Source: an uncultured Actinomycetota bacterium
GTDB lineage: Bacteria; Actinomycetota; Acidimicrobiia; Acidimicrobiales; RAAP-2
NCBI GenBank assembly: GCA_963745595.1
Contig: CAVUYB010000033.1
Location: 349-64,348 of the forward strand
Direction: 5' to 3'
DNA: 64,000 nucleotides
Shown: one piece after another, positions 1-64,000 of the stretch
How positions within the stretch are numbered: position 1 is the stretch's first letter
Layout: every line of letters starts with the position of its first letter
Made by a program: the position numbers and the translations under genes
Notes under the pieces: generated by a model
Databases searched by the model: none
Seen by the model: only the letters and a program-made list of their open reading frames with translations
Told to the model about the DNA's origin: nothing

Positions 1-543
1 CGGCGATGCTGCGCTGGTTGCCACGCCCAAGAAGGAGTCCGGAATCCTCGCCGACCTCGACGCCGCGATCAACGCTGTGCCGCAGGCGCCTGGACTGCAC
101 TCGAAGACCTCAGGGGTAACCGAAGGTGCTCCGGAAGATCGAGGAGGTCGATGTCCTCATGCAGCACCACATGTGGGATCCCGGACACTGGAGTGACGAG
201 TCGGTCCTGACCGTGGCCTACTTCCCTCGGGCGGGGATGCCCCCGACGGGCACGATGTGTCGGCCAAGGGCTCGAACTGCACACGCCTGTTCGAGATGGC
301 GACGACGCTCCTGGTCCCACTCCTGAGCAGTAACTAACCAGTCGAACGGTTGGTGCGGGCCAGGAAGAATCTTGGTCGATCCTGGCTCGCACCCCGCTCG
401 CTGTCTGCCGGCAAGGCTGAACCACCCCTGGGGAGGTTGGTGGGGAGGCAGGGCGCCGACGGGCCCAGCCGAGCAGGTGATAGCTACACCGCCTGGTCCC
501 GCGGTCTTCGGGCAATGGGGCGTCCTCCGGGTATCCTGTAGCT

Positions 544-738
544 GTGCCCGCGCAGCCCGTGATGACCGCAGAGGAGTGGTTCGAGGGGATGCGTCACGCC
601 GCGCCCCCGACCGAGGATGACGTGACGATCCTGTGGGACGGGCGGCGCCTGGATTCCAAAGAGGCAGTCATGGAGTGGCTCGCCGAGGTGGATGCCAAGC
701 GAGCCGAGGAGGCTGCCGCCGCCGGTGACCACGCCTGA
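544..738 (+). CDS. hypothetical small protein (64 aa)
   Basis: ORF 544..738 from the track. Its end overlaps by 14 nt the probable GTG start (725) of the downstream nucleotidyltransferase-fold ORF, which suggests a two-gene module. No family recognised. Confidence 0.3.
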   Translation: MPAQPVMTAEEWFEGMRHAAPPTEDDVTILWDGRRLDSKEAVMEWLAEVDAKRAEEAAAAGDHA

Positions 739-1328
739 CGGTCCACCGCACGACCTGCCGCGTCTCATCGAAGTTCTGGACCGTCATGAGGTCGAATACC
801 TCGTCGTGGGTGGGGCGGCTGCCTATGCTTATGGCGCTGAGCGTCGGACCGAGGACGCGGACTGCGTCGTCAACCGGGAGCGTGCCAACCTCGAACGGCT
901 GGCCGCCGCCTTGCGGGAGCTGCACGCCCGCCTCCGAGTCGGCGGGATGACCGACGCCGAAGCCCGAGCCCTCCCGGTCCAGATCGACGCCACCTCGCTC
1001 GACCTGGCGGGCATGTCGACCTGGATGACCGACGCCGGCGGGTTCGACGTCCTCGCTGGCCTCGAGGCGGCCGACGGCCACCTGGTTCCTTACGACGAGC
1101 CTCGTGACCCGGTCGACGGTCGTCCAAGGCGACGGCTTCGTGATTCATGTCGCAGCGCTGGAGGACATCATCGTCGCCAAGGAGCGGGCGAACCGATCGA
1201 AGGACCATGACGTCCTCTCGGAGTTGCGGGCCCTGCGAGATCGCCAACCGCAGGATGAAGCGGGGCAGTCGGAGTCGAGCGCCAAGGAGAACGGCGCCGG
1301 GCCAGTGCGGAGGTGCTCCACCTCGTGA
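725..1328 (+). pseudogene. small nucleotidyltransferase-fold protein (MNT/AbiEii-like), reading frame broken near 1100 as assembled
   Basis: ORF 692..1210 carries the N-half (HEVEYLVVGGAAAYAYGAERRTEDADCVV). ORF 1104..1328, in another frame, carries the typical C-terminus (VIHVAALEDIIVAKERANRSKDHDVLSEL). The join VPYDE|LVTRSTVV requires a 1-nt indel around 1097-1103. Confidence 0.55.
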
Positions 1329-1358
1329 GAGCCCGTTGTGGCCTGCTCGCTTACGCCG

Positions 1359-3825
1359 TTACTCCCTGGTGGGAACGGCCCCGACGATATCGGTCACGTC
1401 AGCCCCAAGGCCCGGCAGTGAACCCACGAAGCCGGCATCGCCGAAGGAGAAGGTGCCCCCGTCGGAGCCGATGAGCCAGTAGCCCGCTGTATCGGCCGTG
1501 GGGACGATACCGATGACTGGACGGGCGGGAGTCACCCCGAGCGCCGGCAGTGTACTGAAGGCCTTGGCATTCCCAAAGGCATAGACGGTGCCGTTTTGGG
1601 TGACGATCCAGTAGCCGGCTCCATTGGGCGTTCCCGCAATGGTCGAGACCGGCGAGAGCGCCCTCGTTGCCGAACCGAGCTGCTGAGCGGCTCCGAAGGC
1701 GTAGACCGTGCCGTTGGCGGCGACGAGCCAGTAACCGTTCCCCGAGGGCGTTGCCGCGATGCCGACGATGTTGCTTACGCTGATGCCGTCGCCAGGTAGC
1801 GAACCGAGGAACGGCGCGTTGCCGAAGGCATAGACACCACCGTCTCGACCCACCATGAAGTACCCGCCGTTTGTTCCGGTGGGCACGATGCCGGTGATGG
1901 GTTGCGCCGGCTTGACCCCGATTCCGGGCAGCGAGCCCAGGAACGGAGCGTTCCCGAAGCTGAACACCCCGCCGTCGGCGCCCACCAAGAAGTACCCCTG
2001 GTTGTCGGAAGTGGGGACCATGCCGGCGATGTCGTTGACGGCGATCCCGAGGCCAGGAAGCGAGCCGTAGTAGCCGCCGGAGCTTCCGGTCGGGAGGACG
2101 AACACGCCACCGTCCGAGCCGACGAGGTCAAAGCCCGAGGCCGGAGGAGTTGGTGCTGGAACCGGCGCTGGGACGGGTGGTGCTGGCACGGGTGGTGCCG
2201 TGACCCGAAGTGACGAGGTAGCAGTCGACGAGGAGAAGTTGTTGCTGCCCCCGTAGCTTGCGGTCACTGTGTCCAGGCCAACCGGGGCCGTCGTGCTGGT
2301 GCACGAGCCCGACCCTGTCGTCAACGTGACCACACATACTGCGGTGCTCCCGATCGAGACGCTGGCGGTACCGGCAGGTGTGCCCACGGATGACGTCACG
2401 GCAACGGCGTAGGTGACCGACGCTCCTTGCGGTGACGGAGGTGGGAGTGGTCGACACCGACGTCGCCGTGGCCGCCGTGCTGACGGTGAAGGTCTGAGGA
2501 CTTCCCGCGGCTGTGCTGTAGTGGGCTCCGGCGGCGACGTGCGCGGCGAGCGAGCACGTTCCGGCGCCGACGTAGGAGACCGTGGCGCCGCTGACGGTGC
2601 AGACTCCGGGCGAGCTGGAGGTCACCGAAGTGGTCCCGTCGCCCGTGGTTGTCACCGTTGCCGCGAAGCTCCCACCGTACGTGGCGTCCGTCGGCAGGTC
2701 GTTGACCGTCGGCGGGCTCGGCGGCAGCCCGACCTTGAAGGACGGTCCTGAGACGAAGGTCAAGTTGCCGAGATTGTCTGTCACCTGGATATGGGTCTGG
2801 TACGTCCCGTTGGCCAGACCGTTCGGCACGGTGCAGACCTCGTGGAAGTAGCCGTCGGTGGCGGTGCCCGAGACCTGGGTGGGCGTTGCGCAGGCGCCAA
2901 AGGGAAGCCCGCTACCGCCGGGGCCAGAGACCGCCACTGCGTTGTACGTCAGTGTGGCCCCATGGGTGACCTGCCACGAGATGGTCGTCGGTTGGCCGGC
3001 TGTCACCGTGCTGGGGGCGACGGACGATGTGACCACCACGGGGGGAGCCACCACGGTGCTGTTCACCACGCTGAAGGACGGTCCTGAGACGAAGGTCAAG
3101 TTGCCGAGATTGTCTGTCACCTGGATATGGGTCTGGTATGTCCCGTTGGCCAGACCGTTCGGCACGGTGCAGACCTCGTGGAAGTAGCCGTCGGTGGCGG
3201 TGCCCGAGACCTGGGTGGGCGTTGCGCAGGCGCCAAAGGGAAGCCCGCTACCGCCGGGGCCAGAGACCGCCACTGCGTTGTACGTCAGTGTGGCCCCATG
3301 GGTGACCTGCCACGAGATGGTCGTCGGTTGGCCGGCTGTCACCGTGCTGGGGGCGACGGACGATGTGACCACCACGGGGGGAGCCACCACGGTGCTGTTC
3401 ACCACGCTGAAGGACGGTCCTGAGACGAAGGTCAAGTTGCCGAGATTGTCTGTCACCTGGATATGGGTCTGGTATGTCCCGTTGGCCAGACCGTTCGGCA
3501 CGGTGCAGACCTCGTGGAAGTAGCCGTCGGTGGCGGTGCCCGAGACCTGGGTGGGCGTTGCGCAGGCGCCAGAGGGAAGCCCGCCACCGCCGGGGCCAGA
3601 GACCGCCACTGCGTTGTACGTCAGTGTGGTCCCATGGGTGACCTGCCACGAGATGGTCGTCGGTTGGCCGGCTGTCACCGTGCTGGGGGCGACGGACGAT
3701 GTGACCACCACGGGGGGAGCCACCGGTGTGGCACCTGCAGAAACGGCCTCGGGGACGGTCATCCCGATGGTCACGAGGACGACCAGGGCTACGACTCTCG
3801 CACGCACTAGTACTCCCTCTGGCAC
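1359..3825 (-). pseudogene. large secreted repeat protein: signal-like N-terminus, 3 x 112-aa tandem domain, Ig-like domains, Pro-rich linker, C-terminal GYW/DGG repeat region. Frame broken near 2430 as assembled.
   Basis: ORF 2128..3825 (hydrophobic N-terminus VVALVVLVTIGMTVPEAVSAGA) and ORF 1359..2399 read as one protein. TPTSVT|QGASVTYAVAVTSSVG joins cleanly if 1 nt is removed near 2430-2433. The C-terminus has 7-8 copies of GYW-V--DGGVF-FG-A-F-GS. Confidence 0.7.
2736..3724. repeat. coding tandem repeat, 336-bp unit, about 2.9 copies, nearly identical
   Basis: The string tgaaggacggtcctgagacgaaggtcaag recurs at 2736, 3072 and 3408 (period 336). Antisense ORFs 2858..3187 and 3194..3523 translate identically. 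Copies 1 and 2 show a single visible difference (tacgtc vs tatgtc). Confidence 0.9.
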
Positions 3826-4557
3826 GCTAAGGCTCGGTGGTTAGTACAGCTAGCGTGGCCGACAGCGTGCCGCGTCGAACATGCCCACGCAAATACCAGC
3901 TCCGGGCCCGGCTGGAGCGAGGGTCCACCGCGCCGCCACTATCGAGAGGCACCATTGGGACATGGCCCTCTTGGACTTTGACCGACCGGACAACATCGTC
4001 GACCCAGGCCCGATCGACGATGTTCTCGGTGATCGAGAAGCCAAGCTGGATCGCTCCCTCAGCCAGAGAGACGATCGCCCGATCTACGAAGCCATTTTCA
4101 TCTACTGACCCGATCCCATCGCGACCTTGCCGTCGCCGTCGCCACTGCGGTCTGATCTTCGTTTCGGCGAGGCGATCTGGCAGGGCGCTGATGAGACCCG
4201 TCGATTCCCTGACAACGCCGCGGTCGGTGCGAGTCACGCACGTTCGATGTGAGCCCCGGCCTTATCGGCGAATCGGTCGATAAATCTGCTCACCGCTTAA
4301 CGAGATCGGATCCAGCGGGAGCGCCTTCGGCAACCCACGGTTCCCGGTCCTCGTGCCAGACATTCGTGACCCCCGTTCACCGATCGTATGGCGGCCTCGA
4401 CCGCCAATGTCTCATCGTTGTACTGCCGCTCCAACAGCGTCCATGACGGGTGAGGCTAGGCGATCATTTCCGATTGGAAACCCCCATTGGCCTTCCTCGT
4501 ATCTCCGACGAGATCGTCGACTCTTACACGCGACCTGTAACTAAGCGAGGAGCGACG

Positions 4558-5477
4558 ATGCAGCGGATGATATGGGGGGCGTCAACGCTGGCCGTGGTGG
4601 GGGCCCTGACCCTCGGCACGATGAGCTCGGTCCAGGCGGGGGCCAGCCAGCCCGGCGCCTCGCTTCGAGGGAAGGTGCTGTCGGTGTCGGACCTTCCGAG
4701 CTGGATGGAGTGTCGGCCACACATCGAAGGGCACAGCAACCGACCGGGGATGTTTCCACGCCTTCTCCATCAAGTCACCGGCCGGCACCAGGGCCAAAGT
4801 CGCCTTCACGGGAGCGTCTACAACCTTCCTGGGAGAGACGTTGGCCACGGGGCACATCGAGGTGACCAGGTGGACCGACCTGACCGATCAGCTGAAGGAC
4901 TGCGAGCCGTTCACTTTCACCGCGAACAGGAAAGACCGCGAAAGTGTCCGTCGGGGCCATGTCGTTCCCCAAGGTCGGGAAGCAGTCGATGGCCTACGCG
5001 ATGACGATCACCGTGACAACGCGCACGCTCGACGCCGACGTCGTCCTGTTCAAAGCCGGGAAGTACGTCGGACTCGTCGAGTACGGCGGACTCGGGACTC
5101 CCGACGCGACACAGGCCGAGAAGTTCGTCGACCTGGCTGTCGCCAAGGTGAACGGGAGCCATGGCACGACGGTGACGACGACTCCTGCGGCCACCACGAC
5201 TACTACGACTACTACGACGACTGTCCCGCCAACGACGACGACCTCCCCGCCAACGACGGTGCCGCCACCCCCGACGACGGTGCCCCCGACGACCGCACCA
5301 GCTCCACCGCCGACCGCGGCAGCCTCGGCCTGTAGCCCCATCGACGACGAAGGCGGGTGCTACGAACCAGGCGAGTACTGCCGTAACGCCACACATGGGG
5401 TCGCCGGAACGGCTGGCGACGGCGAAGCGATCGCCTGTGAAGACAACGATGGTTGGCGCTGGGAGCCGACCTCGTAG
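4558..5477 (+). pseudogene. secreted protein or lipoprotein with Thr/Pro-rich linker and Cys-rich C-terminal module; two apparent frameshifts (about 4700 and 4935)
   Basis: ATG 4558 is preceded by AGGAG. Signal peptide MQRMIWGASTLAVVGALTLGTMSSVQAGA. Sensible sequence continues through three frames: LSVSDLPS | GWSVGHTSKGT...FTFTA | TGKTAKVSVGAMSFPKVGKQ... to the stop at 5477. Confidence 0.55.
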
Positions 5478-5518
5478 GGGCTGTCCGGCGATCGAGGAGG
5501 TTGGTCCCCTTGATGCTT

Positions 5519-5776
5519 TTAGCGGGCGTTTGCCGCAAGCGTCAGGCGATGGAGGAGATCCTCGATCACCGAGAGGCTGGGGTATGCCCGAACCAGTGGG
5601 GCGAGGGTGGTTGACGTGGCTGTGGCCGGCGCCATGAGAAGTTCGACGCCCACCGGTTCGCCGGTGTTGTCGAGATCGACGGCCAAAGAGTCACCGAACT
5701 GCTCGGTCGCCGCGACGGTGGCATCGGCCAGCTTCACGTACGTGGCGTCCGCCTCCGGGTCGTACGTCACGAGCAC
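5519..5776 (-). CDS. DUF2283-like small protein (putative antitoxin partner)
   Basis: 85 aa. The N-terminal YDPEADATYVKL pattern is typical of DUF2283. Lies 9 nt downstream of the DUF4258-like ORF on the same strand. Confidence 0.7.
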   Translation of the reverse strand: MLVTYDPEADATYVKLADATVAATEQFGDSLAVDLDNTGEPVGVELLMAPATATSTTLAPLVRAYPSLSVIEDLLHRLTLAANAR

Positions 5777-5785
5777 ACCTACAGG

Positions 5786-6028
5786 CTATCGGCAGGGTGG
5801 TCGACCGCGCTCGGCCACCGTCACGACGAGTGCGGAATCGCTGTCGGCGACAACGACGACGAAGAGCTGGCGGCCGGCTGGGGTGCGACCGATGACTACT
5901 GTCCGGGTCGGTTCGTCGGCGGACGGGTGTCGATCCTCGGGGTCGGAGAGGACCTCGGCTACTTCAGCGGCGTCGACGGCCCGCTCCCGCATCCGCTCAG
6001 CGGCGTGCTCACTGAACCGGAGCTCCAC
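5786..6028 (-). CDS. DUF4258-like small protein (putative toxin partner)
   Basis: 80 aa. MELRFSEHAAERMRERAVDAAEVAEVL resembles the DUF4258 N-terminus. Paired with the DUF2283-like ORF. Confidence 0.65.
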   Translation of the reverse strand: MELRFSEHAAERMRERAVDAAEVAEVLSDPEDRHPSADEPTRTVVIGRTPAGRQLFVVVVADSDSALVVTVAERGRPPCR

Positions 6029-6114
6029 TCCAGCGGACGGTAGGGGCTGGTTGTGACGAGACGCCGAGCGTTGTCCGCTGGTTCGGGCAACCGGCCGGCT
6101 CGGCGGGTCTTGGA

Positions 6115-8250
6115 TCAGTCGGACGAGACGCCGACGATCGGCGCGACCAGCCGGGCTGGGCCGGTCGAGCCCAAGTAGGCGGCGTCGCCGTAGGCGTAGA
6201 CCGAGCCGCCGGCCCCGGCGATCCAGTAACCGCCACCGTCGGGGGTCGGGCTCAGGCCGACGACCGGCGGCTGGCCGGTGATGCCCTGGCCGGGGACCGA
6301 TCCGAGGTACCCGGCATTGCCGAACGAGAACAGGCCACCGTCGGCCGCGACGAGCCAGTACCCGGTCCCGCTCGGCGTCGGCGCCATGCCGACGATCGGC
6401 TGGTTCAACGGCTTCCCGCCCATCGACCCGTAGAACACGGCGTCGCCGAACGCGAAGATCCCGCCGTCGGCCGCGACGAGCCAGTAGCCCTTGCCGTCCG
6501 CGGTCGGCGCGATGCTCACGATCGGTTGGTTCAGCGGTTTGCCGCCCATCGACCCGTAGAAGGTCGCGTCACCGAACGCGAAGACGCCGCCGTCCGACGC
6601 GACCTGCCAGTAGCCCTTGCCGTCGAGCGTCGGCGCGGCACCGACGATCGGTTTGTTCAGCGGCTTCCCGCCCATCGACCCGTAGAACTGGGCATCCCCG
6701 AAGCTGAAGACGCCGCCGTCGGACGCGACCTCCCAGTAACCGCCGCCGTTCGGGGCAACGGCCAATCCGACGACCGGCTTGTTGAGCGGCTTGCCGCCCA
6801 TCGACCCGTAGAACTGGGCGGTCCCGAACGCGAAGACCCCGCCGTCGCCAGCGGCCAGGAGGACGCCCTGGTTCGATGCGGGTGGCAGGACCATCTGCTC
6901 GATCAGCGACTGCAGGCCGGGGGATGTCCCCTTGGTCGAGGTCACCGCGCTACCGGCCGCCCAGCATGATGCCCCCTTCACACACGAGACCGTGTCGAGG
7001 ATGCTGAGGACGGTCACGTTCGGGCTCGGCTGGATCGACCACGCGGACCCGTTCCAGCTCTCGATGAAGCCCTTCGGCATGAACCCGCCGCCTGTCCCTG
7101 TGCCGCCACCGGCGCCTGTCCCTGTGCCTGTCCCTGTGTGGTGGCCTGTGCCGTTTGTCCCACCTTCGCCCGGGCCCACACTTCCGGACCCGACGGCCCA
7201 GCACCGTGTCGCGGACAGGCACGTGACGTCACCGAGAAGGGCCCCGCCGGCGCCGGCCGGTGGCGCGGTGGCGACGACCGACCACGACGAGCCGTTCCAA
7301 CGCTCCGCCAGCGTGGTCCCGGCCTTGCCCGAGCTGTTCGTCGACGAACCGGCCGCCCAGCAGTCCGTGCCGGTCACGCAGGTGACGCTGCTCAGGTAGC
7401 TGCCACCCGGCGCGGCCGCCTGGTAGCTCGGGACGATCGACCACGTCGACCCGTTCCAGTGCTCGATCAGCCCTTGGTCACCCTGACCGCCGGGGAAGAT
7501 CGGCAGGAATGTCGACTTCTCCTGGTTCGGCCCCGCACTGCCGACGGCCCAGCAGTCGGTGGGGCCGTTGCAGTCGACGGCGACGAGCTCGTCGTAGGCC
7601 TGGCCGGAAGGGGTGGCCGGCTCGATCGACCACGCCGAGCCGTTCCAGTGCTCGACCAACAGGGTCGACTCGTTGCCGCCGGTTGCTGTCGTCGTGTACC
7701 CGACCGCCCAACAGTCCGACGTTGTCACGCACGTCACCCCCTGGAGCAGGGCACCCGACGCCCCGGGCGGGTTCGGGGTCGAGACGATCGACCAGGCCGT
7801 CCCGTTCCAGTGCGCGGCCAACGTCCCGGTCGGTTGGCCGCCCTGGCCGGCCAGCATCGTGCCGACGGCCCAGCAGTCGGCGATGCTGACGCACGTCACG
7901 CCGAAGAACCCGCCGTGGACGGCTGGGTTCGCCGGAACGGCCGACAGCGACCACGTCGCGCCGTTCCACTGCTCGATCAACGGCGTGAACTGCGCATCCG
8001 GGTTTGTGCCGAGTCCTGTCACCGTCGTGCCGACGGTCCAGCATTCGACCGCGTTCGCGCACGTGCTCCCGAGGACGATGTCGTCGGGCTCGCCGCTGCT
8101 CGGGCTCGTGACGATGTTCCAGCCCGACGGGCCCGGTACCGTCGCCGCGGTCGCGGCCTCGGAGGGGGCGACCAACGCGGTCAGCGGTACGAGGACCGCG
8201 CTTGCCGCCAGGGCCAGCCGTCGCCAACCGCTCCGGCGGGCGATCACCAT
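6115..8250 (-). CDS. secreted double-repeat (propeller-like) protein: 7 CWAVG/WNG blades followed by 6 GYW/DGG repeats
   Basis: ORF 6115..8496. Probable start is ATG 8250 (MVIARRSGWRRLALAASAVLVPLTALVAPSEA, a signal peptide). Repeats contain C-WAVG ... (E/Q)xWNGxxWS, then a Gly/Thr-rich spacer, then GYW-VA-DGG-F-FGDA-FYGSMGGKPLN x6. Confidence 0.8.
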   Translation of the reverse strand: MVIARRSGWRRLALAASAVLVPLTALVAPSEAATAATVPGPSGWNIVTSPSSGEPDDIVLGSTCANAVECWTVGTTVTGLGTNPDAQFTPLIEQWNGATWSLSAVPANPAVHGGFFGVTCVSIADCWAVGTMLAGQGGQPTGTLAAHWNGTAWSIVSTPNPPGASGALLQGVTCVTTSDCWAVGYTTTATGGNESTLLVEHWNGSAWSIEPATPSGQAYDELVAVDCNGPTDCWAVGSAGPNQEKSTFLPIFPGGQGDQGLIEHWNGSTWSIVPSYQAAAPGGSYLSSVTCVTGTDCWAAGSSTNSSGKAGTTLAERWNGSSWSVVATAPPAGAGGALLGDVTCLSATRCWAVGSGSVGPGEGGTNGTGHHTGTGTGTGAGGGTGTGGGFMPKGFIESWNGSAWSIQPSPNVTVLSILDTVSCVKGASCWAAGSAVTSTKGTSPGLQSLIEQMVLPPASNQGVLLAAGDGGVFAFGTAQFYGSMGGKPLNKPVVGLAVAPNGGGYWEVASDGGVFSFGDAQFYGSMGGKPLNKPIVGAAPTLDGKGYWQVASDGGVFAFGDATFYGSMGGKPLNQPIVSIAPTADGKGYWLVAADGGIFAFGDAVFYGSMGGKPLNQPIVGMAPTPSGTGYWLVAADGGLFSFGNAGYLGSVPGQGITGQPPVVGLSPTPDGGGYWIAGAGGSVYAYGDAAYLGSTGPARLVAPIVGVSSD

Positions 8251-8494
8251 GCGCCCCCGCCGCGGGTCGCTGCGTTCGTCGGCACGCACCGATGCTCGCG
8301 CCCGGCGACCCCCGTCCGGCGTGGAGAACGGGGTTTTCCAATCCCGGCCGGCTATGGGCAACCGCGTCGCCACCACGCGGAAACCAGACTCCGCGCTTTC
8401 GACGAGGACCGGCCGGCGGAACGCCTCCCGGTCGTCCCCGGCGACCCGCGGCAATGGGGCGGACTTGGCCGATCGACGTCCGTATCCTGGGCCC

Positions 8495-9004
8495 ATGTAC
8501 CGCTGCGGTGAGTGCGAGTTCGCCTACGACCTCGACCGGTACGGATCGTCCGGCGAGGCGATCTCCGGTGGTACCGACGAGATCGCCCGACTCCTCGGTG
8601 GTCATGACCGGCCGGCCGACGACGTCGTCCGCCGTCGACCGGCTCCGGACGTCTGGTCCGTCCTCGAGTACGGCTGCCACGTCCGCGACGTGCTGCTCGT
8701 CCAACGGGAGCGCGTGCTGCTGGCCCGGCGCGTCGACTGCCCGTCGTTGCCGCCGATGGGTCGCGACGAGCGAGTCGGGCACGACGGCTATGCCGAGCAG
8801 TTGCCGGTCGACGTCGCCCGTCAGCTCATCGACGCGGCCGGACTGTTCGTCAACGTCTTGGACCGGCTCGCCCCGGACGACTGGGATCGCACGGTCGTTT
8901 ACAACTTCCCGGAGCCGACGGAGCGGTCACTGCGCTGGGTGGCCGTCCATACCGAGCACGAGGTGCGGCACCACCGGCTCGACGTCCGGCGTCAGCTTCC
9001 TTAA
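8495..9004 (+). CDS. DinB-like (DinB_2 / mycothiol-dependent isomerase N-terminal-like) protein
   Basis: ATG 8495 lies within ORF 7613..9004 (residue 295, MYRCGECEF). WSVLEYGCHVRDVL and a C-terminal HTEHEVRHH are His-rich four-helix-bundle features. The upstream part of the ORF is antisense to the previous gene. Confidence 0.65.
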   Translation: MYRCGECEFAYDLDRYGSSGEAISGGTDEIARLLGGHDRPADDVVRRRPAPDVWSVLEYGCHVRDVLLVQRERVLLARRVDCPSLPPMGRDERVGHDGYAEQLPVDVARQLIDAAGLFVNVLDRLAPDDWDRTVVYNFPEPTERSLRWVAVHTEHEVRHHRLDVRRQLP

Positions 9005-9014
9005 CTCCTGGGGC

Positions 9015-10244
9015 CTAACTCTCGGGGCGATCGCCACCGGCCGGCCGGTGGACATCGCCCTTGGCCGGAACCGGCATCGTCGACGCGAACCGGGGGTCGA
9101 GCGGGCGAATCCCGTAGTTGGTCCGGAGCTCGTCGATGTCGCCGTCGGCGTGCTCCCACAGCGACCACGCCGGATCGAACGTGTCGGTCGTCGCCGCCGC
9201 CCCGCGGGCCCAGGCCACGAAGAACTTCTCCGGGTCGTACGCGCCAGTGGCGTGCCGGGCGACCTCGTTCACCTGGGTGCCGACGTGCCAGCTGACGATG
9301 ACCGGGACGATGTGACCGCTCATCGCGTTGACCTCGTGCATCGTCGCCGTGAACGTCGACACGAGGAGCTCGCCCTGGAGGGACGTGTTGTAGCCGCTCA
9401 GGAGGTGCGTGGCGTCGTGCCGGGTGGCGAAGTGCTCGTTGAGCGCGCCCGCGTCGCCGGGGAACGAGAACCCGTAGCGGTCGTAGAAGTCGAAGAAGCT
9501 CCGGCCGAGGCTCCCCGGCGGGCAGTCGGCCAACCGCTCGTACGATGCGGCGAGCGCCGGATCGGCCGCCGCGCCGACGTACGGGGCCAGTGCCCGCTCG
9601 ACGTCCGCCGGCGACCATTGCTCGTCCCACCCGATGCCCGGGATGCTCCGGAGGTTCTCCCGCATCATGTCCCGGCCCATCTCGGCCGCGTCGCCGGCCG
9701 CCCCGAGCTCGATCTGGTGCAGGTAGTCGCCGGTCACACCGAGCGCGTCCGCGTACCCCAGCAGCCGGTCGACCTTGGTCCCGTCGAACGTCCCGTCGGC
9801 CAGTGCGGCCACGGCCAGGAGCCGGGTGGTCACCTCGGCTTCCCACGGGTCGGAGACCAGCGACGCCAGCTCGTCGGCCGCCGCCGTCGATGGCACGGTC
9901 GACGGCACGACCGTCCCCTCGGTGAGCGCGTGGGCCGCGGTCGGCTGTCCGAGGACGTAGCGCGACGCCGCCTGCGCCGTTCCCGCCCCGAGGCTCGATA
10001 GCGGATCGCGTCCACCGGCGCTCGCCACGACCGCGATGGCCGTGGCGATCGCCGCCGCCTGCGGCGGGGTGGCCGAGAACACCGCCTTGCGGGCACCCGC
10101 GGCCGGGTGTTCGTCAGTCGTTGCCGCCGTCACGGGAAACGACAGTACCTGCCGGCTCGGTATCCGACCGCAGGTAGGAGGGCGTCCGACCGCAGGTGGG
10201 GGATCGTGTGAAAATAGAAGATCCTGGTGACAGTAAGTCGCCAC
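9015..10244 (-). CDS. Coq4-like HDxxH-x11-E motif protein
   Basis: RHDATHLLSGYNTSLQGE fits the Coq4-family HDxxH(x)11E motif. The GTG start at 10244 lies 5 nt from the tRNA; an internal GTG at 10133 is an alternative start. Confidence 0.55.
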   Translation of the reverse strand: MATYCHQDLLFSHDPPPAVGRPPTCGRIPSRQVLSFPVTAATTDEHPAAGARKAVFSATPPQAAAIATAIAVVASAGGRDPLSSLGAGTAQAASRYVLGQPTAAHALTEGTVVPSTVPSTAAADELASLVSDPWEAEVTTRLLAVAALADGTFDGTKVDRLLGYADALGVTGDYLHQIELGAAGDAAEMGRDMMRENLRSIPGIGWDEQWSPADVERALAPYVGAAADPALAASYERLADCPPGSLGRSFFDFYDRYGFSFPGDAGALNEHFATRHDATHLLSGYNTSLQGELLVSTFTATMHEVNAMSGHIVPVIVSWHVGTQVNEVARHATGAYDPEKFFVAWARGAAATTDTFDPAWSLWEHADGDIDELRTNYGIRPLDPRFASTMPVPAKGDVHRPAGGDRPES

Positions 10245-10248
10245 GAGA

Positions 10249-10321
10249 AGGGCCGTAGCTCAGTGGTCAGAGCAGGGGACTCATAATCCCTCGGTCGTGG
10301 GTTCGATCCCCACCGGCCCTA
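10249..10321 (+). tRNA. tRNA-Met, anticodon CAU (elongator type; tRNA-Ile2/lysidine not excluded)
   Basis: A 73-nt cloverleaf folded by hand: acceptor AGGGCCG/CGGCCCT, D arm GCTC-AGTGGTC-AGAGC, anticodon arm GGGGA-CTCATAA-TCCCT (CAT at 10282-10284), variable loop CGGTC, T arm GTGGG-TTCGATC-CCCAC, discriminator A. CCA is not encoded. Confidence 0.9.
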
Positions 10322-10382
10322 CCGACGTCCGTGCTACTGATATGCAGCACGGGCCCCGATGCAGCACGGGCCTTTATGGAGC

Positions 10383-11537
10383 TCAGCCGGCGACCAGCCG
10401 GTACGCGACCGTCGGTACCTCGAACCCCTTCAGCGTGCTCGGCGGCAGCGGCTCGAAAGAGAGATCGTCGCCGGTGCGATGGCCGGCGTCGCCGCCGGCC
10501 GGCTGACCGAGCTGATCGACGACCCGCCGACGGACGTCGTCGCTGACGACGACGGTCTCCGGGCCGGCCAGGCCGACCAACCGGGACGCGAGGTTGACGA
10601 CGTCGCCGAAGTAGTCGCCGTGGAGCGAGACGACCCGGCCCGCGGCCAGCCCGACCCGGGCCGGCGGCACGCCGTCCTCGCCGGCCAGCTCGGTCAGCAA
10701 TTCGACCGCGGTCCGGCAGGCGCCGGTGGCGTCGGCGGCGACGAACATGGCGCCGTCGCCGAGCAGCTTGACGACCTGCCCGTCGTGCCGGCTGAGGACG
10801 CGGTCGAGGACGGTCTCGAACCGGTTCACGAGCTGTTCGAGCGCCCGCACGGTGAGCGTCCGCGACAGTCCGGTGTAGTCGACGAGATCGACGAAGCCGA
10901 CGGTCAGGTCACGGCCCGCCGACGAGCTCTCCGGGTCGAACAGCCAGCTCCGCGAGGCCGCGGCGACGAGGTGCCGGAGGAAGACGGCCCCCACCGCGTC
11001 GAGGAACGCCGGGAGCTCCTCGTCAACGAGCTCGGAGTACTCGGCGACGATCTCCGCGTAGCCGGTCCCCGTCGTCCGACGGGGCATCTCGAACTGGACC
11101 CGGAAAGCGTCGACGACGGCTTGGGCCAGCCGGGCGGTGCTGCTGCCGATGACCCGGACGAGCCCGAGGATGGCGTCCTCGCCGAGCAGGTCGTGCCCGG
11201 CGCCGGCCAGCAGCGAGAGCGCGTCGACCTCCTCCGGGGTCAGCCGGGGCACATCGTCGCCGGGCGTCGGGAAACCGAGGGCGCTCCATACGTCCGCCGC
11301 CTCGGCCGTCGACAGGCCGGCCTCGGTGACCGCCTCGGCGAACGGCCGCGTCGTCGTCTCGCCGCGCAGCGTCAGCTCCAGCGCCAGGCCGCCGAGCGTC
11401 CCGGCCTCGGTGGCCGCGACGAGATCCTCCGGTCGCGCTCCCTGGTCGAGGAGGTCGCGGAGGAGCCGGAGGCGGTCGGCGGCGTCCGGCGCGGCCGGGT
11501 CGTAGACCCCCAGTCGCTCCAAGTCGGCAGCCTCCAC
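10383..11537 (-). CDS. class III adenylate/guanylate cyclase
   Basis: C-terminal catalytic domain: VGFVDLVDYTGL...VKLLGDGAMFVA...RVGLAAGRVVSLHGDYFGDVVNLASRL. Probable start is GTG 11537 (residue 225 of ORF 10383..12209). The upstream ORF part overlaps the ligase gene antisense. Confidence 0.8.
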   Translation of the reverse strand: MEAADLERLGVYDPAAPDAADRLRLLRDLLDQGARPEDLVAATEAGTLGGLALELTLRGETTTRPFAEAVTEAGLSTAEAADVWSALGFPTPGDDVPRLTPEEVDALSLLAGAGHDLLGEDAILGLVRVIGSSTARLAQAVVDAFRVQFEMPRRTTGTGYAEIVAEYSELVDEELPAFLDAVGAVFLRHLVAAASRSWLFDPESSSAGRDLTVGFVDLVDYTGLSRTLTVRALEQLVNRFETVLDRVLSRHDGQVVKLLGDGAMFVAADATGACRTAVELLTELAGEDGVPPARVGLAAGRVVSLHGDYFGDVVNLASRLVGLAGPETVVVSDDVRRRVVDQLGQPAGGDAGHRTGDDLSFEPLPPSTLKGFEVPTVAYRLVAG

Positions 11538-11708
11538 CGCGTCAGCATACGGACGGCCTACCCAGGTCGGCGGGTGAAGCGCCCGGGCCGGCCGGACCGG
11601 CCGGCCGGGATGGCCCGTCTGACCCGTAGGGCCGACAGCCTGGCCCGACGGCCTGGCCCGGCCCCCAGGGTGGTGGACGGCCTGACGGGCTGGAAGGCAG
11701 GGTAGGAG

Positions 11709-12743
11709 ATGGTCATGGACCGCACGGCACGGCTGACGCTCCTGGCCGGGCTGCCGGCCGACGAGCAGCAACTGCTGCGGGCCGGACCGCCACCGGATTG
11801 GGTGGCCCCGACGTTGGCCACGCTCACTGATCGACGGTTCTCGGACCAACGCTGGCTCTACGAGCGCAAGCTCGATGGCGAGCGCTGCCTGGCCTTCGTC
11901 GCCGGCGACGACGTCCGGCTGTGGTCCCGGAACCGCAAGGCGCTCGACGGTACGTACCCCGAGATCGTCGATGCCCTGGCCGACCAGGACGGCGACTGGA
12001 TCGTCGATGGCGAGGTCGTCGCGTTGCACCGGGGACAGACCAGCTTCAGCCGGCTCCAGCAGCGAATGGGGCTCACCGACCCGGCCGTCGCCCGGCAGAG
12101 CCCGGTGGCGGTCGTCTACTTCCTCTTCGATCTGCTCCGGCTGGATGGGTTCGACACGACCGGCCTGCCGCTGCGCACCCGGAAGTCGTTGCTGCGCCAG
12201 ATCGTCCACTTCGACGGCCCCCTACGGTTCACGGTCCACCGGAACGGCGACGGCGAGGCGTACTACACGGCGGCCTGCGCCCGAGGCTGGGAGGGCGTGA
12301 TCGCCAAGCGGGCCGACGGCCGCTACCGGGCCGGGCGTTCGCCGGAGTGGCTCAAGTTCAAGTGCGCGGCGGGCCAGGAGCTCGTCGTCGGCGGCTTCAC
12401 CGACCCGTCGGGCAGCCGGAGCGGCTTCGGCGCGCTGCTCGTCGGCTACTACCGCGACGGCGAGCTCGTCTACGCCGGCAAGGTCGGCACCGGTTACGAC
12501 GAGCGGACCCTGACCTCGCTGCGGCACCGCCTCGACGGACTGGTCGTCGCCCGATCGCCGTTCGCCCGGGCCGGCGGGCCGACCGAGCGGGCCCATTGGG
12601 TGCGGCCCGAGCTCGTCGGCCAGTTCGGTTTCGCGGAGTGGACCGACGACGGGAAGCTCCGCCACCCCCGGTTCCTCGGTCTGCGGGACGACAAGGCGCC
12701 CGGCGACGTCGTCCGGGAGCGACCGTCAGGTGCCCGGCCGTGA
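11709..12743 (+). CDS. ATP-dependent DNA ligase, ligase-only LigD/LigC type
   Basis: Adenylation motif ERKLDGERCLAF, followed by WEGVIAKRADGRYRAGRSPEWLKFK and an OB-fold tail (KLRHPRFLGLRDDK). At 344 aa it has no polymerase or phosphoesterase domains. Confidence 0.85.
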   Translation: MVMDRTARLTLLAGLPADEQQLLRAGPPPDWVAPTLATLTDRRFSDQRWLYERKLDGERCLAFVAGDDVRLWSRNRKALDGTYPEIVDALADQDGDWIVDGEVVALHRGQTSFSRLQQRMGLTDPAVARQSPVAVVYFLFDLLRLDGFDTTGLPLRTRKSLLRQIVHFDGPLRFTVHRNGDGEAYYTAACARGWEGVIAKRADGRYRAGRSPEWLKFKCAAGQELVVGGFTDPSGSRSGFGALLVGYYRDGELVYAGKVGTGYDERTLTSLRHRLDGLVVARSPFARAGGPTERAHWVRPELVGQFGFAEWTDDGKLRHPRFLGLRDDKAPGDVVRERPSGARP

Positions 12744-12770
12744 GCCGTTCCCACTGTCGGCGTACCGACC

Positions 12771-13490
12771 GTGGAGGGCTCCTTGCCGGCAACCGTTTTG
12801 CAACTGAACGAGCACCGGCGGCACGTAGGCTCGAGGCGACGCAATGGGGGACTCGGTGACGGGGTGACGGTTCCGATGCCCGGGACGGGGGGACTCGATG
12901 CGGCGCTGGTCGCCGTGGTCGACGGCGCGCGCCGGTTCGTCGAGCAGCTCGGCGCCGCGCCGTGCCTCGTCCTCGCGCTCGCCGGTTCAGAGACCCGGGC
13001 CGCGTTCGACCTGGTCTGGCGGGACGACGTCGAGCGGGACGTCCTCGTCACCGCGCTGACGACGGTGGCCTTGGCGGTCGGGGCCGACGGGTTGGCGGCC
13101 GCGGTCGTCGGCGACGTCCCCGATCGACCGGACGTGGCGCGGCCCGACCACCGCGCCGCCATCGTCGGACTGACGGTCACGGCGGACGGCGTCGTCGCCC
13201 GCCGGCTCGTCCGATTTGCCCCGACCGCCGGCGGCTGGGAGATCGGCGACCCTGAGCCCTACGACAGGGGGCCCGGCGACAGGGGGCCCGGCGACATGGG
13301 GTCCGGGGACGTCGAGCCCGGCGACGTCCGGCTCGGCGGCGACCTCGGCCAGCTCTTCGGGCCCGCCGCCGCCGCCTTCCGGGCCGACGGTGCATACGTC
13401 CCGCTGCCGGCCGAGGTGACCGCCGCCTACGTCAACCTCCGCGAAGCCGGCTGCGTCGTCCGGACCGACGGCCCCCTAACAGCCTCGTGA
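12771..13490 (+). CDS. hypothetical protein with DRGPG-type pentapeptide repeats
   Basis: ORF 12771..13490; ATG 12876 is an alternative start. High GC3. No family recognised. Confidence 0.4.
   Translation: MEGSLPATVLQLNEHRRHVGSRRRNGGLGDGVTVPMPGTGGLDAALVAVVDGARRFVEQLGAAPCLVLALAGSETRAAFDLVWRDDVERDVLVTALTTVALAVGADGLAAAVVGDVPDRPDVARPDHRAAIVGLTVTADGVVARRLVRFAPTAGGWEIGDPEPYDRGPGDRGPGDMGSGDVEPGDVRLGGDLGQLFGPAAAAFRADGAYVPLPAEVTAAYVNLREAGCVVRTDGPLTAS
13263..13337. repeat. in-frame 15-bp tandem repeat (gacagggggcccggc, about 5 units; peptide DRGPG DRGPG DMGSG DVEPG DVRLG)
   Basis: Read directly from the sequence; the first two units are identical. Confidence 0.8.
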
Positions 13491-13536
13491 TCGCCGCTCC
13501 TGATCACTTCCGGCGACACTATTCCTGAAATTCCTG

Positions 13537-13564
13537 TCAAGTAGGCGGGCCGGCGCGCCGATGA
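13537..13564 (+). promoter_or_regulatory. putative sigma-28 (FliA/WhiG)-type promoter upstream of fliA paralog 1: TCAAG-N15-GCCGATGA
   Basis: TCAA at 13537-13540, 16-nt spacer, GCCGATGA at 13557-13564. Same architecture as six other sites in the window. Confidence 0.55.
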
Positions 13565-13699
13565 CCGTTGAGGAAAACGCGATCACCCTGTCCAGAACTC
13601 CCTCCATCACGCCCGTCACCACCCTTTTTCGCCGCGAGAGAGAACCCCGGAGATGCCCGTGCCCGGCCCGTACCACCCACGTCGAACGGACGGCCGACG

Positions 13700-14581
13700 G
13701 TGCTCGGCCGAGAACGGGCGGCGACCGTCGTGACCGTGGCGGACCGACCGGTCGGGGTCGCGACGCCGGACGACGAGGACGTCGCCGCCCTCTGGCGCTC
13801 GTTCAAGCAGGACGGCAGCACGTCGGCCAGGAGCCGACTGGTGCACCTCTACTATCCGCTCGTCAAGCACGTCGCCCGGAACGTCGCGTCGTCGCTCTCC
13901 CGCCAGGCCGAGCTCGACGATCTCGAGGGCTATGGCGCAGAGGGGTTGATCGACGCCATCGACCGGTTCGACCCGGGCCGGGGTGTCCAGTTCCCGACGT
14001 TCGCCGCCCACCGGATCCGCGGCGCCATCTACGACGGGATCCGTAGCGTCGACTGGGTGCCTCGCAGCGTCCGTCGCAAAGCCCGGGAGCTCCAGGAGGT
14101 CCAGTCGGAGCTCAGCGCCACGTACGGCCGGCAGCCGACCGAAGAAGAAGAAGCGATGGCGCTCGACCTCAAGGTCAGTGCCCTCCGCCACAGCAAGGCC
14201 CAGGTGGCGACGGCGTTCGTCGCGTCACTCGACGCGCCCGCCCATCCCGAGGGTGGCCCGTCGACCGAGCCCGGGGACGGGGCCGACGAACCGCTCACGG
14301 CCTACCTGTCCCGTGAGGCCGGCCACACCGTGCGGGCCGCGATGTGCCGGCTGACCGAGCGTGAACGCACTGTCGCCACCCTCAGCTTCGGCCAGGGGAT
14401 GACGCTGGCCGAGATCGGCAAGACGCTCGGTGTGACCGAGAGCCGGGCCTGCCAGATCCGCAGCAGCGCGCTGAACCGGCTACGGATCTACATGCGGTCG
14501 CAGGGCATGGGCCCCGAAGGCGACTCGGCCGAGGAACGGCTCGTCGCGCCGGTCAGAGAGGTCGTCGACCAGGTCGGTTGA
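13700..14581 (+). CDS. fliA: FliA/WhiG-family flagellar sigma factor (paralog 1)
   Basis: Region 2 (LVHLYYPLVKHVA...LEGYGAEGLIDAIDRFDPGRGVQFPTFAAHRIRGAIYD) and region 4 (ERERTVATLSFGQGMTLAEIGKTLGVTESRACQIRSSALNRLR). Start is uncertain: the track ORF begins at 13568, but GC3 only rises after about 13700 (GTG candidates at 13700, 13730, 13736). Confidence 0.8.
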   Translation: MLGRERAATVVTVADRPVGVATPDDEDVAALWRSFKQDGSTSARSRLVHLYYPLVKHVARNVASSLSRQAELDDLEGYGAEGLIDAIDRFDPGRGVQFPTFAAHRIRGAIYDGIRSVDWVPRSVRRKARELQEVQSELSATYGRQPTEEEEAMALDLKVSALRHSKAQVATAFVASLDAPAHPEGGPSTEPGDGADEPLTAYLSREAGHTVRAAMCRLTERERTVATLSFGQGMTLAEIGKTLGVTESRACQIRSSALNRLRIYMRSQGMGPEGDSAEERLVAPVREVVDQVG

Positions 14582-15168
14582 CCCGGCCGGGTGATCCGGG
14601 CGATCCGTCGCCGGTAGTGATCGACGGCGGCCGGGCCCGGCTCGAGCCAGCGGTCTTCGACGACCGCGGTGAGGGAGCCTTTGCTGGTCGCCCCGGCCGA
14701 CAACGAGTCCCCGACGATGGTGGCCCAGCGCTGGGTGATCGCCCGGTGTACCCACCACTCGGCGTACGCCGAGAACCGGACACCGCGACGCCCGTCGAAA
14801 CGATCGGCCGCGTGGACGAGCGCGGCGTTGCCGGCCTGCACCAGCTCGACGAAGACCTGGGTCGTCGGGACCGGGTAGCGACGGACCTCGGCCATCACGA
14901 GCCGCAGGTTGGCCTCGACGAACGTCCGCCGGGCCCGCTCGCCGTCGTCGGCGACGGCCTCGAGCCGGGCCCGCTCGGCGCCGGTCACTCCGCCGGAACC
15001 AGCCGGTCGGCCTGGACCGGCCAGCTGGCTGGGACCGGCCAGCCGTAGCTGCGCCTCGGCGCCAGCGGCCACCGCCCGGGCCAGCCGTAGCTGGTCCGGA
15101 TAGGAGAGCAGATCGAGCTGTCCGACCTCCTGCTCGTAGTGGTGCAGGCGCTCGTCGCGATCGGGCAT
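14488..15168 (-). CDS. truncated sigma-70-like protein with regions 1.2 and 2 only (no regions 3/4)
   Basis: FVEANLRLVMAEVRRY, ELVQAGNAALVHAADRFDGRRGVRFSAYAEWWVHRAITQ. Its ATG (15166-15168) overlaps the TGA of the upstream fliA paralog (ATGA). Its 3' end overlaps the fliA-1 3' end by 94 nt (convergent). Confidence 0.55.
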   Translation of the reverse strand: MPDRDERLHHYEQEVGQLDLLSYPDQLRLARAVAAGAEAQLRLAGPSQLAGPGRPAGSGGVTGAERARLEAVADDGERARRTFVEANLRLVMAEVRRYPVPTTQVFVELVQAGNAALVHAADRFDGRRGVRFSAYAEWWVHRAITQRWATIVGDSLSAGATSKGSLTAVVEDRWLEPGPAAVDHYRRRIARITRPGQPTWSTTSLTGATSRSSAESPSGPMPCDRM

Positions 15169-15977
15169 CAGGACGCGGGCTCGCCGGCCCGCATGCGATC
15201 GAGCATCGACCGGATGGCGCGGGACCGGATGCGCGAGACCCGGCCCTCGGAGACGCCGAGGACGTCGGCGATCTCGCGCAGCGTCAGCTCGTCGAAGTAG
15301 TACAGCTCGAGCACCTGCCGCTGGCGGTCCGGCAGGTCGGCGATCCCCTCGCGGAGCACTCGGAGCTCCTCGGCCGCCTCGAAGGCGGCGGCCGGGTCGG
15401 TCGAGTGGTCGAGCAGGTGATCGGCTTCGTCCAGCTGGAGCTCGTCGACGGTGCCCCGAGCCACGTGGACCCGCAAGCGCTCGAACGCCTGCCGCGAGAT
15501 GCCCATCTCGGCGACGATCTCGTCCGTGGTCGGCGCGCGCTTGAGCCTGGTTTCGAGCTGAGCCGACGCGGTCGCCAGGGCTCGGGCCCGGGCCCGCACG
15601 GATCGTGGCGCCCAGTCGTCGGAACGGACGGCGTCGAGGATCGCCCCTTTGATGCGGGGGACGGCGAACGTCTCGAACTGGACGCCCCGGTCCGGCTCGA
15701 ACCGGTCGATGGCGTCGACCAGCCCGAAGACTCCCCAGTGGGTCAGTGAGTCGCGCTCGACGTGTCCGGGGAGCAGGGGCAGCATCCGGGCGGCGACGTA
15801 GCGAACGAGCGACAGGTACGCCGCGGTGAGCTCTGCCCGAACATCGCGGTCGCGGCCGTCGAAGAATCGCTGCCAGAGGGCGGCCGTGGTCGTGAGCGGC
15901 TCGGCCACTGGGCCATCGCCCAGGCCGAGGCCGTCCTCACTGCTCTGTGGCCACGCCGACACCGTAGCTGCAGACAT
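15168..15977 (-). CDS. fliA: FliA/WhiG-family flagellar sigma factor (paralog 2)
   Basis: ATG 15977 (residue 51 of ORF 15168..16127) lies 9 nt downstream of AGGAGG. Region 2 (GVFGLVDAIDRFEPDRGVQFETFAVPRIKGAILD) and region 4 (RQRQVLELYYFDELTLREIADVLGVSEGRVSRIRSRAI). Confidence 0.8.
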   Translation of the reverse strand: MSAATVSAWPQSSEDGLGLGDGPVAEPLTTTAALWQRFFDGRDRDVRAELTAAYLSLVRYVAARMLPLLPGHVERDSLTHWGVFGLVDAIDRFEPDRGVQFETFAVPRIKGAILDAVRSDDWAPRSVRARARALATASAQLETRLKRAPTTDEIVAEMGISRQAFERLRVHVARGTVDELQLDEADHLLDHSTDPAAAFEAAEELRVLREGIADLPDRQRQVLELYYFDELTLREIADVLGVSEGRVSRIRSRAIRSMLDRMRAGEPAS

Positions 15978-16053
15978 CTGGTTGGGACCTCCTAGGACCA
16001 GAAACGTATAGGACGCCGCCCGGCGAAGCGAACGGGGGTTGGAGCAGGCCCGT

Positions 16054-16081
16054 TCAAGATCGCCCGGGCCGGTGCCGATAG
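16054..16081 (+). promoter_or_regulatory. putative sigma-28-type promoter upstream of flbD-motAB-fliL: TCAAG-N15-GCCGATAG
   Basis: TCAA at 16054-16057, 16-nt spacer, GCCGATAG at 16074-16081. Confidence 0.6.
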
Positions 16082-16109
16082 GGCCTGCGGGGTCCCCCGT
16101 GCCCGCCGC

Positions 16110-16135
16110 CCTCTCGGGCGGGCGCACCCGAGAGG
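16110..16135 (+). promoter_or_regulatory. 5'-leader hairpin that sequesters the flbD Shine-Dalgarno-like GAGAGG
   Basis: 9-bp stem CCTCTCGGG (16110-16118) / CCCGAGAGG (16127-16135) with an 8-nt loop. The flbD ATG is at 16143. Confidence 0.4.
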
Positions 16136-16142
16136 CAGGGTC

Positions 16143-16433
16143 ATGATCATCGTCACCAACCTGAAGGGCGAGTCGATCGCCATCAACGACGAGCTGATCG
16201 AACGGGTCGAGGGGGACCGGGAGGCCCGGATCATCCTGACCGGGGGGGCCCGCTACATCGTCGCCGAGTCGCTCGACGAGGTCGTCCGGCGGTCGCGGGA
16301 GGACCGGGCGGTCGTGCGGGCGGCGGCCCGCCAGCTGCTGGACGGCGCCGTCCCGGGCGACGGCGCCGCTCTCCGCCTCCTCACCGCCGACGCGTCCGAC
16401 CCGCCGGAGGCGACCGAAGGCGAGACGCCGTGA
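16143..16433 (+). CDS. flbD: flagellar protein FlbD
   Basis: MIIVTNLKGESIAINDELIERVEGDREARIILTGGARYIVAESLDEVV matches the FlbD pattern. Located immediately upstream of motA. Confidence 0.85.
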   Translation: MIIVTNLKGESIAINDELIERVEGDREARIILTGGARYIVAESLDEVVRRSREDRAVVRAAARQLLDGAVPGDGAALRLLTADASDPPEATEGETP

Positions 16434-17221
16434 AGGACCGGCTCACTCCGATCGCCATCGGCGGGGCGCTCGTCTGCGTCGTCATCTCGATGGTGCTCGA
16501 CGGCGGGAGCCCGACCGTCCTGCTCAAGCCGGCCCCGCTGATCCTGGTCTTCGGCGGGACCGCGTGCGCGGCGGTCGCCGGTTGCCTGCGGTCCGACCTG
16601 AAGGGGATACGGCCCGTCCTTCGCAAGGCCATGGGGTCCACCACCCCCGACCTGGACGCGGCGATCGAGACGATGGTCAACCTGGCCCGCAGCGCCAAGA
16701 GCGGCACGATGCTGTCGCTGGAGGACGAGGTGCGGAGCATCGACGACCGCTTCCTCCAGCTCGGCGTGCAGCTGGCGGTCGACGGTCGCAGCTCGCAGGA
16801 GATCCGGGAGATCCTCGAAAGCGAGATCGACGCGATGGACCGCCGGCACCAGCTCGGGTCCAAGCTCTTCTCCGACCTGGCCGGCCTGGCGCCGACGCTG
16901 GGCATCCTGGGCACCGTCATCGGCCTGGTGCACGTCCTGTCCCACCTGGACAGTCCCGGCACCCTCGGTCCGGCCATCGGGTCGGCGTTCACCGCCACCC
17001 TGTGGGGGGTGCTCTCGGCCAACCTCCTCTGGCTGCCGATCGCCAACAAGCTGAAGCGGATCAGCGTCGCCGAGGTCCAGGTGAAGCAGATGCAGCTCGA
17101 AGGGCTGCTGACGATCCAGGCCGGCGGGTCGAGCCGGATCGTGCGGATCAGGATGGAGACGTTCCTGCCGGCCGCGGCCCGCGGTGACGGTGGGGCCGAG
17201 CGGCGGGCGGAGGCCGCGTGA
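16430..17221 (+). CDS. motA: flagellar stator protein MotA (MotA/TolQ/ExbB channel family)
   Basis: 263 aa, four TM segments, C-terminal LAPTLGILGTVIGLV...AFTATLWGVLSANLLWLPIANKL. 4-nt overlaps with both flbD and motB. Confidence 0.9.
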   Translation: MKDRLTPIAIGGALVCVVISMVLDGGSPTVLLKPAPLILVFGGTACAAVAGCLRSDLKGIRPVLRKAMGSTTPDLDAAIETMVNLARSAKSGTMLSLEDEVRSIDDRFLQLGVQLAVDGRSSQEIREILESEIDAMDRRHQLGSKLFSDLAGLAPTLGILGTVIGLVHVLSHLDSPGTLGPAIGSAFTATLWGVLSANLLWLPIANKLKRISVAEVQVKQMQLEGLLTIQAGGSSRIVRIRMETFLPAAARGDGGAERRAEAA

Positions 17222-18012
17222 CCGCCGGCCGGCGCCCGACGGCGGGCGGGTCCGAGAGCGAGGGGCCCGGTATGGAGCGCTGGCTGCTCACGTACGCCGA
17301 CATGATCACGCTGCTGCTCGCCCTCTTCGTGATCCTCTTCGCCCTGAGCTCGATCAACGAGAAGAAGTTCGTCGCCTTCAAGCTCGGGCTCTCCCAGACG
17401 TTCACCAACTCGCCGGTGACGAAGGCGTCGGCCAGCGGCAACGGACTGCTCCAGCACACAGGGCTCATCTCGCACAGCGCGACCGCGTCGGCGAGCGCGC
17501 CAGCCCCGGCGGCGGCCACCACCGGTGCCTCGACGCCCAGCCTGAGCCAGATCGCCACGGAGATCGAGCAGGCCCTGCAGGCCGCCGGGTTGACCCAGGA
17601 CGCCAGCACGACGACGACGACCCGCAGCGTCGTCGTCCAGGTGCTCGCCGACAAGGCCTACTTCGCCCTCGACTCGGCCACACTCGGGACCGTCGGCGAC
17701 CAGGTCGTCGACACCATCGCCGGGGTCATCACCGGCGTGCCCAACGACGTCGCCGTCGAGGGCTACACCGACAACCAGCCGATCTACGGCGGGCCGTACG
17801 CGTCGAACTGGCAGCTCTCGGCGGCCCGCGCCGCCAACGTGGCCCAGCGGCTGGCCACCGTCGACGGGATCGCCGAGGCCCGGCTCTCGGCCGTCGGCTA
17901 CGGCGAGACGCACCCCCTCGTCCCGGACACCAGCCCGGCCAACCAGGCCGAGAACCGGCGGGTCGACGTCGTCATCCTCGCCCCCGGGACCAGCGGAACG
18001 AGCACGCCGTGA
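17218..18012 (+). CDS. motB: flagellar stator protein MotB (OmpA-like C-terminal domain)
   Basis: ERWLLTYADMITLLLALFVILFALS plug/TM segment. OmpA-like VEGYTDNQPI...SNWQLSAARAANVAQRL...RLSAVGYGETHPL...NRRVDVVIL. Confidence 0.9.
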   Translation: MTAGRRPTAGGSESEGPGMERWLLTYADMITLLLALFVILFALSSINEKKFVAFKLGLSQTFTNSPVTKASASGNGLLQHTGLISHSATASASAPAPAAATTGASTPSLSQIATEIEQALQAAGLTQDASTTTTTRSVVVQVLADKAYFALDSATLGTVGDQVVDTIAGVITGVPNDVAVEGYTDNQPIYGGPYASNWQLSAARAANVAQRLATVDGIAEARLSAVGYGETHPLVPDTSPANQAENRRVDVVILAPGTSGTSTP

Positions 18013-18014
18013 CG

Positions 18015-18607
18015 ATGCCCACTGCATCAGGTCCGACGGCACCAGGGCAGGCGCCGGGTGCGCCGGGCGGTCGAGCCGGCGACGGCGCACCTCGCCTCTC
18101 GTCGGTCGACCGGCGGCCACCGAACGGTGCCGGCGCTGGCGTTGGCGCCGCGCCGAGTCGAACGAAGCCCAGAAGCCGACCGGGAAGAAGAAAAAGAAGG
18201 TCGTCGTCATCCTGGCGATCGTGGTCGTGCTCGTCGTCGCCGGCGCGGTCGTCAAGCTCGAGACGTCCAAGACCGTCTACCGCCCCGGCCAGCCGGTGCC
18301 GGCCGGGCCGGTCGTCTCGCTCGGCACGGTCACCGTCGCTCTCTCGGACGGCCACCTCGTCCAGGCCACGATCGCCTTGCAGATGACGAAACCGGCGAGC
18401 CAGACCGAGGAAGCCAACGACTCGGCCCATCTGGAGGACGTCGCGGTCACAGTGCTCGGCCAGCAGAGCTACGCCGGGCTGCTCGCGTCGCCCGGCCGGA
18501 CGGCGGCGCAACAGCAGCTCCTCACCTCGTTCCAGCAGGTTCTCGGGCCGGCCGACGGCGCGCCACAGGTCAGCGCGGTCTACTTCACCGGCTTCGTCCT
18601 CCAGTAG
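18015..18607 (+). CDS. fliL: flagellar basal-body-associated protein FliL; N-terminus appears frame-shifted near 18170
   Basis: ORF 18221..18607 matches the FliL periplasmic domain. In the same frame upstream lies KPTGKKKKKVVVILAIVVVLVVAG, the typical FliL Lys-rich segment plus TM helix, but with no start codon. The only start-bearing frame is ATG 18015 (frame 0), 3 nt after the motB stop. Confidence 0.65.
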
Positions 18608-18632
18608 GGCGATGACCGCGGTCGGAAATTCC

Positions 18633-18660
18633 TTCATCGCCGGCCGCGACGTGCCGATTG
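18633..18660 (+). promoter_or_regulatory. weaker sigma-28-like promoter upstream of flgN-flgKL-fliW: TTCA-N16-GCCGATTG
   Basis: GCCGATTG at 18653-18660, TTCA at 18633-18636. The flgN GTG lies at 18668, only 7 nt after the -10 element, so the transcript may be leaderless. Confidence 0.35.
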
Positions 18661-18667
18661 AAGAACC

Positions 18668-19171
18668 GTGGAACCACTGACTCGGGAGGCGCTCGAACGG
18701 CTCGCCCGGAGCCTCGAGGAGCAGCTGGTCGCCCTCCGTCACCTCTGCTTCAAGTTCGAGGTCCAAGAGATCGTGCTGTCCGGTGGCCGCCACCAGTGGC
18801 TGAACGAGACGACGGCCGAGCTCGAGCGGGCGGTCGCCGACGTCCGGGGGTGCGATGCCGACCTCCGCCAGGCGCTCGTCGCCGCCGGAGTGGCGCTCGG
18901 GCTGTCGCCGGAGGCGACGGTGCGGGAGGTGGCCGTGACCGCGCCCGAGCCGTGGGGCTACATCTTCGACCAGCACCGCACCGAGCTGCAGCAGCTGCTC
19001 GACCGCGTCGGGGCCCTCAGCCGGGCCAACCGGAAGCTCCTGGCCCACGGCCACGCGGCCACCGTCGCCGCCCTGGCGTTCCTCGGCGTCGAGGCGCCGA
19101 CGTCGTACGACGCCAGCGGCGCCCTGACCCCGACCGGCGGGAGCCTCGGCCTGCTCGACGCGAGGGCCTGA
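18668..19171 (+). CDS. flgN: FlgN-like flagellar export chaperone
   Basis: 167-aa helical protein immediately upstream of flgK, the FlgN/YvyG position. LEEQLVALRHLCFKFEVQEIVL...LQQLLDRVGALSRANRKLL. Confidence 0.55.
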   Translation: MEPLTREALERLARSLEEQLVALRHLCFKFEVQEIVLSGGRHQWLNETTAELERAVADVRGCDADLRQALVAAGVALGLSPEATVREVAVTAPEPWGYIFDQHRTELQQLLDRVGALSRANRKLLAHGHAATVAALAFLGVEAPTSYDASGALTPTGGSLGLLDARA

Positions 19172-19172
19172 G

Positions 19173-20549
19173 ATGGACGAGGCCATGAGCATCGCCGCGT
19201 CGAGCCTCAACGCCGAGCGGGTGGCGATGACCGCGACGTCCGAAAACGTCGCCAACGCCCAGACGCCCGGCTACGTCGCCGAGACCGCGCAGGTCAGTAC
19301 GCTGCCCGGCGGTGACAGCCTCGGCGTCGGGGACGGCGTCGAGGTCACGACGGTCAGCCAGGCGACGAACGCGCTGCTCGCCGCCAACAACTGGCAGGCC
19401 CAGGGCGCGCTGGCCAACCTCGGCTCCCTCCAGCAGTCGCTGACGGCCATCGAAGACGTCTTCCCGCTGGCTTCCGAGCCGTCGACGAGCGCGTCGAGCA
19501 CGACAACGAACGCCAGCCTCTCTGGCCAGCTGGCCAACTTCTGGTCGGCCTGGGACGCGATCGCCGAGGCCCCGTCGTCGCTCGCCCCGAGGACCGAGAT
19601 CGTCAACATGGCCCAGGGTCTCGTCACGAGCCTGAGCGAGGCGGCCACCCAGTTGACACAGGTGCAGACGAACAGCACCGAGCAGCTCGGCAACCAGGTC
19701 GAGCAGGTCAACTCCCTGCTCTCCCAGGTGGCCGAGCTCAACCAGTCGATCGTGACCACCGAGGGCAGCGGGGCGAGCGCCAACCAGCTCGTCGACCAGC
19801 TGAACGCGGCGGTCAGCACACTGTCCGAGCTGGCCGGCGTCGACGTCCGGATGCTCGGCAACGGCACCGCCGCCGTCTCGATCGGCGGCGTCGCCGTCGT
19901 GCAAGGCGACAACGCGGCGACGCTCTCGCTCTCGACCACCGGTGGCGTCACCTCCGTCGTCGCCAACCCCGGCGGCGTCACCGCGCCGATCTCCAGCGGG
20001 TCGATGGCAGGCCTGCTCTCCTCCCTCAACCGCTACCTGCCCGACTACCGCCAGCAGCTCGACACCGTCGCCGACGACCTGGCATCGACGGTCAACAGCC
20101 GGCTGGCCGCCGGCTACACCGCGTCCGGCACATCGGGTGCCACAGACCCGCTGTTCGTCGGGACAGGTGCCGCCGGCCTCACCGTCAACCCGGCCGTCGT
20201 CGCCGACCCGATGCTGCTCGCGGCGTCGGGCACCGCCGGTGCGGCCGCCGCCAACGACGGCAGCAACGCCCAGGCGGTGGCCGAGCTCGGCACCGTCACG
20301 ACCGGTCCGGACGCCGCCTACCAGACCCTCGTCCAGAGCATCGGGGCCGACACCCAGAACGTCAACAGCCAGCTCGAGGCCCAGACCTCGGTGGCCAATC
20401 AGGCCGAGCAGGCGCAGCAGGCCGTGTCCGGCGTGAACATGACACAGGAGCTGACCAACCTGGTGACCTTCCAGCAGAACTACGAGGCGTCGGCCAAGCT
20501 CATGACCGTCGTCGACGCCACCGTCCAGTCACTCCTGACAGCGGTGTGA
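19173..20549 (+). CDS. flgK: flagellar hook-associated protein 1 FlgK
   Basis: N-terminal SSLNAERVAMTATSENVANAQTPGYV and C-terminal VSGVNMTQELTNLVTFQQNYEASAKLMTVVDATVQSLL. Confidence 0.9.
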   Translation: MDEAMSIAASSLNAERVAMTATSENVANAQTPGYVAETAQVSTLPGGDSLGVGDGVEVTTVSQATNALLAANNWQAQGALANLGSLQQSLTAIEDVFPLASEPSTSASSTTTNASLSGQLANFWSAWDAIAEAPSSLAPRTEIVNMAQGLVTSLSEAATQLTQVQTNSTEQLGNQVEQVNSLLSQVAELNQSIVTTEGSGASANQLVDQLNAAVSTLSELAGVDVRMLGNGTAAVSIGGVAVVQGDNAATLSLSTTGGVTSVVANPGGVTAPISSGSMAGLLSSLNRYLPDYRQQLDTVADDLASTVNSRLAAGYTASGTSGATDPLFVGTGAAGLTVNPAVVADPMLLAASGTAGAAAANDGSNAQAVAELGTVTTGPDAAYQTLVQSIGADTQNVNSQLEAQTSVANQAEQAQQAVSGVNMTQELTNLVTFQQNYEASAKLMTVVDATVQSLLTAV

Positions 20550-20562
20550 GGAGGCGGCCCGC

Positions 20563-21504
20563 ATGAGCAGCGTCGGCGCCACCGGACCGGTGATCGTCAC
20601 GCCGGGCGTGATGTCCGGCGCGCTCGTCGGCGACCTGACGAACGACCAGGCGTCGATCGCCACGCTCGAGAACGAGATCTCGACCGGCTACGCGGTGACG
20701 TCCCCGTCGGACAACCCGGCCCAGGTGGCCAACATCCTCCAGCTGCAGTCCGGCGTCGTCCGGGCCAACCAGTACGAGTCGAACGCCCAGGACGGCGTGA
20801 GCTGGCTCTCGCTGGCCAACTCGACGGTCGGGTCCGTGCTGTCCGTGCTGCAGAAGGTCCAGAGCACAGTCGAGAGCATCAGCGGCTCCAACCTGTCCGG
20901 CACCCCGTCGACGGTGGCCGGCATCTCCGACGCCATCACAAGCGCCCTCGAGCAGCTCGCCAACCTGGCCAACACCCAGTACGCCGGGCAGGCCATCTTC
21001 GCCGGGACCGGCAACGCCACGCAGGCCTACTCGTCGACCGGCACATACCTCGGTGCCGGGACATCGCCGACCCGGACGGTCGCTCCCGGCAGTCAGGTCG
21101 CGGTCTCGGTGACCGGGCCGACCATCTTCGGTTCCGGCACCACCGGCCTGTTGAGCACCGTGCCCGGCAACCTCGGCGTGCTGGCCCAGATCGTCCAGGA
21201 TCTCGAGGCCGGCACAGCCGCCTCGATCCAGGCGGCGACGACCACAGGACTCGGCGCCCTGCAGAAGGCCATCTCGACCGTCGAGACGGCCGCCGGCACG
21301 CTCGGGGCCAACCAGCAGGCCATGCAGGGTTTCGCCACCCAGGCCACCGCATCCGCCTCCGCGCTGCAGCAGGAGCTCGGGGCGGCCCAGGACGTGAACA
21401 TGGCCCAGGCCATCACCAACCTGCAGCTGCAGCAGACGTCCTACCAGGCCGCCCTCTATGCGACCTCGCAGCTGCACACCGATTCGCTGGCCCAGTACCT
21501 GTGA
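20563..21504 (+). CDS. flgL: flagellar hook-associated protein 3 FlgL
   Basis: Flagellin-like N- and C-termini (LQSGVVRANQYESNAQDGVSWLSLANS...; VNMAQAITNLQLQQTSYQAALYATSQL). Follows flgK. Confidence 0.85.
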   Translation: MSSVGATGPVIVTPGVMSGALVGDLTNDQASIATLENEISTGYAVTSPSDNPAQVANILQLQSGVVRANQYESNAQDGVSWLSLANSTVGSVLSVLQKVQSTVESISGSNLSGTPSTVAGISDAITSALEQLANLANTQYAGQAIFAGTGNATQAYSSTGTYLGAGTSPTRTVAPGSQVAVSVTGPTIFGSGTTGLLSTVPGNLGVLAQIVQDLEAGTAASIQAATTTGLGALQKAISTVETAAGTLGANQQAMQGFATQATASASALQQELGAAQDVNMAQAITNLQLQQTSYQAALYATSQLHTDSLAQYL

Positions 21505-21532
21505 CCGGCCGCGTGGACGACGAGGAGGCGAC

Positions 21533-22024
21533 GTGACCGAGATGGCCGTCACGACCGGACCGAGGTCCGTCGACGACGAGCGCGCGCCCGACGAGCGTGT
21601 CCTCGAGTTCGTCCGGCCGATCATCGGCTGGGAGGAGTCGACCCGGTTCGCGCTCCGCTCGCTCGGCGCCGAGTACGCGCCGTACCTGACGATGACGTCG
21701 CTCGACCAGGCCGGGCTCCAGTTCGTCGTCGTGCCGCCCGGGCGACTGTTCGCCGACTACGTCATCGAGGTTCCCGCGGCCGACCGCCAGCTGCTCGGCC
21801 TCGACGACCGCGCCGATGCGCTCGTGCTCGCCATCGTGCGGCGCCGCAGTGTCGCCACTCCGGTCGTGAACCTGATGGGCCCCATCGTCGTCAACCGGCG
21901 GACCGGCCACGCGACGCAGGTCGTCCTGCAGGACGCGGCCTACGGCGCCGCAGTGCCCGTCGACGCCGGTACGGCGCGCCCGCTCGGCGGCTCAGGTAGT
22001 ACGGCCCGCCCTCCAGGGGGCTAG
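21533..22024 (+). CDS. fliW: flagellar assembly factor FliW
   Basis: GTG 21533 (or ATG 21542) follows GAGGAGG. LEFVRPIIGWEESTRFAL...QFVVVPPGRLFADY...VVNLMGPIVVNRRTGHATQVVL matches FliW. Confidence 0.85.
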   Translation: MTEMAVTTGPRSVDDERAPDERVLEFVRPIIGWEESTRFALRSLGAEYAPYLTMTSLDQAGLQFVVVPPGRLFADYVIEVPAADRQLLGLDDRADALVLAIVRRRSVATPVVNLMGPIVVNRRTGHATQVVLQDAAYGAAVPVDAGTARPLGGSGSTARPPGG

Positions 22025-22048
22025 GCAGTACGGCCGCCCGTCGGCCGG

Positions 22049-22630
22049 TTAGACGGGGTCGTCGGTGTCCGGGCGGTCGCCGACGAGCGCCGCGAGATCA
22101 CCGGCGAGATCACCGGCCGCCTCCCGGTTGGCCGCGGCCACATCCTCCCAGAGCTCCTTGCGGAACACGCGGCGGTCGGCCGGCGCGTCGATGCCGACGC
22201 GGACGTAGCTGCCCATCGTCCGGAGCACCGTGACGGTGACCGAGAAGCCGATCGCCGGTCCGGTGATCGCCAGGCACGGGTTGCCCTTGGAGATGGCAGC
22301 CACCGTGACCGTCAGCCCGTCGCCGATCGTCACCGACTCGCCGATCCGGCGGACGACCGACAGCATGGCGTCGACCGCTACCGCCGGCTCGTCGTCACCG
22401 GCCACGTCGACGCGCACGTCGTCGGTCGTGATCCGCACCGACGTCGGCGAGCCGACTTCGACGCGGACGTCGTCCGTGGAGATGGCCGTCGACGAGAGCC
22501 GGAACGGCTGGTCGAGGCCGGGCGCGGTGATGCGGAGGTGCACCTTGCGATCGACGACCGACGAGACCGTGACGTGGATGCCGCTCTCGACCACGATCGA
22601 TTCGCCCGGGCGCCGGTTCAGGACCAGCAT
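22049..22630 (-). CDS. csrA: duplicated (tandem) CsrA-like RNA-binding protein, 193 aa
   Basis: ATG 22630 (residue 23 of ORF 22049..22696) follows GGAGGGA. Segment 1: MLVLNRRPGESIVVESGIHVTVSSVVDRKVHLRITAPG. Segment 2: MLSVVRRIGESVTIGDGLTVTVAAISKGNPCLAITGP. Segment 3: SVTVTVLRTMGSYVRVGIDAPADRRVFRKELWEDV. Confidence 0.7.
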   Translation of the reverse strand: MLVLNRRPGESIVVESGIHVTVSSVVDRKVHLRITAPGLDQPFRLSSTAISTDDVRVEVGSPTSVRITTDDVRVDVAGDDEPAVAVDAMLSVVRRIGESVTIGDGLTVTVAAISKGNPCLAITGPAIGFSVTVTVLRTMGSYVRVGIDAPADRRVFRKELWEDVAAANREAAGDLAGDLAALVGDRPDTDDPV

Positions 22631-22722
22631 TCGTCGCTCCCTCCACGCCGGCCGGCTGGCCGACCGATCAGCCGTCCGTAGCGGACCGTCGCCCAAACCG
22701 TACCCGGCGGGCCGGCCGCGGA

Positions 22723-23043
22723 TCAGCTTCTCGGCTGGCCCCCGACCGGGGGTGAGGCGTCGCCACCGGACGACTGGCCGGCGGCCCGTCCCGGCTCGTA
22801 GTCACCGAACCGGGCCCGGGCCTCGTCGAGCAGCCGGGTGATCTCGGCCTGCCGGGCTTGACGGGCGTACATGTCGACGACTCGCTCGACCACCGCCGCC
22901 AGTGCCCAACAGAGGACGAGCGCGATGGCGAACCGGACGAGGCCGGCCGCCGGACTCAGCGCGCCGTCGAGCACCGACGGGAGGAACGGCAGCGACAGCA
23001 CGAGTGCGGCCGCGACGACGAGCTCCGGACGACGAACGCCCAT
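22723..23043 (-). CDS. small membrane protein, hypothetical
   Basis: 106 aa, two hydrophobic segments followed by a charged helix. Lies between the flhF-like and csrA-like genes on the same strand. Confidence 0.45.
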   Translation of the reverse strand: MGVRRPELVVAAALVLSLPFLPSVLDGALSPAAGLVRFAIALVLCWALAAVVERVVDMYARQARQAEITRLLDEARARFGDYEPGRAAGQSSGGDASPPVGGQPRS

Positions 23044-23053
23044 GGTCCCGCCT

Positions 23054-24462
23054 CTACCGTCCCGCCGCCAGGGCGGCCACGACGTCGGCCCAGCGCTCCG
23101 GCGTCGCCGGCTCGCCGTCCAGCCGGACCACCGGGATGCCGGCCGACAGGATCGCGGCCGGCGTGACCGTTCCTGCCACCTCGTCGACGACCAGTGCGTC
23201 TACCCCGCCGATGTCGTTCGCCCAGCGCTCGACGTCCTCCGGTTTCGTCGACGCCCGCGCCAGGCCCCAGACGCACGACGGTCGCATCGCTCGGAGCATC
23301 TCTCGGGCCCAGCGCCGGTCGGCTTCGGCCGACGACGCGTGGACGACGACGACACCGACCCCGTCGCGACGCCAGCCGGCCGAAAGGTCGGCCGCCTCGT
23401 CCGGCGTCCGCACCCGGTAGCCCGGTCGCCGCGAGCGCGTCGTGCCCTCGAGCGCGGCCACCGCGATCTCGCTCGGGCGAACGCCCAGCTCCGCCGCCAC
23501 CGAGCGGGCGACCTGGGTGGCCGCCCGTCCTTCGCCGACCACCGCCACCAGACTGCCCGGCGTCCTCGGTAGTGGTCGCGGTGCCGGCACGGCGGCGAAG
23601 GCCTCCTCCAACGAGCGAGCGCCGGCTGGCCCGCCGGTCGTCACGTCGCCCGCGGCAGCCGGCAGGAGCCACTCGGGGAAGCCGGCCATCACCAGACAGC
23701 CCGGACTGGGCAGCCGCCCAGGCGGCCGTCCGACGATCCGTGGGCCGATGGCCAGCGACCGGCGCAACCGACGCTCGCTCGTCGGCCCGCCGACCGGCGC
23801 AGCGGGCCGCTCGTCGGTCGCCGGCCGCTCGGTCGCCGGCAGCTCCGTCGTCGGTTGTGCCGGCGCGGCCAGCCGGCCGGGCGCGATTCGGCGCATCGTC
23901 GCCGGCCCGGGCCGGTAGGTGCCCGGCTCCTCGCCCAGCGAGCTGGCGACCTCGGTGAGCACTTCGTCGAACGACCGGCCCTCGAAGGGCCTCGTCGTCG
24001 GCGACTCGGCGGCCGACGGCTCGCGGCGCCGGCTGCGGCTGCGGCCGCGGCTGCCGACGACGTCGCCGGTGGCGACACGGCGACCGGCGCCGATGCGCCC
24101 GTGGTGACGCTGCGGTCGACGACGAAGCCGCGGCCGACAGCTCCAGTTCGTCCTCGGTCTCGTCGAGCAGCGCGGCCAGCCCTCTGGCGGTCGACCCGTC
24201 GATGGTCAACGTGAGGGCCAGCGTCGCCGGCCGTCGATGCCGCCAACCCGTCCATGGCCGACCCGTCGACCGCCGTGCCGGCGACCCGCCCGTCGGCGGG
24301 GTCGACCTCGATCGTGTAGACCTCCCGGGCGAAGAAGCCGAGGAAGCCGCCCTTCCGCCGCCGTTCGGGCGGCCGGATCTTGGCCGGGCCGTGCTGGTCC
24401 AGCACCTGCTGGATCAGCGCTTCGAGATCCGTGCCCTCATACACCAGCTGCTGCGCTGACAC
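23054..24462 (-). pseudogene. flhF: FlhF-like protein with degenerate GTPase motifs; three apparent frame changes (about 24220, 24125, 24020)
   Basis: N-terminus MSAQQLVYEGTDLEALIQQVLDQHGPAKI...GGFLGFFAREVYTIEV (FlhF B-domain-like, ORF 23689..24462). NG-like domain in ORF 23054..23962 has GSLVAVVGEGRAATQVA where GPTGVGKTT is expected. GC3 tracking shows the coding frame switching A-B-A-C between 24230 and 24010. Confidence 0.55.
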
Positions 24463-26522
24463 CGCTCACCACCCCAATTCGCTCGAGTTGTACGTGTGCG
24501 CCGATCTCGCTGACGGACATCACGGCCAGCCGGGGGACGGCCGTGGCGAAGAGCCGCTGGAGGGCCGGTCGGATGGGTGCGGCGACGGCCAGCACCGGCT
24601 CGGTGCCGGCCCGCGCCGCGTCGTCGAACAGCGAGCGGACGGCCGTGACGAGGTGCTCGGCGGCGGCCGGGTCCATCGGCAGCACGGAGCCGTCGTCGGT
24701 CGTCCGGACGGCGTTGGCCAGCGACTGTTCGAAGGCCGTGTCGAGAGTGATGACGGCCAGCTTCTTGTCCCTCGTGTGGAGCGCGGTGATGGCCGGCCCG
24801 AGGGCGACCCGGGCGGCTTCGGTCATCGCCTCCGGGTTCTTCGTCTGCCGGCCGCGCTCGGTGATCGCCTCGACGATCCGTACGAGGTCGAGGATCGGCA
24901 CGCCCTGGTCGAGCAGGGTGACGAGCACCCGGTGGAGATCGGTCACCGTGATCTGGGCGGCCGTCATCTCCTCCAGGGCCACCGGGTCGGAACCCTTGTG
25001 GGCGTCGAGCAGCGTGCGGACCTGCTGGACGGAGAGGAGCTCGCCGGCATGGGAGGAGGCGATCTCGCCGAGGTGGGTGATGATGGCCGACGAGCGGTCG
25101 ATGGCGGTGATGCCGGCCGCGGCCAGCGCCTCCTGGCGGGCCTCGGCGGGGATCCACTTGGCCGGTAGACCGAAGACCGGCTCGATCGTCGCCTCGCCGG
25201 GCAGCAGGTCGAGGCCGGCACCGATGGCCAGCATCCGCCCCGGCGGGGCCTGCCCCCGGGCGACCTCGACGCCGTGGACGCGGATGGCGTACGTGCTCGG
25301 CGGGAGGTCGATGTTGTCGCGGGTGCGCACCTTCGGGATGAGGATGCCCTTGTCGTAGGCGAGCTTGCGGCGGAGCCCACGGATGCGGTCGAGCAGATCG
25401 CCGCCCTGGGTCTTGTCGGCCAGCGGCGCCAGGTTCGGGGCGATCTCGAGCTGCAGCGGCTCGACCCGGATCTCGTTGGCCAGTGCCAGGGGCGTGTCCG
25501 CGGTGGCCGGGTCCTTGGCCGCGGCGTCGGTCGCCGCCCGCTCCTTCTCGTTCTCGGAGGCATGGGTTCGCCGGATCCGACTGGACACGAAGAGCAGGAC
25601 GACGCCGACGAGCAGGAACGGGATGTGGGGGAGCCCGGGCACGAGGGCGAGCACGAGCATGGCCCCGCCCGCCACCTGAATGGCGCGGGGCTGGTTGCCG
25701 AACTGGGCCGTGACGTCGGACCCGAAGTCGGCCTCGTCGGTCGCGCCGCGGGTGACGATCAGGCCGGTCGAGATCGAGAGCAGCAGGGCCGGGATCTGGG
25801 AGACGAGCCCGTCACCGATCGACAGGATGCTGTACGTGTGGATGGCGGCGGAGACCGACATGTGCTGCTGCAGGACGCCGATGGCGAAGCCGCCGATGAG
25901 GTTGATGAACGTGATGACGAGGGCCGCGATGGCATCCCCTCGGACGAACTTGCTGGCGCCGTCCATGTTTCCGTAGAACTCGGACGTCGCTGTCGATCTC
26001 CTTGCGCCGCCGCCGCGCCTCGGCCTCGTCGATCAGGCCGCTGTTCAGCTCACCGTCGATGGCGACCAGCTTGGGGGCCATGGCGTCGAGGGAGAACCGG
26101 GCGGCCACCTCCGAGACCCGACCGGCGCCGCTCGTGACGACGACGAACTGGATGACGATGAGGATCAGGAAGACGACGATCCCGACGATGATCGAGCCGC
26201 CGACGACGAACGAGCCGAAGCTCTGGACGACCGATCCGGCATAGCCGTGGAGCAGGACGAGCCGGGTGACGCTGACGTTCAGGGCGAGCCGGAACATCGT
26301 GGCCACGAGCAGCAGCGCCGGGAAGACCGAGAAGTCCATCGCCCGCCGGACGTGCATGGTCGTGAGCAGGACGACCAGGGCCGCCGACATGTTCAGCGTG
26401 ATCAGGATGTCGAGCAGGAACGTCGGCATCGGGACGACGAGCATCACGACGATGCCGATGACGATCGCGGGGACGCCGAACAGGCCCATCCGCTGCTTCA
26501 GGTTCATACGCTGCCTCGACAC
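24437..26522 (-). pseudogene. flhA: flagellar export gate protein FlhA, frameshifted near 25975-25985 as assembled
   Basis: ORF 25812..26522 gives the TM domain through ...AIDGELNSGLIDEAEARRRRKEIDSD. ORF 24437..25966 continues MDGASKFVRGDAIAALVITFINLIGG... to the cytoplasmic domain. The expected junction EIDSDV|EFYGNMDGASKF lies in two frames (1-nt indel in gacgtccgag). Confidence 0.9.
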
Positions 26523-26595
26523 TGTCGGACCGACCGGTTCCCGGCCGTTCCGTGGCCGGTGCTACAGGCCCGCCGTCCTGGCGCGCGCCCTCTAG

Positions 26596-26623
26596 GTATC
26601 GGCCGGTCGCCACGAGACCTTGA
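26596..26623 (-). promoter_or_regulatory. putative sigma-28-type promoter of the flhA operon (minus strand): TCAAG-N15-GCCGATAC
   Basis: The plus strand reads gtatcggc (26596-26603) ... ttga (26620-26623). The reverse complement is cTCAAGgtctcgtggcgaccgGCCGATAC, with a 16-nt spacer. Confidence 0.6.
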
Positions 26624-26661
26624 GTCCCGGCGATAACACCACCGTGCGTTACTGTTGACCC

Positions 26662-26817
26662 ATGACCCGGGAGGCCACCGTCCTCGACCTCAACGACGAG
26701 CAGATGGGCCGCCGCCTCGAAGCGGCCAAGGAAGACGAGCGGGACGGTCAGCTGGTTCGTTGTCATGACGAGGCAGAGCTACGGGAGCTGTTCAGGACGC
26801 TGCGCCACCAGGCGTGA
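26662..26817 (+). CDS. putative antitoxin (51 aa), not in the ORF track because it is shorter than 60 aa
   Basis: Translated by hand as MTREATVLDLNDEQMGRRLEAAKEDERDGQLVRCHDEAELRELFRTLRHQA. Its TGA (26815-26817) overlaps the GTG (26814) of the downstream toxin-like ORF. Confidence 0.45.
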   Translation: MTREATVLDLNDEQMGRRLEAAKEDERDGQLVRCHDEAELRELFRTLRHQA

Positions 26818-27077
26818 CCTGGTACGCCGACTTCACCGGCGGCGTCCGGGCTGACCTGGTCGGGTTGGATGCGACCGTTACGGAAGCTCTCGTCGACACG
26901 CTGGCCGCCTGGTTGGAGCAGGGACCACCCCGAGAGAACAGACGGACGCTCCTCGGTGTCGATATCTACGAAGCCGTCGTCGCCGAGCGGTACCTGCTCG
27001 CCTACACCGTGGACGCCGATCGGGAGCGGTTCGTCCTGTTGTGGCTTCGACACCGGCCAGGCGTGAGGCCGACCTGA
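26814..27077 (+). CDS. RelE/ParE-superfamily-like toxin
   Basis: 87 aa. The C-terminal EAVVAERYLLAYTVDADRERFVLLWLRHR resembles the RelE/ParE core strands. GTGA overlap with the upstream small ORF. Confidence 0.55.
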   Translation: MTWYADFTGGVRADLVGLDATVTEALVDTLAAWLEQGPPRENRRTLLGVDIYEAVVAERYLLAYTVDADRERFVLLWLRHRPGVRPT

Positions 27078-27126
27078 GGGTCCGACCGGTTGGCCCCCAT
27101 CGGCGGCGGCCGTCCGTCTTTCCAGG

Positions 27127-29529
27127 TCAGGCGGTGGTGACCATCTCTGGTGCGGCCCGGCCCGGCCGGGCCGGGCGGGCCCGCCAGGCCCGGGCGGCGA
27201 GCAGGCGCAGGCCGTCGGGGTCGTCGGGGCGGACGACGGCGAGGTGGGCGAACGGCCCCTGCGGTCGGCGGGAGGAGAGGACGGCGTAGACCTGGTCGGC
27301 GACTTCGCGGTCGGTGGCCGCGGCCGCAGTGGGCGGCAGGATGGCAGCGACCTGGGGACCGTGCTCGACGTCGACGCCAGCCTGGTCGGCGACGGCGCGC
27401 AGCGCCCGCTCGAACTCGATCGGGTCGACGGACGGACCGTAGACGACGAGGGACGCGTCGTCGGCGGCGGTGAACGCCTGGCCGTAGGTGGCGAGCAGGG
27501 CGGGGTCGCCGAGCACCTCGTCGGCGTGAGCCAGGACGAGGAAGCGGCTGGTCGGCGTCGGCCGCTGACGGGCGACCTTGGTCGCGACGTACCGCTGGTT
27601 GTCGGCGGACATGGCGGCCGGCGTAGAGGGCCCGTCCCAGATGCCGGCGACGGTGGCCGACGACCGGTGCTCGAAGTGCAACACCTTGCCGGCCCGCAGC
27701 CGGAGCACGCGCTCGCCGATGCGGGCGGCCCGCATGGCGTAGTCGTCGTCGTCGTGCCAGAAGAGGCCGAGGCTCTCGTCGAACCGGCCGATGCGGGCGA
27801 CGGTCTCGGGCCGCAGGAAGAGGCAGAACCCGACGGCGACGTCGCACGGCTGGGGACCGTCGCCGACGACCGGGTGGAGCTCGCGCCCGTCGGGGCCCCA
27901 CGTCACCCGCACGCCGTCCTCACCGGCGATGCCGGCATCGGGATCGGCGTCGAGGGCGGCGACGTACGGCGCCCACCAGTCGGCGAGGACCTCGGTGTCG
28001 TTGTCGAGGAAGACGATCCAGTCCTCGTCGCCGTCGAGGTGGTCGAGGCCGACGTTGCGGCCGCCGGGCACGCCCCGGTTCTCGGGCAACAGGACCGGTC
28101 GGACGCGGTCGTCGTCGAGACCGCGGAGCCAGTCGGCGGTGTCGTCGGTCGACGCGTTGTCGACGACGACGAGCCGGAGCGGGACGGTCGTGTGGTGGAG
28201 GAGGCTGGCGATGCAGCGCTTCGTGTAGCCGAGCGCGTTGTGGGCGAGGACGACGACGCCGAGCTTCGGCGACGGCCGGAGGGCCCGGCGGGAACGGTGT
28301 CCGGTCCCCAGGCCGACGGCCGATCCGAGGCCGCCGACCAACCGGTCGGCTCGCACCTGGGCGAGCAGGTCGAGCTGACGACCGACCGCGGCGGCGGGGT
28401 CGAAGAGCCGGCGGACGCTGGCCGCGCCCCGCCGGCCGACGTCTTCCAAACGCTCCCGGTCGGCCAACTGGTCGGCGGCCATTCGGCCGAAGGTGACGGC
28501 GTCGTCGGTGGCGATGGGGAGCAGCCCGTCGTCGGGCGTCAACCAGTGCCGCAGCCCGCAACGGTCGCCGCAGATCACCGGCACGCCGGCCGCGAGGGCC
28601 TCGGCGGCCGCGGTGTGGAAGTTCTCGAACCGGGAAGGGAGGATCGCGGCGTCGGCCGCGGCGAGGTGGCGGGCGACGCCGTCGAGGTCGAGCTGCTCGA
28701 CGAAGCGGACGCGATCGAACCCGAGCCCGAGATCGTCCATCAGCGGCCGGAGGACGGCCCGCCGGTACGACTGGCCGGATGGTCCGGTCGGCGTGTCCCG
28801 GCCGACGAGGGTGACGCGGGCGTCGACGTTGCGGCGGGCCAGCTCGGCCACGGTGTGCAGAACCAGCTCTGGTCGCTTGTTCGGCTCGAGGCGGCCGACG
28901 AAGACGAGCTCGAGCTCGTGCGGCCCGACGTGGACGCGGGCGGCGAAGCGGGAGCCGTCGAGCGGCGGGGCGAGCACGGCGACCGGCGGCCGCGAGCCGG
29001 CCCGACCGGCCGTCTCGGTGGCGATGAGCTGGGTGGGCGCGACGAGGATGTCGGCCCGGTCGAGCGCGAGGTGCTCCATGTCGGCGGCAGCGGCGAACGC
29101 CGGGTCGCGCCGGCGGTCGCAGCGGTCGGGATGGACGACGGCCCGGGTGGCGTGGAGCTGGACCGCCAGCACGGTGCCGGGCGCGGGCTGGATGGCCATC
29201 GACTCGGCGAAGTAGTCCGGCGCCCAGATCGCGTCGAAGCCGACGGTCGCGTCGAGGGCTTGGTAGAAGTTGGCGACCGTCGCCGCCCACAGGCCCTGCT
29301 CGACCTCGGGGTGGCCGGCCGGCGCGCCGGCCGGCATCGGCAGGCGGTAGACCGCGACGCCGTCCTGTAGGACACGGCGGCCCTGCCCGGTCCGGTCGAG
29401 CGAGATGACGTGGACCGCGACGCCGTGGTCGACGAGGCCGCGGGCGGTCATCTCCGACACCCGGCCGATCCCGCCGTCGGCCGTCTCCGGCGGGTACTCC
29501 CGGCTGACGATGCAGATGCTCCTGATCAT
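27127..29529 (-). CDS. bifunctional glycosyltransferase (N-terminal GT-B/GT4-like domain plus central GT-A/GT2-like domain), 800 aa
   Basis: MIRSICIVSREYPPETADGGIGRVS... with an EX7E-type GT4 core (ILPSRFENFHTAAAEALAAGVPVI), then PKLGVVVLAHNALGYTKRCIASLL...VVVDNASTDDTADWL (GT2). Confidence 0.8.
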   Translation of the reverse strand: MIRSICIVSREYPPETADGGIGRVSEMTARGLVDHGVAVHVISLDRTGQGRRVLQDGVAVYRLPMPAGAPAGHPEVEQGLWAATVANFYQALDATVGFDAIWAPDYFAESMAIQPAPGTVLAVQLHATRAVVHPDRCDRRRDPAFAAAADMEHLALDRADILVAPTQLIATETAGRAGSRPPVAVLAPPLDGSRFAARVHVGPHELELVFVGRLEPNKRPELVLHTVAELARRNVDARVTLVGRDTPTGPSGQSYRRAVLRPLMDDLGLGFDRVRFVEQLDLDGVARHLAAADAAILPSRFENFHTAAAEALAAGVPVICGDRCGLRHWLTPDDGLLPIATDDAVTFGRMAADQLADRERLEDVGRRGAASVRRLFDPAAAVGRQLDLLAQVRADRLVGGLGSAVGLGTGHRSRRALRPSPKLGVVVLAHNALGYTKRCIASLLHHTTVPLRLVVVDNASTDDTADWLRGLDDDRVRPVLLPENRGVPGGRNVGLDHLDGDEDWIVFLDNDTEVLADWWAPYVAALDADPDAGIAGEDGVRVTWGPDGRELHPVVGDGPQPCDVAVGFCLFLRPETVARIGRFDESLGLFWHDDDDYAMRAARIGERVLRLRAGKVLHFEHRSSATVAGIWDGPSTPAAMSADNQRYVATKVARQRPTPTSRFLVLAHADEVLGDPALLATYGQAFTAADDASLVVYGPSVDPIEFERALRAVADQAGVDVEHGPQVAAILPPTAAAATDREVADQVYAVLSSRRPQGPFAHLAVVRPDDPDGLRLLAARAWRARPARPGRAAPEMVTTA

Positions 29530-29545
29530 GCTGTTCTCCCGACGG

Positions 29546-30397
29546 TCATGCTGGCCTCCCGACGATCACGACGTTGTCCTCGTGCGGGCAGTACAGGTCG
29601 GCAATGCGGAACCCGGCCTGCCGCACCAGCCGGGCCAGGTTCTCCTCGCTGAAGAGGTGGACGTGCTCGAGTGGGCTCATGCACTCCCAGTCGTCGCCGT
29701 CGACGACGTAGGTGAGGGCGTCGGTCGTCGGCGTCTCGGCCACCAGCAGGCCGCCGTCGGCCAGCACCCGCCGGCACGCTTCGAGCACGGCGAGCGGCTC
29801 GAAGAGGTGCTCGACGACGTCGTGGAGGAGGACGACGTCGAAGCTGCCGGCCGCCAGTCCGAGATCGCGGATGTCGCCGCAGTACAGCTCGATGCCGTGC
29901 GCCTCCTTGGCCGCCGCGCAGATGTCGGCCGACGGCTCGACGCCCTGGGCGGCGAACCCGAGGTCGCGGGCCGCTCGCACGGTGCCGCCGTTCGACGCGC
30001 CGACGTCGAGGAGCCGGCCGGCCGACGCGAACGGCAGCACGTCGCGCTGCAGCTTGCCGAAGCCGTTGCGGTAGTCGTACTCCGTCCGTTCGGCGAGCGT
30101 CGGCGAGCCGATGCCGAGGCAGTAGTCGGTCCAGTACGCCTGCCCGTAGAGGTCGGCGACGGCCGCCTCGGGGAGGCGCGGACTGACGAAGAGGTGGCCG
30201 CACTCGTCGCACGTCCGCAGGTCGATGCCGTCGACCGTCGTGGCGTGGGACGTCGCGGCCGCCGGCCCGCACAGGACGCAGGGGACGTCGTCCCATCGAT
30301 ACTGCGCCCGGAGGCGATCGATGACGTCGTCGCGGCGCTGGCGGTGCTGCTCGGCCAGCTCGGGGACGTGGAACCGGGTGGGCATGACGTCGGCCAT
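29546..30397 (-). CDS. class I SAM-dependent methyltransferase
   Basis: ATG 30397 (residue 77 of ORF 29546..30625). Motif I is LLDVGASNGG, followed by FDVVLLHDVVEHLFEP. N-terminal CxxC...CxxC zinc-ribbon-like segment. The upstream ORF part is Arg/Pro-rich junk. Confidence 0.8.
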   Translation of the reverse strand: MADVMPTRFHVPELAEQHRQRRDDVIDRLRAQYRWDDVPCVLCGPAAATSHATTVDGIDLRTCDECGHLFVSPRLPEAAVADLYGQAYWTDYCLGIGSPTLAERTEYDYRNGFGKLQRDVLPFASAGRLLDVGASNGGTVRAARDLGFAAQGVEPSADICAAAKEAHGIELYCGDIRDLGLAAGSFDVVLLHDVVEHLFEPLAVLEACRRVLADGGLLVAETPTTDALTYVVDGDDWECMSPLEHVHLFSEENLARLVRQAGFRIADLYCPHEDNVVIVGRPA

Positions 30398-30402
30398 CGT
30401 GG

Positions 30403-31837
30403 TCACCTTCCGAGTGCGGGGACGCGGGCGGGCGGTCGTCGGGTGCGGCCGAGCCGGTCGTCGATCTCGGCCAGCCGGCGCCGGATCGTCGAACCGGTGA
30501 CCGCGGGGCCGTGGGTACGGCGGATGTCGCGCTGGGCGAGCCGGCCGCGGGCGGCGGCCTCGTCGGGGTACGTCCAGACGCGACGCAGCAGGCGGACCGC
30601 GTCGTCGTGCCGCGGCTCGGCCCACGTCGCGCCGGCCGGGTAGACGTGCTCCAGGCCGGTCGGTACCCGACCGGGATCGAACGGGACGAGGAAGCTGTTG
30701 TCGGCGGTCATGAAGTCGAGATTGCCGGAGTACCCGGTGGCGACGACCGGCCGGCCCCAGGCCATCGCCTCGGCCGGCGTGAGCCCGAACCCCTCGGCCC
30801 GGTGGAGCGAGACGGTGCAGTCGGCGTGACCGACGAGGTCGGCGATCTCGTCGTCGGTGAGGTAGCCGTCGAGCAGGACGACGTCGCGACGGCCGCCGAC
30901 CGCGTCCTGCAGGTCCCGCCAGCCGGCCGGGTCCCAGGCGGCGTTCAAGACCTTCAGGACGAGGACCGGGCCCTCACCCGGCGTGAAGGCATCGCAGAAG
31001 GCCCGGACCGTGCCGAGGCCGTTCTTACGGACGGCCACCGAACCGAAGTCGAACATGGTGAGGAACGTGAACGCGTCCGGCAGGCCGAGCTCGCGGCGGG
31101 AGCGGCCGGGACGCCCGGTGCGGTGGGGGACGGGCAGGGGGACGGTGACGACCGGCTTGTCCGTCCGGCGGGCCAGCGCGTCGCGGATGAACGCGCTCGG
31201 CGCCCACAGCTCGTGGACGTACGCGAACGCGGGGACGTGGCGGGTCGGGAGCTCCTCGAGCTCCCAGAACCAGATGCCGACGGTGTGGCGACCGAGCCAC
31301 AGCTCCGCGCCGGCCATCGTCGCGAACGGCGGGAGCAGGTCGGCGTTGAGGACGAGCAGGTTCGTGTCGTACGTCAGCCGGTCGGCCGGCGCGGGCGCGT
31401 CGGCGACGACCGGCGACCCGTGGCGCCGGTAGCGCGAAGGCGGCCGTCTCGATCCCCGCGCCGTCGGCCGCGGCCAGGTAGCGCCGTCCGGCGTCGCCGA
31501 CGCCGCAGGCCGCGTCGAGCAGGCCGACGACGTTGAGCCCCCGCCGCACCGACCGCGGCAGGTACGGCGGCGTCCAGTCGAGCGGGTCGGATCGGACGAT
31601 CGGCGACCACGATCCAGGTGCCCCGACCCGGTCGACGCGGCAACCGGGCATGCCGGCGCACCGCCAGCCGGCCGCGGCGAGGGCGGCATACGTCGCCGGC
31701 GGGACGAGGTGCCCGTCACCGTGGTGGCTTCTCTGCCGGGCGTCCCCGTCGGTGCTCTCGCCCCGGTCGAGGGCGTCGTCACCGGCCAGCGCCCGGGGCC
31801 CGCCGACCGAGTCGAGGGCCAGCCGGCGGACGGCCAT
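30403..31837 (-). pseudogene. GT-B (GT4-like) glycosyltransferase, frameshifted near 31440 as assembled
   Basis: N-part in ORF 31025..31837 (GLNVVGLLDAACGVGDAGRRYLAAADGAGIETAAF). The remainder is in the ORF 30403..32658 frame (RYRRHGSPVVAD...LNADLLPP...VSLHRAEGFGLTPAEAMAWGRPVVATGYSGNLDF). Confidence 0.7.
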
Positions 31838-32267
31838 GACCGGCGGCCCTGACTCCGGCGGCCTGACTCCGGCGGCCTGGCATCGATGGTGCTGCGACCT
31901 CCGGCACGACGACGCCGATGCCGGGATCGTCGGCGAACGGGGCGACGGCCGCGTCGAGCCAGCCGTCCGGTAGCGCCGCCCGGGGGTCGACGAGCACGAG
32001 CAACCGCCCGGCGGCCAGGTCGGCCCCGGTGGCGAGGGCCTCGCCGGGTCCGGTGGCGAGCAGCCGGTGGACGATGCGGACCGGGCCGGTCAACCGGGTC
32101 AGCTCGGCCCGGACCGCCGACGTCGTGCCGTCGTCGACGACGACCAGCTCCGCGTCGGGCCGGGCCGCCACCGCCCGGGCCAGCCCGGCCAGGGCCGGCG
32201 GCGGAGCCGGCGTCGGCGGACCGACCGCCACGACCACCGAGACCGACGGGTGTTCGTCCGTCATACC
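31779..32267 (-). CDS. short GT2-like (GT-A N-terminal half) protein
   Basis: ATG 32267 (residue 107 of ORF 31779..32585). SVSVVVAVGPPT...AELVVVDDGTTS...LLVLVDPRAALPDGWL. Only about 160 aa, so it may be incomplete. The 3' end overlaps the next gene. Confidence 0.4.
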   Translation of the reverse strand, partial: GMTDEHPSVSVVVAVGPPTPAPPPALAGLARAVAARPDAELVVVDDGTTSAVRAELTRLTGPVRIVHRLLATGPGEALATGADLAAGRLLVLVDPRAALPDGWLDAAVAPFADDPGIGVVVPEVAAPSMPGRRSQAAGVRAAGHGRPPAGPRLGRRAPGAGR

Positions 32268-34066
32268 AGCACCTCCTCTTGCCGCATCGACTCGCTCGAC
32301 GCCCCGTCCCGGGGCGCCCCGACGAGGCCGGCCAGGCGATCGGCGACGACGGCGGCCGTCCGTTCCCACGTGAACCCGGCCACGATCCGCTCCCGCCCGG
32401 CCGCCCCGCGCCGCTGCCGCTCGTCGGGGTCGGCGACGACCTGGCGGAGGGCGGCGACCAGCCCGAGACGGCTCGTCTCCGACCACCAGGAGCCGCCGGC
32501 CGTCGGCGTCCACTCGGCCGGCGCGATCCGGACGCGGCGGGCCGGCACGAGCCAGCCGGCGCGGTCGTCGCAGAAGTCGAGGCACGGACCGTCGTCGGGC
32601 ACGACGACCGGCAACCCGGAGGCCATCGCCTCGGCGATCGGCAGCCCGAACCCTTCACCGCGGTACGGGTGGACGAGCGCGTCGCAGCTCCGGAAGAGAT
32701 CGGCCATCTCGGCGCCGGTCAGGTCGCCGTCGACCACCTCGACCGCGGCGCCGCTCCCGGCCGCGGCTCGGCGGACGTCGGCTTCGAGCGTCGACGTCCG
32801 GTAGACGCTGTCCGAGCCGAACGGCTTGACGACGAGGCAGACGTCGTCGGCCGCGCCGAACGCGCCGAGGTAGGCCTCGAGCAGGATGTCGATGCCCTTG
32901 CGCTCGATGCAGCCGCCGACGAAGAGGAGCCGCGTCCGCTTCGTCGTCCGCAGCGCGAACCGCGGGCCGTCGGGCCGGAACCGGTCGACGTCGACCCCGT
33001 ACGGGACGACGTGGACCCGGTCGGCCGGCACGCCGCTGGCCACCGCGCAGTCGCGACCCCACGTCGTCGGCACCCACAGCTCGTCGACGACGTCGCGGAC
33101 CGGGCCGACCCACTCGGCCGGCAGCTCGCCGAACTCCCACGGCTGCATCAGGACGAGGCGGCCGCTCGCCGGCGGCGAGAGGTCCGGCGGCCACTGATGG
33201 CGGACCTCGACCGCGGCGGCCGACTGCGGCCTCGTCGCAGCCGGACCGGTGGTCGAGCGCACGGTGACACCGCCGAGCTCGTCGACCGTGTCGACCGGGT
33301 ACGGCGGTCGTTCGCCGGTGCAGGCGACGACGTCGAGCGCCGTCCCGTCGGCGGCCAGGCGGCGGACGATCTCGCGGTTGGCATGGGCCAGGCTGTGGTG
33401 GGCGAAGACGTCGCCGACCCAGCGGACCGTCGGGCGACCGTCGGGCGAGCCGTCGTCGGACCGGGGACGGTGCCACGGCGCCGGCAGCCCGGCCAGCGGG
33501 TCGGTGGCGTGGTTCGCCGGCCCCCCGTCCTCCGTCGACCGGCTGCTGTCCGGCCCGGTCGCGACCCGCGGGGCCATGCGGGACCAGAGCTCGTCCAGCT
33601 CGACCAGGCCGGCGACCGCCCGGGCCAGTCGGTCGGCGTCGTCGGGGTCGTCCGGCACGAGCAGCGCCGGCGTGCCGGAGACGGCGGCGGCCGACAGCCA
33701 GTGTTCGGCGCCCGCGGTGACCGCGACGACGACGGCCCGGGCCGTCCGGAGCCACGGCGTCGGATCGGCGACCGGTCCGGCCGGCAAGGCCAGCGGTAGG
33801 GCGTCGGCCATCCGGCGCCCGGGGTCGTCGCCGACGACGGCGATCGGCGTCGTTCCCAGCGCGGTCGCCAGCGCCGGCGCGGTCACCCGCTCCCAGCGTT
33901 CGCGTTCGGCCGGCGTCACCCGCCGGAAGTCGCCGACGACGCAGACGCCGGTACGGACGCCGAGCGGGACGACCGGCCCGGCCGGGAACAGCGACGGGGC
34001 GGACGCGATGGCCGGCGTCACCCGCCCGTTCCCATTGGCCGACCCGGTGGTGATGGCCCTCAACAC
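32261..34066 (-). CDS. GT-B (GT4-like) glycosyltransferase, 601 aa
   Basis: C-terminal LLFVGGCIERKGIDILLEAY...ALVHPYRGEGFGLPIAEAMASGLPVVVPDDGPCLDF. Confidence 0.75.
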   Translation of the reverse strand: MLRAITTGSANGNGRVTPAIASAPSLFPAGPVVPLGVRTGVCVVGDFRRVTPAERERWERVTAPALATALGTTPIAVVGDDPGRRMADALPLALPAGPVADPTPWLRTARAVVVAVTAGAEHWLSAAAVSGTPALLVPDDPDDADRLARAVAGLVELDELWSRMAPRVATGPDSSRSTEDGGPANHATDPLAGLPAPWHRPRSDDGSPDGRPTVRWVGDVFAHHSLAHANREIVRRLAADGTALDVVACTGERPPYPVDTVDELGGVTVRSTTGPAATRPQSAAAVEVRHQWPPDLSPPASGRLVLMQPWEFGELPAEWVGPVRDVVDELWVPTTWGRDCAVASGVPADRVHVVPYGVDVDRFRPDGPRFALRTTKRTRLLFVGGCIERKGIDILLEAYLGAFGAADDVCLVVKPFGSDSVYRTSTLEADVRRAAAGSGAAVEVVDGDLTGAEMADLFRSCDALVHPYRGEGFGLPIAEAMASGLPVVVPDDGPCLDFCDDRAGWLVPARRVRIAPAEWTPTAGGSWWSETSRLGLVAALRQVVADPDERQRRGAAGRERIVAGFTWERTAAVVADRLAGLVGAPRDGASSESMRQEEVLV

Positions 34067-36711
34067 CAGGTCGGCCAGTGGCCGGCCGTCCCGTCCGGAT
34101 CGCCGTCATCGACGTCGACGACGAGGTGGGCGGCGGGGAGGAGGCGGCGGACGTCGGGCGCGGCGGCGGTCGCCGCAGCGGCGAGCACGACCGTGTCGAA
34201 CCGGTGCTCGGCACAGAGCCGGGCCAGCCGGGCCGCGGCTGGACGCCACCAGCCGTCGGCGGCTGCGCCGACGGCGTCGCGGCCGCCGTCTCGTCGTCCG
34301 TCCAGCCGTGCACGACGATGCCGTCCGGCGCGAGGAGCTCCTCGGTCTGGGCTGCCGGTTGCGGGTGGACGACGGTCACCTGGTGCCCCGACCGGCGGAG
34401 GAGATGGGCGACGGCCAGCGTCCGGATGTTCGACACCTGGCGGTCGACGACCAGCACCCGCCGGCCACCGGCGCCGGTCGCCTCGGGTGTCGCGGGCTCG
34501 GCTGGTCGGCACCGCCGCCGCCTCGACGCTCGCCGGCACCGGCGCGAGGACGTCGAGGACCGGCAGCAGCGCCGGCGCGATGGCACCGACGTCGGCGCGG
34601 AGCTGGGCCCGTTGCGCCGACGGCAGGGAGACGACGTTGGCGCCGAACGCCTGGAAACCGCGCCGGTCGGCGAACGAACCGACGGCGACGGCCGCGGCCA
34701 GCAGCCGCTCACGAGGGGGGCGGGACCGGTCGATCGTCGCGCCGACGAGCGGGCACGGGCCGGGTAGGCCCTCGGCCCGGAGCCGCGCTGACCAGACGAG
34801 CTGACGCTCGATCGGCAGCCCGGCGACCACCGATGCCGCCGTGGCCAGGACGACCCGCTGACCCCCGACGACCTCGTACCACGCGTCGAGCGCCCGGTCG
34901 GCCGCGTCGGCCCGGATCTGCACGAGCTGGGGACAGAACGCGGCCAACCGGTCGGCCGGCACGGCGGCGACCATCTCCGACAGCGGGCGGCCCGACCGTT
35001 CGAGGCTGTCGATCAGCAGCCCGACGTGAGCATCCATCCCGCCCTGGGCCCGGAGCGAGTCGAGCAGGGTGTCGGCCGCCGCGCCGTGGCGACCGAGCCC
35101 AGCCAAGGCCTGGGCCCGTCCGGCGGCGACGAAGTGCGGGTCGTACTCGAACCCGTCGTCGTCGAGCCCGCCGACTACCCGGTCGAACGCGGCGAGGGCG
35201 CCGTCGAACTGCTCCAGCGCCAGCCGGGCGTGGCCTTCGAGCGCATCGGCCAGGGTAGGGACGGCCGTCACGCGGCGCAGCCGGTCGATCTCGACCAGCG
35301 CCTCGTCCGGCCGGTCGAGGGCGAGTAGGCCTTCGACGACCGCCCGCAGCGCCAATCGGACGGTCGCCGGCTTGGCGCCGTCGGTGACCGCGGCCAGCCG
35401 GCAGAGATCGATCCCCTCCTCGTGATGGTGGGCGAGCAGGTGCGATCGGCCAAGGCTGAGCAGGCCGGTGGCCTGGTCGAGGTCGGAGTCGCCGGCCAGG
35501 TCGGCGAAGGCGCTGCGGACGTTCCGGTTCCCCTTGGCCCGCCCGGTGACCGCCGACTGTAGGTAGCCCCAGTGGGTGATCCGGGCGCCGTCGAGGATCG
35601 ACAGCGCCAGCTCGATCGTGCCGGCCCGGGCGCCGACCTGCTCGTGGAGCCGGCCGATCCAATGCCCGCAGGCCCGCCGGAAGAGCCGGCAGGCCGGGTG
35701 CGTCATCGTCGTCGACGCCTCCGTGCCGCGCAGGTTGTCGATGTGGACGAGGTACCCCTCGATGTCGGAAGAGGCGGCCGCCAGCTGGGCCCGCAGCCCG
35801 GTCGGGTCCGGGCAGGCCAGTGCCTCGTCGGCGTCCAGCCAGAGGATCCACTGGCCGCGACAGTGGTCGAGCGCCTCGTTGCGGGCTCGGGCGAAGTCGT
35901 CGTCCCAGTACCCCTCGACGACGACCGCGCCGGTCGCCCGGGCAATCTCGACCGTGTCGTCGACCGAACCGGTGTCGTAGACGACGACCTCATCGGCGAT
36001 CGTCCCGAGCGACGCCAGGCAGCGGGGGAGGTTCTCGTGCTCGTCGCGCACGATGAGGCAAGCCGACACGAACGGCGTCCCGCCGCTGTTCTCTCGGGGC
36101 GGGTTTCCCCCGCCGTGGTGCAGGTACGAGCTCTCGGCGACGACGAGCCGGCCGTCCCGGCCAGCTCGTTCGGCCAGCGCGGCGACCGGGTCGGGTCCGG
36201 CGAGCGCCCGCGCCATCCCGCCGGCGCCGTCGACGAGCGATCGCCGGACGGCCAACGACGGCCCCGACAGCCGGGATGCCGGGGTCACCACCCCGGCCCG
36301 GCCGGCGACCAGCCGGCGGGCGAACGACCGGTGGACGTCCGGCTCGTACGGCCGGTACGGGACGCCGACGAGCAGCTCGTCCCCGTCCGCGATGTTCGTC
36401 CGGGCGGCGGCGGCGGCGACGTCGGGGTCGCCGAGGGCGCCGACGAGCCCGTCGGTCCAGCCGGTCGTCGGCACGGTGCGCTCGTCGACGACGACGACGA
36501 TCTCGTGGGTCGGCGGCCGGACCGCCGGCCGGCTCAGTCGTCGCGGACCGCGCACCCGCCAGCTGCCGGGGTCGGCGGGGGACCGGCCGGGGCCGACGAG
36601 CACGACGTCGTCCGGTGCGGCCAGCGTCTCGCCGAGGACGTCGAGGAAGGCCCGGGTCGCTCGGCGGTCGGTGCCGGCCAGGACGGCGATGGTGACCGGT
36701 CGGCGTGGCAT
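34060..36711 (-). CDS. multidomain glycosyltransferase (GT2-like, GT2, TPR/helical-repeat region, C-terminal Rossmann-like segment); internal segment about 34280-34498 reads in another frame
   Basis: SACLIVRDEHENLPRCLASLGTIADEVVVYDTGSVDDTVEIA...WDDDFARARNEAL...WLDADEAL (GT2), then helical repeats. Between about 34498 and 34280, GC3 and sense move to the frame of ORF 32655..34712 (RRVLVVDRQVSNIRTLAVAHLLRRSGHQVTVVHP) and then return. Confidence 0.7.
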   Translation of the reverse strand: MPRRPVTIAVLAGTDRRATRAFLDVLGETLAAPDDVVLVGPGRSPADPGSWRVRGPRRLSRPAVRPPTHEIVVVVDERTVPTTGWTDGLVGALGDPDVAAAAARTNIADGDELLVGVPYRPYEPDVHRSFARRLVAGRAGVVTPASRLSGPSLAVRRSLVDGAGGMARALAGPDPVAALAERAGRDGRLVVAESSYLHHGGGNPPRENSGGTPFVSACLIVRDEHENLPRCLASLGTIADEVVVYDTGSVDDTVEIARATGAVVVEGYWDDDFARARNEALDHCRGQWILWLDADEALACPDPTGLRAQLAAASSDIEGYLVHIDNLRGTEASTTMTHPACRLFRRACGHWIGRLHEQVGARAGTIELALSILDGARITHWGYLQSAVTGRAKGNRNVRSAFADLAGDSDLDQATGLLSLGRSHLLAHHHEEGIDLCRLAAVTDGAKPATVRLALRAVVEGLLALDRPDEALVEIDRLRRVTAVPTLADALEGHARLALEQFDGALAAFDRVVGGLDDDGFEYDPHFVAAGRAQALAGLGRHGAAADTLLDSLRAQGGMDAHVGLLIDSLERSGRPLSEMVAAVPADRLAAFCPQLVQIRADAADRALDAWYEVVGGQRVVLATAASVVAGLPIERQLVWSARLRAEGLPGPCPLVGATIDRSRPPRERLLAAAVAVGSFADRRGFQAFGANVVSLPSAQRAQLRADVGAIAPALLPVLDVLAPVPASVEAAAVPTSRARDTRGDRRRWPAGAGRRPPGVEHPDAGRRPSPPPVGAPGDRRPPATGSPDRGAPRAGRHRRARLDGRRDGGRDAVGAAADGWWRPAAARLARLCAEHRFDTVVLAAAATAAAPDVRRLLPAAHLVVDVDDGDPDGTAGHWPTWC

Positions 36712-36825
36712 CTCGGGCGGTCCCCCAGTCGATCCGGGCGCCCGGCCGTCCGGGTGCCTCCGGACGGACCCATCGGCAGAAACGGGCCGCGGCTCAAGTC
36801 GAGAGCTCGACCCCGGAACGGGCGC

Positions 36826-36853
36826 TCAAGTCGGGCGGGCCGGCGGCCGATAG
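36826..36853 (+). promoter_or_regulatory. putative sigma-28-type promoter of fliC: TCAAG-N15-GCCGATAG
   Basis: TCAA at 36826-36829, 16-nt spacer, GCCGATAG at 36846-36853. Lies about 117 nt upstream of the fliC ATG. Confidence 0.65.
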
Positions 36854-36920
36854 CAACCTCGGTTCGTCAAGACGGCGGGCCACCGGCCGGTGGCACGTCG
36901 TCACCGGCCGGAGCAGTACC

Positions 36921-36972
36921 CAGGAACCAGCTGCACATGGACGTGCAGCCCAGCGAACGGAGGATACGGATG
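36921..36972 (+). promoter_or_regulatory. fliC 5' leader with candidate CsrA sites: GGA in a hairpin loop plus GGA repeats across the Shine-Dalgarno region and start codon
   Basis: Hairpin GCTGCAC-AUGGAC-GUGCAGC (36930-36949; loop GGA at 36939-36941). ACGGAGGAUACGGAUG (36957-36972) holds three GGA motifs, and there is one more at 36923-36925. Confidence 0.5.
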
Positions 36973-37803
36973 TCTTCTCTCGTGGTCGACACCAACCTTT
37001 CAGCCATCACAGCGCTGAACGACCTGAATGCTACGAACAGCAAGATGGCCTCGGCCATCCGGGAGCTGTCCTCGGGCCTCCAGGTCCAGACAGCCGCCGA
37101 CGGTCCGGCCCAGTACGTCACCAGCCAGGCGCTGGAGTCGCAGGCCAACGGCTACTCGACGGCCATCGCCAATGCCCAGGACGGCGTCTCGTTGATCCAG
37201 ACCGCGTCGGGAGCGCTCAACCAGATCTCGTCCATCCTGCAGACGATGGACCAACTGGCGCTCTCCTCGGCGAACGGCGCGACCAACGACGCCACGTCGC
37301 TGGCGGCCAACCAGCAGGAGTTCGCCGCACTGCAGTCCGACATCAACCAGATCGCCGGCACGACCAGCTTCGGCCAGACCACCCTGCTCGACGGTTCGTT
37401 CTCGAGCCAGACCCTGCAGGTCGGGGCGTTCGACCTGTCGAACCAGCAGATCAGCCTGTCCATCGCCGCCGCGACAGCCGGCGCGCTGGGCGTGACCTCC
37501 GGCGTCGTGGGCGTCGGCTCGGCGTCGTCGGCCCAGGCGGCGGTGACCGCGGTGCAGAGCGCGATCTCGTCGGTCGACAGCATCGAGGCGTCGGTCGGCG
37601 CGGTGCAGAACGAGCTGCAGGCCATCGTGGCCAACCTGACGGTCGGGCAGCAGAACCTCTCGGCCGCCGACAGCCAGCTCGTCGACGTGAACATGGCTCA
37701 GGAGATGACCTCGTTCTCGACCGACCAGATCCTGGAGCAGACCGGCGTCGCCATGCTGTCCCAGGCCCAGCAGGCACCGCAGTTGGTCCTCAAGCTCATC
37801 TGA
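36970..37803 (+). CDS. fliC: flagellin (277 aa)
   Basis: ATG 36970 follows GGAGGA. N-terminus MSSLVVDTNLSAITALNDLNATNSKMASAIRELSSGLQV. C-terminus VQNELQAIVANLTVGQQNLSAADSQLVDVNMAQEMTSFSTDQILEQTGVAMLSQAQQAPQLVLKLI. Only the last 277 codons of ORF 35572..37803 are coding. Confidence 0.9.
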   Translation: MSSLVVDTNLSAITALNDLNATNSKMASAIRELSSGLQVQTAADGPAQYVTSQALESQANGYSTAIANAQDGVSLIQTASGALNQISSILQTMDQLALSSANGATNDATSLAANQQEFAALQSDINQIAGTTSFGQTTLLDGSFSSQTLQVGAFDLSNQQISLSIAAATAGALGVTSGVVGVGSASSAQAAVTAVQSAISSVDSIEASVGAVQNELQAIVANLTVGQQNLSAADSQLVDVNMAQEMTSFSTDQILEQTGVAMLSQAQQAPQLVLKLI

Positions 37804-37863
37804 TGATCCGCCGGGCTCGTCCCGGCCCCGACGCCGACTTCTTCTCTTCTCCTTGTCGGCTCC

Positions 37864-37885
37864 GGGGCCGGGCCAGCCCGGCCCC
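37864..37885 (+). terminator. GC-rich hairpin downstream of fliC (possible intrinsic terminator or attenuator, no U-tract)
   Basis: GGGGCCGGG-CCAG-CCCGGCCCC, a 9-bp stem. A second, shorter hairpin (GCCGGG-CTCGT-CCCGGC) lies at about 37810-37826. Confidence 0.35.
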
Positions 37886-37949
37886 TCCATGAGGTGCGGG
37901 GCCGGTCCGGCCGCCCCGGTGGGATACGGACCAGAGAGGTGGTGGTGAG

Positions 37950-40457
37950 ATGACACTGGCCAGTGTCAACGGGGCCAACGGGAACCAGATCGTCGTCAAC
38001 GGGCTCGTCTCGGGCATCAACACCACCGCCGTGATCCAGGCGCTGCTCCAGGGCTACCAGGCGCCGATCACGAACACCGAGGAACAGCAGGCCACCGAGA
38101 CCGCCCAGGCCGACGACTACCGGGCCCTGAACAACGACTTCCAGGCGGTGCAGACAGCCGCCGAGGCGCTGTCGACCCAGTCGTCGTGGAACCTGGCTAC
38201 GGCCACCACGTCCAACGCCGACGTCGCCACCGCGACAGCCGCCGCCGGGGCCCAGACGGGCTCGCTCGCCTTCACCGTCAACCAACTGGCCCAGGCCAAC
38301 GTGCTGGCCTCGTCGTCCGGCGTGTCGTCGGAGGGCCAGATCGTCACGACGTCGCCATCCCTGCTGGTGGCCACCGGCGCGGCGGCCCTGGGTTTCAGCG
38401 GCGTGAGCGCCGACCCCGGGCTTTCGATCGGCTCGCACACCGTCACCGTGACCCAGGCATCGGCCGCGGCCACCGTCACCGGCCAGACGGCCCTGGCCAC
38501 ATCGACGGCCGTCGTGGCCGGGGCGAACGACACCGTCGACGTCACAGTGGACGGCTCGGCGTACACGTTGACCCTGGCCGCCGGCACAGCCGACAGCCCG
38601 ACGCAGCTCGCGGCGGCGCTCGACGCCGCGGCGACCGCGGCCGGCGCGCCGGTACAGGCCTCGGTCGGTCCGACCGGTGCCCTCCAGCTGGCGTCGGCCC
38701 GGCAGGGTAGCCAGGCCTCGTTGACGGTGACCGGCGGCGACGCCCTCTCGACGCTCGGTCTGTCGGTCGGCCAGTCGGCGACCGGCGCCGACGCCATCGT
38801 GTCGGTCGACGGGACGGACACGACCCTGTCGTCGATCGACTCCGGCCAGCAGGTGACGTTGGGCACGCCGACCGGCAGCATCGTCGCCACCATCGCCGGC
38901 GGACCGAACGCGGCCGGCTCGCTGGTGGCGGCCGGCACGGCCGATGCGGCGAACGTCGCCACCGGCAGCGGCAGCCTGTCCCAGGTCGTCTCGGCCATCA
39001 ACGATTCGGGGCTGGCGGCCACCGCGGCGGCCATCCAGCTCGCTTCCGGCCAGTACATCCTGCAGGTCTCGGCCAACCAGACGGGCGAGAACGGCGCGGT
39101 GACGATCGACCAGTCGGCGCTGGCCGGGTCACCGCTGGGCCGCGTCAACACCATCGCCGAGGCGCAGGACGCCACCGTCTCGGTCGGTGGCGCCAGCGGG
39201 TACACGCTCAGCTCGTCGAGCGACACGTTCGGCAACCTCCTCCCGGGCACCGCCATCACCGTGGCGTCCATCGGCCAGGCCACGGTGACGGTGACGCCGG
39301 ACGCGTCCGGCGAGGCGGCCAAGGTCTCGACGCTCGTCGCCGCCGCCAACAAGGCCCTGTCGGATATCACAACCATCGCTGGCTACAACGAGGCCACCAA
39401 GAAGGCCGGCCCGTTGATGGGATCGGCCGTGGTCGAAGGGCTCCAGCAGCAGATCCTCTCGATCGTCGGCAGTGTCTCGGGCACGTCGACACTCGGCGAC
39501 TCCGCCGACGTCGGCATCACCCTCAACTCGGACGGCACGCTCAGCTTCGACCAGGACGCGTTCGAGTCGGCCTACAGCGCCAACCCGAAGGCGGTGGCCG
39601 CCCTCTTCACCCAGGGGGCGACGTTCACGCCGTCCGCGTCCGGTCAGGCTGGCGAGGTCAGCCTGGTCTACGCCGGCAACGACACCCAGACCGGCAGCTA
39701 CGACGTGACCGTGAGCCACTCGGCCACCCAGGCGACCGACGCCGGCGCCGCGGTCGGCGGCGGGACGATCGGCACGGCCGAGACGTTGACGTTCGAGCAG
39801 AACGGGATCTCCGTCGACTACAGCACGTCGACCGGGGAGAGCCTGGCGTCGGTCGAGACCGGGCTGAACCAGGTCTTCGCGGCGGCCGGTCTGACAGTGA
39901 CGGCCCAGCTGACCGGCGGCGGCACGCAGCTCCAGGTGACGAGCAACGGCTACGGCAGTGCCCAGGCGTTCGACGTTACGTCCACGGCCAGCGGGGCCGG
40001 CACGACCGGGCTGGCGGGCCCGACAGCCGGCCAGCCGGTGACCTTCGCCGGGACCGACGTGGCCGGGACGATCAACGGGGTGGCCGCCACCGGTAACGGG
40101 CAGGTCCTTTCCGCCCCCAGTGACGACCCGACGCTGGCCGGCTTCTCGGTGCTCGTCAACGCGACCGGGATCAGCGCGACAACCGACATCGGGACGATCA
40201 GCTACCGGCCCGGGGTGGCCCAGCAGCTCGTCTCGGCGATGAACGGCGCCACCGACGCGTCGTCCGGTTCGATCACGAATGCCATCAACACCCTCAACGC
40301 CGAGGCCACAGGGCTCAATTCGCAGATCGCCATGTTGGAGAAGCTCGAGAGCTCGCAGCAGGCCGTGCTCGAGCAGGAGTTCGCGACGATGGAGACGAAC
40401 CTCGGGAGCCTGAAGAACGAGAGCTCACAGCTCGCCAGTCAGATCGCCGATCTGTGA
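37950..40457 (+). CDS. fliD: flagellar filament cap protein FliD (835 aa, unusually long)
   Basis: N-terminal GLVSGINTTAVIQALLQGYQAPITNTEEQQ...DYRALNNDFQAVQTAAEAL. C-terminal coiled coil NTLNAEATGLNSQIAMLEKLESSQQAVLEQEFATMETNLGSLKNESSQL. Confidence 0.85.
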   Translation: MTLASVNGANGNQIVVNGLVSGINTTAVIQALLQGYQAPITNTEEQQATETAQADDYRALNNDFQAVQTAAEALSTQSSWNLATATTSNADVATATAAAGAQTGSLAFTVNQLAQANVLASSSGVSSEGQIVTTSPSLLVATGAAALGFSGVSADPGLSIGSHTVTVTQASAAATVTGQTALATSTAVVAGANDTVDVTVDGSAYTLTLAAGTADSPTQLAAALDAAATAAGAPVQASVGPTGALQLASARQGSQASLTVTGGDALSTLGLSVGQSATGADAIVSVDGTDTTLSSIDSGQQVTLGTPTGSIVATIAGGPNAAGSLVAAGTADAANVATGSGSLSQVVSAINDSGLAATAAAIQLASGQYILQVSANQTGENGAVTIDQSALAGSPLGRVNTIAEAQDATVSVGGASGYTLSSSSDTFGNLLPGTAITVASIGQATVTVTPDASGEAAKVSTLVAAANKALSDITTIAGYNEATKKAGPLMGSAVVEGLQQQILSIVGSVSGTSTLGDSADVGITLNSDGTLSFDQDAFESAYSANPKAVAALFTQGATFTPSASGQAGEVSLVYAGNDTQTGSYDVTVSHSATQATDAGAAVGGGTIGTAETLTFEQNGISVDYSTSTGESLASVETGLNQVFAAAGLTVTAQLTGGGTQLQVTSNGYGSAQAFDVTSTASGAGTTGLAGPTAGQPVTFAGTDVAGTINGVAATGNGQVLSAPSDDPTLAGFSVLVNATGISATTDIGTISYRPGVAQQLVSAMNGATDASSGSITNAINTLNAEATGLNSQIAMLEKLESSQQAVLEQEFATMETNLGSLKNESSQLASQIADL

Positions 40458-40903
40458 CGACCGCCCCGGCTCCGCCAGTCGCTGGCCCGACCGCCAATGG
40501 TCCCGCGGCCGTCGCGTCCGCCGAGCGGGCCGAGGCGTTGCGCCGCCGCTACCTGGCCGACCAGGTCGAGACGGCGTCGCCGGAGCAGCGGCTGCTCATG
40601 CTGTTGGCGCGGCTGGGCCACGACCTTCGGATGGCCGAGGACGGGTTCGCGGCCGGTGACCTCAAGGTCGTCAACGACGGCCTCGTCCACGCCCAGCAGA
40701 TCGTGCTCGTCCTCCGGGACAGCCTCGACGGCGAGTGGACCGGCGCGGCGTCGCTACGGACCGTCTACACCTTCGTCCACCAGCGGTTGGTGACCGCCAA
40801 CCTGCAGAAGGACCGGGCCCTCCTGCCCGCCTGCGTCGACATCGTCGACCGGATCACCGAGGCCAACGCGGCCGCTCTTGCCGGCACGGTGCCCGTTGGC
40901 TGA
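40454..40903 (+). CDS. fliS: flagellar export chaperone FliS
   Basis: YLADQVETASPEQRLLMLLARLGHDLRMAE...VHAQQIVLVLRDSLD...LRTVYTFVHQRLVTANL. GTGA overlap with the fliD stop. Confidence 0.85.
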   Translation: MTTAPAPPVAGPTANGPAAVASAERAEALRRRYLADQVETASPEQRLLMLLARLGHDLRMAEDGFAAGDLKVVNDGLVHAQQIVLVLRDSLDGEWTGAASLRTVYTFVHQRLVTANLQKDRALLPACVDIVDRITEANAAALAGTVPVG

Positions 40904-41210
40904 CCTCGCCTCTGACGTCGTGAGCACGGCCGGTCAGTGGGACGCCGTGCTCGATGAGATGGAGCGGCGGCTGGACCGCTGGTGGGCGGCGGTGCACGGC
41001 GAGGCTCCGTTCCCGCCGGCCTACCGGTTGCCGGACGGCCTCGGGCCGGTACCGAGCCGCTTGCGTTCGCGGGCGGCGACGGTCCTGGCGGCCCAGCGCG
41101 ACGTCGAAAACGCGATGGGCGCTCGGCGGGCCGCGCTCGGCGCGCTGTTGCGCCAGAGCACGACGCCCCGCCCGTCATCGGTGGCCTGTTTCGTCGACCG
41201 TCGGGCGTGA
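40878..41210 (+). CDS. hypothetical helical protein in the FliT position (start possibly GTG 40920)
   Basis: ORF after fliS with predicted helices (WDAVLDEMERRLDRWWAAV; RAATVLAAQRDVENAMGARRAALGALL). Assignment is positional only. Confidence 0.35.
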   Translation: MPARCPLADLASDVVSTAGQWDAVLDEMERRLDRWWAAVHGEAPFPPAYRLPDGLGPVPSRLRSRAATVLAAQRDVENAMGARRAALGALLRQSTTPRPSSVACFVDRRA

Positions 41211-41306
41211 GCCCGCCCGTTAAGCGGTGCGTGAGCCCGCCTCGTTAGGCGGCGCGTGAGCCGCCCGCGCCGACTCGTCGGCGGAGGACGGCGGGAAGAG
41301 AATCCC

Positions 41307-41334
41307 TCAAGGCCGACCGGCGAGCGTCCGATGA
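41307..41334 (+). promoter_or_regulatory. putative sigma-28-type promoter of the flgB operon: TCAAG-N15-TCCGATGA
   Basis: TCAA at 41307-41310, 16-nt spacer, TCCGATGA at 41327-41334. Confidence 0.5.
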
Positions 41335-41436
41335 GACTCCCGGCGGCTCGAGGGATCGGCCGCTGACGTCGCCCAGGACGGGCCCAGGGACGGCGCGCGC
41401 CGCGCGTGCCGGTACAGATGTCCGGAGGGTGCGCCA

Positions 41437-41784
41437 GTGGATGGCCAGATCGTCGATGTCCTGCAGTTCGCGCTGGATGGCGTGCAGCAGCAACAGACGT
41501 CGGTGGCCAACAACCTCGCCAACCTCGACACGCCGAACTACACCGACACGGAGACGACGTTCCAGCAGAGCCTGACCCAGGCGCTCGATGCCAGCGGCGG
41601 CGGGACGGCGACCATCACCGACGTGCCGTCGACCAGCGCGGCAGGGACGGACGGCAACAACGTCGACCTGGCGTCCGAGCTGACCGAGGCGGAGCAGTCC
41701 ACCCTGCAGTACCAGGCCTTGAGCGAGTCCATCAACGCCCAGTTCCGCCTCGTCCAGGGCGCGTCCGGAGGGAGCTTCACGTGA
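41437..41784 (+). CDS. flgB: flagellar proximal rod protein FlgB
   Basis: QQQQTSVANNLANLDTPNYT ... TDGNNVDLASELTEAEQSTLQYQAL. Confidence 0.85.
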   Translation: MDGQIVDVLQFALDGVQQQQTSVANNLANLDTPNYTDTETTFQQSLTQALDASGGGTATITDVPSTSAAGTDGNNVDLASELTEAEQSTLQYQALSESINAQFRLVQGASGGSFT

Positions 41785-42191
41785 GCATGTTCGGGATCCT
41801 GCCCATCGCCGCGTCCGGCGCCGATGCCATGCAGACGTGGATCGACACGGCCGCCGGCAACGTCGCCAACATGGACGACGCCGTGTCGATGACACAGCCG
41901 GCGTACGCCCAACAGACGCCGATCCTCGCCCCCGCCGGCAACCTGGCGCCGGGCACACCGGCCCAGGGAGTGGCCGTCACGTCCATCCAGCTCGGCGACA
42001 CGACAGGTGTCGTCAGCGACGATCCGGGCAGCCCGTTGGCCAACGCGACAGGCGAGGTCAAGCTGCCGGACGTCTCGATGGCCGACCAGCTCACCGGGAT
42101 GATCGAGGCCCAGGAGAACTACCAGGCCGACACCGTCGTCATGCAGCGGGCGCAGACGGCCTACTCGGCCGGCCTGGCCATCGGGAGCTGA
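41781..42191 (+). CDS. flgC: flagellar proximal rod protein FlgC
   Basis: GTG 41781 overlaps the flgB TGA. IAASGADAMQTWIDTAAGNVANMDD ... VKLPDVSMADQLTGMIEAQENYQADTVVMQRAQTAYSAGLAI. Confidence 0.9.
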   Translation: MSMFGILPIAASGADAMQTWIDTAAGNVANMDDAVSMTQPAYAQQTPILAPAGNLAPGTPAQGVAVTSIQLGDTTGVVSDDPGSPLANATGEVKLPDVSMADQLTGMIEAQENYQADTVVMQRAQTAYSAGLAIGS

Positions 42192-42193
42192 CC

Positions 42194-42499
42194 GTGATCC
42201 CCGCCATCCCGCCCATCTCACCGCTGCCGGCCACGCCACCGCCCGCCGCCGCGACGTCGACGACCGAGACGTCACCGACCGACGAGAGCTTCGCCACAGT
42301 GCTCGGCAACGCCCTCGACTCGGTCCAGCAGACCCAGAACACCGCCGCCACCGACGAGGCCCAGGCGGCGGCCGGTCAGGGCAGCCTGACCGACACGATG
42401 ATCGCCGCGTCCGAGGCGTCGCTCGACACGCAGGTGACGACGTCGCTCATGGACAAGGGTCTGGCCGCGTACACGTCGATCGCCGACATGACGCTCTGA
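42194..42499 (+). CDS. fliE: flagellar hook-basal body protein FliE
   Basis: GTG 42194. FATVLGNALDSVQQTQNTAATDEAQAAAGQGSLTDTMIAASEASLDTQVTTSLMDKGLAAYTSIADM. Confidence 0.8.
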   Translation: MIPAIPPISPLPATPPPAAATSTTETSPTDESFATVLGNALDSVQQTQNTAATDEAQAAAGQGSLTDTMIAASEASLDTQVTTSLMDKGLAAYTSIADMTL

Positions 42500-42506
42500 T
42501 CGACCG

Positions 42507-44171
42507 ATGGCCCTGGTTCCCGCCGCCGAGTTCGCCCGGGTCAAGGAGAGCGCCCGCCGGTTCGCCGCCGGGTTCACCCCTGGGCAGAAGGCCGTCACCA
42601 TCGCCGCCGTGCTCGGCGCGCTGGTCATCGGCATCGTCTTCATGCTGCTTTCGGGCAAGCCGACGTACGCCCCGCTGTTCACCAACCTGTCGGCCCAGGA
42701 CGCCGGCGCCATCACCCAGAAACTGACGGCCGACCACGTCCCGTACCAGCTGCAGGACGGCGGGTCGACCATCCTCGTGCCGCAGAACGACGTCGATCAG
42801 GAGCGGCTGGCGTCGGCCGAGGCCGGCCTGCCGACCCAGAGCACCGTCGGCCTGACACTGCTCGACAAGGAGGGCCTGACGACCTCCCAGCTGACCCAGC
42901 AGGCCGACTACCTTCAAGCCATCCAGGGCGAGCTGGAGCAGACGATCGATGCCATCGGCGGCGTGAACAGCTCGCAGGTCAACGTGGCCCTCCCGGCCAA
43001 CCAGACGTTCGCGCTGAACAACTCGAACCCGACTGGCGCGTCCGTGCTCGTCTCGCTCCAGCCCGGCCACTCGCTGTCGTCGGGCGAGGTGCAGGCCATC
43101 GTCCACCTCGTCTCCTCCAGCGTGCCCGGTCTCAGCGCGTCGAACGTCACGGTCGCCGACTCCGCCGGCACGTTGCTCGCCGGCCCCGGCGTGACCCAGA
43201 GCAGCGCCGGCCAGGCGGCCTCCTTCGATGCCCAACAGGAGGCCAAGGTAGCGGCCTACCTGGCGACGATCTTCGGCACCGGCAACGCCGATGTGCAGGT
43301 GAACGCCACGCTGAACGAGAACAAGGTGCACACGAACACTCAGTCGGTCGTGCCCGGCGCCAACGGCGGCGCCCCGGTCGGCTACTGCACGAGCACAAAG
43401 CAGTCGAACACCAAGTACACCGGCACCGGGACGCCGACCGGCGGGGCGGCCGGGACCGCAACCGCGCCGATCGCCGGCGGGAACGGCACGTACACACAGA
43501 CGTCCACCACAAAGAACTGCGAGACGAGTACGCAGACCCAGACGGTGACACAGGCCCCCGGCAGCGTGACCCAGCAGTCGGTGGCCGTGCTCGTGAACTC
43601 CAAGGCCATGCCGAAGGGCACCAGCCTGGCCCAGATCCGCGCCGGTGTCGCCGCCGCCGTGAACCTCCAGACCACCCGGGGCGACGTGCTGAGCCTGACG
43701 GCGGTCAAGTTCAACACCACCGCGGCGACCGCGGCGACCGCTTCGGCCCAGGCGACGGCGGCGGCCAACGCCCACAACCGGCTGGTCGCGACGATCAAGG
43801 CCGGGGTTGCCGTCCTGCTCGTCGCCGCGCTGGTCCTGCTGATCTGGTTGAGCTCCCGCCGCCGCCGGCACCGTCTGCCGCCCGCCGACGGCCTGGCCGG
43901 TGCGACGGCCGCCCTGCAGGCGAGCCAGTTCGTCCCGGTGATCGAGGACCCGCTCACGGCCGAGCTGCCGACCGTGCCCCGGGCTCAGCTGCCGCGCGAG
44001 AAGGTCGCCCAGAGCATCGAGGAGTTCATCGACGAGCAGCCGGCCGAAGTGGCGTCGGTGCTCCGGAGCTGGCTGCAGCGCGGCAGCCCCCCGCCGTCTG
44101 ACGCGCTACGGGCCGGCCAGCCATCCGAGGCGCTGCGGCCCGGCCAGCCGTCGGAGGCCCTTACGCCGTGA
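42507..44171 (+). CDS. fliF: flagellar MS-ring protein FliF
   Basis: 554 aa. N-terminal TM then YAPLFTNLSAQDAGAITQKLTADHVPYQLQDGGSTILVP. A second TM lies near the C-terminus, followed by the FliG-binding tail. Confidence 0.9.
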   Translation: MALVPAAEFARVKESARRFAAGFTPGQKAVTIAAVLGALVIGIVFMLLSGKPTYAPLFTNLSAQDAGAITQKLTADHVPYQLQDGGSTILVPQNDVDQERLASAEAGLPTQSTVGLTLLDKEGLTTSQLTQQADYLQAIQGELEQTIDAIGGVNSSQVNVALPANQTFALNNSNPTGASVLVSLQPGHSLSSGEVQAIVHLVSSSVPGLSASNVTVADSAGTLLAGPGVTQSSAGQAASFDAQQEAKVAAYLATIFGTGNADVQVNATLNENKVHTNTQSVVPGANGGAPVGYCTSTKQSNTKYTGTGTPTGGAAGTATAPIAGGNGTYTQTSTTKNCETSTQTQTVTQAPGSVTQQSVAVLVNSKAMPKGTSLAQIRAGVAAAVNLQTTRGDVLSLTAVKFNTTAATAATASAQATAAANAHNRLVATIKAGVAVLLVAALVLLIWLSSRRRRHRLPPADGLAGATAALQASQFVPVIEDPLTAELPTVPRAQLPREKVAQSIEEFIDEQPAEVASVLRSWLQRGSPPPSDALRAGQPSEALRPGQPSEALTP

Positions 44172-45169
44172 ACCTCTCCGGCCCCCAGCGCGCCGCGGTG
44201 ATCATCGCCCAGCTCGACGACGATCGCGCCCACCTCCTGCTGCGCGCCATGAGCGAGAACGAGGTCATCCGGCTGATGGCCGAGGTGGCCCGCCTGCCCT
44301 CGCTGACCACCGACGACGTGCGCGGCATCGTCGAGGCGTTCACCACCGAGGCCGGTGCCTATCTCCAAGTTCGCCAGGGCGGGATGGAGTTGGCGCAGCG
44401 GTGGCTGCACGACCGGCTCGGCGGAGCCCGGGCGGCCGAGGTCATGGCCGAGCTGGAGCTGATGACCCAGGACCAGCCGCTCGCCTTCTTGAACCGTATC
44501 GAGCCGTCGCAGGTCGCCGGCGCCCTGGCCGACGAGCATCCCCAGACGGTCGCCATCGTGCTCGTCAACGTCTTCCACGAGTACGCCGCCCGGGTGCTCG
44601 ACCGCTTCGACCAGGACCGGCGGCCCGAGGTCGTACGGCGCATGGCGACGATGGGCGCAGTGCCGCCCGTCCTCGTCCAGCGGATCGCCGACGAGCTGAC
44701 GACGCGGCTCTCGGCCGTCCTGCGGGCCGGCGGCGGCCCGGCCGACGTCGGCGGCGTCTCCGCCGCCGCAGCCGTCCTGAACAACGTCGACCGGACGGCC
44801 GAGAAGCAGATCCTGGCCAGCCTCGAGCTGAGCGACCCCGATCTGGCCGAGGTGATCAGGGGCGAGATGTTCGTCTTCGACGACGTCGTCCAGCTCGACG
44901 ACATGACGCTCCAGTCCGTGCTCCGCTCCGTCGTCCTGAAGGACCTGGCGCTCGCGCTCAAGACGGCCACCCCCGAGGTCGCCGGCAAGTTCATGCAGAA
45001 CATGTCCGAGCGGGCGGCCGAGGACCTGACCGAGGAGATCGCCTCGCTCGGCCCGCAGCGGCTGTCCGTCATCGAGGGCGCGCAGGCGATGGTCGTCCGC
45101 GCCGTCCGCGAGCTGGCCGACAGCGGGACGATCGTCATCGGAAGGGCGAACGATGAGCTCATCGTCTGA
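44168..45169 (+). CDS. fliG: flagellar motor switch protein FliG
   Basis: LSGPQRAAVIIAQLDDDRA..., EVIRGEMFVFDDVVQLDDMTLQSVLRSV..., MSERAAEDLTEEI. Confidence 0.9.
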   Translation: MNLSGPQRAAVIIAQLDDDRAHLLLRAMSENEVIRLMAEVARLPSLTTDDVRGIVEAFTTEAGAYLQVRQGGMELAQRWLHDRLGGARAAEVMAELELMTQDQPLAFLNRIEPSQVAGALADEHPQTVAIVLVNVFHEYAARVLDRFDQDRRPEVVRRMATMGAVPPVLVQRIADELTTRLSAVLRAGGGPADVGGVSAAAAVLNNVDRTAEKQILASLELSDPDLAEVIRGEMFVFDDVVQLDDMTLQSVLRSVVLKDLALALKTATPEVAGKFMQNMSERAAEDLTEEIASLGPQRLSVIEGAQAMVVRAVRELADSGTIVIGRANDELIV

Positions 45170-45910
45170 GAAGCCGTCGCCCGAGAAGGCATCGCCGGGA
45201 ACGCAGCCCGGGAAGCAGGCGAAAGAGCCGAGTCATCTCCCGGCCGGGCGGCCCGTTGCCGTCCGCGTCGCTGTTGGCCAAGGCCGGCCCGACCCGGTCG
45301 GCCGAGTGGCCGGTCGTCCCGACCTCGACCGAGCACCGTCTGGAGCAGGCCCGCCAGGCGGGCTTCGCCGACGGGCACCGGGCCGGGCTCGAGGAGGCCG
45401 CATTCACGTCCGAGGGGGCCCGGCTGGCCGCGGCCACCCGGGCCGCCGACCGGCTCGCCGCGGCGGCCGCCGACGTCGGTGAACAGCGGGCCGCGGTCGT
45501 CGCCGAGCTCGTCACCGACGTCGTCGGCCTCGCCTTCGAGCTGCTCGAGATCCTCGTCGGTCGGGAGGCCGCGCTGAGCGACGCCCCGGTCCGGGACGCC
45601 GTCGTCCGGGCGCTCGCGCTCGCCCCGGAGGGCGACGACCTGCTGGTGCGGGTCCACCCCGACAGCGGGATCGGCGTCGCGGAGATCGAGCAGCTCGCCG
45701 CCGACCCCCGCGTCACCGTCGTCCACGACCCCGACGTCGAGGCCGGCGGCTGTCTCGTCAGTGTCGGCCCGTGCCACATCGACGCCCAGATCGCCCCGGC
45801 ACTCGCCCGGGTCCGGGCCTGCCTGGAGTCGCTGACCCCGCCGGCCGTCGGACCGGCTGGCGGATCGGTTGTCGGATCGGTCGTCGGGGACGGCCGGAGG
45901 GCCGTCGTGA
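45153..45910 (+). CDS. fliH: flagellar export ATPase regulator FliH; N-terminal frame change near 45255 and no in-frame stop before fliI as assembled
   Basis: ATG 45153 overlaps the fliG end. High-GC3 sense moves from frame 0 to the frame of ORF 45256..47262 near 45250-45265. The FliH core is RLEQARQAGFADGHRAGLEE...VRVHPDS...GGCLVSVGPCHIDAQI. A TGA at 45908-45910 exists only in the +1 frame. Confidence 0.6.
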
Positions 45911-47262
45911 CCCTCTTCTCGTCGCCGGTCCTACGGGCATCGCTCCGTTCGGCGGCCCAGCCCCGTCGGACCGGGCGGGTGACCCGCCTGGTCGGCTTGC
46001 GGGTCGAGGTCGAGGGGATCGACGCCGCGGTCGGCGAGGCCGTATGGATCCAGCGAGCCGCCGGTGACGTCCTGCCGGCCGAGGTCGTCGCCGTCCAGGG
46101 CGGCAGCTTGGCCTGCATGCCACTCGGTGAGCTGTCCGGCGTGCGCTACGGCGACGTCGTCGAGGCCGCCGGCCGGCCGCTGCCGCTGACGGTCGGTCCG
46201 GCCATGCTCGGCCGCGTCGTCGACGGCCTGGGCCGGCCGATCGACGACGGGCCGCCGATCGTCGAAGGCGAGGATGTCGGCATCGACGCGACGCCGCCGC
46301 ACCCGCTGCGTCGCGAGATGGTCGACCGACCGCTCGCTCTCGGTGTCCGCGCCCTCGACACCGCGGTGCCGTGTGGCCGCGGCCAGCGCCTCGGCATCTT
46401 CGCCGGGTCCGGCGTCGGCAAGTCGAGCCTGCTGTCGATGATCGCCCGCGGCACCGATGCCGAAGTCTCCGTCGTCACGCTGATCGGCGAGCGCGGCCGT
46501 GAGGTCAGCGAGTTCATCCAGCGCGACCTCGGACCCGAGGGTCTCGCCCGTTCGGTCGTCGTCGTCGCCACCTCCGACCAGCCGGCTCTCGTGCGCATCC
46601 GGGCCGCGTTCACCGGCACCCGGATCGCCGAGTGGTTCCGCGACCAGGGCAAGGACGTCGTGCTGATGATGGACAGCCTGACCCGGTTCGCCATGGCCCA
46701 GCGCGAGGTCGGCCTCTCCGCCGGCGAGCCCCCCGCGACCCGCGGCTACCCGCCGTCGGTCTTCTCGCTGCTGCCGAAGCTGCTCGAACGGGCCGGCGCG
46801 GCCGAGCGGGGGAGCATCACCGGGCTCTACACCGTCCTCGTCGAGGGCGACGACATGAACGAGCCGATCGCCGACGCCGCTCGGTCGATCCTCGACGGCC
46901 ACGTCGTCCTGTCGCGGCGGCTCGCCACCGCCGGCCACTTCCCGAGCATCGAGGTGCTCGACTCGATCTCCCGGGTCGAGCCGGCCATCACGACGACCGA
47001 GCAGCGGGCGCTCGTGCGCGAGCTTCGACGACTGCTCGCCGCCTACCGCGACGCCAAGGACCTGATCGAGATCGGCGCCTACGCCAAGGGCGCCAACCGG
47101 CTGGTCGACCGGGCCATCGAGCTGCGCGAGCTGATCGACGCCTTCTTGTGCCAGGAAGTTTCGGTGACGTACCCGGCCACCGAGTCGTGGGCGTGTCTGG
47201 CCGCCCTGCTCGCCCCGGTCACTGCGCTGGTGGGCACTGCGCCGGTGGGGGCAGCGTCGTGA
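45907..47262 (+). CDS. fliI: flagellum-specific ATPase FliI
   Basis: Candidate GTG at 45907. Walker A GSGVGKSSL, Walker B VVLMMDSLTRFA, then GSITGLYTVLVEGDDMNEPIADAARSILDGHVVLSR. Confidence 0.9.
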   Translation: MTLFSSPVLRASLRSAAQPRRTGRVTRLVGLRVEVEGIDAAVGEAVWIQRAAGDVLPAEVVAVQGGSLACMPLGELSGVRYGDVVEAAGRPLPLTVGPAMLGRVVDGLGRPIDDGPPIVEGEDVGIDATPPHPLRREMVDRPLALGVRALDTAVPCGRGQRLGIFAGSGVGKSSLLSMIARGTDAEVSVVTLIGERGREVSEFIQRDLGPEGLARSVVVVATSDQPALVRIRAAFTGTRIAEWFRDQGKDVVLMMDSLTRFAMAQREVGLSAGEPPATRGYPPSVFSLLPKLLERAGAAERGSITGLYTVLVEGDDMNEPIADAARSILDGHVVLSRRLATAGHFPSIEVLDSISRVEPAITTTEQRALVRELRRLLAAYRDAKDLIEIGAYAKGANRLVDRAIELRELIDAFLCQEVSVTYPATESWACLAALLAPVTALVGTAPVGAAS

Positions 47263-47690
47263 GCCACCGCTACCGCTTCCGGCTGGCCGCCGTTCTCCGC
47301 GTGCGCCAGGCCGAGGAAGGACAGGCCGCCGAGGCGCTGCGACGGGCCAACACCCGGGTACGCGAGCTGCTGGCCGTACGTGACGAAGAGGCCGCCCGGT
47401 ACCGGTCGCTCGCCGTCACGAGCGGGCCGATGACCGCGACCGAGCTGCGCCAGGAGCGGGCAGTCGCCGCGCTGGTGGCCGACACGGTGGCCGCCGCCGA
47501 CCAGGCCGCCATGACCGCGGCCGCGAACGCCGCGCTGGCCCAGGTGGCATGGTCCGAAGCAGCCCGTCGGGTCACCGTGCTCGAGCGGCTGGACGAGCGC
47601 CGGCGGGCCGAGCATGCCGACGACGAACGGCGGGTCGAGATCACCGAGGTCGATGATCTCGTGACCGCCCGGCACGGGGTGTCGGCATGA
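47259..47690 (+). CDS. fliJ: flagellar export protein FliJ
   Basis: GTG 47259 overlaps the fliI TGA. 143-aa coiled coil: FRLAAVLRVRQAEEGQAAEALRRANTRVRELL... Location fits fliJ. Confidence 0.7.
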   Translation: MSHRYRFRLAAVLRVRQAEEGQAAEALRRANTRVRELLAVRDEEAARYRSLAVTSGPMTATELRQERAVAALVADTVAAADQAAMTAAANAALAQVAWSEAARRVTVLERLDERRRAEHADDERRVEITEVDDLVTARHGVSA

Positions 47691-48886
47691 CCGACACCCT
47701 CTCGGCGATCCAGGGATGGATCACACAGGTCCAGTCCCAGATGGCGAGCGTCCCGGCCCAGATGGACGACGTGGCGCCGACCGGCGACTTCGCGTCCGTG
47801 CTCGCCCGCGTCGACTCGGTGCTCACCGCGGGTCCGTCGGCGGCGGCCGCGTCGGGAACCGACGCCGCCACACCGGACGCCACACCGTTCTCGTCCGTCG
47901 GGTCGGTCACATCGGCGAGCGCGGCGTACGGAACGGCGGCCACTGCCGGTCGCGGGTCGACCGGGCTGGCCGGCTCGTCGGCCGGCAATGCGGTCGTCAA
48001 CGAAGCCGAGCGGTTCGTCGGCACGCCGTACGTGTGGGGCGGCACCACCCCGGCCGGCTTCGACTGCTCCGGGCTCGTCCAGTACGTCTACGGGCAGCTC
48101 GGCGTCGACCTGCCCCGCACGAGCGAGGAGCAGGCCACCGTCGGCACCGCGGTACCCAGCCTGGCCGACGCCCAGCCAGGCGATCTCGTCTTCTTCGCCG
48201 GCAGCGACGGGACGACCACATCGCCCGGCCACGTCGGCATCTACGTCGGCCACGGCGAGATGATCGACGCGCCGTACACCGGTGCAGACGTCCGGATCGA
48301 ACCGGTCGGCACACCGGTCGCCATCCGCCGCGTCCTGCCGGCGACAACGGCTGCCACCAACGGTCTTGGCACCAACGGTCTTGGCACCAACGGTCTTGGC
48401 ACCAACGGTCTTGGCGCGAGTGGTCTTGGCGCCGCCGGGCTCACCGGGACGGCCGCGACGGCGACCGCCGGTGCAGGGGCGACGGCTGGCACAGCCGGTA
48501 GCGGCGTGCCGGCCACACTGGCGCCGCTCTTCGTCCAGGCCGCCGGCCAGTACGGCGTCCCGGTCACCTTGCTCACCGCGGTGGCCAAGCACGAGTCGGA
48601 TTTCGAGCCGAACGTGGTCAGCTCGGCCGGCGCGGAGGGGATCATGCAGATCATGCCCGGCACCGCGGCCGGGCTCGGCATCAACCCCTTCGACCCGGCC
48701 CAGGCGATCGACGGGGCGGCCCAGCTGCTGTCCGGCTACATGACCCAGTTCGGCTCGATCCCACTGGCCCTCGCCGCGTACGACGCCGGTGCCGGCGCGG
48801 TCGAGGAGTACGGCGGCATCCCGCCGTACGCGGAGACGCAGAACTACGTCACGGCCATCATGCAGGCGATCGGCGGCGCCGCGTGA
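47687..48886 (+). CDS. bifunctional peptidoglycan hydrolase: NlpC/P60 endopeptidase domain plus SLT lytic transglycosylase domain (FlgJ-like role by position)
   Basis: NlpC/P60: GTPYVWGGTTPAGFDCSGLVQYVY...GHVGIYVGHGEMIDAP. SLT: LLTAVAKHESDFEPNVVSSAGAEGIMQIMPGTA...AAYDAGAGAV. ATGA overlap with fliJ and GTGA overlap with fliK. Confidence 0.8.
   Translation: MTDTLSAIQGWITQVQSQMASVPAQMDDVAPTGDFASVLARVDSVLTAGPSAAAASGTDAATPDATPFSSVGSVTSASAAYGTAATAGRGSTGLAGSSAGNAVVNEAERFVGTPYVWGGTTPAGFDCSGLVQYVYGQLGVDLPRTSEEQATVGTAVPSLADAQPGDLVFFAGSDGTTTSPGHVGIYVGHGEMIDAPYTGADVRIEPVGTPVAIRRVLPATTAATNGLGTNGLGTNGLGTNGLGASGLGAAGLTGTAATATAGAGATAGTAGSGVPATLAPLFVQAAGQYGVPVTLLTAVAKHESDFEPNVVSSAGAEGIMQIMPGTAAGLGINPFDPAQAIDGAAQLLSGYMTQFGSIPLALAAYDAGAGAVEEYGGIPPYAETQNYVTAIMQAIGGAA
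48356..48430. repeat. in-frame 15-bp tandem repeat (accaacggtcttggc x4 plus 1 degenerate; peptide TNGLG)
   Basis: Read directly. Forms the linker between the NlpC/P60 and SLT domains. Confidence 0.85.
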
Positions 48887-50502
48887 CCGTCTTCGCGCTG
48901 CCTGGAGTACCCGCCTCCGCGGCGCCGAACGTCGGTCCGGCGGACGCGCCCGACCACCCGCCGGAAGGCGACGACGCCGGGGGCGGGTTCCTCGCCGCCC
49001 TGCAAGCCGCCACATCGGGGCGCGACACCGGCGCCCCTGGCTCGACGGCCGCGGCCGACCAGACGTCTACTGAGCCGGCGTCCTCTGGGCAGCCGCTCAC
49101 GGGGCAGTCATCCAGTGGGCAGACGCCGCCGACTGGCATCGACGGTCCTTCCACCGCGGGTGCCGCCGCGACGGGGTTCTCAGGCGACGACGGCACCGGG
49201 ACGGCGGCGCCGACCGGTGACGGGAGCGGCAGTGCCTCAGGATCGGCGACGTCACCGACGACGAGCCACCGTTCGCGGCATGGCCAGAAGGACGCCGCCG
49301 CCGAGGACCGGTCGACCGCGACCGCCCAACCGTCGTCCACCGGCGCCGACAGCCCGGTGCCGACGAGCGGGTCCGACGGTCCGGCGACCCCGATCGTGAG
49401 CGGCACCCCTCCGACCGCGACCGCCACACCGGCCACCGGGCCCGCCACCGGTCTGGCCGTCGGGGGGAGCATCCTTGGCCCGGCGACGGCGTCGGGCGTC
49501 GCCACGACGTCGACGTCGGCGAGCAACCCGAGCCCCGACGGGGCAGCGGCTGCCGTGGGCAGCGGGGCGGCGATCGCGACGACCGCCACCCTGGCCGCCG
49601 GCGGCGATGGACCGGCCGGTGGCGCGCCACCGGCCGGCGCAGTCACGGCGCCGGTCACGGCGCCGATCGGATCTTCGACGATCTCGGCGCCGTCGCCCGG
49701 GACGCCGACAAGCGGCGCCACCGCGACGGTTTCGAGCTCGACATCGGGGTCCCAGCCCGCCGGTCCAGCGGTCACGCCGTCCGGCCCGGCGTCGACGACG
49801 GACGCGACTGCCGCCGCGACCGCGGGGTCGACCCGGACGGCGCCCATCACCGAGCCGGCCGCCTCGACCGGACCGTCTACGGCGGCCGGTGGTCCGACCA
49901 CGCCCACGGCCGGCCAACCCGGTCCGGTCGCGGGGAGCTCGGCGCCGGCCGGAACGATGCCGGTCACGCCGATGCCCGCGGCCCCACCGACCGCGACGAC
50001 GCTGCCGGTCGTGCGTCCGCCGTCGACGACGGACATGCCGGGGGTGGCCGGTCAGCTGGTCGACGTCCTGTCGCCACCGCGGCCGACGGCTGGCGGGACG
50101 TACACGGTGACGATCGCCCTCCATCCCGACGAGCTCGGCGAGGTGCGGGCGACGGTAACGGCGGGCGAAGACCAGGTCACGGTCCGGCTGGTCGCGGCGA
50201 CCGGCGACGGCGACGACGCCCTCCGCCAGGCCCTGTCGCAGCTCCACGCCGACCTTTCGATCGGGGGCCAGCGGACGACGGTGACGGTCGGCGGGCGCGG
50301 CGACGACGCGCCGACCGGATGGACGGCCGGGCAGCCGACGTCCGACGGGCAGGCCGACGGACGTCCGGAGCCGAAGAACGGGGCGGCGGCGAACGGGACG
50401 TCGGTCGGCGATGCCCCGGCGGGTCGTGACGGGCCGCCGACCGGGTCGACGGTCGCCGACGGGACGACGGGCACCGAGCGGCTGATCGACGTGCGGGTGT
50501 AG
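48883..50502 (+). CDS. fliK: flagellar hook-length control protein FliK
   Basis: Long Pro/Ala/Thr/Gly-rich ruler region, then the C-terminal Flg_hook-like domain: TVTIALHPDELGEVRATVTAGEDQVTVRLVAATGDGDDALRQALSQLHADL. Confidence 0.75.
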   Translation: MTVFALPGVPASAAPNVGPADAPDHPPEGDDAGGGFLAALQAATSGRDTGAPGSTAAADQTSTEPASSGQPLTGQSSSGQTPPTGIDGPSTAGAAATGFSGDDGTGTAAPTGDGSGSASGSATSPTTSHRSRHGQKDAAAEDRSTATAQPSSTGADSPVPTSGSDGPATPIVSGTPPTATATPATGPATGLAVGGSILGPATASGVATTSTSASNPSPDGAAAAVGSGAAIATTATLAAGGDGPAGGAPPAGAVTAPVTAPIGSSTISAPSPGTPTSGATATVSSSTSGSQPAGPAVTPSGPASTTDATAAATAGSTRTAPITEPAASTGPSTAAGGPTTPTAGQPGPVAGSSAPAGTMPVTPMPAAPPTATTLPVVRPPSTTDMPGVAGQLVDVLSPPRPTAGGTYTVTIALHPDELGEVRATVTAGEDQVTVRLVAATGDGDDALRQALSQLHADLSIGGQRTTVTVGGRGDDAPTGWTAGQPTSDGQADGRPEPKNGAAANGTSVGDAPAGRDGPPTGSTVADGTTGTERLIDVRV

Positions 50503-50551
50503 CGGTGCGACGGCACCAGGGCGGTGGGTCCGCCGGAAGAGGAGGACGGCA

Positions 50552-51010
50552 ATGACGATCGGATCGATCACGAACTCGACGGCTGCGCCGACGGCGGCCG
50601 GCACGTCGGCGGCCGGCACGTCGGGAACGAGCTCGTCGACATCGACGACAAACTCGAACGAGGTCAGCCAGCTCGACAACCCGGACCTGTTCATCAAACT
50701 GCTGATGGCCGAGCTGGAGAACCAGAGCCCGACAAGCCCGACGACACCGAGCTCGATCCTCCAGCAGACCTCCGAGCTGTCACAGGTGGAGGCCGTCACG
50801 TCGATGACGAAGGCCGTCGACCAGCAGGAGCAGGTCTCGGAGAACAGCGAGGCGACGAGCCTCGTCGGTCAGCAGGTGACGGCGGTCGTCGGCGGGACCA
50901 CGGTCAGCGGCGCCGTCTCGGACGTGACCCTCAGCAGCTCGGGGTCGCCCGTGCTCGACGTCGGCGGGACGCAGGTCCCACTCTCGTCGGTGACCCAGGT
51001 CGGGAGCTGA
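50552..51010 (+). CDS. flgD: flagellar hook capping/assembly protein FlgD
   Basis: DLFIKLLMAELENQSPTSPTTPSSILQQTSELSQVE ... SLVGQQVTAVV. Confidence 0.85.
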   Translation: MTIGSITNSTAAPTAAGTSAAGTSGTSSSTSTTNSNEVSQLDNPDLFIKLLMAELENQSPTSPTTPSSILQQTSELSQVEAVTSMTKAVDQQEQVSENSEATSLVGQQVTAVVGGTTVSGAVSDVTLSSSGSPVLDVGGTQVPLSSVTQVGS

Positions 51011-51029
51011 TCTCTCGATCGTCCCAGCT

Positions 51030-51073
51030 CACGACCCAGCGAACCGCACGACCCAGCGAACCGCACGACCCAG
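51030..51073 (+). repeat. intergenic 17-bp tandem repeat (cacgacccagcgaaccg, 2.6 copies) between flgD and flgE
   Basis: Units at 51030-51046, 51047-51063 and 51064-51073 (partial). Confidence 0.8.
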
Positions 51074-51131
51074 TCAGCCAACCCGACGCAGTCCGAAGAA
51101 CGACCCAACAACGAGTGACAGGAGCAGAACC

Positions 51132-52436
51132 ATGGCAGAGCGTTCCCTTCTCGCAGCGGTCTCCGGCATCGATGCCAACCAGACCCTGCTCGACGAGATC
51201 GGCGACAACATCGCCAACGCCGACACCGTCGGCTACAAGGCCGGCCAGGTCGAGTTCGGTGACCTGCTGAGCGAGCAGATCGCCGGGGCGACCGCGCCGG
51301 GGGCCACGTCCGGCGGGACGAACCCGGTGGCTGTCGGGTCCGGCGTGCTCGTCACTTCGGTCGGCACCGACCTGACAGAGGGCTCGCTCGAGTCGACCGG
51401 CAACCCGAACGACGTGGCCATCCAGGGGTCGGGGTACCTCGTCGTCGACAAGGGCGGCCAGCAGCTCTACACCCGGGACGGTGCACTGACACCGGACGCC
51501 GCCGGCAACCTGACCGTCGACGGCGGCGTCGTGATGGGCTGGGCGGCCAACGCGGCGGGGACAATCAACACGAACGCCCCGCTGACGGCCATCCAGATCC
51601 CGACCGGCCAGACGATCGGGGCGACCGCGACGACCGAGCTGACGCTCGGCGGGAACCTCCCGGCCTGGGACGGCGTGGGGACCCCGCCACAGATCACGGT
51701 CACGACATACGGCTACGACTCCCTCGGCGCGGTCGTCCCGGTGACGTTCACGTTCACCGGCGTGGCCGGGACGGCCAACCAGTGGACGATCCAGGGGACG
51801 GTGCCGAACCCGGGCGGTGGGACGGACGACCTCTTCACAGCCACCGCGTTGCCGACGATGAGCTTCAACCCGACGACCGGCCAGATCACAGCGATCACCG
51901 GCGCCACCGTCGGGGCGAACGGCACACTGTCGTTGAAGGTCACCACCATGCCGGCCGGGTACACGTTCCCGACAGGCGATACGTGGAGCGTCGACTTCCC
52001 GGCGCCGGGGTCGACCGGCTCGGTGACCCAGTACGACAGCCAGCAGACGCTCGGCGTCCGCGGCCAGGACGGCTACCCGGCCGGCGCGCTGGAGAGCTAC
52101 TCGATCAGCAGCGACGGGGTGATCACCGGCTCGTTCTCCAACGGCCAGACCCGGGCGATCGCCCAGCTCGCCATGGCTTCCTTCGCCAACCCCGGTGGAC
52201 TGGTGGACCAAGGTGGTGGGCTCTTCGCCACCACCCCCAACTCGGGCCAGGCTCAGGTCGGCGTGGCCGGCACCGGCGTGCTCGGCACCTTGCTCGGCGG
52301 CCAGCTGGAGCAGTCGAACGTCGACATGGGCACCGAGCTGACCGACCTCATCACCGCCCAGGAGGCGTACGAGGCGAACACGAAGGTCGTGACGACGACC
52401 GAGCAGGCGGTGCAGGCGCTCGAGACGATGAGCTGA
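51132..52436 (+). CDS. flgE: flagellar hook protein FlgE
   Basis: MAERSLLAAVSGIDANQTLLDEIGDNIANADTVGYK ... LEQSNVDMGTELTDLITAQEAYEANTKVVTTTEQAVQAL. Confidence 0.9.
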   Translation: MAERSLLAAVSGIDANQTLLDEIGDNIANADTVGYKAGQVEFGDLLSEQIAGATAPGATSGGTNPVAVGSGVLVTSVGTDLTEGSLESTGNPNDVAIQGSGYLVVDKGGQQLYTRDGALTPDAAGNLTVDGGVVMGWAANAAGTINTNAPLTAIQIPTGQTIGATATTELTLGGNLPAWDGVGTPPQITVTTYGYDSLGAVVPVTFTFTGVAGTANQWTIQGTVPNPGGGTDDLFTATALPTMSFNPTTGQITAITGATVGANGTLSLKVTTMPAGYTFPTGDTWSVDFPAPGSTGSVTQYDSQQTLGVRGQDGYPAGALESYSISSDGVITGSFSNGQTRAIAQLAMASFANPGGLVDQGGGLFATTPNSGQAQVGVAGTGVLGTLLGGQLEQSNVDMGTELTDLITAQEAYEANTKVVTTTEQAVQALETMS

Positions 52437-52469
52437 TCGCGGCGAGCGCGCTGATCGGCGAAACGGGGC

Positions 52470-52497
52470 TCAAGTACCGGCCCCGACGTGCCGATAG
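52470..52497 (+). promoter_or_regulatory. putative internal sigma-28-type promoter upstream of fliM: TCAAG-N15-GCCGATAG
   Basis: TCAA at 52470-52473, 16-nt spacer, GCCGATAG at 52490-52497. Lies in the 141-nt gap after flgE. Confidence 0.6.
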
Positions 52498-52577
52498 GCA
52501 AGGTGCGCGCCAAGACGGCGGCCCAGGAGCACCGGCCACGGACGGGTCCGGACCGATGAGCACTGCAGGTCGACGTC

Positions 52578-53633
52578 GTGGGGTCGCGCCATGGGCACGA
52601 GCAACAACCGAGGATCGAGGGCGGTAGGGCACGGGGCGGTGCTCCGTTGACGCCGGTCATCCTGTCCGGCGACCCGAGGGTCCGCCGGTACGACTTCAAC
52701 CACCAAGAAGCGATCGACCGGGCCCGGCTCCGCCGGCTGCAGCCGGTCTTCGATGCGCTCGCTCACCGCATGGCCGGCTCGCTGACCGGCAACCTGCGCC
52801 GTCCCGTCCACATCACCGCCGTCGGCTTCGAGCAGGCGCCCTGGGAGGAGTACGCCGGGGCCATGGAGGACCCGACGTTCCTGGCCAGTGCGTCGGTCAT
52901 CGGCCCGGACGGCCGTTTCGTGCTCCACCTGCCGGTCGAGCTCGTCCTGGCCCTCGTCGACATCCAGCTCGGCGGCGAAGGCGGCGCCCAGCCGGAGCGC
53001 CTGACGTTGACGGACATCGAGCACGCACTGGCCGGGTCGCTCGTCGAGGATCTCTTCGCGGTCCTGCCGACCGCGTTCGACGCGTTCATCGATCTCGGGA
53101 TCGGCGTCATCCAGACGACGCGGAGCAGCATCTACCTGAAACTCGGCCGGCCCGGCGAGATGTGCCTGTTGGTCGAGCTGCGGCTCGGCCTCGGCGACGC
53201 GCCGGACCGGACGCTCCACCTCTGCATCCCGCTCACCGTCCTCCATCCGATCCTCGAGGCGTTCGAGCGGCTGCAGAACGCCGAAGGCCGGGAGCTGCCG
53301 ACCGGGTCGACGACCGCTCAGCAGCGGTTGCTCGAGGTACCGGTGGACCTGGAAGTCGCCTACCCGTCGATCGGCCTGACCCCGACCGAGTTGCTCGGCC
53401 TCCGGGTCGGCGACGTGATCTCGCTCCATCAGGACAAGGAGGAGACGCCGTCCCACGACATCGTCGTCGGCGGCGTCCTCTTCGGGCGCGGCGTCCTGGT
53501 GGAGCGCGGGAAGCGGTTGGCCTGCACGATCACCAATTCGATGGGCACGGGCTCGATGGGTCCGGGCTCGATGGGCACGGGCTCGATGGGCAGGGACTGG
53601 ATGGACACGAGCGTGGAGAAGGAGATCCGATGA
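52578..53633 (+). CDS. fliM: flagellar motor switch protein FliM
   Basis: VRRYDFNHQEAIDRARLRRLQPVFDALAHRMAGSL... and the C-terminal SpoA-like LGLRVGDVISL. Start is uncertain (GTG 52578 or TTG 52647). No obvious LSQxEIDALL CheY-binding N-terminus. Confidence 0.85.
   Translation: MGSRHGHEQQPRIEGGRARGGAPLTPVILSGDPRVRRYDFNHQEAIDRARLRRLQPVFDALAHRMAGSLTGNLRRPVHITAVGFEQAPWEEYAGAMEDPTFLASASVIGPDGRFVLHLPVELVLALVDIQLGGEGGAQPERLTLTDIEHALAGSLVEDLFAVLPTAFDAFIDLGIGVIQTTRSSIYLKLGRPGEMCLLVELRLGLGDAPDRTLHLCIPLTVLHPILEAFERLQNAEGRELPTGSTTAQQRLLEVPVDLEVAYPSIGLTPTELLGLRVGDVISLHQDKEETPSHDIVVGGVLFGRGVLVERGKRLACTITNSMGTGSMGPGSMGTGSMGRDWMDTSVEKEIR
53541..53600. repeat. in-frame 15-bp tandem repeat (atgggcacgggctcg, 4 units; peptide MGTGS/MGPGS) at the FliM C-terminus
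   Basis: Read directly from the sequence. Confidence 0.8.
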
Positions 53634-53938
53634 ACGACGAGGTCCCGGTAGGCGTCCCGCTGGTGTCGGCGCCACTGCCGCTGGAGGCGTTGCACGACGT
53701 CGAGCTGAAGGTCGAGGTCGTGCTCGGCCGGGCCCGGCTGCCGCTACGCGATCTGCTCGGCGCCCACCCGGGGACGACGATCGAGCTCGACCGGACGGTC
53801 CACAGTTCGGTCGACGTGATGGTCAACGGGACGCTGTTCGCCCGGGCCGAGATGGTCGTCGTCGACGACGCGGAGATCGGTGTGCAGATCACCGAGGTCG
53901 TCGGGATCGACGTACCCCGAGACGGGCGGGTCGGCTGA
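53630..53938 (+). CDS. fliN: flagellar motor switch protein FliN
   Basis: ATGA overlap with the fliM stop. LHDVELKVEVVLGRARLPLRDLLGAHPGTTIELDRTVHSSVDVMVNGTLFARAEMVVVDD. Confidence 0.85.
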   Translation: MNDEVPVGVPLVSAPLPLEALHDVELKVEVVLGRARLPLRDLLGAHPGTTIELDRTVHSSVDVMVNGTLFARAEMVVVDDAEIGVQITEVVGIDVPRDGRVG

Positions 53939-54492
53939 TGGGCGGTCCTGGCGCCCTGGTCGCCGCGTCGGCGGCCCACGGCCTGCTGGTCGCCAGCCAG
54001 TCCACGACGACGACGGCGCCGGACATCTCGATCGGCCACGTGCTCTTGCAGATGGTGATCGCCCTGCTCGTCGTCGTCGGCGGTATCTGGGGGTTCAGCA
54101 AGATCATGCGTCGCGGCGGTCGGTTCGGCGGCACGGCCGGACGGGGCCGCCACAAGGCACCGGCGCCCGGCCTGACCGTCCTCAGCCGCCAGCCGATCGG
54201 CAAGGGCAAGTCGATCGCCGTCGTCCAGGCCGGCTCCCGTCAGTTCCTCGTCGGCATCTCCGAGTCCGGCCTCAATCCGCTCGGCGAGATCGAGCCGAAC
54301 GACGACCCCGGTCCGGCGGCCGGCGATCGGCTGGCGACCAACGGCATGGCGACCAACGGCATGGCGACCAACGGCATGGCGACCAACGGCATGGCGACCA
54401 ACGGCATGGCGGGTGACCCGCGACCGGGCAGTGGCATCGCCGCCGCGGCGTCGTGGTTGGACGGCCTCCGAGAGGCGACCGTCCGGCGTTGA
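53938..54492 (+). CDS. fliO: flagellar biosynthesis protein FliO/FliZ-like
   Basis: Single TM (LLQMVIALLVVVGGIWGF), then LTVLSRQPIGKGKSIAVVQAGSRQFLVGISESG. Sits in the fliO position between fliN and fliP. Confidence 0.7.
   Translation: MGGPGALVAASAAHGLLVASQSTTTTAPDISIGHVLLQMVIALLVVVGGIWGFSKIMRRGGRFGGTAGRGRHKAPAPGLTVLSRQPIGKGKSIAVVQAGSRQFLVGISESGLNPLGEIEPNDDPGPAAGDRLATNGMATNGMATNGMATNGMATNGMAGDPRPGSGIAAAASWLDGLREATVRR
54334..54408. repeat. in-frame 15-bp perfect tandem repeat (gcgaccaacggcatg x5; peptide ATNGM) in FliO
   Basis: Five identical units, read directly. Confidence 0.9.
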
Positions 54493-55223
54493 GCCGGACC
54501 GTCCCGACGAACCCGTCGAAAGCCTCCGTGATCCCGCTCCCGCCACTGCTGCTGTCGGCGACCAACCAGATCACGATCAACCTCGGGAAGAGCTTGACGA
54601 AGCCGTCGTCGAGCATCCTGATCATCCTGGCCCTGGCCGTCCTCACGCTGGCGCCGTCGATCCTGATCCTGCTGACCGGGTTCACCCGGATCGTGATCGT
54701 CCTCGGCCTGACCCGCCAGGCGCTCGGCCTCCAGACAATCCCGCCGAACCAGGTGCTCGTCGGCATCGCCCTCTTCATCAGCCTGTTCCTGATGGCGCCG
54801 ACGATCTCGACGGTCAACCACGTCGCGGTCCAGCCGTACCTGCACGGCAAGATCACCGCGTCACAGGCCTACGACCGGGCCGAGGTCCCGATCAAGACGT
54901 GGATGCTCAAGCAGACCGGCCAGGAGGAGCTGGCGTTCACGGCCAACGTGGCGCACGAGAAGGCGACAAAGCCGATGCAGGTGTCGCTGGCCGCCATCAT
55001 CCCGGCCTACCTGCTGTCGGAGCTACGGAGCGCGTTCATCATCGGCTTCGTCATCTTCATCCCGTTCTTGATCATCGATCTCATCGTCGCGTCCACGTTG
55101 ATGGCGATGGGCATCGTCATGTTGCCACCGACGCTCGTCTCGCTGCCGTTCAAGCTGCTGCTCTTCGTGCTGGTCGACGGCTGGGTGCTGGTGACGCAGA
55201 CGTTGGTCACGAGCTTCCGGTGA
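54453..55223 (+). CDS. fliP: flagellar export apparatus protein FliP
   Basis: LAPSILILLTGFTRIVIVLGLTRQALGLQTIPPNQVLVGIALFISLFLMAP ... FIIGFVIFIPFLIIDLIVASTLMAMGIVMLPP. TTG 54489, overlapping the fliO TGA, is an alternative start. Confidence 0.9.
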   Translation: MVGRPPRGDRPALSRTVPTNPSKASVIPLPPLLLSATNQITINLGKSLTKPSSSILIILALAVLTLAPSILILLTGFTRIVIVLGLTRQALGLQTIPPNQVLVGIALFISLFLMAPTISTVNHVAVQPYLHGKITASQAYDRAEVPIKTWMLKQTGQEELAFTANVAHEKATKPMQVSLAAIIPAYLLSELRSAFIIGFVIFIPFLIIDLIVASTLMAMGIVMLPPTLVSLPFKLLLFVLVDGWVLVTQTLVTSFR

Positions 55224-55495
55224 ACGAGCAGGTCGCCATCCATCTGGCCGCGGGGGCGATGACGACCGCGGCCAAGATCGCCGCCCCGATCCTGCTGTCG
55301 GCGATGATCGTCGGTCTGGCCGTCTCCCTCTTCCAGTCGGTGACCCAGATCCAGGAGATGACGCTGACGTTCGTGCCGAAGCTGCTGGTGGTCGCCCTGG
55401 TGATCGGCCTCGCCGGCCACTGGATGCTCGGTCAGTTCGTGGGCTACGTCCACGAGCTCTTCAGCCAGGTGCCACAGCTCATCGGGACAGGGTGA
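55220..55495 (+). CDS. fliQ: flagellar export apparatus protein FliQ
   Basis: GTG 55220 overlaps the fliP TGA. AAPILLSAMIVGLAVSLFQSVTQIQEMTLTFVPKLLVVALV. Confidence 0.85.
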   Translation: MNEQVAIHLAAGAMTTAAKIAAPILLSAMIVGLAVSLFQSVTQIQEMTLTFVPKLLVVALVIGLAGHWMLGQFVGYVHELFSQVPQLIGTG

Positions 55496-55498
55496 CCG

Positions 55499-56266
55499 GT
55501 GACCATCGCGGTCAACGCGTCGTGGCTCATCGCCTTCCTCCTGGTGATGGCCCGAGCTCTGGCCTGGCTGCTGGTGGTGTCGCCGTTCGCCAGCCGGAAG
55601 GTCGTCCCGACGCTGGCGCTGCTCGGCATCGCCGCCGGCTTCGGCTTCTTGGTGGCGCCGCAGCTCGAGACGGCCAGCCTGCCGACGACCACGCCGAGCC
55701 TGATCGGGGCCGTCATCGCCCAGGTACTGACTGGCGCGGCCCTCGGTTTCGTCATCCAGCTGCTCCTGTCCGCGGTCACCGCGGCCGGCAGCATCCTCGA
55801 CCTCGTCGGTGGGCTGACGCTTCCCCCGGCCATCGACCCGTTGAGCCTCGACCAGACGCCGCTGATGGGACAGTTCTACCAACAGGTCGTCGTGCTGCTG
55901 CTCTTCGTCACCGGCGGCTACCTGCTGATGATCGAGGGCTTCGTCAACTCGTTCCGCGGTCCCGGGTTCACGCTCGCCGGTAGCGGACGGGTGGCGTCGG
56001 TGCTCGTGACCGACCTCGGCGTCTTCTTCACGTCCGCCCTCGAGATCGCCGCGCCGATCATGGTCGTGCTGTTCGCCGCCCAGATCGTCCTGGCCCTGCT
56101 GTCGAAGGCGGCACCGCAGGTCAACGTGTGGATCCTCGGCTTCCCGCTCCAGGTCTTCCTCGTGCTCGTGCTGGTGGCCGTGGCCATCTCGGCCATCCCG
56201 GGCTTCCTCACGAACATCTTGACCCGCGGGCTCGGTGATGGCGCCCGCATGTTCGGGGTGCTCTGA
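55499..56266 (+). CDS. fliR: flagellar export apparatus protein FliR
   Basis: 255 aa, polytopic. FLLVMARALAWLLVVSPF...; located between fliQ and flhB. Confidence 0.85.
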   Translation: MTIAVNASWLIAFLLVMARALAWLLVVSPFASRKVVPTLALLGIAAGFGFLVAPQLETASLPTTTPSLIGAVIAQVLTGAALGFVIQLLLSAVTAAGSILDLVGGLTLPPAIDPLSLDQTPLMGQFYQQVVVLLLFVTGGYLLMIEGFVNSFRGPGFTLAGSGRVASVLVTDLGVFFTSALEIAAPIMVVLFAAQIVLALLSKAAPQVNVWILGFPLQVFLVLVLVAVAISAIPGFLTNILTRGLGDGARMFGVL

Positions 56267-56323
56267 GATGGCCGGCGAGGGGCGGCCGGGACCGGTGATC
56301 GGCCAGCGGGGCGGCCGGGGCTG

Positions 56324-57625
56324 ATGGCCGGCGACAAGGACGGGAAGACCGAAAAGCCGACGCCGAAGCGCAAGCGGGAGGCCCGTGAGCGCGGGCAGGT
56401 CGCCCGCTCGCCGGACGTCGGCGGCTGGGCGGCGGTGCTGCTCGGGTCGTTCCTCTTGCCCTGGATGTTCCAGATGGCCAAGAACCGCGTCCTGGCCGTC
56501 ACGAACGACATCGTCCCGGTGATGCGCCACCCGACGGTGCCCGGCGCCCTCTCGGCCCTCGGGACCGGGCTCCTCCAGGTCGTGTACTACGGCGTCACCG
56601 TCGGGGCGACCTTTGCGTTGCTCGGCGTCGTCGTCAACCTGGCCGAAGTCGGTCGGGCCACGTCGCTGAAGGCCGCGGCGCCACAACTGTCTCGGCTCAG
56701 CCCGAAGGCCGGCATCAAGCGACTGGCGTCGCCGAACACGCTGTGGGAGCTGGCGAAGCAACTGCTAAAGCTGTCCATCCTGGCCGTCGTCGGCTACGGC
56801 GCATTGCGCGGCCTGACCGTCGCGGTGGCCGGCACCGCCCCGGTCAGCCTCTCGCCGATCCTCGCCTACACCGCGGGGTCGCTCCTGCGGTTCATCCGCA
56901 CCGTCGCCCTGCTCGGCCTGATGCTCGGCCTGGCCGACTACGGCGTCCAGCGCTACCGGTTGAACCAGTCGATGAAGATGACGAAGCAAGAGGTGAAGGA
57001 CGAGCACCGCCAGTCCGAGGGCGACCCGACGATGAAGGGCCAGCTGAAGCGCAAGCAGTACCTCATCGCCCGGTCGAGGATGATGGCGGCGGTCAAGACC
57101 GCCGACGTCGTCGTGGCCAACCCGACGCACTTTGCCGTCGCCCTCCGGTACCAGCCGTCGAAAGGTGGCGCCCCACGCGTCGTCGCCAAAGGGGCCGACG
57201 GGATGGCCGCCCGGATCCGGGACGAGGCGTCGACCCACGGCGTGCCCGTCGTCGAGGACCCCCCGCTGGCCCGGTACCTCTTCGCCGTCTGCGACGTCGA
57301 CCAGCAGATCCCCGGCGCCGTCTACGTCGCTGTCGCCCAGGTCATCGCCTTCGTCTATTCGCTGTCGCCGGGCACCCGCGGCATCGGCGTGCACCGGCGC
57401 CCGCACTCGCTCGTGCCGACCGTCGACCCGGCCGAGCCGCCGCCGGCCGTGGCCCAGGCCCGGCGGCGCCGGCAGGCGCAGCTCGCCCGACGACAGCCAG
57501 CCGCGGCTCCAGATGGCGCCGGCCACCCGGCGAACACCGACCGGGCCGTCGCCGGCGGCCAGGCGCCCGGTGGACAGGCGGCCGGTGGACAGACGCCGGG
57601 CGACCAGGCGGTGGTGCGGGCATGA
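56324..57625 (+). CDS. flhB: flagellar export switch protein FlhB
   Basis: DGKTEKPTPKRKREARERGQVARS..., the NPTH autocleavage site (VVANPTHFAVALRY), and PLARYLF. The C-terminal extension contains GGQAP-type repeats. Confidence 0.9.
   Translation: MAGDKDGKTEKPTPKRKREARERGQVARSPDVGGWAAVLLGSFLLPWMFQMAKNRVLAVTNDIVPVMRHPTVPGALSALGTGLLQVVYYGVTVGATFALLGVVVNLAEVGRATSLKAAAPQLSRLSPKAGIKRLASPNTLWELAKQLLKLSILAVVGYGALRGLTVAVAGTAPVSLSPILAYTAGSLLRFIRTVALLGLMLGLADYGVQRYRLNQSMKMTKQEVKDEHRQSEGDPTMKGQLKRKQYLIARSRMMAAVKTADVVVANPTHFAVALRYQPSKGGAPRVVAKGADGMAARIRDEASTHGVPVVEDPPLARYLFAVCDVDQQIPGAVYVAVAQVIAFVYSLSPGTRGIGVHRRPHSLVPTVDPAEPPPAVAQARRRRQAQLARRQPAAAPDGAGHPANTDRAVAGGQAPGGQAAGGQTPGDQAVVRA
57554..57613. repeat. 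in-frame 15-bp tandem repeat, 4 degenerate units (peptide GGQAP GGQAA GGQTP GDQAV) in the FlhB tail
   Basis: Read directly from the sequence. Confidence 0.7.
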
Positions 57626-57806
57626 CCCGGTGTGTCGGCCGCGGCCGGTCCCGCGTCAGTCGGCGCTGGCCCGGCGGCGGTCACCGTCAGACACGACGGA
57701 CGCACGACGTCCACTACCGTTGGGGGCCCGTCGGCTCGGCCGGGCCCGGCGGCCGACGCCGCCCGGGACCAGCGCTCGCCCCTCGGGTCGTGGCAGGAGG
57801 AGGCTC

Positions 57807-58457
57807 ATGCGGCGCGAAGGGGACCGGCGGCTCATCACCGAGGTGCTGTTGGAGACCCGCGGCCGGACGGAGATGCGCCTCCTCGAGCCCGGTGCCAGCC
57901 CGGCCGGCCTGCTCGACTTGCTCCAGCGCCACGCCGTCCCCGGCGATCTCGTCACGCTCGTCCACGTCGGCGACACGTGGACGGCGTCGACGCTCACCCG
58001 GGAGTGGCCGTTCGACGAGGCGATGGCCGCCAACCTGCTGGCCGACCGTAGCCCGACGGTCGTGGAGCGGGCCGAGTCCCGCGTCGTCCAGCTCGGGGCG
58101 GCCGGGAACCTGGCCGTCGTCAGCGGGGCCAGCGGCAGCCGCCAGCGCTTCCCGAACTGGATCTTCGGCATGACGCGCCGCCCGGCGTCGCTGGTCGTCG
58201 GTTGGACGACCCGGGACGGTTCCCCCCGGCTGCTCACGTTCTCGAGAAGCCCGGACTTCCTCGCCGCGGTCGACGGCGGCGACGCACCCGGCGGCGGTCG
58301 GGCGGTGGCGCCGGAGGTGCTCGCCCGCCGCGTGCCCAACCGATCCGTCGTCTACCGGTTCCAGCTGGCCCGGCCGCTGGTCCGCCGGTCCCGGAGCGAC
58401 GATCCCGTCGCCGCCTCGGTCCCGACCCCGGTCGAGGAAGAGGGCGTGGCGCCGTGA
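57807..58457 (+). CDS. hypothetical protein (216 aa) with a weak PilZ-like N-terminal motif
   Basis: ATG 57807 follows GGAGGAGG. N-terminus MRREGDRR (RRxxxR-like), and about 24 residues later GASPAGLL (degenerate D/NxSxxG). Final 216 codons of ORF 57132..58457. Confidence 0.5.
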   Translation: MRREGDRRLITEVLLETRGRTEMRLLEPGASPAGLLDLLQRHAVPGDLVTLVHVGDTWTASTLTREWPFDEAMAANLLADRSPTVVERAESRVVQLGAAGNLAVVSGASGSRQRFPNWIFGMTRRPASLVVGWTTRDGSPRLLTFSRSPDFLAAVDGGDAPGGGRAVAPEVLARRVPNRSVVYRFQLARPLVRRSRSDDPVAASVPTPVEEEGVAP

Positions 58458-59137
58458 TCCGACGTCGGTCGCACCGGTCGAGGCATCTCCGACCGCTTGG
58501 CGACCGCCCGTCCGGCGACGGGGCCGGTGACCGCCGGGTCGGTGACGCCGAGCGGTCCGGGGCCGCCGACGCGCTGGCCCGGGCCCAGCGAGAGGGGCGG
58601 TTCGGGAGCTCCGACCTCTACGAGCAACGGATGGACGAGCTGCCGACGGCCCGTTGCCAGGCCGACCTCGATCGGCTCACCGGCGACCTCGATGACCTCG
58701 TGCCGGCGCCGGTCCGACAGGAGGTGCTCGAGGCGGTGGCCCGGGCCCACGCCCGCGGCGTCCTCGACTTCGACGAGTTCGACGTTCGGAGCGACCGGGG
58801 CCTCGGTCCGCTCACCTACGCGGCGGCCGAGCGGCTCGTCGGTGACCTCGGCTACGAGGTCACCAGCCGGACCGCGCCGGCGCCGAGCCGGTGGCGCCGC
58901 CGGTTCCGGGTCGTCGCGGTGCCGGCCGCGGTCGGTGGCCTCGTCGGCACCGCGTTGGTGGCCGTCCCGGCGGCCGTCGACCTCCCCGGTGATGCCGTGC
59001 ACTGGTTGCCGCTGGCCGTCGGCACTGGCCTGTTCGCCGCGGTCGGGACGGCGATCGCCGCGGTGGCCTGGAAGGTGCGCCGACCGACCGGGGCTGGCGG
59101 CCACCCCGGGGCTGGCGGCCACCCCGGTGCCGGCTGA
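58454..59137 (+). CDS. DUF1707-like membrane protein (two DUF1707-type helices plus two TM segments)
   Basis: GTG 58454 overlaps the upstream TGA. VGDAERSGAADALARAQREGRFGSSDLYEQRMDELPTARCQADLDRLTGDL and a second similar unit. The C-terminus has a GAGGHP x2 repeat (18-bp units, 59090-59125). Confidence 0.6.
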   Translation: MIRRRSHRSRHLRPLGDRPSGDGAGDRRVGDAERSGAADALARAQREGRFGSSDLYEQRMDELPTARCQADLDRLTGDLDDLVPAPVRQEVLEAVARAHARGVLDFDEFDVRSDRGLGPLTYAAAERLVGDLGYEVTSRTAPAPSRWRRRFRVVAVPAAVGGLVGTALVAVPAAVDLPGDAVHWLPLAVGTGLFAAVGTAIAAVAWKVRRPTGAGGHPGAGGHPGAG

Positions 59138-59260
59138 CGGCCGCGGCCCGCTGCTACCATCCCTGGCGATTGCCGGTCGACTGGCGCGACGGGACGCGAG
59201 ACCCGGGCTCCGTGGGGGCCCGGGAGGGGGCGCCGACTTGGCAGCTCGGAGCAACACGCC

Positions 59261-60196
59261 ATGACGACCTACCTCCTCTCCCAAGAAGGACGGCAGTGCC
59301 GTGTCCACGCGGCCTGGTGGACCCCTGACGGCGAGGAGACGACCGGCGTCGTGCTGCTGCCGGACCGGCGGATCGCCTCGCGGTTGGCGACGAGCCTCGG
59401 GATACTCTCCGAGGCGATCTGGGGGCAGACCGCCGAGTCGCCCGGTGACCCGCTGCCCGTCCCGCCGGCCATGGCTGCCCTCGTGGCCGGCCGTAACGGA
59501 TCGGCCACGATGTCGTCGGCCACGGTGCCGGCCGCGGACCCGGGTGGTCGGTCCCGGCCCGATGCCGTTCGCCTCCGGGCACGGATTGCCGACGACGAGG
59601 CCCGGACGATCGTCGAGCTGGTGGCCGGGCTCCCGGACGAGACGGTCCTCCGGTTGCGGGAGGAGATCGACAGCGAGCTGACCGCGGCGTCGGCGACGAC
59701 ACCGTCCGACCTCGACGAGACGGACCGCCGCTGGCAGCGCTTCCGTCGCCTCGATCCGGCCGGGTTCCTCGCCCTGTGGGCCAACGACGACCACCCCGAT
59801 GCGCCGTTCCTGGCGTGGGCCGTCGGGCGGCCGGTGCATGCGGTCGCCGACCGGGAGAGCGGCCTGGTCACCCATTGCGTCGACGTCGGGGAGGGGATCG
59901 AGGTCCGGATCACCCCGGACACGGTCGGCGACGATCCGGTCCTGCGCATCGACATGCAGTGCGAGGGCGCGACCCGCGCCTACCTCGACATCGACGACGT
60001 CGGCGAGTACGGGCACGCCGGGGCGCTGTTGGCCGAGATCCGCGAGCGACTCACGCCTCACTACCTCGTCGACGCCGTCGTCCGCACCGAGGCGACCTAC
60101 CAGCCGGCGCCGAGCGAGGACGATCTCGTCGCTTTCGACCACGTCATCCGTCGGTTGAACGCACTGTTGCCGGCCGACGAACCCGGACCGGCCTGA
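59261..60196 (+). CDS. hypothetical protein (311 aa)
   Basis: Clean ATG ORF with high GC3. No family recognised. Confidence 0.5.
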   Translation: MTTYLLSQEGRQCRVHAAWWTPDGEETTGVVLLPDRRIASRLATSLGILSEAIWGQTAESPGDPLPVPPAMAALVAGRNGSATMSSATVPAADPGGRSRPDAVRLRARIADDEARTIVELVAGLPDETVLRLREEIDSELTAASATTPSDLDETDRRWQRFRRLDPAGFLALWANDDHPDAPFLAWAVGRPVHAVADRESGLVTHCVDVGEGIEVRITPDTVGDDPVLRIDMQCEGATRAYLDIDDVGEYGHAGALLAEIRERLTPHYLVDAVVRTEATYQPAPSEDDLVAFDHVIRRLNALLPADEPGPA

Positions 60197-60240
60197 CCGC
60201 CTGCGGTCCGCCGCCGCCGCCCTCGGTCGTCGCCTGACCC

Positions 60241-61567
60241 CTAGCGTCGCTCGGGGATGCTGCCCAGCGCGTCGGGGGCCACGCCGTAGCGGTCGTGGCA
60301 GCGATCGGAGCAGAAGTAGACCGGCTGGCCGTCGTCGACGGTCCGAGCTGGGGCCTCGGCCTTGCGGACCTGCATCCCGCAGACCGGGTCCCGGGCGTAC
60401 TGATCGCCGGCCCCGAGCTGCTCGCGATGGCGGTACAGCCAGTAGACGACGGCGAACAGGCCGAGGAAGACGATGTTCAGGTACGTCGTGTAGTTCCACG
60501 AGAAGTGCGACGTCGTGATCGCCACCGACCGGTTCGTCGGGACAAGCCCGGCCGCCCGAAAGATGCCCTCGGTGGCCAGCCCGGCCAGTGACATGACGAC
60601 CCAGAACACCGCCAGCAGGCGCAGGGTCAACCGGATGCCGTAGTAGCGGCGGTAGACGAGGAGGAGGGGGAACGTGATGAGGTCGGCGAAGATGAACGAG
60701 ACGACGCCGCCGAACGAGATGCCGCCGCCCCACAACGCGGCGGCCAGCGGGACGTTGCCGATCGAGCAGACGAAGCTGATGATCGCGATGAACGGCCCGA
60801 CGATGACGTTCTCCAGGCTCGTCCAGAAGCCGTGACCGTGGAGGAAGATCGTGTTCCAGAAATGGACCGGCACGAGGACGGCCAGGAACCCGGCCACGAC
60901 GTAGCCGAGGACCAGCTCGCGCCGGAGCATCGTCAGGTCCGACATCGTGTACGTCGCCGCGTCGGCCCAGGCACCGCGGTCACGGATCCGCGTGCGCCAC
61001 CCGTGCGGCCGGGCTCGCACTGCTGTCGCGGTGGTCTCCGTGGTCCCCGGGCTCGTGGTGCTCGTGGGCGTCGGACGAGCCGGCGGTCGGCTCGTTCAGT
61101 CGCTCTCGGGCCGCCGCCACGCGTCGACCGCCGAGGAACACCCCGCCGAGTAGGACGAGGAGGACGATCATGATCGCCCCGCCGACGAACTCGCTGGCCG
61201 CGAACTGCCAGCCCATGAGCACGACGAGGACGATGCCGAGCTCGACGACGAGGTTGGTCGAGGCGAACATGAAGACCATCGCCGTGACGAAGTCGGCTCC
61301 CTTGGCGAACAGCGACTTGGCCATCGCCGACGCCGCGTACGAGCACGACGAGGACGCCATGCCATAGGCCGACGCCCGGGCCACCGCCGTCGGCCGGTGA
61401 TCGCCCAGCGCTCGCCGCATGGCGTCGCGGCTGACGAACGTCTGGACGGCGCCGGACAGGGTGAACCCGAGCACCAGCGGCCAGAGCGTCTGCCAGAACA
61501 TGAAGAAGCTCTCGCGCAGGCTGCGCCCGATGTCGTCGAGGACGGCGACCGTGGCGAGCATCGTCAA
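60241..61567 (-). pseudogene. polytopic permease (DUF318/ArsP-like) with C-terminal YHS/TRASH metal-binding domain; frameshifted near 61015 as assembled
   Basis: ORF 60980..61567 (GMASSSCSYAASAMAKSLF, His-rich loop) and ORF 60241..61020 (second permease half, ending DPVCGMQVRKAEAPARTVDDGQPVYFCSDRCHDRY) are in different frames. Confidence 0.7.
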
Positions 61568-61848
61568 GAGCGAACGAGCCGGGCGATGGCCGCCGACGCT
61601 TCGCTGATCTTGACCGACGCCTCGTCGCCGCCGTCGTGCACCGCGTCAGCGACGCAGTGGGCGAGGTGGTCGTCGAGCAGCTGCAGGGCCACCGACTGCA
61701 GGGCCTTCGTCACCGCCGCGACCTGTTCGAGCACGTTGATGCAGTACCGGTCCTCGTCGACCATCCGCTGGAGGCCGCGCACCTGGCCTTCGATCCGCCG
61801 GAGGCGTCGCTGCACGGCGAGCTTGTGTTCGCTGTAGCCGGGGTCCAT
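61564..61848 (-). CDS. csoR: CsoR/RcnR-family metal-sensing repressor
   Basis: ATG 61848 (residue 28 of ORF 61564..61929). RLRRIEGQVRGLQRMVDEDRYCINVLEQ...DDHLAHCV supplies the C-H-C ligand set. ATGA overlap with the permease start. Confidence 0.85.
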   Translation of the reverse strand: MDPGYSEHKLAVQRRLRRIEGQVRGLQRMVDEDRYCINVLEQVAAVTKALQSVALQLLDDHLAHCVADAVHDGGDEASVKISEASAAIARLVRS

Positions 61849-61886
61849 GGCGGCCTCCTCTGGTCGATGTTCGATCGAACGGGCGG

Positions 61887-61903
61887 ATACCCCCCAGGAG
61901 TAT
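61887..61903 (-). promoter_or_regulatory. candidate CsoR operator (ATACCCC-CCA-GGAGTAT) overlapping a TATACT -10-like hexamer
   Basis: Imperfect inverted repeat with arms ATACCCC / ATACTCC, about 40 nt upstream of the csoR ATG. On the minus strand, TATACT lies at 61904-61899. Confidence 0.5.
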
Positions 61904-61961
61904 AAAGAACGGCGTGGGTGGAGGGCCACTTCGCCGCCCGGACAGTCGGGGGTGTGAAGGT

Positions 61962-62245
61962 CTACGACCTCTCGTCGTCGTCGTCGTCGTTGGCGTCGTC
62001 CGGGTGATCGGTCGGCGTCGGCGCCGCGCGGCCGTCCGGCGGCGGCCGCGGTAGGTGCTGGCCAGCAGCATGACGATGGCCAGGAGGGGCAGGACCACCG
62101 CGCCGACCACCCGATGATCGCGCAGGGCGAAGGCCACGCCGACGATGATCAGCGTGGCCACGAAGAGGTCCGGGGTGTCCCCGACGAGGAACTCCCACCA
62201 GAACCGGCCGAAGGCCTTGAGGGCGCCGACGATGGCCGAGGTCAT
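61962..62245 (-). CDS. small membrane protein; C-terminus appears frame-shifted near 62040
   Basis: ATG 62245 overlaps the upstream TGA (ATGA). MTSAIVGALKAFGRFWWEFLVGDTPDLFVATLIIVGVAFAL...LLASTYRGRR. That frame then runs with no stop through the csoR promoter. The adjacent frame ends PPDGRAAPTPTDHPDDANDDDDDERS with a stop at 61962. Confidence 0.4.
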
Positions 62246-63132
62246 TGGGCCGCCGGCTCCCCGGTCGAGGCCGAGGGCCGACTGCCGGTCGCCGACCGGC
62301 TCGGCCGTCTGCCCGCCGACCGGGTCGGCCGTGTGCTCTCGGGCAGCAAGGTGCGCATCCAGGCGACCGCGATCGCCGTCACGCCGGCGAACACCGCGAT
62401 CAACACGAGGATGGCCAGGTCGCTCCCGGGCCAGTGGACGCCGGCTCCCTCCCCGACCCAGAACAGGCCGAAGCTCGTCAGCATGATCCCGACAACGGTC
62501 TTGATGGTGTTCTCGGGCACGGCCGCCAGCTGGCGGGCCACGACCAGTCCGACCACGGCGACCATGACCGCGGCCGCCGCGGCGGCCAGCGCGGCGAGTC
62601 CGAGACGATGCTGGCTGGCGCCGAGGCTGACCACGATGAGGACGACCTCGGTCCCCTCCAAGAAGACGCCCTTGAAGGCCACGGCGAAGCCGACCCCGTC
62701 CCGCCGACGGGAGCCGGGCTGGCCTGTTCCCCGGCGGAGATCGGCAGTGCCGTCGTGCCGACGGAGATCGGCAGTGCCGTCGGGCCGACGGAGATCGGCC
62801 GTGGTCTCGGCGAAGATGGCGTCCTCGTCGTGCTTGGCCTTGTGCCCGCTGGCCCGCAGGATGGCCTTGCGGAGCCAGGACAGGCCGAGGACGAGGAGCA
62901 GCGCGCCGACCACCACCCGGAGGGCGTCGAGCGGGACGTAGTGGATGAGGGGGATCCCGACCGCACCGACCAAGGCCCCGAGGACGATCACCGCGGCGGC
63001 GGCGCCCTCGAGGGCCGAACGCCATCCTCGGGTGGTCCCGGCGGCCACCACGATGGTGAGGGCCTCGACCATCTCGACGGTGCTGGCCCCGAAGACCGCG
63101 AGGAGCAGGACGACGGTCGACGAGGTGCTCAC
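62242..63132 (-). CDS. polytopic membrane protein with two internal E-rich TM motifs (VEMVEAL / FLEGTEVV); family not identified
   Basis: GTG 63132 within ORF 62242..63975. About 6 TM segments. The central loop carries ADLRR(P/H)DGT repeats. Confidence 0.55.
   Translation of the reverse strand: MSTSSTVVLLLAVFGASTVEMVEALTIVVAAGTTRGWRSALEGAAAAVIVLGALVGAVGIPLIHYVPLDALRVVVGALLLVLGLSWLRKAILRASGHKAKHDEDAIFAETTADLRRPDGTADLRRHDGTADLRRGTGQPGSRRRDGVGFAVAFKGVFLEGTEVVLIVVSLGASQHRLGLAALAAAAAAVMVAVVGLVVARQLAAVPENTIKTVVGIMLTSFGLFWVGEGAGVHWPGSDLAILVLIAVFAGVTAIAVAWMRTLLPESTRPTRSAGRRPSRSATGSRPSASTGEPAAQ
62731..62811. repeat. in-frame 27-bp tandem repeat x3 (peptide TADLRRPDG-like) in the membrane-protein loop
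   Basis: Units at 62731-62757, 62758-62784 and 62785-62811, read directly. Confidence 0.8.
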
Positions 63133-63146
63133 CGCCGCCGTCCGGT

Positions 63147-64000
63147 TCAGGCCCCGATGACGACCACGGACCGGAGGACCTCGCCGCGCTGCATCCGGGC
63201 GAAGGCTTCCTCGACGTCGCCGAGGCCGATCGTCTCGGAGACGAAGCCGTCGAGATCGAGCCGGCCCCGTAGGTAGAGGTCGATCAGGATCGGGAAGTCC
63301 CGGGTCGGCAGGCAGTCGCCGTACCAGGAGGACTTGAGCGCGCCGCCCCGGCCGAACAGCTCGATCATCGGCAGCTCGATCGTCATCGACGGATCCGGCA
63401 CGCCGACCTGGACGAGCGTGCCGGCGAGATCGCGGGCGAAGAAGGCCTGCCGGTACGTCTCGGGCCGGCCGACGGCCTCGATGACGACGTCGGCCCCGTT
63501 GCCTCCGGTCAGTCCCCGGATGGCCTCGACCGGGTCGGTGCCGCGGGCATCGACGGTGTGGGTGGCGCCGAACCGGCGGGCCCACTCGAGCTTGCGGTCG
63601 TCGACGTCGACGGCGATGACCATCCGGGCGCCGGCGATCACCGCGCCGGCGATGGCCGCGTCGCCGACGCCGCCGCAGCCGATGACGGCCACCGTGTCGC
63701 CGGACGACACGCCGCCGGTGTTGACCGCCGCGCCGTAGCCGGCCATGACGCCACAGCCGATGAGCCCGGCCGCCTCCGGCCGGGCGGCCGGGTCGACCTT
63801 CACCGCCTGGCCGGCCGCGACGAGCGTCTTTTCGGCGAACGCGCCGATGCCGAGGGCCGGACTGAGTGGCGTCCCGTCTGCCAGCGTCATCGGCTGGGCG
63901 GCGTTCGCGCTGTCGAAGCAGTACCACGGCCGGCCGCGGCGACAGGACCGGCAGTGGCCGCACGGTGCCCGCCACGCCAGGACGACGTAGTCGCCGGTCG
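63147..64000 (-). CDS. Zn-dependent alcohol dehydrogenase family (class III / mycothiol-dependent formaldehyde dehydrogenase-like); 5' end lies beyond the window
   Basis: Rossmann motif [16 protein letters not shown] and ...[11 protein letters not shown].... Upstream in frame to the window edge is [26 protein letters not shown], the structural-zinc Cys cluster. Confidence 0.85.

Follow-up and report, generated by a model that had tools for sequence, protein, structure and literature searches.

A conserved bipartite pattern, TCAAG-N15-GCCGAT, heads flagellar operons in the 64,000-nucleotide stretch of DNA from an uncultured Actinomycetota bacterium analysed here (the window), and its reality is confirmed by enrichment in the window and conservation among relatives. 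The element is very probably a sigma-28-type promoter for RNA polymerase carrying a FliA/WhiG-type sigma, heading a two-level flagellar circuit. The flagellar cluster has nine transcription units, and such promoters precede eight of them, namely fliA1, flbD-motAB, flgN-flgKL-fliW, flhA-orf-csrA, the glycosyltransferase operon (with a weak -35), fliC, flgB...flgE and fliM...flhB. A two-level circuit is most likely because fliA2-sig3 is the sole unit that lacks the motif. Gene identities were confirmed with Pfam and NCBIfam, and the cluster is laid out as follows.

13568..14581, plus strand: fliA1, FliA/WhiG-family sigma (reading frame as listed, the true start being further downstream; TIGR02479, Pfam)
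14488..15168, minus strand: sig3, short sigma-like protein confined to regions 1.2-2 (Sigma70_r2 and a weak r1_2 match)
15168..15977, minus strand: fliA2, second FliA/WhiG-family sigma (TIGR02479, 203.1 bits)
16143..18615, plus strand: flbD-motA-motB-orf185 operon (Pfam FlbD, MotA_ExbB, MotB_plug, OmpA)
18668..22024, plus strand: flgN-flgK-flgL-fliW operon (Pfam FlgN, FlgK_D1, Flagellin_N/C, FliW)
22049..22630, minus strand: long CsrA with three CsrA-like repeats (three matched stretches, Pfam and TIGR00202)
24437..26507, minus strand: flhA in two reading frames (FHIPEP positions 1-158 and 165-656 in different frames)
27127..36711, minus strand: glycosyltransferase operon (Pfam GT2 and GT4 domains), presumably serving flagellin glycosylation
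36970..37854, plus strand: fliC, flagellin (translation)
41437..52436, plus strand: flgB-flgC/fliE-fliF-fliG-fliH/I-fliJ-(NlpC/P60+SLT)-fliK-flgD-flgE, encoding rod, MS ring, FliG, export ATPase and hook (Pfam)
52578..57625, plus strand: fliM-fliN-fliO-fliP-fliQ-fliR-flhB (Pfam; FliQ seen in the sequence)

The flbD operon had previously been thought to end with fliL, an assignment we do not retain, as its fourth gene, orf185 (18058-18615), matches neither FliL nor any other profile. The flhA frameshift is caused in the present assembly by a single extra A near 25991, and the gene is in frame in three relatives (L083, L085 and L087). A GC-rich hairpin lies between fliC and fliD (37864-37886).

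Exact matches to TCAAG-N15-GCCGAT occur five times in the window (13537+, 16054+, 26623-, 36826+ and 52470+) and in none of 100 dinucleotide-preserving shuffles. With about 53 occurrences of TCAAG and 52 of GCCGAT[AGT]N on both strands, approximately 0.03 chance pairs would be expected at the exact spacing, bearing out the view that five matches are far above chance. Tolerating one mismatch adds a single site, 41307+, at flgB. When the window was scanned with a two-box position-weight matrix, these six sites scored 21.1-24.2 bits and the runner-up 15.0 bits, against a Markov null whose maxima averaged 15.2 bits and never exceeded 18.6. Each of the six sits in a short non-coding stretch (as estimated from the gene map, such gaps make up roughly 4% of the cluster) and is co-oriented with the flagellar genes downstream; no similarly scoring site was found within genes or in the wrong orientation in the window. 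All seven sites of the preliminary description, which included a seventh at flgN, were recovered at their positions. The promoters are listed below.

13536..13564, plus strand: P_fliA1, gTCAAG-N15-GCCGATGA (exact match, 21.1 bits)
16053..16081, plus strand: P_flbD, tTCAAG-N15-GCCGATAG, heading flbD-motA-motB-orf185 (exact match, matrix scan)
18633..18660, plus strand: P_flgN, variant TTCAT-N15-GCCGATTG with spacing one base shorter (cross-lineage conservation)
26596..26624, minus strand: P_flhA, cTCAAG-N15-GCCGATAC (exact match, matrix scan)
36770..36798, minus strand: P_GT, degenerate sigma-28-like CTTGAG-N15-GCCGATGG, glycosyltransferase operon (nine-lineage conservation)
36825..36853, plus strand: P_fliC, cTCAAG-N15-GCCGATAG (exact match, matrix scan)
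41306..41334, plus strand: P_flgB, cTCAAG-N15-TCCGATGA, heading flgB...flgE (one-mismatch match, matrix scan)
52469..52497, plus strand: P_fliM, cTCAAG-N15-GCCGATAG, internal, within the 141 nt separating flgE from fliM (exact match, matrix scan)

Conservation in orthologous intergenic regions was examined among relatives of 49-99% protein identity, using upstream alignments anchored on the start codon alone. Upstream of flbD (six lineages), no contiguous block other than TCAAG and GCCGA is invariant, and the same holds for T.AAG and CCGAT upstream of flgB (seven lineages); upstream of flhA (four lineages) CTCAAG, CGAT and the leader block GCCAGGACGGC are invariant. Between the boxes the spacers have turned over completely, and the flanks have diverged. 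Orthologous sites reach relatives with 49% FliF identity, gene rearrangement notwithstanding. P_fliA1 is kept, with altered spacers, in L082, L083 and L085; P_flhA in L083, L085, L087 and L088; and P_fliC in L068, L069, L073 and L074. P_flgB is present in all relatives examined bar two (L072 and L076, with no site over threshold), and the distant ones have CTAAAG as its -35 box. P_fliM is restricted among relatives to the close L068 and L069, where its spacer changes; in L073, L074 and L076 fliM follows flgE by about 15-60 nt, with no site over threshold there. No such site was found upstream of the fliA1-like gene of L087, and thus autoregulation is not universal.

Two promoters, P_flgN and P_GT, are added by the present analysis. 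CTTCAy-N15-GCCGATnn is found upstream of flgN in the window lineage (with its close relatives L082 and L083), L085 and L088, in keeping with the weaker -35 noted before; all six lineages examined retain the -10 box, and the -35 has diverged in L084 and L087. The GTG start of flgN (18668) lies 7 nt past the -10 octamer, a distance that is exact in five of the six lineages; a leaderless mRNA is therefore predicted from this conserved promoter. The glycosyltransferase operon, formerly described as lacking the motif, does carry a degenerate copy: judged from the window alone, P_GT scores 12.5 bits and does not rise above noise, but its -10 box and N15 spacing are kept in nine lineages with a -35 box of CTTGAG or CTCAAC, and the counterpart in L077, CTCAAC-N15-GCCGATAC, reaches 18.8 bits.

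The TIGR02479 FliA_WhiG cut-off of 189.6 bits is passed by two sigma genes of the cluster, FliA1 (200.1 bits, with Pfam regions r2, r3 and r4) and FliA2, which are 36% identical. Solved WhiG and FliA structures are nearest to FliA2, that of Streptomyces WhiG being closest. The start of sig3 overlaps the fliA2 stop codon (ATGA); its family comprises 11 clusters of 213-242 aa, every one with region 2 only, and it is present in L082, L083 and L085. As had been claimed, there is no sigma-28-type motif upstream of fliA2, where the best matrix scores are 1.1-6.3 bits in the five lineages checked, making fliA2 the likely entry point of the cascade.

Region 4.2 of the sigma would read the -35 box cTCAAg, whose T(C/A)A core carries C at its variable position, and regions 2.4/3.0 the extended -10 box GCCGAT(A/G), with transcription starting about 7 nt past the octamer. 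The -10 half is the family hallmark, as the preliminary description recognised in matching it to the sigma-28/SigD/WhiG consensus. Its further statement that TCAAG departs from the canonical -35 holds insofar as the box is one base off TAAAG, but was overstated: the C/A position is already published and relatives use CTAAAG. TCAAG fits the published xT(C/A)Ax-N16-GCCGA and is therefore a one-base TAAAG variant rather than a new -35 box. That FliA1 and/or FliA2 recognise the element, where transcription begins, and that other promoters are absent, we infer from sequence. In the proposed circuit fliA2 would be turned on by another input, either some further regulator or a promoter of the housekeeping type; fliA1 would be switched on by FliA2 or by FliA1 itself, reinforcing FliA2, and the two would together transcribe early and late flagellar genes. 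With the motif standing before fliA1 and before the operons for the export gate, rod/MS ring and C ring, but not before fliA2, a flat, partly feed-forward scheme is suggested, and the promoter map thus favours the flat or autoregulatory hierarchy under a FliA-type sigma proposed earlier.

The sites at flgB, flhA and fliM might merely boost expression from upstream housekeeping-sigma promoters that are the primary, FliA-independent source, preserving a two-tier order; we consider this unlikely. Both promoter kinds occur side by side in the Bacillus subtilis fla/che operon, where PA lies beside PD-3. Here, a TAnnTT hexamer (TACGTT, TATCTT or TACCTT) lies about 25-31 nt upstream of the fliA2 start in three lineages, which, together with the missing motif, makes it probable that the cluster uses housekeeping-type promoters. 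In actinobacteria such promoters are too degenerate for consensus scans to detect, and our consensus sigma-70 scan, which found nothing, is uninformative at 72% G+C in an actinobacterium. However, the flbD, flhA and flgB alignments contain no further conserved block upstream of the -35 box, the intergenic gaps of 141-258 nt are mostly taken up by the sigma-28 element and leader, and the Actinoplanes missouriensis study, as far as its account goes, found no second tier (PMC13083903).

It is possible, though doubtful, that a hierarchy is hidden within the motif itself, with FliA1 and FliA2 preferring different sites (for example, octamers in ATAG versus ATGA/ATAC) in a cascade from fliA2 through fliA1 to a second class. 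The motif heads fliA1 and not fliA2, the region 4.2 helices of the paralogs differ (TESRACQIRSSAL versus SEGRVSRIRSRAI), window sites split between GCCGATAG at flbD, fliC and fliM and GATGA/GATAC at fliA1, flgB and flhA, and the regulons of the A. missouriensis FliA paralogs overlap only partly (PMC13595943). Against such a division, octamer endings are not kept by operon among relatives (ATAG, ATTC, ATCC, ACAC, ATAC and ATGA at flbD; ATGA, ATCA and ATAG at flgB), and the ATAG class combines late fliC with early fliM-flhB. That the element is no promoter at all, but an operator bound by some regulatory protein, or else a repeat scattered through intergenic DNA, is highly improbable: its copies have only two short boxes at fixed spacing in common, their spacers and flanks being unrelated, which does not resemble a mobile repeat; both boxes lack symmetry and in every copy face the gene that follows; the sigma-28 hallmark forms the -10 half, with cognate sigma genes adjacent; and the flgN copy lies exactly 7 nt from the start codon, as for a leaderless-mRNA promoter.

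Three by-products of the analysis are more original: the leaders of flhA, flgB, fliM and fliC have a conserved AGGAC hairpin, CsrA is long and multi-repeat, and a region-2-only sigma gene sits beside fliA2. The leader features are given below; an enrichment test was run on the flhA, flgB and fliM elements.

26572..26582, minus strand: flhA leader element GCCAGGACGGC, stem GCC/GGC and loop AGGAC, 13 nt past the -10 octamer (11-nt invariant block, four-lineage alignment)
36861..36949, plus strand: fliC leader with three hairpins (fold-energy shuffle test)
41372..41382, plus strand: flgB leader element CCCAGGACGGG, stem GCCC/GGGC and loop AGGAC
52509..52519, plus strand: fliM leader element GCCAAGACGGC, loop AAGAC, 11 nt past the -10 octamer

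The flgB element is the sole consensus helix in an alignment of ten leaders and is sequence-invariant in eight of them. The fliC leader consists of a hairpin with loop AAGAC (36861-36881), a 12-bp stem and CUGCAC-AUGGAC-GUGCAG (36930-36949), followed by the ribosome-binding site GGAGGA; its fold energy has a z-score of -3.0, with none of 200 shuffles folding equally well, and L073 and L074 retain both the GGA hairpin and the ribosome-binding site. The long CsrA family comprises 62 clusters of 172-247 aa. No promoter-like site was found upstream of csrA, the sole candidate lying inside the 3' end of the preceding ORF, and csrA probably closes the flhA transcription unit.

These features recall the Hag-FliW-CsrA homeostasis of Bacillus subtilis, Campylobacter jejuni and Clostridioides difficile: the window cluster also carries fliW and csrA, and its fliC leader has a hairpin with GGA in the loop as well as a ribosome-binding site rich in GGA. 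It differs in that its CsrA is about 190 aa long and contains three CsrA-like repeats, and in that AGGAC-loop hairpins, putative CsrA-binding sites, are also conserved in the early-operon flhA and flgB leaders. CsrA binds GGA motifs in mRNAs, as described in PMC4894983.

The window shares its -10 octamer, a nearly identical -35 box (TCAA versus TAAA), a FliA-family sigma, and flagellin and motAB targets with the classical sigma-28 systems; it differs in a TCAA core-GCCGAT spacing of 16 versus 15, and in early operons that carry the motif. Classical sigma-28/SigD class 3 promoters of Enterobacteria and Bacillus subtilis have the form TAAA-N15-GCCGATAA and serve late genes only, early genes depending on sigma-70 with FlhDC, or on SigA, and FlgM makes sigma-28 activity depend on a completed hook-basal body. 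The window ORFs tested yielded no FlgM domain, and FlgM is likewise absent in the survey of actinobacterial WhiG1 and WhiG2 by Denis et al. 2026 (PMC13595943). The consensus of that survey (-35 xT(C/A)Ax, 16-nt spacer, -10 GCCGA) is identical in architecture to the window element; it places several sites within flagellar clusters, with flagellin and FlbD the commonest targets and WhiG/FliA genes sometimes among them (PMC13595943). It illustrates Actinoplanes, Cellulomonas and Geodermatophilus, Acidimicrobiia being unmentioned, and reads the role as mainly late-stage (PMC13595943), whereas in the window the sites that score best stand before the operons for the rod, MS ring, C ring and export gate.

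A FliA-headed flagellar scheme is not new, being already described for Actinoplanes missouriensis and predicted in other Actinomycetota. In A. missouriensis, promoters recognised by FliA1/FliA2 are reported on 11 of 11 flagellar transcription units (Jang et al. 2016, Hashiguchi et al. 2020, summarised in PMC13083903), and according to the same summary no hook-basal body checkpoint acts on transcription, post-transcriptional control being suspected. In both systems FliA-family promoters head the flagellar units, with multiple FliA paralogs in or near the cluster. A. missouriensis belongs to the Actinomycetes and has been studied experimentally, whereas the window comes from an Acidimicrobiia-like uncultured lineage read from its DNA; the TcrA activator and link to sporangium development of the former have no known counterpart in the latter, which has one fliA without the motif and a cluster carrying fliW, the long CsrA and the region-2-only sigma gene. 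The window would thereby extend the one-tier FliA-driven flagellar regulon to an Acidimicrobiia-like lineage.

The motif TCAAG-N15-GCCGAT occurs in exact form five times in the 64-kb window (13537+, 16054+, 26623-, 36826+ and 52470+) and in none of 100 dinucleotide-preserving shuffles, in agreement with the preliminary description, which had judged its frequency far above chance. Tolerating one mismatch brings in a single extra site (41307+), which reads TCCGAT. The window carries approximately 53 copies of TCAAG and 52 of GCCGAT[AGT]N on its two strands, from which about 0.03 pairs at the exact spacing are expected by chance. With a position-weight matrix built from the two boxes only, the six sites score 21.1-24.2 bits, against 15.0 for the best remaining position in the window; in Markov-simulated sequence the maximum score averages 15.2, with a highest value of 18.6. 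All six have the form cTCAAg-N15-[G/T]CCGAT[A/G], with a spacing that matches the fixed 15-16 nt spacer of sigma-28 promoters.

Genes were mapped by Pfam and NCBIfam scans and direct translation of the window, which has a G+C content of 71.7%. fliA1 and fliA2 are the two FliA/WhiG-family sigma factor genes of the cluster, and sig3 is a sigma-like ORF beside fliA2.

Genes and operons of the flagellar cluster
13568-14581, plus strand, fliA1 (Pfam/NCBIfam)
14488-15168, minus strand, sig3, a short sigma-like ORF (Pfam/NCBIfam)
15168-15977, minus strand, fliA2 (Pfam/NCBIfam)
16143-18615, plus strand, flbD-motA-motB-orf185
18668-22024, plus strand, flgN-flgK-flgL-fliW
22049-22630, minus strand, long csrA
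24437-26507, minus strand, flhA, frameshifted
27127-36711, minus strand, glycosyltransferase operon
36970-37851 onward, plus strand, fliC, then fliD-fliS-orf110
41437-52436, plus strand, flgB, flgC/fliE, fliF, fliG, fliH/I, fliJ, NlpC/P60-SLT hydrolase, fliK, flgD, flgE
52578-57625, plus strand, fliM-fliN-fliO-fliP-fliQ-fliR-flhB

The six sites, upstream of fliA1, flbD, flhA, fliC, flgB and fliM, all fall within short non-coding gaps and are co-oriented with the downstream flagellar gene, as are the variant sites of flgN and the glycosyltransferase operon. The gaps that hold the six make up about 4% of the cluster, as estimated from the gene map. Equal frequency within genes or in the wrong orientation had been named beforehand as the result that would speak against a promoter motif; in the matrix scan of the window, no genic or wrongly oriented position comes near the scores of the six sites.

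Several features of the region are recorded here in their own right. Relative to the related locus L083, flhA has one extra A near 25991 that divides it between two reading frames, and the reading frame is intact in L083, L085 and L087 (L-numbers denote the related loci or lineages used for comparison). An ArsP-type permease gene (60241-61567) is also split, into two overlapping ORFs, and both splits are probably assembly errors (indels). If the flhA frameshift were real, flhA would be a pseudogene and the organism non-flagellate. FliH, an ATPase domain and a T3SS ATPase C-terminal domain occur together in the ORF at 45256-47262 (plus strand), which reflects either an apparent fusion of FliH with FliI or run-on of the ORF where G+C is high. 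Two ORFs of 51 and 87 amino acids with overlapping stop and start codons (26662-27077, plus strand) are situated where the gap runs from the flhA promoter to the end of the glycosyltransferase operon; the longer has a weak match to ParE_toxin (E = 0.08), and the two may be a toxin-antitoxin pair that inserted among the flagellar genes. Upstream of the cluster, large ORFs at 2128-3825 and 6115-8496 (both minus strand) have Ig-like or unknown domains and internal repeats with periodicities of about 336 nt and 126 nt, judged from the evenly spaced matches of short motifs and from nested ORFs.

The -10 half of the element is the hallmark of sigma-28/SigD/WhiG promoters. The preliminary description had set its -35 half apart from the canonical sequence, and this holds in so far as the box reads TCAAG rather than TAAAG; the difference is, however, a single base. 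In actinobacteria the consensus for WhiG1 and WhiG2 is a -35 box xT(C/A)Ax, a 16-nt spacer and a -10 box GCCGA (Denis et al. 2026, PMC13595943), which the element of the window fits exactly (c-T-C-A-a, then g plus 15 nt, then GCCGA). At the orthologous flgB promoters the -35 box is CTCAAG in the window, L068-L071 and L075 (GTCAAG in L070), and CTAAAG in L073, L074 and L077-L081. L073 and L074 have CTCAAG at fliC yet CTAAAG at flgB, within one genome. As orthologous promoters switch between C and A at this position, TCAAG is not a new specificity. Candidate cognate sigma factors are encoded in the cluster itself: FliA1 and FliA2, which are 36% identical to each other, score 200.1 and 203.1 bits against TIGR02479 (FliA_WhiG, cut-off 189.6), and the closest solved structures to FliA2 are Streptomyces WhiG and, next, FliA. 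It is very probable that the elements are FliA-type promoters heading the flagellar operons.

Two metagenome-assembled genomes that carry the label uncultured Actinomycetota come nearest to the window: MFD04434.bin.1.50, with 97-99% protein identity, and MFD04540.bin.2.6, with 89-97%. Relatives at the next remove share 49-75% identity and bear the labels Acidimicrobiales, Acidimicrobiaceae or Ilumatobacteraceae, and by these labels the window belongs to an Acidimicrobiia-like lineage, outside the Actinomycetes in which such biology was studied. Both halves of the cluster were taken from 21 related loci, in which genes were mapped by tblastn and sites found with the matrix.

Occurrence of the promoter sites in related loci
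flbD promoter: site in 7 of 7 relatives covering flbD
flhA promoter: sites in L083, L085, L087 and L088
flgB promoter: sites in L068-L071, L073-L075 and L077-L081; none above threshold in L072 and L076
fliC promoter: sites in L068, L069, L073 and L074
fliA1 promoter: sites in L082, L083 and L085
fliM promoter: sites in the close relatives L068 and L069 only

The flgB site is retained even where the gene has relocated. No fliM site scores above threshold in L073, L074 and L076, where fliM begins approximately 15-60 nt after flgE. In more distant Acidimicrobiia and in other phyla (L002-L067) no motif is seen near fliA, a negative that is uninformative since fliA lies inside operons there.

Because picking sites with the matrix is circular, upstream regions were re-aligned on the start codon alone. 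TCAAG and GCCGA are then the sole contiguous invariant blocks upstream of flbD (six lineages); upstream of flhA (four lineages) the invariant blocks are CTCAAG, CGAT and one block in the leader, and upstream of flgB (seven lineages) they are T.AAG and CCGAT. The spacers between the boxes are wholly different from lineage to lineage, and the two-box pattern, as read from these alignments, is a clear phylogenetic footprint of a promoter. Conservation in orthologous intergenic regions, proposed in the preliminary description as a check on the motif, is thus found for the boxes, with diverged spacers. Beyond the -35 box, on its upstream side, the alignments of flbD, flhA and flgB show nothing further conserved, and this speaks against an additional housekeeping promoter that is itself conserved. 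A scan for consensus sigma-70 promoters found no sites in 13000-27200 and 36500-56400, a result that is uninformative at 72% G+C, and matches in a terminator scan were no more numerous than in shuffled sequence. On balance, we favour the view that the early operons depend solely on FliA-type promoters.

Two further units carry variant sites. The flgN site, described beforehand as having a weaker -35 box, proves real: L085, L088 and the window lineage share CTTCAy-N15-GCCGATnn, and the six lineages examined all retain the -10 box, the -35 box having diverged in L084 and L087. In five of the six, the GTG of FlgN lies exactly 7 nt past the octamer, that is, the -10 box (18653-18670, plus strand, in the window), and from this distance the flgN-flgK-flgL-fliW mRNA is predicted to be leaderless or nearly so. 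For the glycosylation operon no motif had been seen, and here the preliminary description needs correcting: a degenerate site, CTTGAG-N15-GCCGATGG, is present at 36798..36770 on the minus strand. At 12.5 bits in the window it is noise on its own, but its -10 box and spacing are kept in nine lineages, among which L077 has CTCAAC-N15-GCCGATAC (18.8 bits). The fliC and glycosyltransferase promoters stand back to back (36770-36853), and GCTCAAGTCG is duplicated there (36793 and 36825), with one copy per promoter and strand. In L073 and L074, one CTCAAG/CTTGAG hexamer serves as the -35 box of both divergent promoters, the two readings being reverse complements. A candidate csrA promoter, CTCACC-N15-GCCGAGAA (22756..22728, minus strand, 9.9 bits), was rejected, as it falls within the ORF before csrA, at the 3' end, and L085 lacks it; with no promoter of its own, csrA is probably co-transcribed with flhA.

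A FliA-type element therefore heads eight of the nine transcription units that we infer, and the exception, fliA2-sig3, is regulatory and not structural. Upstream of fliA2 the matrix reaches no more than 1.1 bits in the window, and 6.3 bits is the highest value among five lineages, consistent with the earlier observation that this gene has no motif. By eye, a TAnnTT sequence (TACGTT, TATCTT or TACCTT) can be seen about 25-31 nt before the fliA2 start in three lineages, including L085 and L086 (15978-16010, minus strand, in the window), and may be a housekeeping-type -10 box. The sig3 product comprises sigma regions 1.2-2 only and lacks regions 3 and 4. The gene starts with an ATG that overlaps the stop codon of fliA2, and at its 3' end it shares about 94 nt with fliA1, which is convergent with it. 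The family consists of 11 clusters of 213-242 amino acids, every one region-2-only, and sig3 is a short ORF in the relatives too; the next relatives are full-length primary-like sigma factors.

High-scoring sigma-28-type sites stand before the early operons flgB, flhA and fliM-flhB, and with the site at fliA1 they uphold the flat scheme proposed beforehand, in which early genes and one fliA gene come under a FliA-type motif. A two-level circuit is the reading that fits best. The motif with its statistics, position and conservation is shown, as are the cognate sigma genes; for the start sites, the pairing of paralogs with sites, and the absence of additional promoters we rely on inference. Some other input would turn on fliA2-sig3, and FliA-holoenzyme would then transcribe fliA1 and the structural, motor, export, filament and glycosylation operons simultaneously. 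No FlgM domain was found in the ORFs scanned in the window, which included part of the small ones; flagellar clusters of actinobacteria are likewise reported to lack FlgM almost without exception (Denis et al., PMC13595943).

The leaders, i.e. the 5' untranslated stretches after the promoters, offer a candidate for control after transcription. Those of flhA, flgB, fliM and fliC have in common a small 5'-proximal hairpin, whose G+C stem closes a loop of five bases, A(G/A)GAC.

Leader hairpins
26572-26582, minus strand, flhA leader
41372-41382, plus strand, flgB leader
52509-52519, plus strand, fliM leader
36866-36876, plus strand, fliC leader

In all flhA lineages examined, GCCAGGACGGC forms an 11-nt invariant block 10-13 nt past the octamer. 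The flhA hairpin is also present in L083, L085, L087 and L088, and that of flgB in L068-L071, L075 and L077-L081; in distant relatives the hairpin stands as an invariant block of 11-13 nt. GCCCAGGA(C/T)GGGC lies 33-37 nt past the flgB octamer in eight of ten leaders, as the sole consensus helix; it shows no covariation, the sequence itself being invariant. The hairpin motif has 35 copies in 20 loci, and 17 of them fall within the 0.39% of sequence that directly follows the promoters, where 0.14 would be expected, a figure that overstates the independence of the evidence given that the motif was defined after seeing the leaders and that the lineages are related. Within the window, CCAGGACGG also occurs in genes as Gln-Asp-Gly codons, so enrichment there is not clean and the case rests on cross-lineage conservation. 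An Rfam scan at gathering thresholds matched only a tRNA (10249-10321, plus strand) and no known leader RNA. By minimum-free-energy z-score, the fliC leader folds significantly better than shuffles (z = -3.0), and those of flhA, fliM, flgB and flbD do not. The fliC leader has another hairpin, CUGCAC-AUGGAC-GUGCAG (loop AUGGAC), followed by a GGAGGA ribosome-binding site, and both are kept in L073 and L074.

Possible roles of the 5'-proximal hairpin are binding of CsrA and stabilisation of the 5' end of the mRNA. CsrA prefers GGA in hairpin loops. That it binds GGA motifs in mRNAs is stated in PMC4894983. The conserved hairpins of the flhA and flgB leaders present AGGAC in the loop; the 5' hairpins of fliM and fliC in the window have the loop AAGAC, with no GGA. 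The CsrA of the cluster (22049-22630, minus strand) has about 190 amino acids and three CsrA-like repeats, compared with about 65 amino acids for the usual monomer, and its gene adjoins fliW, on the opposite strand. This long-CsrA family has at least 62 protein clusters of 172-247 amino acids, and its named organisms are all Acidimicrobiales. These sequence features suggest, but do not show, that CsrA-FliW post-transcriptional control, perhaps together with a sigma fragment, replaces the FlgM checkpoint. A more specific combination is speculative and, taken as a whole, improbable: flat FliA transcription without FlgM would have its order set post-transcriptionally, the A(G/A)GAC-loop hairpin in the early flhA, flgB and fliM leaders and the late fliC leader would be the site of the three-repeat CsrA, FliW would titrate that protein, and sig3, co-transcribed with fliA2, would modulate FliA or RNA polymerase in place of FlgM. 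The leader hairpin and the long CsrA are where the missing assembly checkpoint might be sought.

A one-tier FliA scheme is already known. Actinoplanes missouriensis has 11 flagellar transcription units, all with promoters recognised by FliA1 or FliA2, and its flagellar transcripts are unchanged by loss of FliQ; the conclusion drawn in that study is that the hook-basal body imposes no checkpoint on transcription, and post-transcriptional control is suspected (PMC13083903). In that species TcrA is the activator of the fliA genes. Denis et al. (PMC13595943) predict several WhiG sites in flagellar clusters of Actinoplanes, Cellulomonas and Geodermatophilus, where flagellin and FlbD are targeted most often and, in some species, WhiG targets itself; Acidimicrobiia are not mentioned. 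Our literature search on Acidimicrobiia, flagella and FliA yielded one phylogenomic survey, without promoters. Earlier support for the scheme consisted of experiment in Actinoplanes only and predictions for a few genera of Actinomycetes. The present finding is solid and widens the taxonomic range to an uncultured Acidimicrobiia-like lineage, outside the class Actinomycetes, in a way that will not surprise the specialist. It supports the idea that FliA-driven organisation and FlgM loss both have an ancient origin in this phylum, and the conserved promoter set, including the predicted leaderless flgN and the back-to-back fliC and glycosylation promoters, can be used in annotating such metagenome-assembled genomes. 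In the three-tier cascade of enterobacteria the early (class 2) operons have sigma-70 promoters and sigma-28 serves late genes only, whereas here flgB, flhA and fliM-flhB carry sigma-28-type sites, and Pfam scans of the window ORFs gave no match to FlhDC. The closer likeness is to the one-tier regulon of A. missouriensis, in which, as in eight of the nine units here, early and late genes alike have a FliA-type promoter.

Follow-up and report, generated by a model that had tools for sequence, protein, structure and literature searches.

Sigma and NusG both bind RNA polymerase at its beta-prime clamp helices. In the usual view, a sigma factor is an all-or-nothing subunit for promoter recognition. 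Laboratory stumps that end after region 2.4 nevertheless bind the polymerase and can make it pause: the engineered sigma-70 fragment 1-448, a construct with region 1.1 and an intact -10-reading surface but with neither region 3 nor region 4, uses region 2 and the beta-prime coiled coil to bind elongation complexes and pauses them at -10-like sequences, and the region 2.2 substitutions L402F, E407K and N409D reduce the core contact (PMC3326312). Region-2 function is also found on a separate polypeptide in split and minimal sigmas, namely B. subtilis RsoA/SigO, Tn916 Sig7/Sig8, T4 gp55/gp33 and SPO1 gp33/gp34 (bioRxiv 10.64898/2026.10.01.756105). The known split sigmas are gene pairs that jointly give regions 2 and 4, and they are ECF-like or highly diverged. 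FlgM, which binds sigma-28, has been reported absent from the whole classes Acidimicrobiia, Nitriliruptoria and Actinomycetia (PMC10746217). Our full-text literature search returned split and engineered sigmas and no natural stand-alone primary-type domain 2, which is no proof of absence; a natural form of sigma reduced to its docking domain is undescribed in the literature searched.

In this study, we analysed a window of 64,000 nucleotides from an uncultured member of the Acidimicrobiales, in which a gene between two flagellar sigma genes encodes regions 1.2-2.4 of a primary-like (HrdB/SigA/SigB, group 1/2) sigma, with regions 1.1, 3 and 4 missing (Table 1). We refer to it as the sigma-2-only gene. 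An earlier note on this DNA had described a 226-residue frame with regions 1.2 and 2 and neither region 3 nor region 4. The frame exists, both motifs quoted for it occur in its translation, and the domain content was confirmed by profile search: Pfam Sigma70_r2 (PF04542) matched residues 83-148 (E=1.7e-12; 47.4 bits, cut-off 24), Sigma70_r1_2 matched residues 9-38 weakly (E=0.046), and these were the only two families at E ≤ 1, r3 (PF04539) and r4 (PF04545/PF08281) being absent. The FlgM domain PF04316 gave no match in the protein either. The label "headless" does not suit the protein, as its missing parts are the tail (regions 3-4) and region 1.1.

Table 1. Features of the sigma-2-only locus (coordinates of the window; residues of the sigma-2-only protein).
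Feature	Coordinates	Strand	Details
TCAAG-N15-GCCGAT sigma-28-type promoter-like motif, upstream of fliA-1	13537..13562	(+)	Sequence pattern match only
fliA-1	13730..14581	(+)	About 283 aa from GTG 13730; longest ORF from 13568; FliA/WhiG, TIGR02479 E=4e-59
Antisense 3'-end overlap of the sigma-2-only gene and fliA-1	14488..14581	both	94 nt; third codon positions coincide
Sigma-2-only gene, CDS	14488..15168	(-)	226 aa; stop codon 14488-14490; listed ORF
C-terminal motif PxPxAxxxYRxR(I/V), residues 177-190	14599..14640	(-)	Short, conserved, predicted helix
Linker, residues 150-176	14641..14721	(-)	Unconstrained, disordered; from dN/dS, frequent indels and pLDDT
Regions 2.1-2.4, residues 63-149	14722..14982	(-)	EANLRLV; core-docking helix VELVQAGNAALVHAADRFD; FSAYAEWWVHRAIT
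Gly/Pro-rich variable loop between regions 1.2 and 2.1, residues 44-62	14983..15039	(-)	Indels among relatives (alignments)
Region 1.2, residues 9-43, YEQEVGQLDLLSYPDQLRLARAVAAG...	15040..15144	(-)	phmmer pairing with HrdB 216-250; Pfam r1_2 E=0.046
TGATG junction	15166..15170	(-)	fliA-2 stop TGA and sigma-2-only start ATG share one base (15168)
fliA-2	15168..15977	(-)	269 aa, FliA/WhiG; NCBIfam TIGR02479 E=4.8e-60, over curated cut-off; first gene of two-gene unit
Second TCAAG-N15-GCCGAT motif, before flbD	16054-16079		Sequence pattern match only

Region 1.2 is truly present, because the NCBIfam SigB/RpoD models cover residues ~8-149, at scores far under their full-length cut-offs, and phmmer against the PDB pairs residues 9-149 with HrdB/SigA (HrdB 216-343; E=6e-20). 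Within this region, L21, L29, G36, A39 and L43 are common to canonical sigmas. The FliA/WhiG model TIGR02479 was not among the best 25 of the 39 NCBIfam matches for the protein; both neighbours score >200 bits with it. In the AlphaFold model the sigma-2 helices have pLDDT 70-87, the loop (residues 47-59) and the linker (residues 156-175) fall below 50, and disorder follows residue 149, with a weak helix at residues 179-192 (pLDDT 51-64). The top Foldseek matches of the model were domain 2 of M. tuberculosis SigB/SigA, and the closest structures include 4x8k, SigA domain 2 bound to the sigma-interaction domain of RbpA.

The protein thus resembles domain 2 of the actinobacterial primary sigmas HrdB/SigA and SigB (8k60_F, 7pp4_f, 4x8k_A), with 30-46% identity over residues 3-149 (E ~1e-20), the same helical fold, and the motifs EANLRLV, VQxGN and FSxYAxWW in common. 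It differs from them in having none of regions 1.1, 3.0, 3.1, 3.2, 4.1 and 4.2, and its gene sits in a flagellar regulatory module instead of being a housekeeping gene. Its sigma part has the same end point as sigma-70 1-448, residue 149 corresponding to E. coli residue 444; unlike that construct, the gene is natural and conserved, and its predicted product carries an extra C-terminal motif and a changed reading surface. In contrast to the split sigmas, it is plainly derived from a primary-like sigma and has no region-4 partner, either adjacent or found in the genome. As with FlgM, it is encoded with flagellar regulatory genes, is partly disordered and could in principle restrain sigma-28, but the two have no sequence relation, and FlgM binds sigma-28 whereas the sigma-2-only protein is itself a sigma domain. 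The distributions differ as well: FlgM is reported absent from the whole class (PMC10746217), and the sigma-2-only gene occurs in a few species only.

Homologues show that the short form is an established family. The first set comprised 10 protein clusters (152-242 aa), of which nine are 213-242 aa long at 96-100% coverage and the tenth (P0009, 152 aa) is a fragment at 73% coverage. Searching 1.84 billion representatives with a profile brought in a second subfamily and nothing else, giving ~16 protein clusters in two subfamilies (41-88% identity) with shared architecture and length; in the precomputed Pfam annotation, PF04542 is the one family listed for any of the relatives. The intermediate matches P0121-P0125, P0127 and P0128 carry a duplicated region 2 and were set aside as apparent assembly chimeras. 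The family is small, with a handful of species known from uncultured Acidimicrobiales only, and none of 200 genomes of the same order had a full-length match. The gene order fliA-2, start/stop-coupled sigma-2-only gene and convergent fliA-1 was found at all 12 loci with readable context, in both subfamilies. Thus the truncation and the synteny recur among orthologues, the comparison that the earlier note had proposed, and no relative carries the full-length sigma at this position that it had named as counter-evidence.

Region 2 showed dN/dS of 0.15-0.3 in six of eight pairs of subfamily 1, the two least-diverged pairs giving 0.54 and 1.29, and regions 1.2-2.4 gave 0.29-0.40 in subfamily 2; these low values (0.15-0.4 in most pairs) hold at dS 0.2-0.77. 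The sigma domain is therefore under purifying selection in both subfamilies. The linker evolves neutrally, with dN/dS of 0.6-10 and values >1 in five of the eight pairs. Outside the overlap with fliA-1, the whole frame has dN/dS of 0.34-0.66 against 0.05-0.23 for the neighbouring FliA genes, and selection on it is weaker than on these neighbours. A recent pseudogene or truncation was rejected, given the architecture and length shared by ~16 clusters and 12 loci and the purifying selection on region 2.

Kept and lost residues were compared with 41 canonical sigmas, at positions ≥90% conserved there and with known DNA roles as summarised in bioRxiv 10.1101/2020.09.07.285775. The core-docking helix of region 2.2 (VELVQxGN..LV.A.D.FD) is invariant in both subfamilies and is the best-kept part of the protein, whereas replacements have hit residues that melt or read the -10 element, and in subfamily 2 this is systematic. 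Specifically, the set conserved in primary sigmas (Y425, Y430, W433, W434, Q437, T440 and R441) is incomplete: Y425 is lost (to V) in all members, W433 in 7 of 16 family sequences, and T429 (to A), Q437 (to R/L) and R441 (to Q/E/A/S) are altered in nearly all. Subfamily 2 has replaced W433, N383, L384, R385, Q437 and R441 altogether, N383, L384 and R385 throughout, and varies at F427, S428 and Y430. In subfamily 1, to which the window's protein belongs, N383, R385, F419, F427, Y430, W433, W434 and T440 are retained, alongside a consistent Q437R change, whose equivalent in B. subtilis SigA shifts -12 specificity (bioRxiv 10.1101/2020.09.07.285775); the window's copy itself has V at Y425, R at Q437 and Q at R441, and retains Y430 and W434. 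On the core-binding side, all members carry Ala or Gln in place of E407, which contacts the beta-prime coiled coil, and D403 has become Glu; core affinity may therefore be reduced. Sigma-28 proteins likewise have no Glu at the E407 position, which counters this concern. In the C-terminal motif, P177, Y185 and R186 never vary in either subfamily. By eye this motif recalls PVSLDxP of region 3.1/3.2 and SRERVRQIE of the helix in region 4.2; when the C-terminal part was compared with canonical regions 3-4, profile against profile (hhalign), the probability was 0.3%, no significant match, and therefore we make no claim that it is a vestige of either.

The genome, which is 91% complete, was searched for partners. 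No region-4-only gene adjoins the sigma-2-only gene, both neighbours being complete FliA sigmas, and all region-4 matches over the Pfam cut-off in the genome are paired with a region 2 of their own except two. The sole clear orphan candidate (contig 10, 195718) proved to be a NarL/LuxR response regulator; the other unpaired match is borderline (25.5 bits) and lies in a 672-aa open frame on contig 21. FlgM, which had also gone unrecognised at first reading, gave no match in this genome (PF04316, E ≤ 1). A tie between the sigma-2-only gene and the missing FlgM is weakened, because whole classes lack FlgM and a handful of species carry the gene. RbpA (PF13397) had no match in the genome, and a role as an RbpA sponge was discarded on this ground.

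Our preferred reading, to which we assign a probability of about 0.4, is that the protein is a mimic of sigma domain 2, taking up the beta-prime clamp helices and modulating how sigma or elongation factors bind when FliA-2 is made. It would have arisen from a primary-like (group 1/2) sigma by losing region 1.1 together with the whole of regions 3 and 4, would be co-produced with the flagellar sigma FliA-2 through start/stop-coupled translation, and would most likely dock on the clamp helices through the conserved region 2.2 helix. Since it has no parts that read the -35 or extended -10 element and no sigma finger, the protein should be unable to position polymerase on promoters, and therefore would act as a sigma mimic. 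It might compete with full sigmas for the core enzyme. It could otherwise stay on the elongating polymerase in NusG's place, because the parts that clash with nascent RNA are absent. Either course would tune transcription when FliA-2 appears. The C-terminal part would then consist of a disordered linker, the short conserved helix and an unselected tail antisense to fliA-1. The earlier note had speculated about a competitor, decoy or chaperone that could bind the core enzyme without reading a -35 element; a core binder blind to promoters would fit the kept helix 2.2 and the decaying -10-reading residues. The coupling is puzzling for a pure competitor, because FliA-2, its co-made protein, would be hindered too. 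The fuller proposal, a natural trans-acting sigma domain 2 factor that sets the timing or level of flagellar transcription from the clamp helices of core or elongating polymerase in a FlgM-less lineage with two FliA sigmas, is doubtful; if true, cells would have a new class of transcription regulator, built out of a sigma stump.

Docking on the clamp helices would also be expected of a working minimal sigma like T4 gp55, or of one half of a split sigma like RsoA/SigO or Tn916 Sig7-Sig8, which would in addition read a sequence like the -10 element and melt DNA, by itself or together with a partner for the upstream contact. Such sigmas are established (bioRxiv 10.64898/2026.10.01.756105), the conserved short C-terminal helix could be a partner-binding site, and DNA reading is possible for the window's copy because most DNA-contact residues survive in subfamily 1 (N383, R385, Y430, W433, W434, T440), together with its consistent Q437R. 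We nevertheless consider this unlikely. The genome holds no region-4-only gene next to the locus or, the borderline contig 21 match aside, elsewhere; Pfam matches are limited to the ordinary r2 and r1.2 models; Y425 is gone from all members; and because subfamily 2 replaces so many of the -10-reading positions, selection across the family does not protect the -10 pocket. The partner may instead lie outside the polymerase, the protein being a decoy for something that binds domain 2 of the primary sigma, or a regulator of FliA-1 or FliA-2 that replaces FlgM and acts, for example, through the C-terminal helix or the FliA-1 tail. The RbpA-bound SigA domain 2 among the close structural matches is consistent with the former, yet RbpA itself is unmatched in the genome. 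The constant linkage to both fliA paralogs, the conserved extra C-terminal tail of FliA-1 and the lack of FlgM from genome and, by report, class (PMC10746217) point to the latter, against which stands the mismatch between a gene of a handful of species and an absence spanning whole classes. We judge both forms rather improbable; we know of no case in which domain 2 of one sigma binds another sigma, which counts against the FliA-binding form.

The protein could also be beside the point, the gene being what is left of a duplicated sigma gene in decay, its frame staying open through high G+C, with the DNA or RNA as the conserved unit, for example through interference between convergent, overlapping transcription of the fliA-2 and fliA-1 units. 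Selection that is relaxed relative to the neighbours, a neutral linker, eroding canonical functional residues and a tail that behaves as a by-product of fliA-1 are what a relic would show, and the convergent genes leave no room for a terminator, no terminator-like sites being found between the sigma-2-only gene and fliA-1. Against this, the low dN/dS of region 2 is seen in most pairs of both subfamilies, and subfamilies just 41% identical still share the start codon, the coupling to the stop of fliA-2, the length and the helix of region 2.2. Moreover, 11 of the 12 loci are free of frameshifts and stops, the exception being a long-read MAG in which fliA-1 is hit as well. A relic is, on this evidence, very unlikely.

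Under the preferred reading of a domain 2 mimic, the locus would be the cell-encoded counterpart of the laboratory stumps, conserved and selected, in a three-gene module with two flagellar sigmas. It raises the question whether sigma stumps work in nature as competitors or as factors of the elongation phase, and how two FliA paralogs are coordinated and flagellar genes controlled in FlgM-less actinobacterial lineages. The reach is limited to a small family of uncultured Acidimicrobiales; its proteins are small and open to synthesis and tests with model polymerases.

The junctions with the two neighbours were compared across loci. The start/stop coupling to fliA-2 proposed earlier stands, while the junction is TGATG with a 1-nt overlap and not ATGA; TGATG is kept in 8 of 8 subfamily-1 loci examined, and subfamily 2 has 4-nt overlaps (GTGA/ATGA). 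Gene calls for fliA-2 in relatives are also 269 aa long. The sigma-2-only gene lies in the same frame relative to fliA-2 in both subfamilies, which has a chance of 1/2; with no other sign of fusion, a FliA-2 fusion by frameshifting was not retained. No TCAAG-N15-GCCGAT motif was read upstream of fliA-2, and the unit of fliA-2 and the sigma-2-only gene appears to be without the sigma-28-type promoter motif of the cluster. The fliA-1 gene probably starts at GTG 13730 rather than at the listed 13568, as relatives have gene calls of 281-294 aa. Upstream of fliA-1 lies a gene for a conserved 200-aa protein.

The convergence on fliA-1, with its 94-nt overlap and shared wobble positions, was likewise as first described, and the overlap is exactly 94 nt in every subfamily-1 locus with an intact fliA-1 frame (L031 has a frameshift). 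The C-terminus, previously called uncertain, has a fixed stop, and read-through without selection is the best account of its overlapped tail. Within the overlap, dN/dS is equal in both frames (0.23-0.33 in the more diverged pairs) and therefore cannot decide which tail is selected. FliA-1 has a conserved extension of ~27 aa beyond region 4.2, and its tail (RIYMxxQGxGPEG...) is kept in both subfamilies. The overlap measures -13, 17 or 67 nt in subfamily 2; there the end of the sigma-2-only protein differs and that of FliA-1 is retained, so that a functional C-terminal tail of the sigma-2-only protein is unsupported. The strong conservation seen in this tail is most readily accounted for by the conserved FliA-1 tail on the opposite strand, as a side effect of reading through to the next stop. 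The locus offers a clean example of an antisense overlap in which apparent conservation of a protein is better attributed to the opposite-strand gene than to selection on the tail. In the subfamily-2 locus L033, a SPxPSGPxPC-like peptide is still readable, but in another frame, outside the sigma-2-only gene.

The sigma-2-only gene, an open reading frame of 226 codons with an ATG start, encodes regions 1.2-2.4 of a primary-like sigma factor followed by about 75 residues without a match. Pfam placed Sigma70_r2 at residues 83-148 (E=1.7e-12) and a sub-threshold Sigma70_r1_2 match at residues 9-38 (E=0.046), and no other family, regions 3 and 4 included, was obtained at E<=1. NCBIfam models for SigB, RpoD and cyanobacterial group-1/2 sigma factors covered residues ~8-148 (E ~1e-21), all scoring far under their full-length cut-offs, and phmmer against PDB aligned residues 9-149 with Streptomyces HrdB 216-343 (E=6e-20). 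The AlphaFold model, computed from the family alignment, contained helices at 23-43, 63-95, 103-123 and 132-156 (pLDDT 70-87) and a weak helix at 179-192, was disordered at 44-62, 156-175 and 193-226, and had domain 2 of M. tuberculosis SigB and SigA as its top Foldseek matches. These results bear out the claim of the earlier note that sigma regions 1.2 and 2 occur here without region 3 or 4.

With the sigma-2-only protein as query, a word-indexed search among 5.8 billion proteins recovered ten clusters at 54-88% identity, all from Acidimicrobiales metagenome bins and with PF04542 as the sole domain. Nine were 213-242 aa long (coverage 96-100%), and P0009 (152 aa) was a fragment. The following matches were ordinary sigma factors of 300-350 aa at 35-46% identity, covering the first 60-75% of the query alone. 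In addition, scanning one genome per species with FliA-2 led to a distant locus, L033, in an Acidimicrobiaceae bin, with a FliA-2 66% identical and a sigma-2-only homologue of 212 aa at 41% identity; this homologue as query yielded five further clusters, and the six in total constitute subfamily 2, subfamily 1 being that of the window protein. No full-length match was found in 200 genomes sampled across the order, and profile searching across 1.84 billion representatives clustered at 50% identity contributed nothing new except sequences in which region 2 is duplicated. This is a genuine but narrowly distributed family, confined to a few uncultured species. The database sigma factors with region 2 in tandem (P0121-P0125, P0127 and P0128) have near-identical copies and are apparently assembly or gene-call chimeras; the duplication inflates profile-search scores when region 2 is the query.

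Gene order was identical in all 12 loci with readable context: divergent flbD, fliA-2, the coupled sigma-2-only gene and convergent fliA-1. None of the 12 carried a full-length sigma at the sigma-2-only position, the arrangement that the earlier note had named as evidence of a recent truncation. A recent truncation was thus ruled out, and the gene is a conserved one, whose anatomy and conservation are solid. Both fliA-1 and fliA-2 encode complete FliA/WhiG sigma factors over the TIGR02479 cut-off. The fliA-2 stop and the sigma-2-only start share one base in TGATG, and not the ATGA that had been proposed; TGATG is the junction of subfamily 1, and a 4-nt GTGA or ATGA overlap that of subfamily 2. 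The described convergence of fliA-1, with a 94-nt overlap of 3' ends and coinciding third codon positions, agreed with the coordinates. Beyond fliA-1, loci reaching far enough encode a conserved protein of ~200 aa without known domain, followed in most by a LigD-type ligase. This protein (~190-240 aa, without a Pfam domain) is encoded on the fliA-1 strand, immediately upstream of fliA-1, in each sufficiently long locus and may be part of the regulatory module as well. In the MAG locus L031, an indel shifts the fliA-1 frame between RIY and M and removes the sigma-2-only stop, and both reading frames continue for hundreds of codons past it; this is probably an assembly error.

Coordinates of the features and dN/dS (Nei-Gojobori, codon alignments) of their segments
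Feature	Sequence	Position	Strand	dN/dS
Domain-less protein	window	12771-13490	+	
Domain-less protein	L002	7693-8277		
Domain-less protein	L003	3196-3828		
Domain-less protein	L033	5788-7065		
TCAAG-N15-GCCGAT, fliA-1	window	13537-13562	+	
fliA-1, probable start at 13730 (dN/dS of body)	window	13730-14581	+	0.05-0.19
FliA-1 extension	window; also L033, L102, L103	14491-14581 (window)	+	
fliA-1/sigma-2-only overlap	window	14488-14581		0.23-0.33, both frames, more diverged pairs
sigma-2-only gene	window	14488-15168	-	
N-terminal part	sigma-2-only protein	residues 1-64		0.3-0.6
Region 2	subfamily 1	residues 65-150		0.15-0.30 in 6 of 8 pairs (dS <=0.77); 0.54 and 1.29 in the two least-diverged pairs
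Linker, many indels	sigma-2-only protein	residues 151-176		0.6-10, >1 in 5 of 8 pairs
Regions 1.2-2.4	subfamily 2			0.29-0.40
TGATG junction	window	15166-15170		
fliA-2	window	15168-15977	-	0.08-0.23
TCAAG-N15-GCCGAT, flbD	window	16054-16079	+	
fliA-1/sigma-2-only with indel	L031	4337-5797		

In subfamily 1, the final 31 residues of the sigma-2-only protein, QPTWSTTSLTGATSRSSAESPSGPIPCDRM, look very conserved; they are read antisense to the 3' end of fliA-1 and have wobble positions in common with it. The dN/dS of the overlap is uninformative on this tail because it barely differs between the two frames. Within subfamily 2, the overlap measures 67 nt in L103, 17 nt in L102 and -13 nt (a 13-nt gap) in L033, and the three tails differ, while all three FliA-1 proteins end in RIYMxxQGxGPEG plus ~15 residues. 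The antisense of the L033 FliA-1 tail still reads SPAPSGPTPCEAM followed by a stop, in a frame that does not belong to the sigma-2-only gene. A selected sigma-2-only tail is therefore not supported, and the conserved element appears to be a C-terminal extension of FliA-1, the tail being its by-product, read through an antisense frame that is high in G+C and poor in stops. The extension runs ~27 residues past region 4.2 (RIYMxxQGxGPEG...xxAG) in both subfamilies, with or without overlap by the neighbouring gene; ordinary sigma-28 proteins stop shortly past region 4.2. Outside the overlap, the C-terminal half has one feature common to both subfamilies, the brief motif PxPxAxxxYRxR(I/V), which continues with SLD in subfamily 2; P177, Y185 and R186 are invariant, and the motif falls on the helix weakly predicted at 179-192. 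On visual inspection, the motif looks like either the end of region 3.1 or the recognition helix of region 4.2; profile-profile comparison with canonical regions 3-4 was not significant (probability 0.3%).

At alignment columns with >=90% conservation among 41 canonical relatives, we examined which residues 16 family members carry. The region 2.2 helix (VELVQxGN..LV.A.D.FD), the element docking with the beta-prime coiled coil, was invariant across the family, Q406 and N409 included; D403 was replaced by Glu and E407 by Ala or Gln in all members. These four residues serve core binding (bioRxiv 10.1101/2020.09.07.285775), and L402F, E407K and N409D are reported to weaken core contact (PMC3326312). 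Melting depends on Y425, Y430, W433 and W434, and -12/-13 reading on Q437, T440 and R441 (bioRxiv 10.1101/2020.09.07.285775). Y425 was gone from all members, and T429, Q437 and R441 were altered in almost every one, Q437 becoming Arg in most subfamily-1 proteins and Leu or Phe in those of subfamily 2. W433 was Arg in the homologue P0011 and Gln, Arg or Gly in all six subfamily-2 proteins, where F427, S428 and Y430 also varied and EANLRLV became EAHAPLV. Because region 2.2 is kept and the -10 residues are eroded, family-wide selection guards the fold and docking helix and not the DNA-reading pocket. The window protein retains most pocket residues and could therefore still contact DNA. Purifying selection acts on the sigma domain but is clearly more relaxed than on the adjoining working FliA sigmas.

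From these features we infer, with a probability of roughly 0.4, a sigma-domain-2 mimic predicted to bind the RNA polymerase clamp helices without promoter recognition. It might leave less core enzyme for full sigmas or might ride on the elongating enzyme instead. The latter is possible because the protein lacks the region 3.2 finger and region 4, the parts that collide with nascent RNA. Its behaviour would then match that of the engineered sigma-70 1-448 fragment, which acts on elongating enzyme (PMC3326312).

Split sigmas are known (RsoA/SigO, Sig7/Sig8 and gp55/gp33; bioRxiv 10.64898/2026.10.01.756105), as are laboratory sigma fragments, and a full-text literature search brought up no case of a natural, conserved, stand-alone domain 2 from a primary-like sigma. 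That the protein is itself a minimal or split sigma is unlikely, because the -10 pocket has decayed in subfamily 2 and no partner came to light: all region-4 matches over the Pfam cut-off in the 91%-complete source genome adjoin their own region 2, except a NarL/LuxR response regulator and a borderline match on contig 21 (25.5 bits, no region-2 neighbour), and no clear orphan region-4 protein was found. We consider it quite improbable that the protein is a decoy or regulator of another protein such as FliA; RbpA (PF13397) had no match in this genome. Neither had FlgM (PF04316), which extends genome-wide the earlier remark that none was recognised in the cluster. FlgM is reported missing from the classes Acidimicrobiia, Nitriliruptoria and Actinomycetia altogether (PMC10746217), so its absence alone is no pointer to the sigma-2-only gene. 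A functionless relic, where the DNA or RNA is what matters, is very improbable in view of dN/dS <1 and of the conservation seen in the start, the coupling and the docking helix.

As for the setting of the putative mimic, TCAAG-N15-GCCGAT occurs upstream of fliA-1 and flbD but was not detected ahead of fliA-2, in the leader of which lies the -10-like hexamer TACGTT, all as pattern matches alone. This suggests a cascade with the fliA-2 unit under a different promoter type; the sigma-2-only protein would then be co-made with the one FliA paralog that the cluster's own promoter type does not control. No terminator-like site was found between the convergent fliA-1 and sigma-2-only units, and their transcripts probably overlap. 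The source genome contains ~35 region-2 matches, which indicates a large sigma complement, mostly ECF-like.

Follow-up and report, generated by a model that had tools for sequence, protein, structure and literature searches.

CsrA is among the most studied post-transcriptional regulators in bacteria, and models of its action rest on a symmetric homodimer whose two RNA faces are identical and which bridges two GGA sites, is sequestered by multi-site sRNAs and forms a 2:2 complex with FliW. The locus analysed here raises the question of what becomes of such a regulator when two CsrA-derived halves lie in one polypeptide, and how many RNA sites the resulting chain retains. The window, which is the whole 64,000-nt stretch of contig CAVUYB010000033.1 (assembly GCA_963745595.1) from an uncultured bacterium of the Acidimicrobiia, contains a csrA-like gene encoding 193 aa adjoining fliW, whereas canonical CsrA/RsmA proteins have ~60-80 aa. 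The explanation favoured here, with a probability of roughly 0.6, is an Acidimicrobiia-specific single-chain CsrA which would fold as an intramolecular pseudo-dimer with one canonical RNA face and would act as a FliW-antagonised repressor of flagellin.

An earlier, sequence-only reading had recognised two CsrA-like N-termini in the ORF, and this internal repeat exceeds chance by a wide margin: residues 1-37 and 89-125 align with a score of 64 (z=11.3 against shuffles), and profiles built for each half across the family are collinear over 62 columns (hhalign E=2.5e-11). The Pfam CsrA profile PF02599 (curated cutoff 27 bits) matches the protein in three stretches (E=1e-29, 102.7 bits). The NCBIfam profile TIGR00202 (cutoff 70.1 bits) gives 90.3 bits summed over three stretches, and the halves taken singly score 39.7 and 56.8 bits, both under that cutoff. 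The count of three stretches disposes of a single CsrA-domain hit, which had been named as an observation that would speak against duplication. In phmmer searches of PDB chains, residues 88-116 correspond to CsrA residues 1-29, and residues 127-168 to CsrA residues 14-57.

The chain is ordered as β1-β2 with three β3/β4-like hairpins (h1 to h3), followed by a second β1-β2 with two hairpins (h4 and h5), β5 and a helix (Table 1). Residues 1-44 align with 66 canonical CsrA sequences (hhalign E=9e-21), the alignment stopping at R44, which is 56% conserved. Residues 89-174 constitute a complete CsrA domain (half II versus canonical CsrA in hhalign, E=3.7e-22) with a 25-residue insertion at 104-128, and half II with this hairpin deleted aligns gap-free to residues 1-55 of PDB CsrA. 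The second N-terminus and the further β3-β5-helix segment distinguished in the earlier reading are both CsrA-derived, as had been stated, but together they form one complete domain interrupted by a hairpin of 25 aa. The intervening region (residues 38-88), previously regarded as a linker of ~55 aa, is structured, with four confident AlphaFold strands in two degenerate β3/β4-like hairpins. The first of these, h2, carries an invariant R56 and a near-invariant E58, and h3 with its short helix stands where half I would have β5 and the helix; the inserted h4 carries a conserved SKGNP loop. All five hairpin segments (24-26 aa each) are mutually related (hhalign P=1e-4 to 8e-8), the pairs h1-h2 and h2-h5 aligning in full register at P=6e-5 each and h2-h3 at P=5e-5. 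Such a chain would have arisen from an ancestral CsrA gene through gain of extra β3-β4 hairpin copies and tandem duplication.

Table 1. Features of the csrA-like gene, its product and the associated flagellar loci in the window
Feature	Position	Strand	Remarks
csrA-like ORF, intact	22049..22630	-	193 aa and TAA stop; single-chain duplicated CsrA
Half I β1-β2, residues 1-14, MLVLNRRPGESIVV	22589..22630	-	Nearly invariant; proposed β1 of the one canonical RNA site
Hairpin h1, residues 15-37	22520..22588	-	Canonical β3-β4 of half I (hhalign, Foldseek)
Hairpin h2, residues 38-62	22445..22519	-	Degenerate β3/β4-like repeat; strands 43-49, 54-60
Hairpin h3 and short helix, residues 63-88	22367..22444	-	Strands 62-67, 72-76; helix 82-85
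Half II β1-β2, residues 89-102, MLSVVRRIGESVTI	22325..22366	-	Canonical-looking here; poorly conserved in the family
Hairpin h4, residues 103-126	22253..22324	-	Extra β3/β4 hairpin, inserted between β2 and β3 of half II
Hairpin h5, residues 127-150	22181..22252	-	Canonical β3-β4 of half II; VRVGIDAP; G146, A149, P150 invariant
β5 and C-terminal helix, residues 151-183	22082..22180	-	V155, R157, E159 invariant; R157 = CsrA R44
Ribosome-binding site GGAGGGAG	22637..22644	-	Read from the sequence; 6 nt 5' of the csrA-like ATG
fliW	21542..22024	+	Pfam FliW E=2.7e-25; start codon uncertain
Operon genes 5' of the csrA-like gene	22723..26522	-	flhA, FlhF-like gene, 106-aa membrane protein gene
106-aa membrane protein gene	22723..23043	-	Upstream in the csrA-like operon
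FlhF-like gene	23054..24462	-	Spread over three frames in the present assembly
flhA	24437..26522	-	Frameshifted in the present assembly by a 1-nt insertion
Sigma-28-type promoter motif TCAAG-N15-GCCGATA	26597..26623	-	5' of flhA; proposed driver of the flhA...csrA-like operon
Flagellin promoter and leader	36826..36972	+	Proposed RNA target; ATG at 36970
TCAAG-N15-GCCGATA of the flagellin gene	36826..36852	+	Motif match
Hairpin GCUGCAC-AUGGAC-GUGCAGC	36930..36949	+	Flagellin leader; ANGGAN hexaloop
Shine-Dalgarno GGAGGA of the flagellin gene	36959..36964	+	20 nt 3' of the ANGGAN hairpin

The architecture is shared by 62 homologous clusters of about 172-247 aa; at the 50% identity level, 1.84 billion representatives include ~22 such clusters. 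The same long chain is encoded by 23 species-level genomes, all Acidimicrobiia-type MAGs from several assemblers and from short- and long-read data, with no cultured host among them. The search of related genomes for a ~190-aa protein suggested in the earlier reading thus yielded a family, and relatives carry the single long chain throughout these clusters and genomes rather than two separate csrA genes of ~70 aa. Two shorter proteins, P0084 (99 aa) and P0080 (86 aa), were considered as free-standing second units or evolutionary intermediates and rejected as unproven; they start at non-Met or mid-domain residues, are very similar to the C-terminal halves of P0077 and P0065, which are full-length members, and are, judging from their sequences, probably truncated gene calls. 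A paralogous subfamily is located outside flagellar loci, where it shares synteny with glycogen/alpha-glucan genes (glgX-glgB-treS/mak). No account of a long or duplicated CsrA turned up in literature searches; the single-chain protein is apparently an undescribed variant of a known family, conserved across uncultured Acidimicrobiia. Proteins of >100 aa were left out on purpose from the most extensive functional survey of natural variation in CsrA (PMC13443453), and automated annotation labels the long chains plainly as 'carbon storage regulator', so that the class has escaped notice.

Conservation within the family is strongly asymmetric. Mean column conservation of β1-β2 is 0.94 in half I versus 0.57 in half II. 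In 63 sequences, L2, V3, L4, R6, R7 and E10 of half I are invariant, whereas β1 of half II is degenerate, with F/C/Q substitutions in whole clades (e.g., ATFSFLCRPGQV). V155, R157 and E159 in the only β5 are invariant across the family, and profile comparisons revealed no recognisable V-x-R-x-E strand in half I. PFR44 and VR56VE58V were considered as a possible lost β5 of half I; profile alignments favour a placement of R56 on the Arg of β4 (VR[IL]G), which makes this assignment doubtful. As only one β5 Arg and one C-terminal helix are present, the chain would have at most one canonical RNA face and at most one FliW site, compared with two of each in the canonical dimer. With 193 aa, 15 predicted strands and non-equivalent halves, the protein differs from the small symmetric β-β-β-β-β-α subunit. 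The asymmetric pseudo-dimer with a single Arg-bearing β5, as had been envisaged, is consistent with this pattern of conservation and with the single compact domain predicted by AlphaFold (see below). From these features we infer one canonical RNA site per chain; the surviving RNA face would be composed of half I β1 (L2, L4, R6, R7) and half II β5 (V155, R157, E159).

A candidate target of this face is the leader of the flagellin gene, which has a TCAAG-N15-GCCGATA promoter motif in common with the csrA-like operon; the motif occurs four times in the window, each time 5' of a flagellar operon, versus 0 matches expected. CsrA-family proteins bind GGA sequence-specifically, either in hairpin loops or around Shine-Dalgarno sequences. 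The ANGGAN hairpin of the leader fits the CsrA SELEX core ACA..GGA..GU (PMC7652899). The hairpin is a conserved structure, six of its eight pairs showing compensatory changes across 10 relatives, and GGA in the loop is kept in no more than about half of the leaders of related flagellin genes. The CsrA-like protein would bind GGA in the hairpin and/or in the GGAGGA Shine-Dalgarno sequence, thereby blocking translation.

The two GGA sites of this leader are 20 nt apart, a geometry which suits a two-site protein and falls inside the range of 10-63 nt over which two-site CsrA bridges GGA sites (PMC7652899). A pseudo-dimer with two working RNA faces, the second consisting of half II β1 and a strand of h2 or h3 (possibly with R56/E58 or R73), might bridge both sites like the ordinary CsrA dimer. 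Half II β1 is still CsrA-like in the window (MLSVVRRIGES) and in several divergent members (e.g., VTLTRRPGEAI in P0077), which makes a second, weaker RNA face possible; G97 and E98 are widely kept, the non-flagellar subfamily retains part of the pattern L-x-[ILV]-x-R-[KR]-x-G-E, and the invariant R56 and near-invariant E58 have no assigned role. Against two faces, no strand of half I fits the β5 consensus and R56 corresponds to the β4 Arg rather than to R44, half II β1 is far less conserved than half I β1 and has clade-wide substitutions, and the loop GGA is missing from half of the related leaders. A two-face protein is regarded as rather unlikely.

In the AlphaFold model, the full-length protein is one compact domain with 15 strands and one long helix (158-183), at pLDDT 90.9 and pTM 0.82. 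When residues 89-193 were removed, the model of residues 1-88 kept all of its strands except β1 (strand 2-6); residues 1-10 turned to coil, and their pLDDT fell from 97 to 82. Loss of β1 in the absence of half II fits pairing of β1 with a half-II strand, as in an interdigitated intramolecular pseudo-dimer, strand pairing between the halves being deduced from secondary-structure and confidence outputs of the models. The two halves would interdigitate in one polypeptide like two CsrA subunits, each of which has its β2-β4 flanked by β1 and β5 of the other, with sheets of ~7 strands instead of 5. Foldseek with the 1-88 model places CsrA chains on top (prob 0.98, rmsd 1.7 Å; 5dmb_D and 2bti_A over 36-38 columns), over only 36-40 columns in all and with weak E-values. 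The full-length model gave no significant match in the PDB (best CsrA chain 2bti_A, E=0.59), which is uninformative because the PDB chains are single extended protomers.

Half I might instead pair with half II of another chain, and the resulting head-to-tail swapped dimers or open oligomers would restore at least two canonical sites. CsrA itself is an obligate domain-swapped dimer (PMC7652899), and such inter-chain alternatives are invisible to AlphaFold applied to a single chain. This arrangement is nevertheless doubtful: the pTM value indicates a confidently packed single chain, the strict conservation asymmetry speaks against equivalent, exchangeable halves, and the connection between the halves is short and structured (residues 77-88, with the helix at 82-85).

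Gene neighbourhood and conserved residues also link the single-chain protein to FliW. The long csrA-like gene adjoins fliW both in the window, where the flagellar late genes flgN-flgK-flgL lie upstream, and at 10 related loci. The two genes are convergent in the window, as had been noted, with 24 nt between their stops (fliW end at 22024); the departure from the usual tandem order is however lineage-specific, as a canonical fliW-to-csrA tandem occupies the same spot in three related loci (L010, L023 and L024). In B. subtilis, CsrA N55 contacts FliW, and a salt bridge between CsrA D41 and FliW K123 is required for inhibition; the N55/Q124 pair is reported to be invariant where both genes occur (bioRxiv 10.1101/2020.07.02.184341). 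N168 is the equivalent of N55, located 11 residues past R157 like N55 past R44; every one of the 11 flagellar-linked members has the motif ELW..AAN[RKMT]AAAG, which includes N168, and none of the 13 non-flagellar paralogues does. The FliW of the window keeps the Gln corresponding to Q124 (..ATQVVL aligned to ..GKQLVL of PDB 2aj7, with the 5dmb FliW also aligned). The salt-bridge residues are unconserved, R154 standing in place of D41 and a Thr in place of K123. The N168-bearing C-terminal helix, kept in half II only, would dock FliW; upon flagellin export, one FliW per chain would release the CsrA-like protein in a flagellin-FliW-CsrA partner switch, a module in which CsrA represses translation of flagellin and FliW alternates between flagellin and CsrA as partner.

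A protein without any role in RNA regulation, serving as a FliW sink or a flagellar assembly adaptor with the enlarged β-sheet as a protein-binding platform, is suggested by the extra hairpins, whose lineage-specific invariant residues (R56, E58 and the SKGNP loop) lack canonical counterparts, and by the paralogues outside flagellar loci. This is improbable, as the residues invariant family-wide are the canonical RNA contacts L2, L4, R6, R7, E10, V155, R157 and E159 (roles: PMC7652899).

The ATG of the ORF is at 22628-22630, and the start MLVLNRRPGES is common to all 62 homologues. An internal start at M89, which would yield a separate half-II protein, was rejected, M89 being unconserved in the family and without a Shine-Dalgarno sequence. 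Scans for sigma-70 promoters and terminators around the csrA-like gene found none, and an Rfam scan of the window from 20 to 40 kb gave no match. The frameshifts in flhA and in the FlhF-like gene of the window leave decay of the locus conceivable, and the assembly also has a split ArsP permease gene. Despite these indels, an artefactual long ORF, whether two neighbouring csrA genes joined by an assembly error or an indel, or a pseudogene in a degenerating flagellar locus, is scarcely credible: the architecture is uninterrupted in the 62 clusters and 23 genomes from independent assemblies, with the same N-termini and invariant RNA-site residues, no CsrA-like sequence is encoded in the remaining frames of residues 38-88, and the ORF is collinear with orthologues of 94% (P0001) and 89% (P0002) identity.

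Compared with canonical CsrA/RsmA (B. subtilis, Geobacillus; PDB 5DMB, 1T3O), the single-chain protein is alike in the ML.L.RR.GE motif of β1, the V-x-R-x-E-L motif of β5, the N55-type Asn of the helix, the neighbouring fliW, the flagellar late-gene context, and a leader with a GGA hairpin and a GGA-containing Shine-Dalgarno sequence. It differs in having five β3/β4-like hairpins and two CsrA-derived halves in one chain, whereas the canonical dimer has two such hairpins, as well as in the inverted gene order relative to fliW in the window and the unconserved D41-K123 residues. In E. coli, a CsrA heterodimer carrying R44A in one subunit gave incomplete repression of glgC (Mercante et al., 2009; summarised in PMC7652899). 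Like that engineered protein, the single chain would have one functional and one disabled RNA face in a CsrA dimer scaffold. The heterodimer is laboratory-made from two separate 61-aa chains with normal 5-stranded sheets, whereas the protein here is evolved and conserved, with enlarged sheets and a protein antagonist. The single chain looks like a naturally occurring, covalently fixed counterpart of the R44A heterodimer.

RsmN/RsmF of Pseudomonas aeruginosa is a CsrA-family member with rearranged topology, in which an alpha-helix lies between β2 and β3; the CsrA fold thus tolerates insertion at the position of the extra hairpin in half II. RsmN itself forms a small, symmetric homodimer, has two RNA sites and lacks internal duplication. 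Several predicted metagenomic CsrA tandems also contain more than one CsrA-like unit per chain, namely P0085, P0095, P0146, P0183 and P0186 (~140-170 aa) and P0086, P0092 and P0096 (248-310 aa, 3-4 units). These are head-to-tail arrays of complete domains, each with its own β5 (HRKEVY-type) and helix, joined by low-complexity linkers and without hairpin amplification or asymmetry; each forms a cluster of its own, seen on no more than two contigs, and is unverified.

A tentative extension of the favoured explanation is that Acidimicrobiia exchanged the symmetric CsrA homodimer for a covalent asymmetric pseudo-dimer in which one face reads GGA, and the other face together with the hairpins (R56/E58, SKGNP) provides a new interaction surface. 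Later divergence could then have given rise to a flagellar regulator under FliW control and a FliW-independent paralogue. For the evolution of folds, the family would illustrate a path from an obligate domain-swapped dimer to a monomeric fold through duplication and hairpin amplification, and a monomeric one-site GGA binder could serve as an engineering part.

To our knowledge, the need for two sites has so far been approached only via engineered R44A heterodimers. The single-chain protein may be a natural one-site version of the normally symmetric two-site dimer, and a conserved natural form with apparently one RNA face and one FliW site offers a test of which CsrA properties require two sites. 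If the asymmetric pseudo-dimer is real, these bacteria would represent a natural experiment in which a two-site bridging RNA regulator was reduced to one site and acquired a built-in sensor face.

The gene, a 193-aa open reading frame (ORF) with GGAGGGAG 6 nt before its ATG, has the limits assigned in the sequence-only reading. The Pfam CsrA profile PF02599 (E=1e-29, 102.7 bits) and the NCBIfam profile TIGR00202 (90.3 bits) each match its product in three separate stretches, bearing out the three CsrA segments proposed there, and alignment to PDB sequences places residues 88-116 on CsrA 1-29 and residues 127-168 on CsrA 14-57. By sequence, the protein belongs to the CsrA family. It also contains an internal repeat far above chance: residues 1-37 align with residues 89-125 at z=11.3 (against shuffles), and the profiles of half I (residues 1-88) and half II (residues 89-193) are collinear over 62 columns (E=2.5e-11). 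fliW (Pfam E=2.7e-25) is encoded on the opposite strand, with 24 nt between its stop and that of the csrA-like gene, which confirms the convergence described from the sequence.

As the window assembly carries indels in flhA, the FlhF-like gene and the ArsP permease gene, independent evidence for the csrA-like ORF is essential. flhA is read in two frames because of a single extra base, with GACAGCGAC in the window versus GACGCGAC in two relatives, whose intact FlhA is 689 aa (99% identical); the break probably reflects a sequencing or assembly indel rather than a true pseudogene. The FlhF-like gene, located between flhA and a 106-aa gene, is so called for the N-terminus of its product; the product has no Pfam match. 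It encodes 456 aa in the related locus L001 and lies in three frames in the window, implying at least two further indels; the breaks fall within an (A/L)VDG(L/S) repeat region. The ArsP_1-type permease is read as two overlapping ORFs (profile positions 12-131 and 168-292), which looks like another frameshift. Elsewhere, one 668-aa ORF with a FliH domain (63-180) and a FliI ATPase (363-649) represents a FliH-FliI fusion or, alternatively, one more artefact of the assembly.

That the long csrA-like ORF is itself such an artefact is ruled out by homologues in independent assemblies, none of which is split. A search of 5.8 billion proteins yields 62 full-length homologues of 172-247 aa, with identity down to 36%; those with a named source are from Acidimicrobiales. 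When 1.84 billion representatives were searched exhaustively with an HMM, some 22 clusters (50% identity) matched over the full length as a single stretch. Among the GTDB species representatives scanned, 23 genomes carry the long gene, all of them MAGs with Acidimicrobiales, Acidimicrobiaceae, 'Actinomycetes' or Actinomycetota labels and from different assemblers, and the gene is split in two in none of them; two separate csrA genes in relatives, the case raised earlier against a duplicated protein, were not found. In Thermoleophilia (Patulibacter, Thermoleophilaceae), an ordinary 76-aa csrA is located immediately downstream of fliW.

Coordinates of features in the window and, where stated, in related loci
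Feature	Position	Strand	Remark
csrA-like ORF	22630..22049	-	193 aa, TAA stop
Hairpin segments h1-h5	residues 14-37, 38-62, 63-88, 102-125, 126-150		pairwise profile comparison
h2	22445-22519		R56 invariant, E58 near-invariant (family alignment)
h4	22253-22324		SKGNP loop (S114-K115-G116-N117-P118), invariant or near-invariant
FlhF-like gene	23054-24462	-	
flhA	24437-26522	-	extra base at 25991
Motif 1	16054-16080	+	upstream of flbD-motAB
Motif 2	26597-26623	-	upstream of flhA operon with csrA-like gene
Motif 3	36826-36852	+	upstream of flagellin
Motif 4	52470-52496	+	upstream of fliM
Leader hairpin	36930-36949		
Flagellin gene	36970..37803	+	candidate target
Two sigma-factor genes	14488-16127	-	
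Glycosyltransferase genes	27127-36711	-	
FliH/FliI ORF	45256-47262	+	
ArsP_1-type permease	60241-61567	-	
YbjQ_1-family genes	L001/L003, 8775-11517		
Second-subfamily example	L020, 9002-15160		

The anatomy of the chain was analyzed by comparing the long-CsrA family alignment with a profile of 66 canonical CsrA proteins. Residues 89-174 amount to an entire CsrA domain (E=3.7e-22 over canonical positions 1-61) with a 25-residue insertion between β2 and β3; when the inserted hairpin is removed in silico, the domain aligns without gaps to PDB CsrA 1-55. The first 44 residues correspond to the same canonical positions (1-44; E=9e-21). Residues 38-88, taken for a 'linker' of about 55 aa in the sequence-only reading, are not a linker but hold four confident AlphaFold strands. 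Five segments of 24-26 residues each are mutually related β3/β4-type hairpins, with P values of 1e-4 to 8e-8 and full register in most pairs. The domain match and the five related hairpins together give a chain order of β1-β2-(hairpin x3), then β1-β2-(hairpin x2)-β5-helix.

In the full-length AlphaFold2 model, built with a 63-sequence alignment (mean pLDDT 90.9, pTM 0.82), 15 strands and a single long C-terminal helix (158-183) form one compact unit. Canonical CsrA subunits form an obligate dimer by interdigitation, with β1 and β5 of each flanking its partner's β2-β4 (PMC7652899). For a test of interdependence, residues 1-88 were modelled alone with the same alignment as the full chain. All strands but β1 are kept; residues 1-10 turn to coil, with pLDDT falling from 97 to 82, as would be expected if half-I β1 pairs with a half-II strand. 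The N-terminal part of this model superposes on CsrA chains 5dmb_D and 2bti_A at 1.7 Å. The exact strand pairing between the halves is predicted from the secondary structure and confidence values of the models. As modelled, the protein departs from the small symmetric homodimer that defines the family architecturally.

Residues L2, V3, L4, R6, R7, E10, R56, G146, A149, P150, V155, R157, and E159 are invariant in 63 sequences. In canonical CsrA, the RNA face consists of β1 from one subunit and β5 from the other, and L4 and R44 are the most critical residues for RNA binding (PMC7652899). R157 is the equivalent of R44, and half-I β1 and half-II β5 would rebuild exactly one canonical RNA face. A reciprocal face would have to combine half-II β1, degenerate in many clades, with a half-I β5, which profile comparison does not detect. 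Mean column conservation is 0.94 for half-I β1-β2 versus 0.57 for half-II β1-β2. These features support one predicted RNA site per chain. The earlier suggestion of a single intact site thus gains support short of proof, since half-II β1 still looks canonical in the window protein and some divergent members, and R56 and E58 have no assigned role. R56/E58 and the SKGNP loop, which likewise has no assigned role, mark a conserved surface, absent from canonical CsrA in such a context.

Synteny analysis divides the long-CsrA family into two subfamilies. In the flagellar subfamily (the window and related loci L003-L010, L023 and L024), the gene is located at the junction of a flgN-flgK-flgL-fliW operon and a flhA-FlhF-like-106-aa operon. 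Three of these loci (L010, L023 and L024) show the canonical tandem, with the gene behind fliW. At the same junction, the window, L003-L006 and L008 have it on the other strand, where it closes the flhA operon, a position already recognized for the window. Convergence with fliW thus seems to result from local inversion of this one gene. In L003, which shares a contig with L001, three YbjQ genes separate long csrA from fliW; this closest relative (protein 94% identical) has these YbjQ_1-family genes in tandem, and they are absent in the window. In the second subfamily (L011-L022, L025), flagellar neighbours are absent: the gene comes after one for a luciferase-like monooxygenase and converges on alpha-glucan storage genes (glgX, glgB, treS/maltokinase). 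Its proteins, as in L020, end in a D.xAGS tail without the FliW-contact Asn. Both paralogues are present together in two MAGs.

The helix motif ELW..AAN[RKMT]AAAG occurs in all flagellar members and in no non-flagellar paralogue. N168 is located 11 residues past R157, as is N55 past R44 in B. subtilis CsrA; FliW binding depends on N55, which contacts Q124 of FliW (bioRxiv 10.1101/2020.07.02.184341). The window FliW retains the Gln equivalent to Q124; the salt-bridge pair D41-K123 is not conserved, being R154 in the csrA-like protein and Thr in FliW.

The flagellin leader is a likely target of the csrA-like protein, judging from its sequence elements: a sigma-28-type TCAAG-N15-GCCGATA motif, a hairpin whose 7-bp stem carries the hexaloop AUGGAC, and a GGAGGA Shine-Dalgarno sequence 20 nt 3' of the hairpin. 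The loop is ANGGAN inside GCACAUGGACGU and agrees with the SELEX consensus in its ACA, GGA and GU cores (PMC7652899). Ten related leaders (loci within L038-L050) share the hairpin, 6 of whose 8 pairs show compensatory changes, and no Rfam family corresponds to it; only about half of these leaders have GGA in the loop, and the others have a 5-nt A-N-G-A-N loop. TCAAG-N15-GCCGATA, a sigma-28/FliA-type promoter signature, occurs four times in the window versus 0 expected from shuffles. The shared motif would place the csrA-like gene in the regulon of its presumed target flagellin. The window also contains two sigma-factor genes. The flhA-flagellin interval holds large glycosyltransferase genes with several domains (GT2, GT4, others); this region of about 10 kb may be a flagellin glycosylation island.

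No description of a long or duplicated CsrA was found in the literature searched; the largest study to survey natural variation in CsrA left out proteins >100 aa (PMC13443453), and databases label the long proteins just 'carbon storage regulator'. Functionally, the engineered one-site R44A CsrA heterodimer (PMC7652899) comes nearest to the window protein. Other covalent CsrA multimers are predicted in metagenomes, with two complete CsrA domains in ~140-190 aa (protein clusters P0085, P0095, P0146, P0183, P0186, P0109 and P0168) or 3-4 CsrA-like units in 248-310 aa (P0086, P0092 and P0096), all in singleton clusters from one or two contigs apiece. Unlike the window protein, these fusions are predicted repeats of complete domains, each with its own β5 Arg. 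The duplicated single-chain CsrA is a computational inference from MAGs without a cultured host, and such a long asymmetric CsrA matters to the fields of CsrA, FliW and protein-fold evolution.
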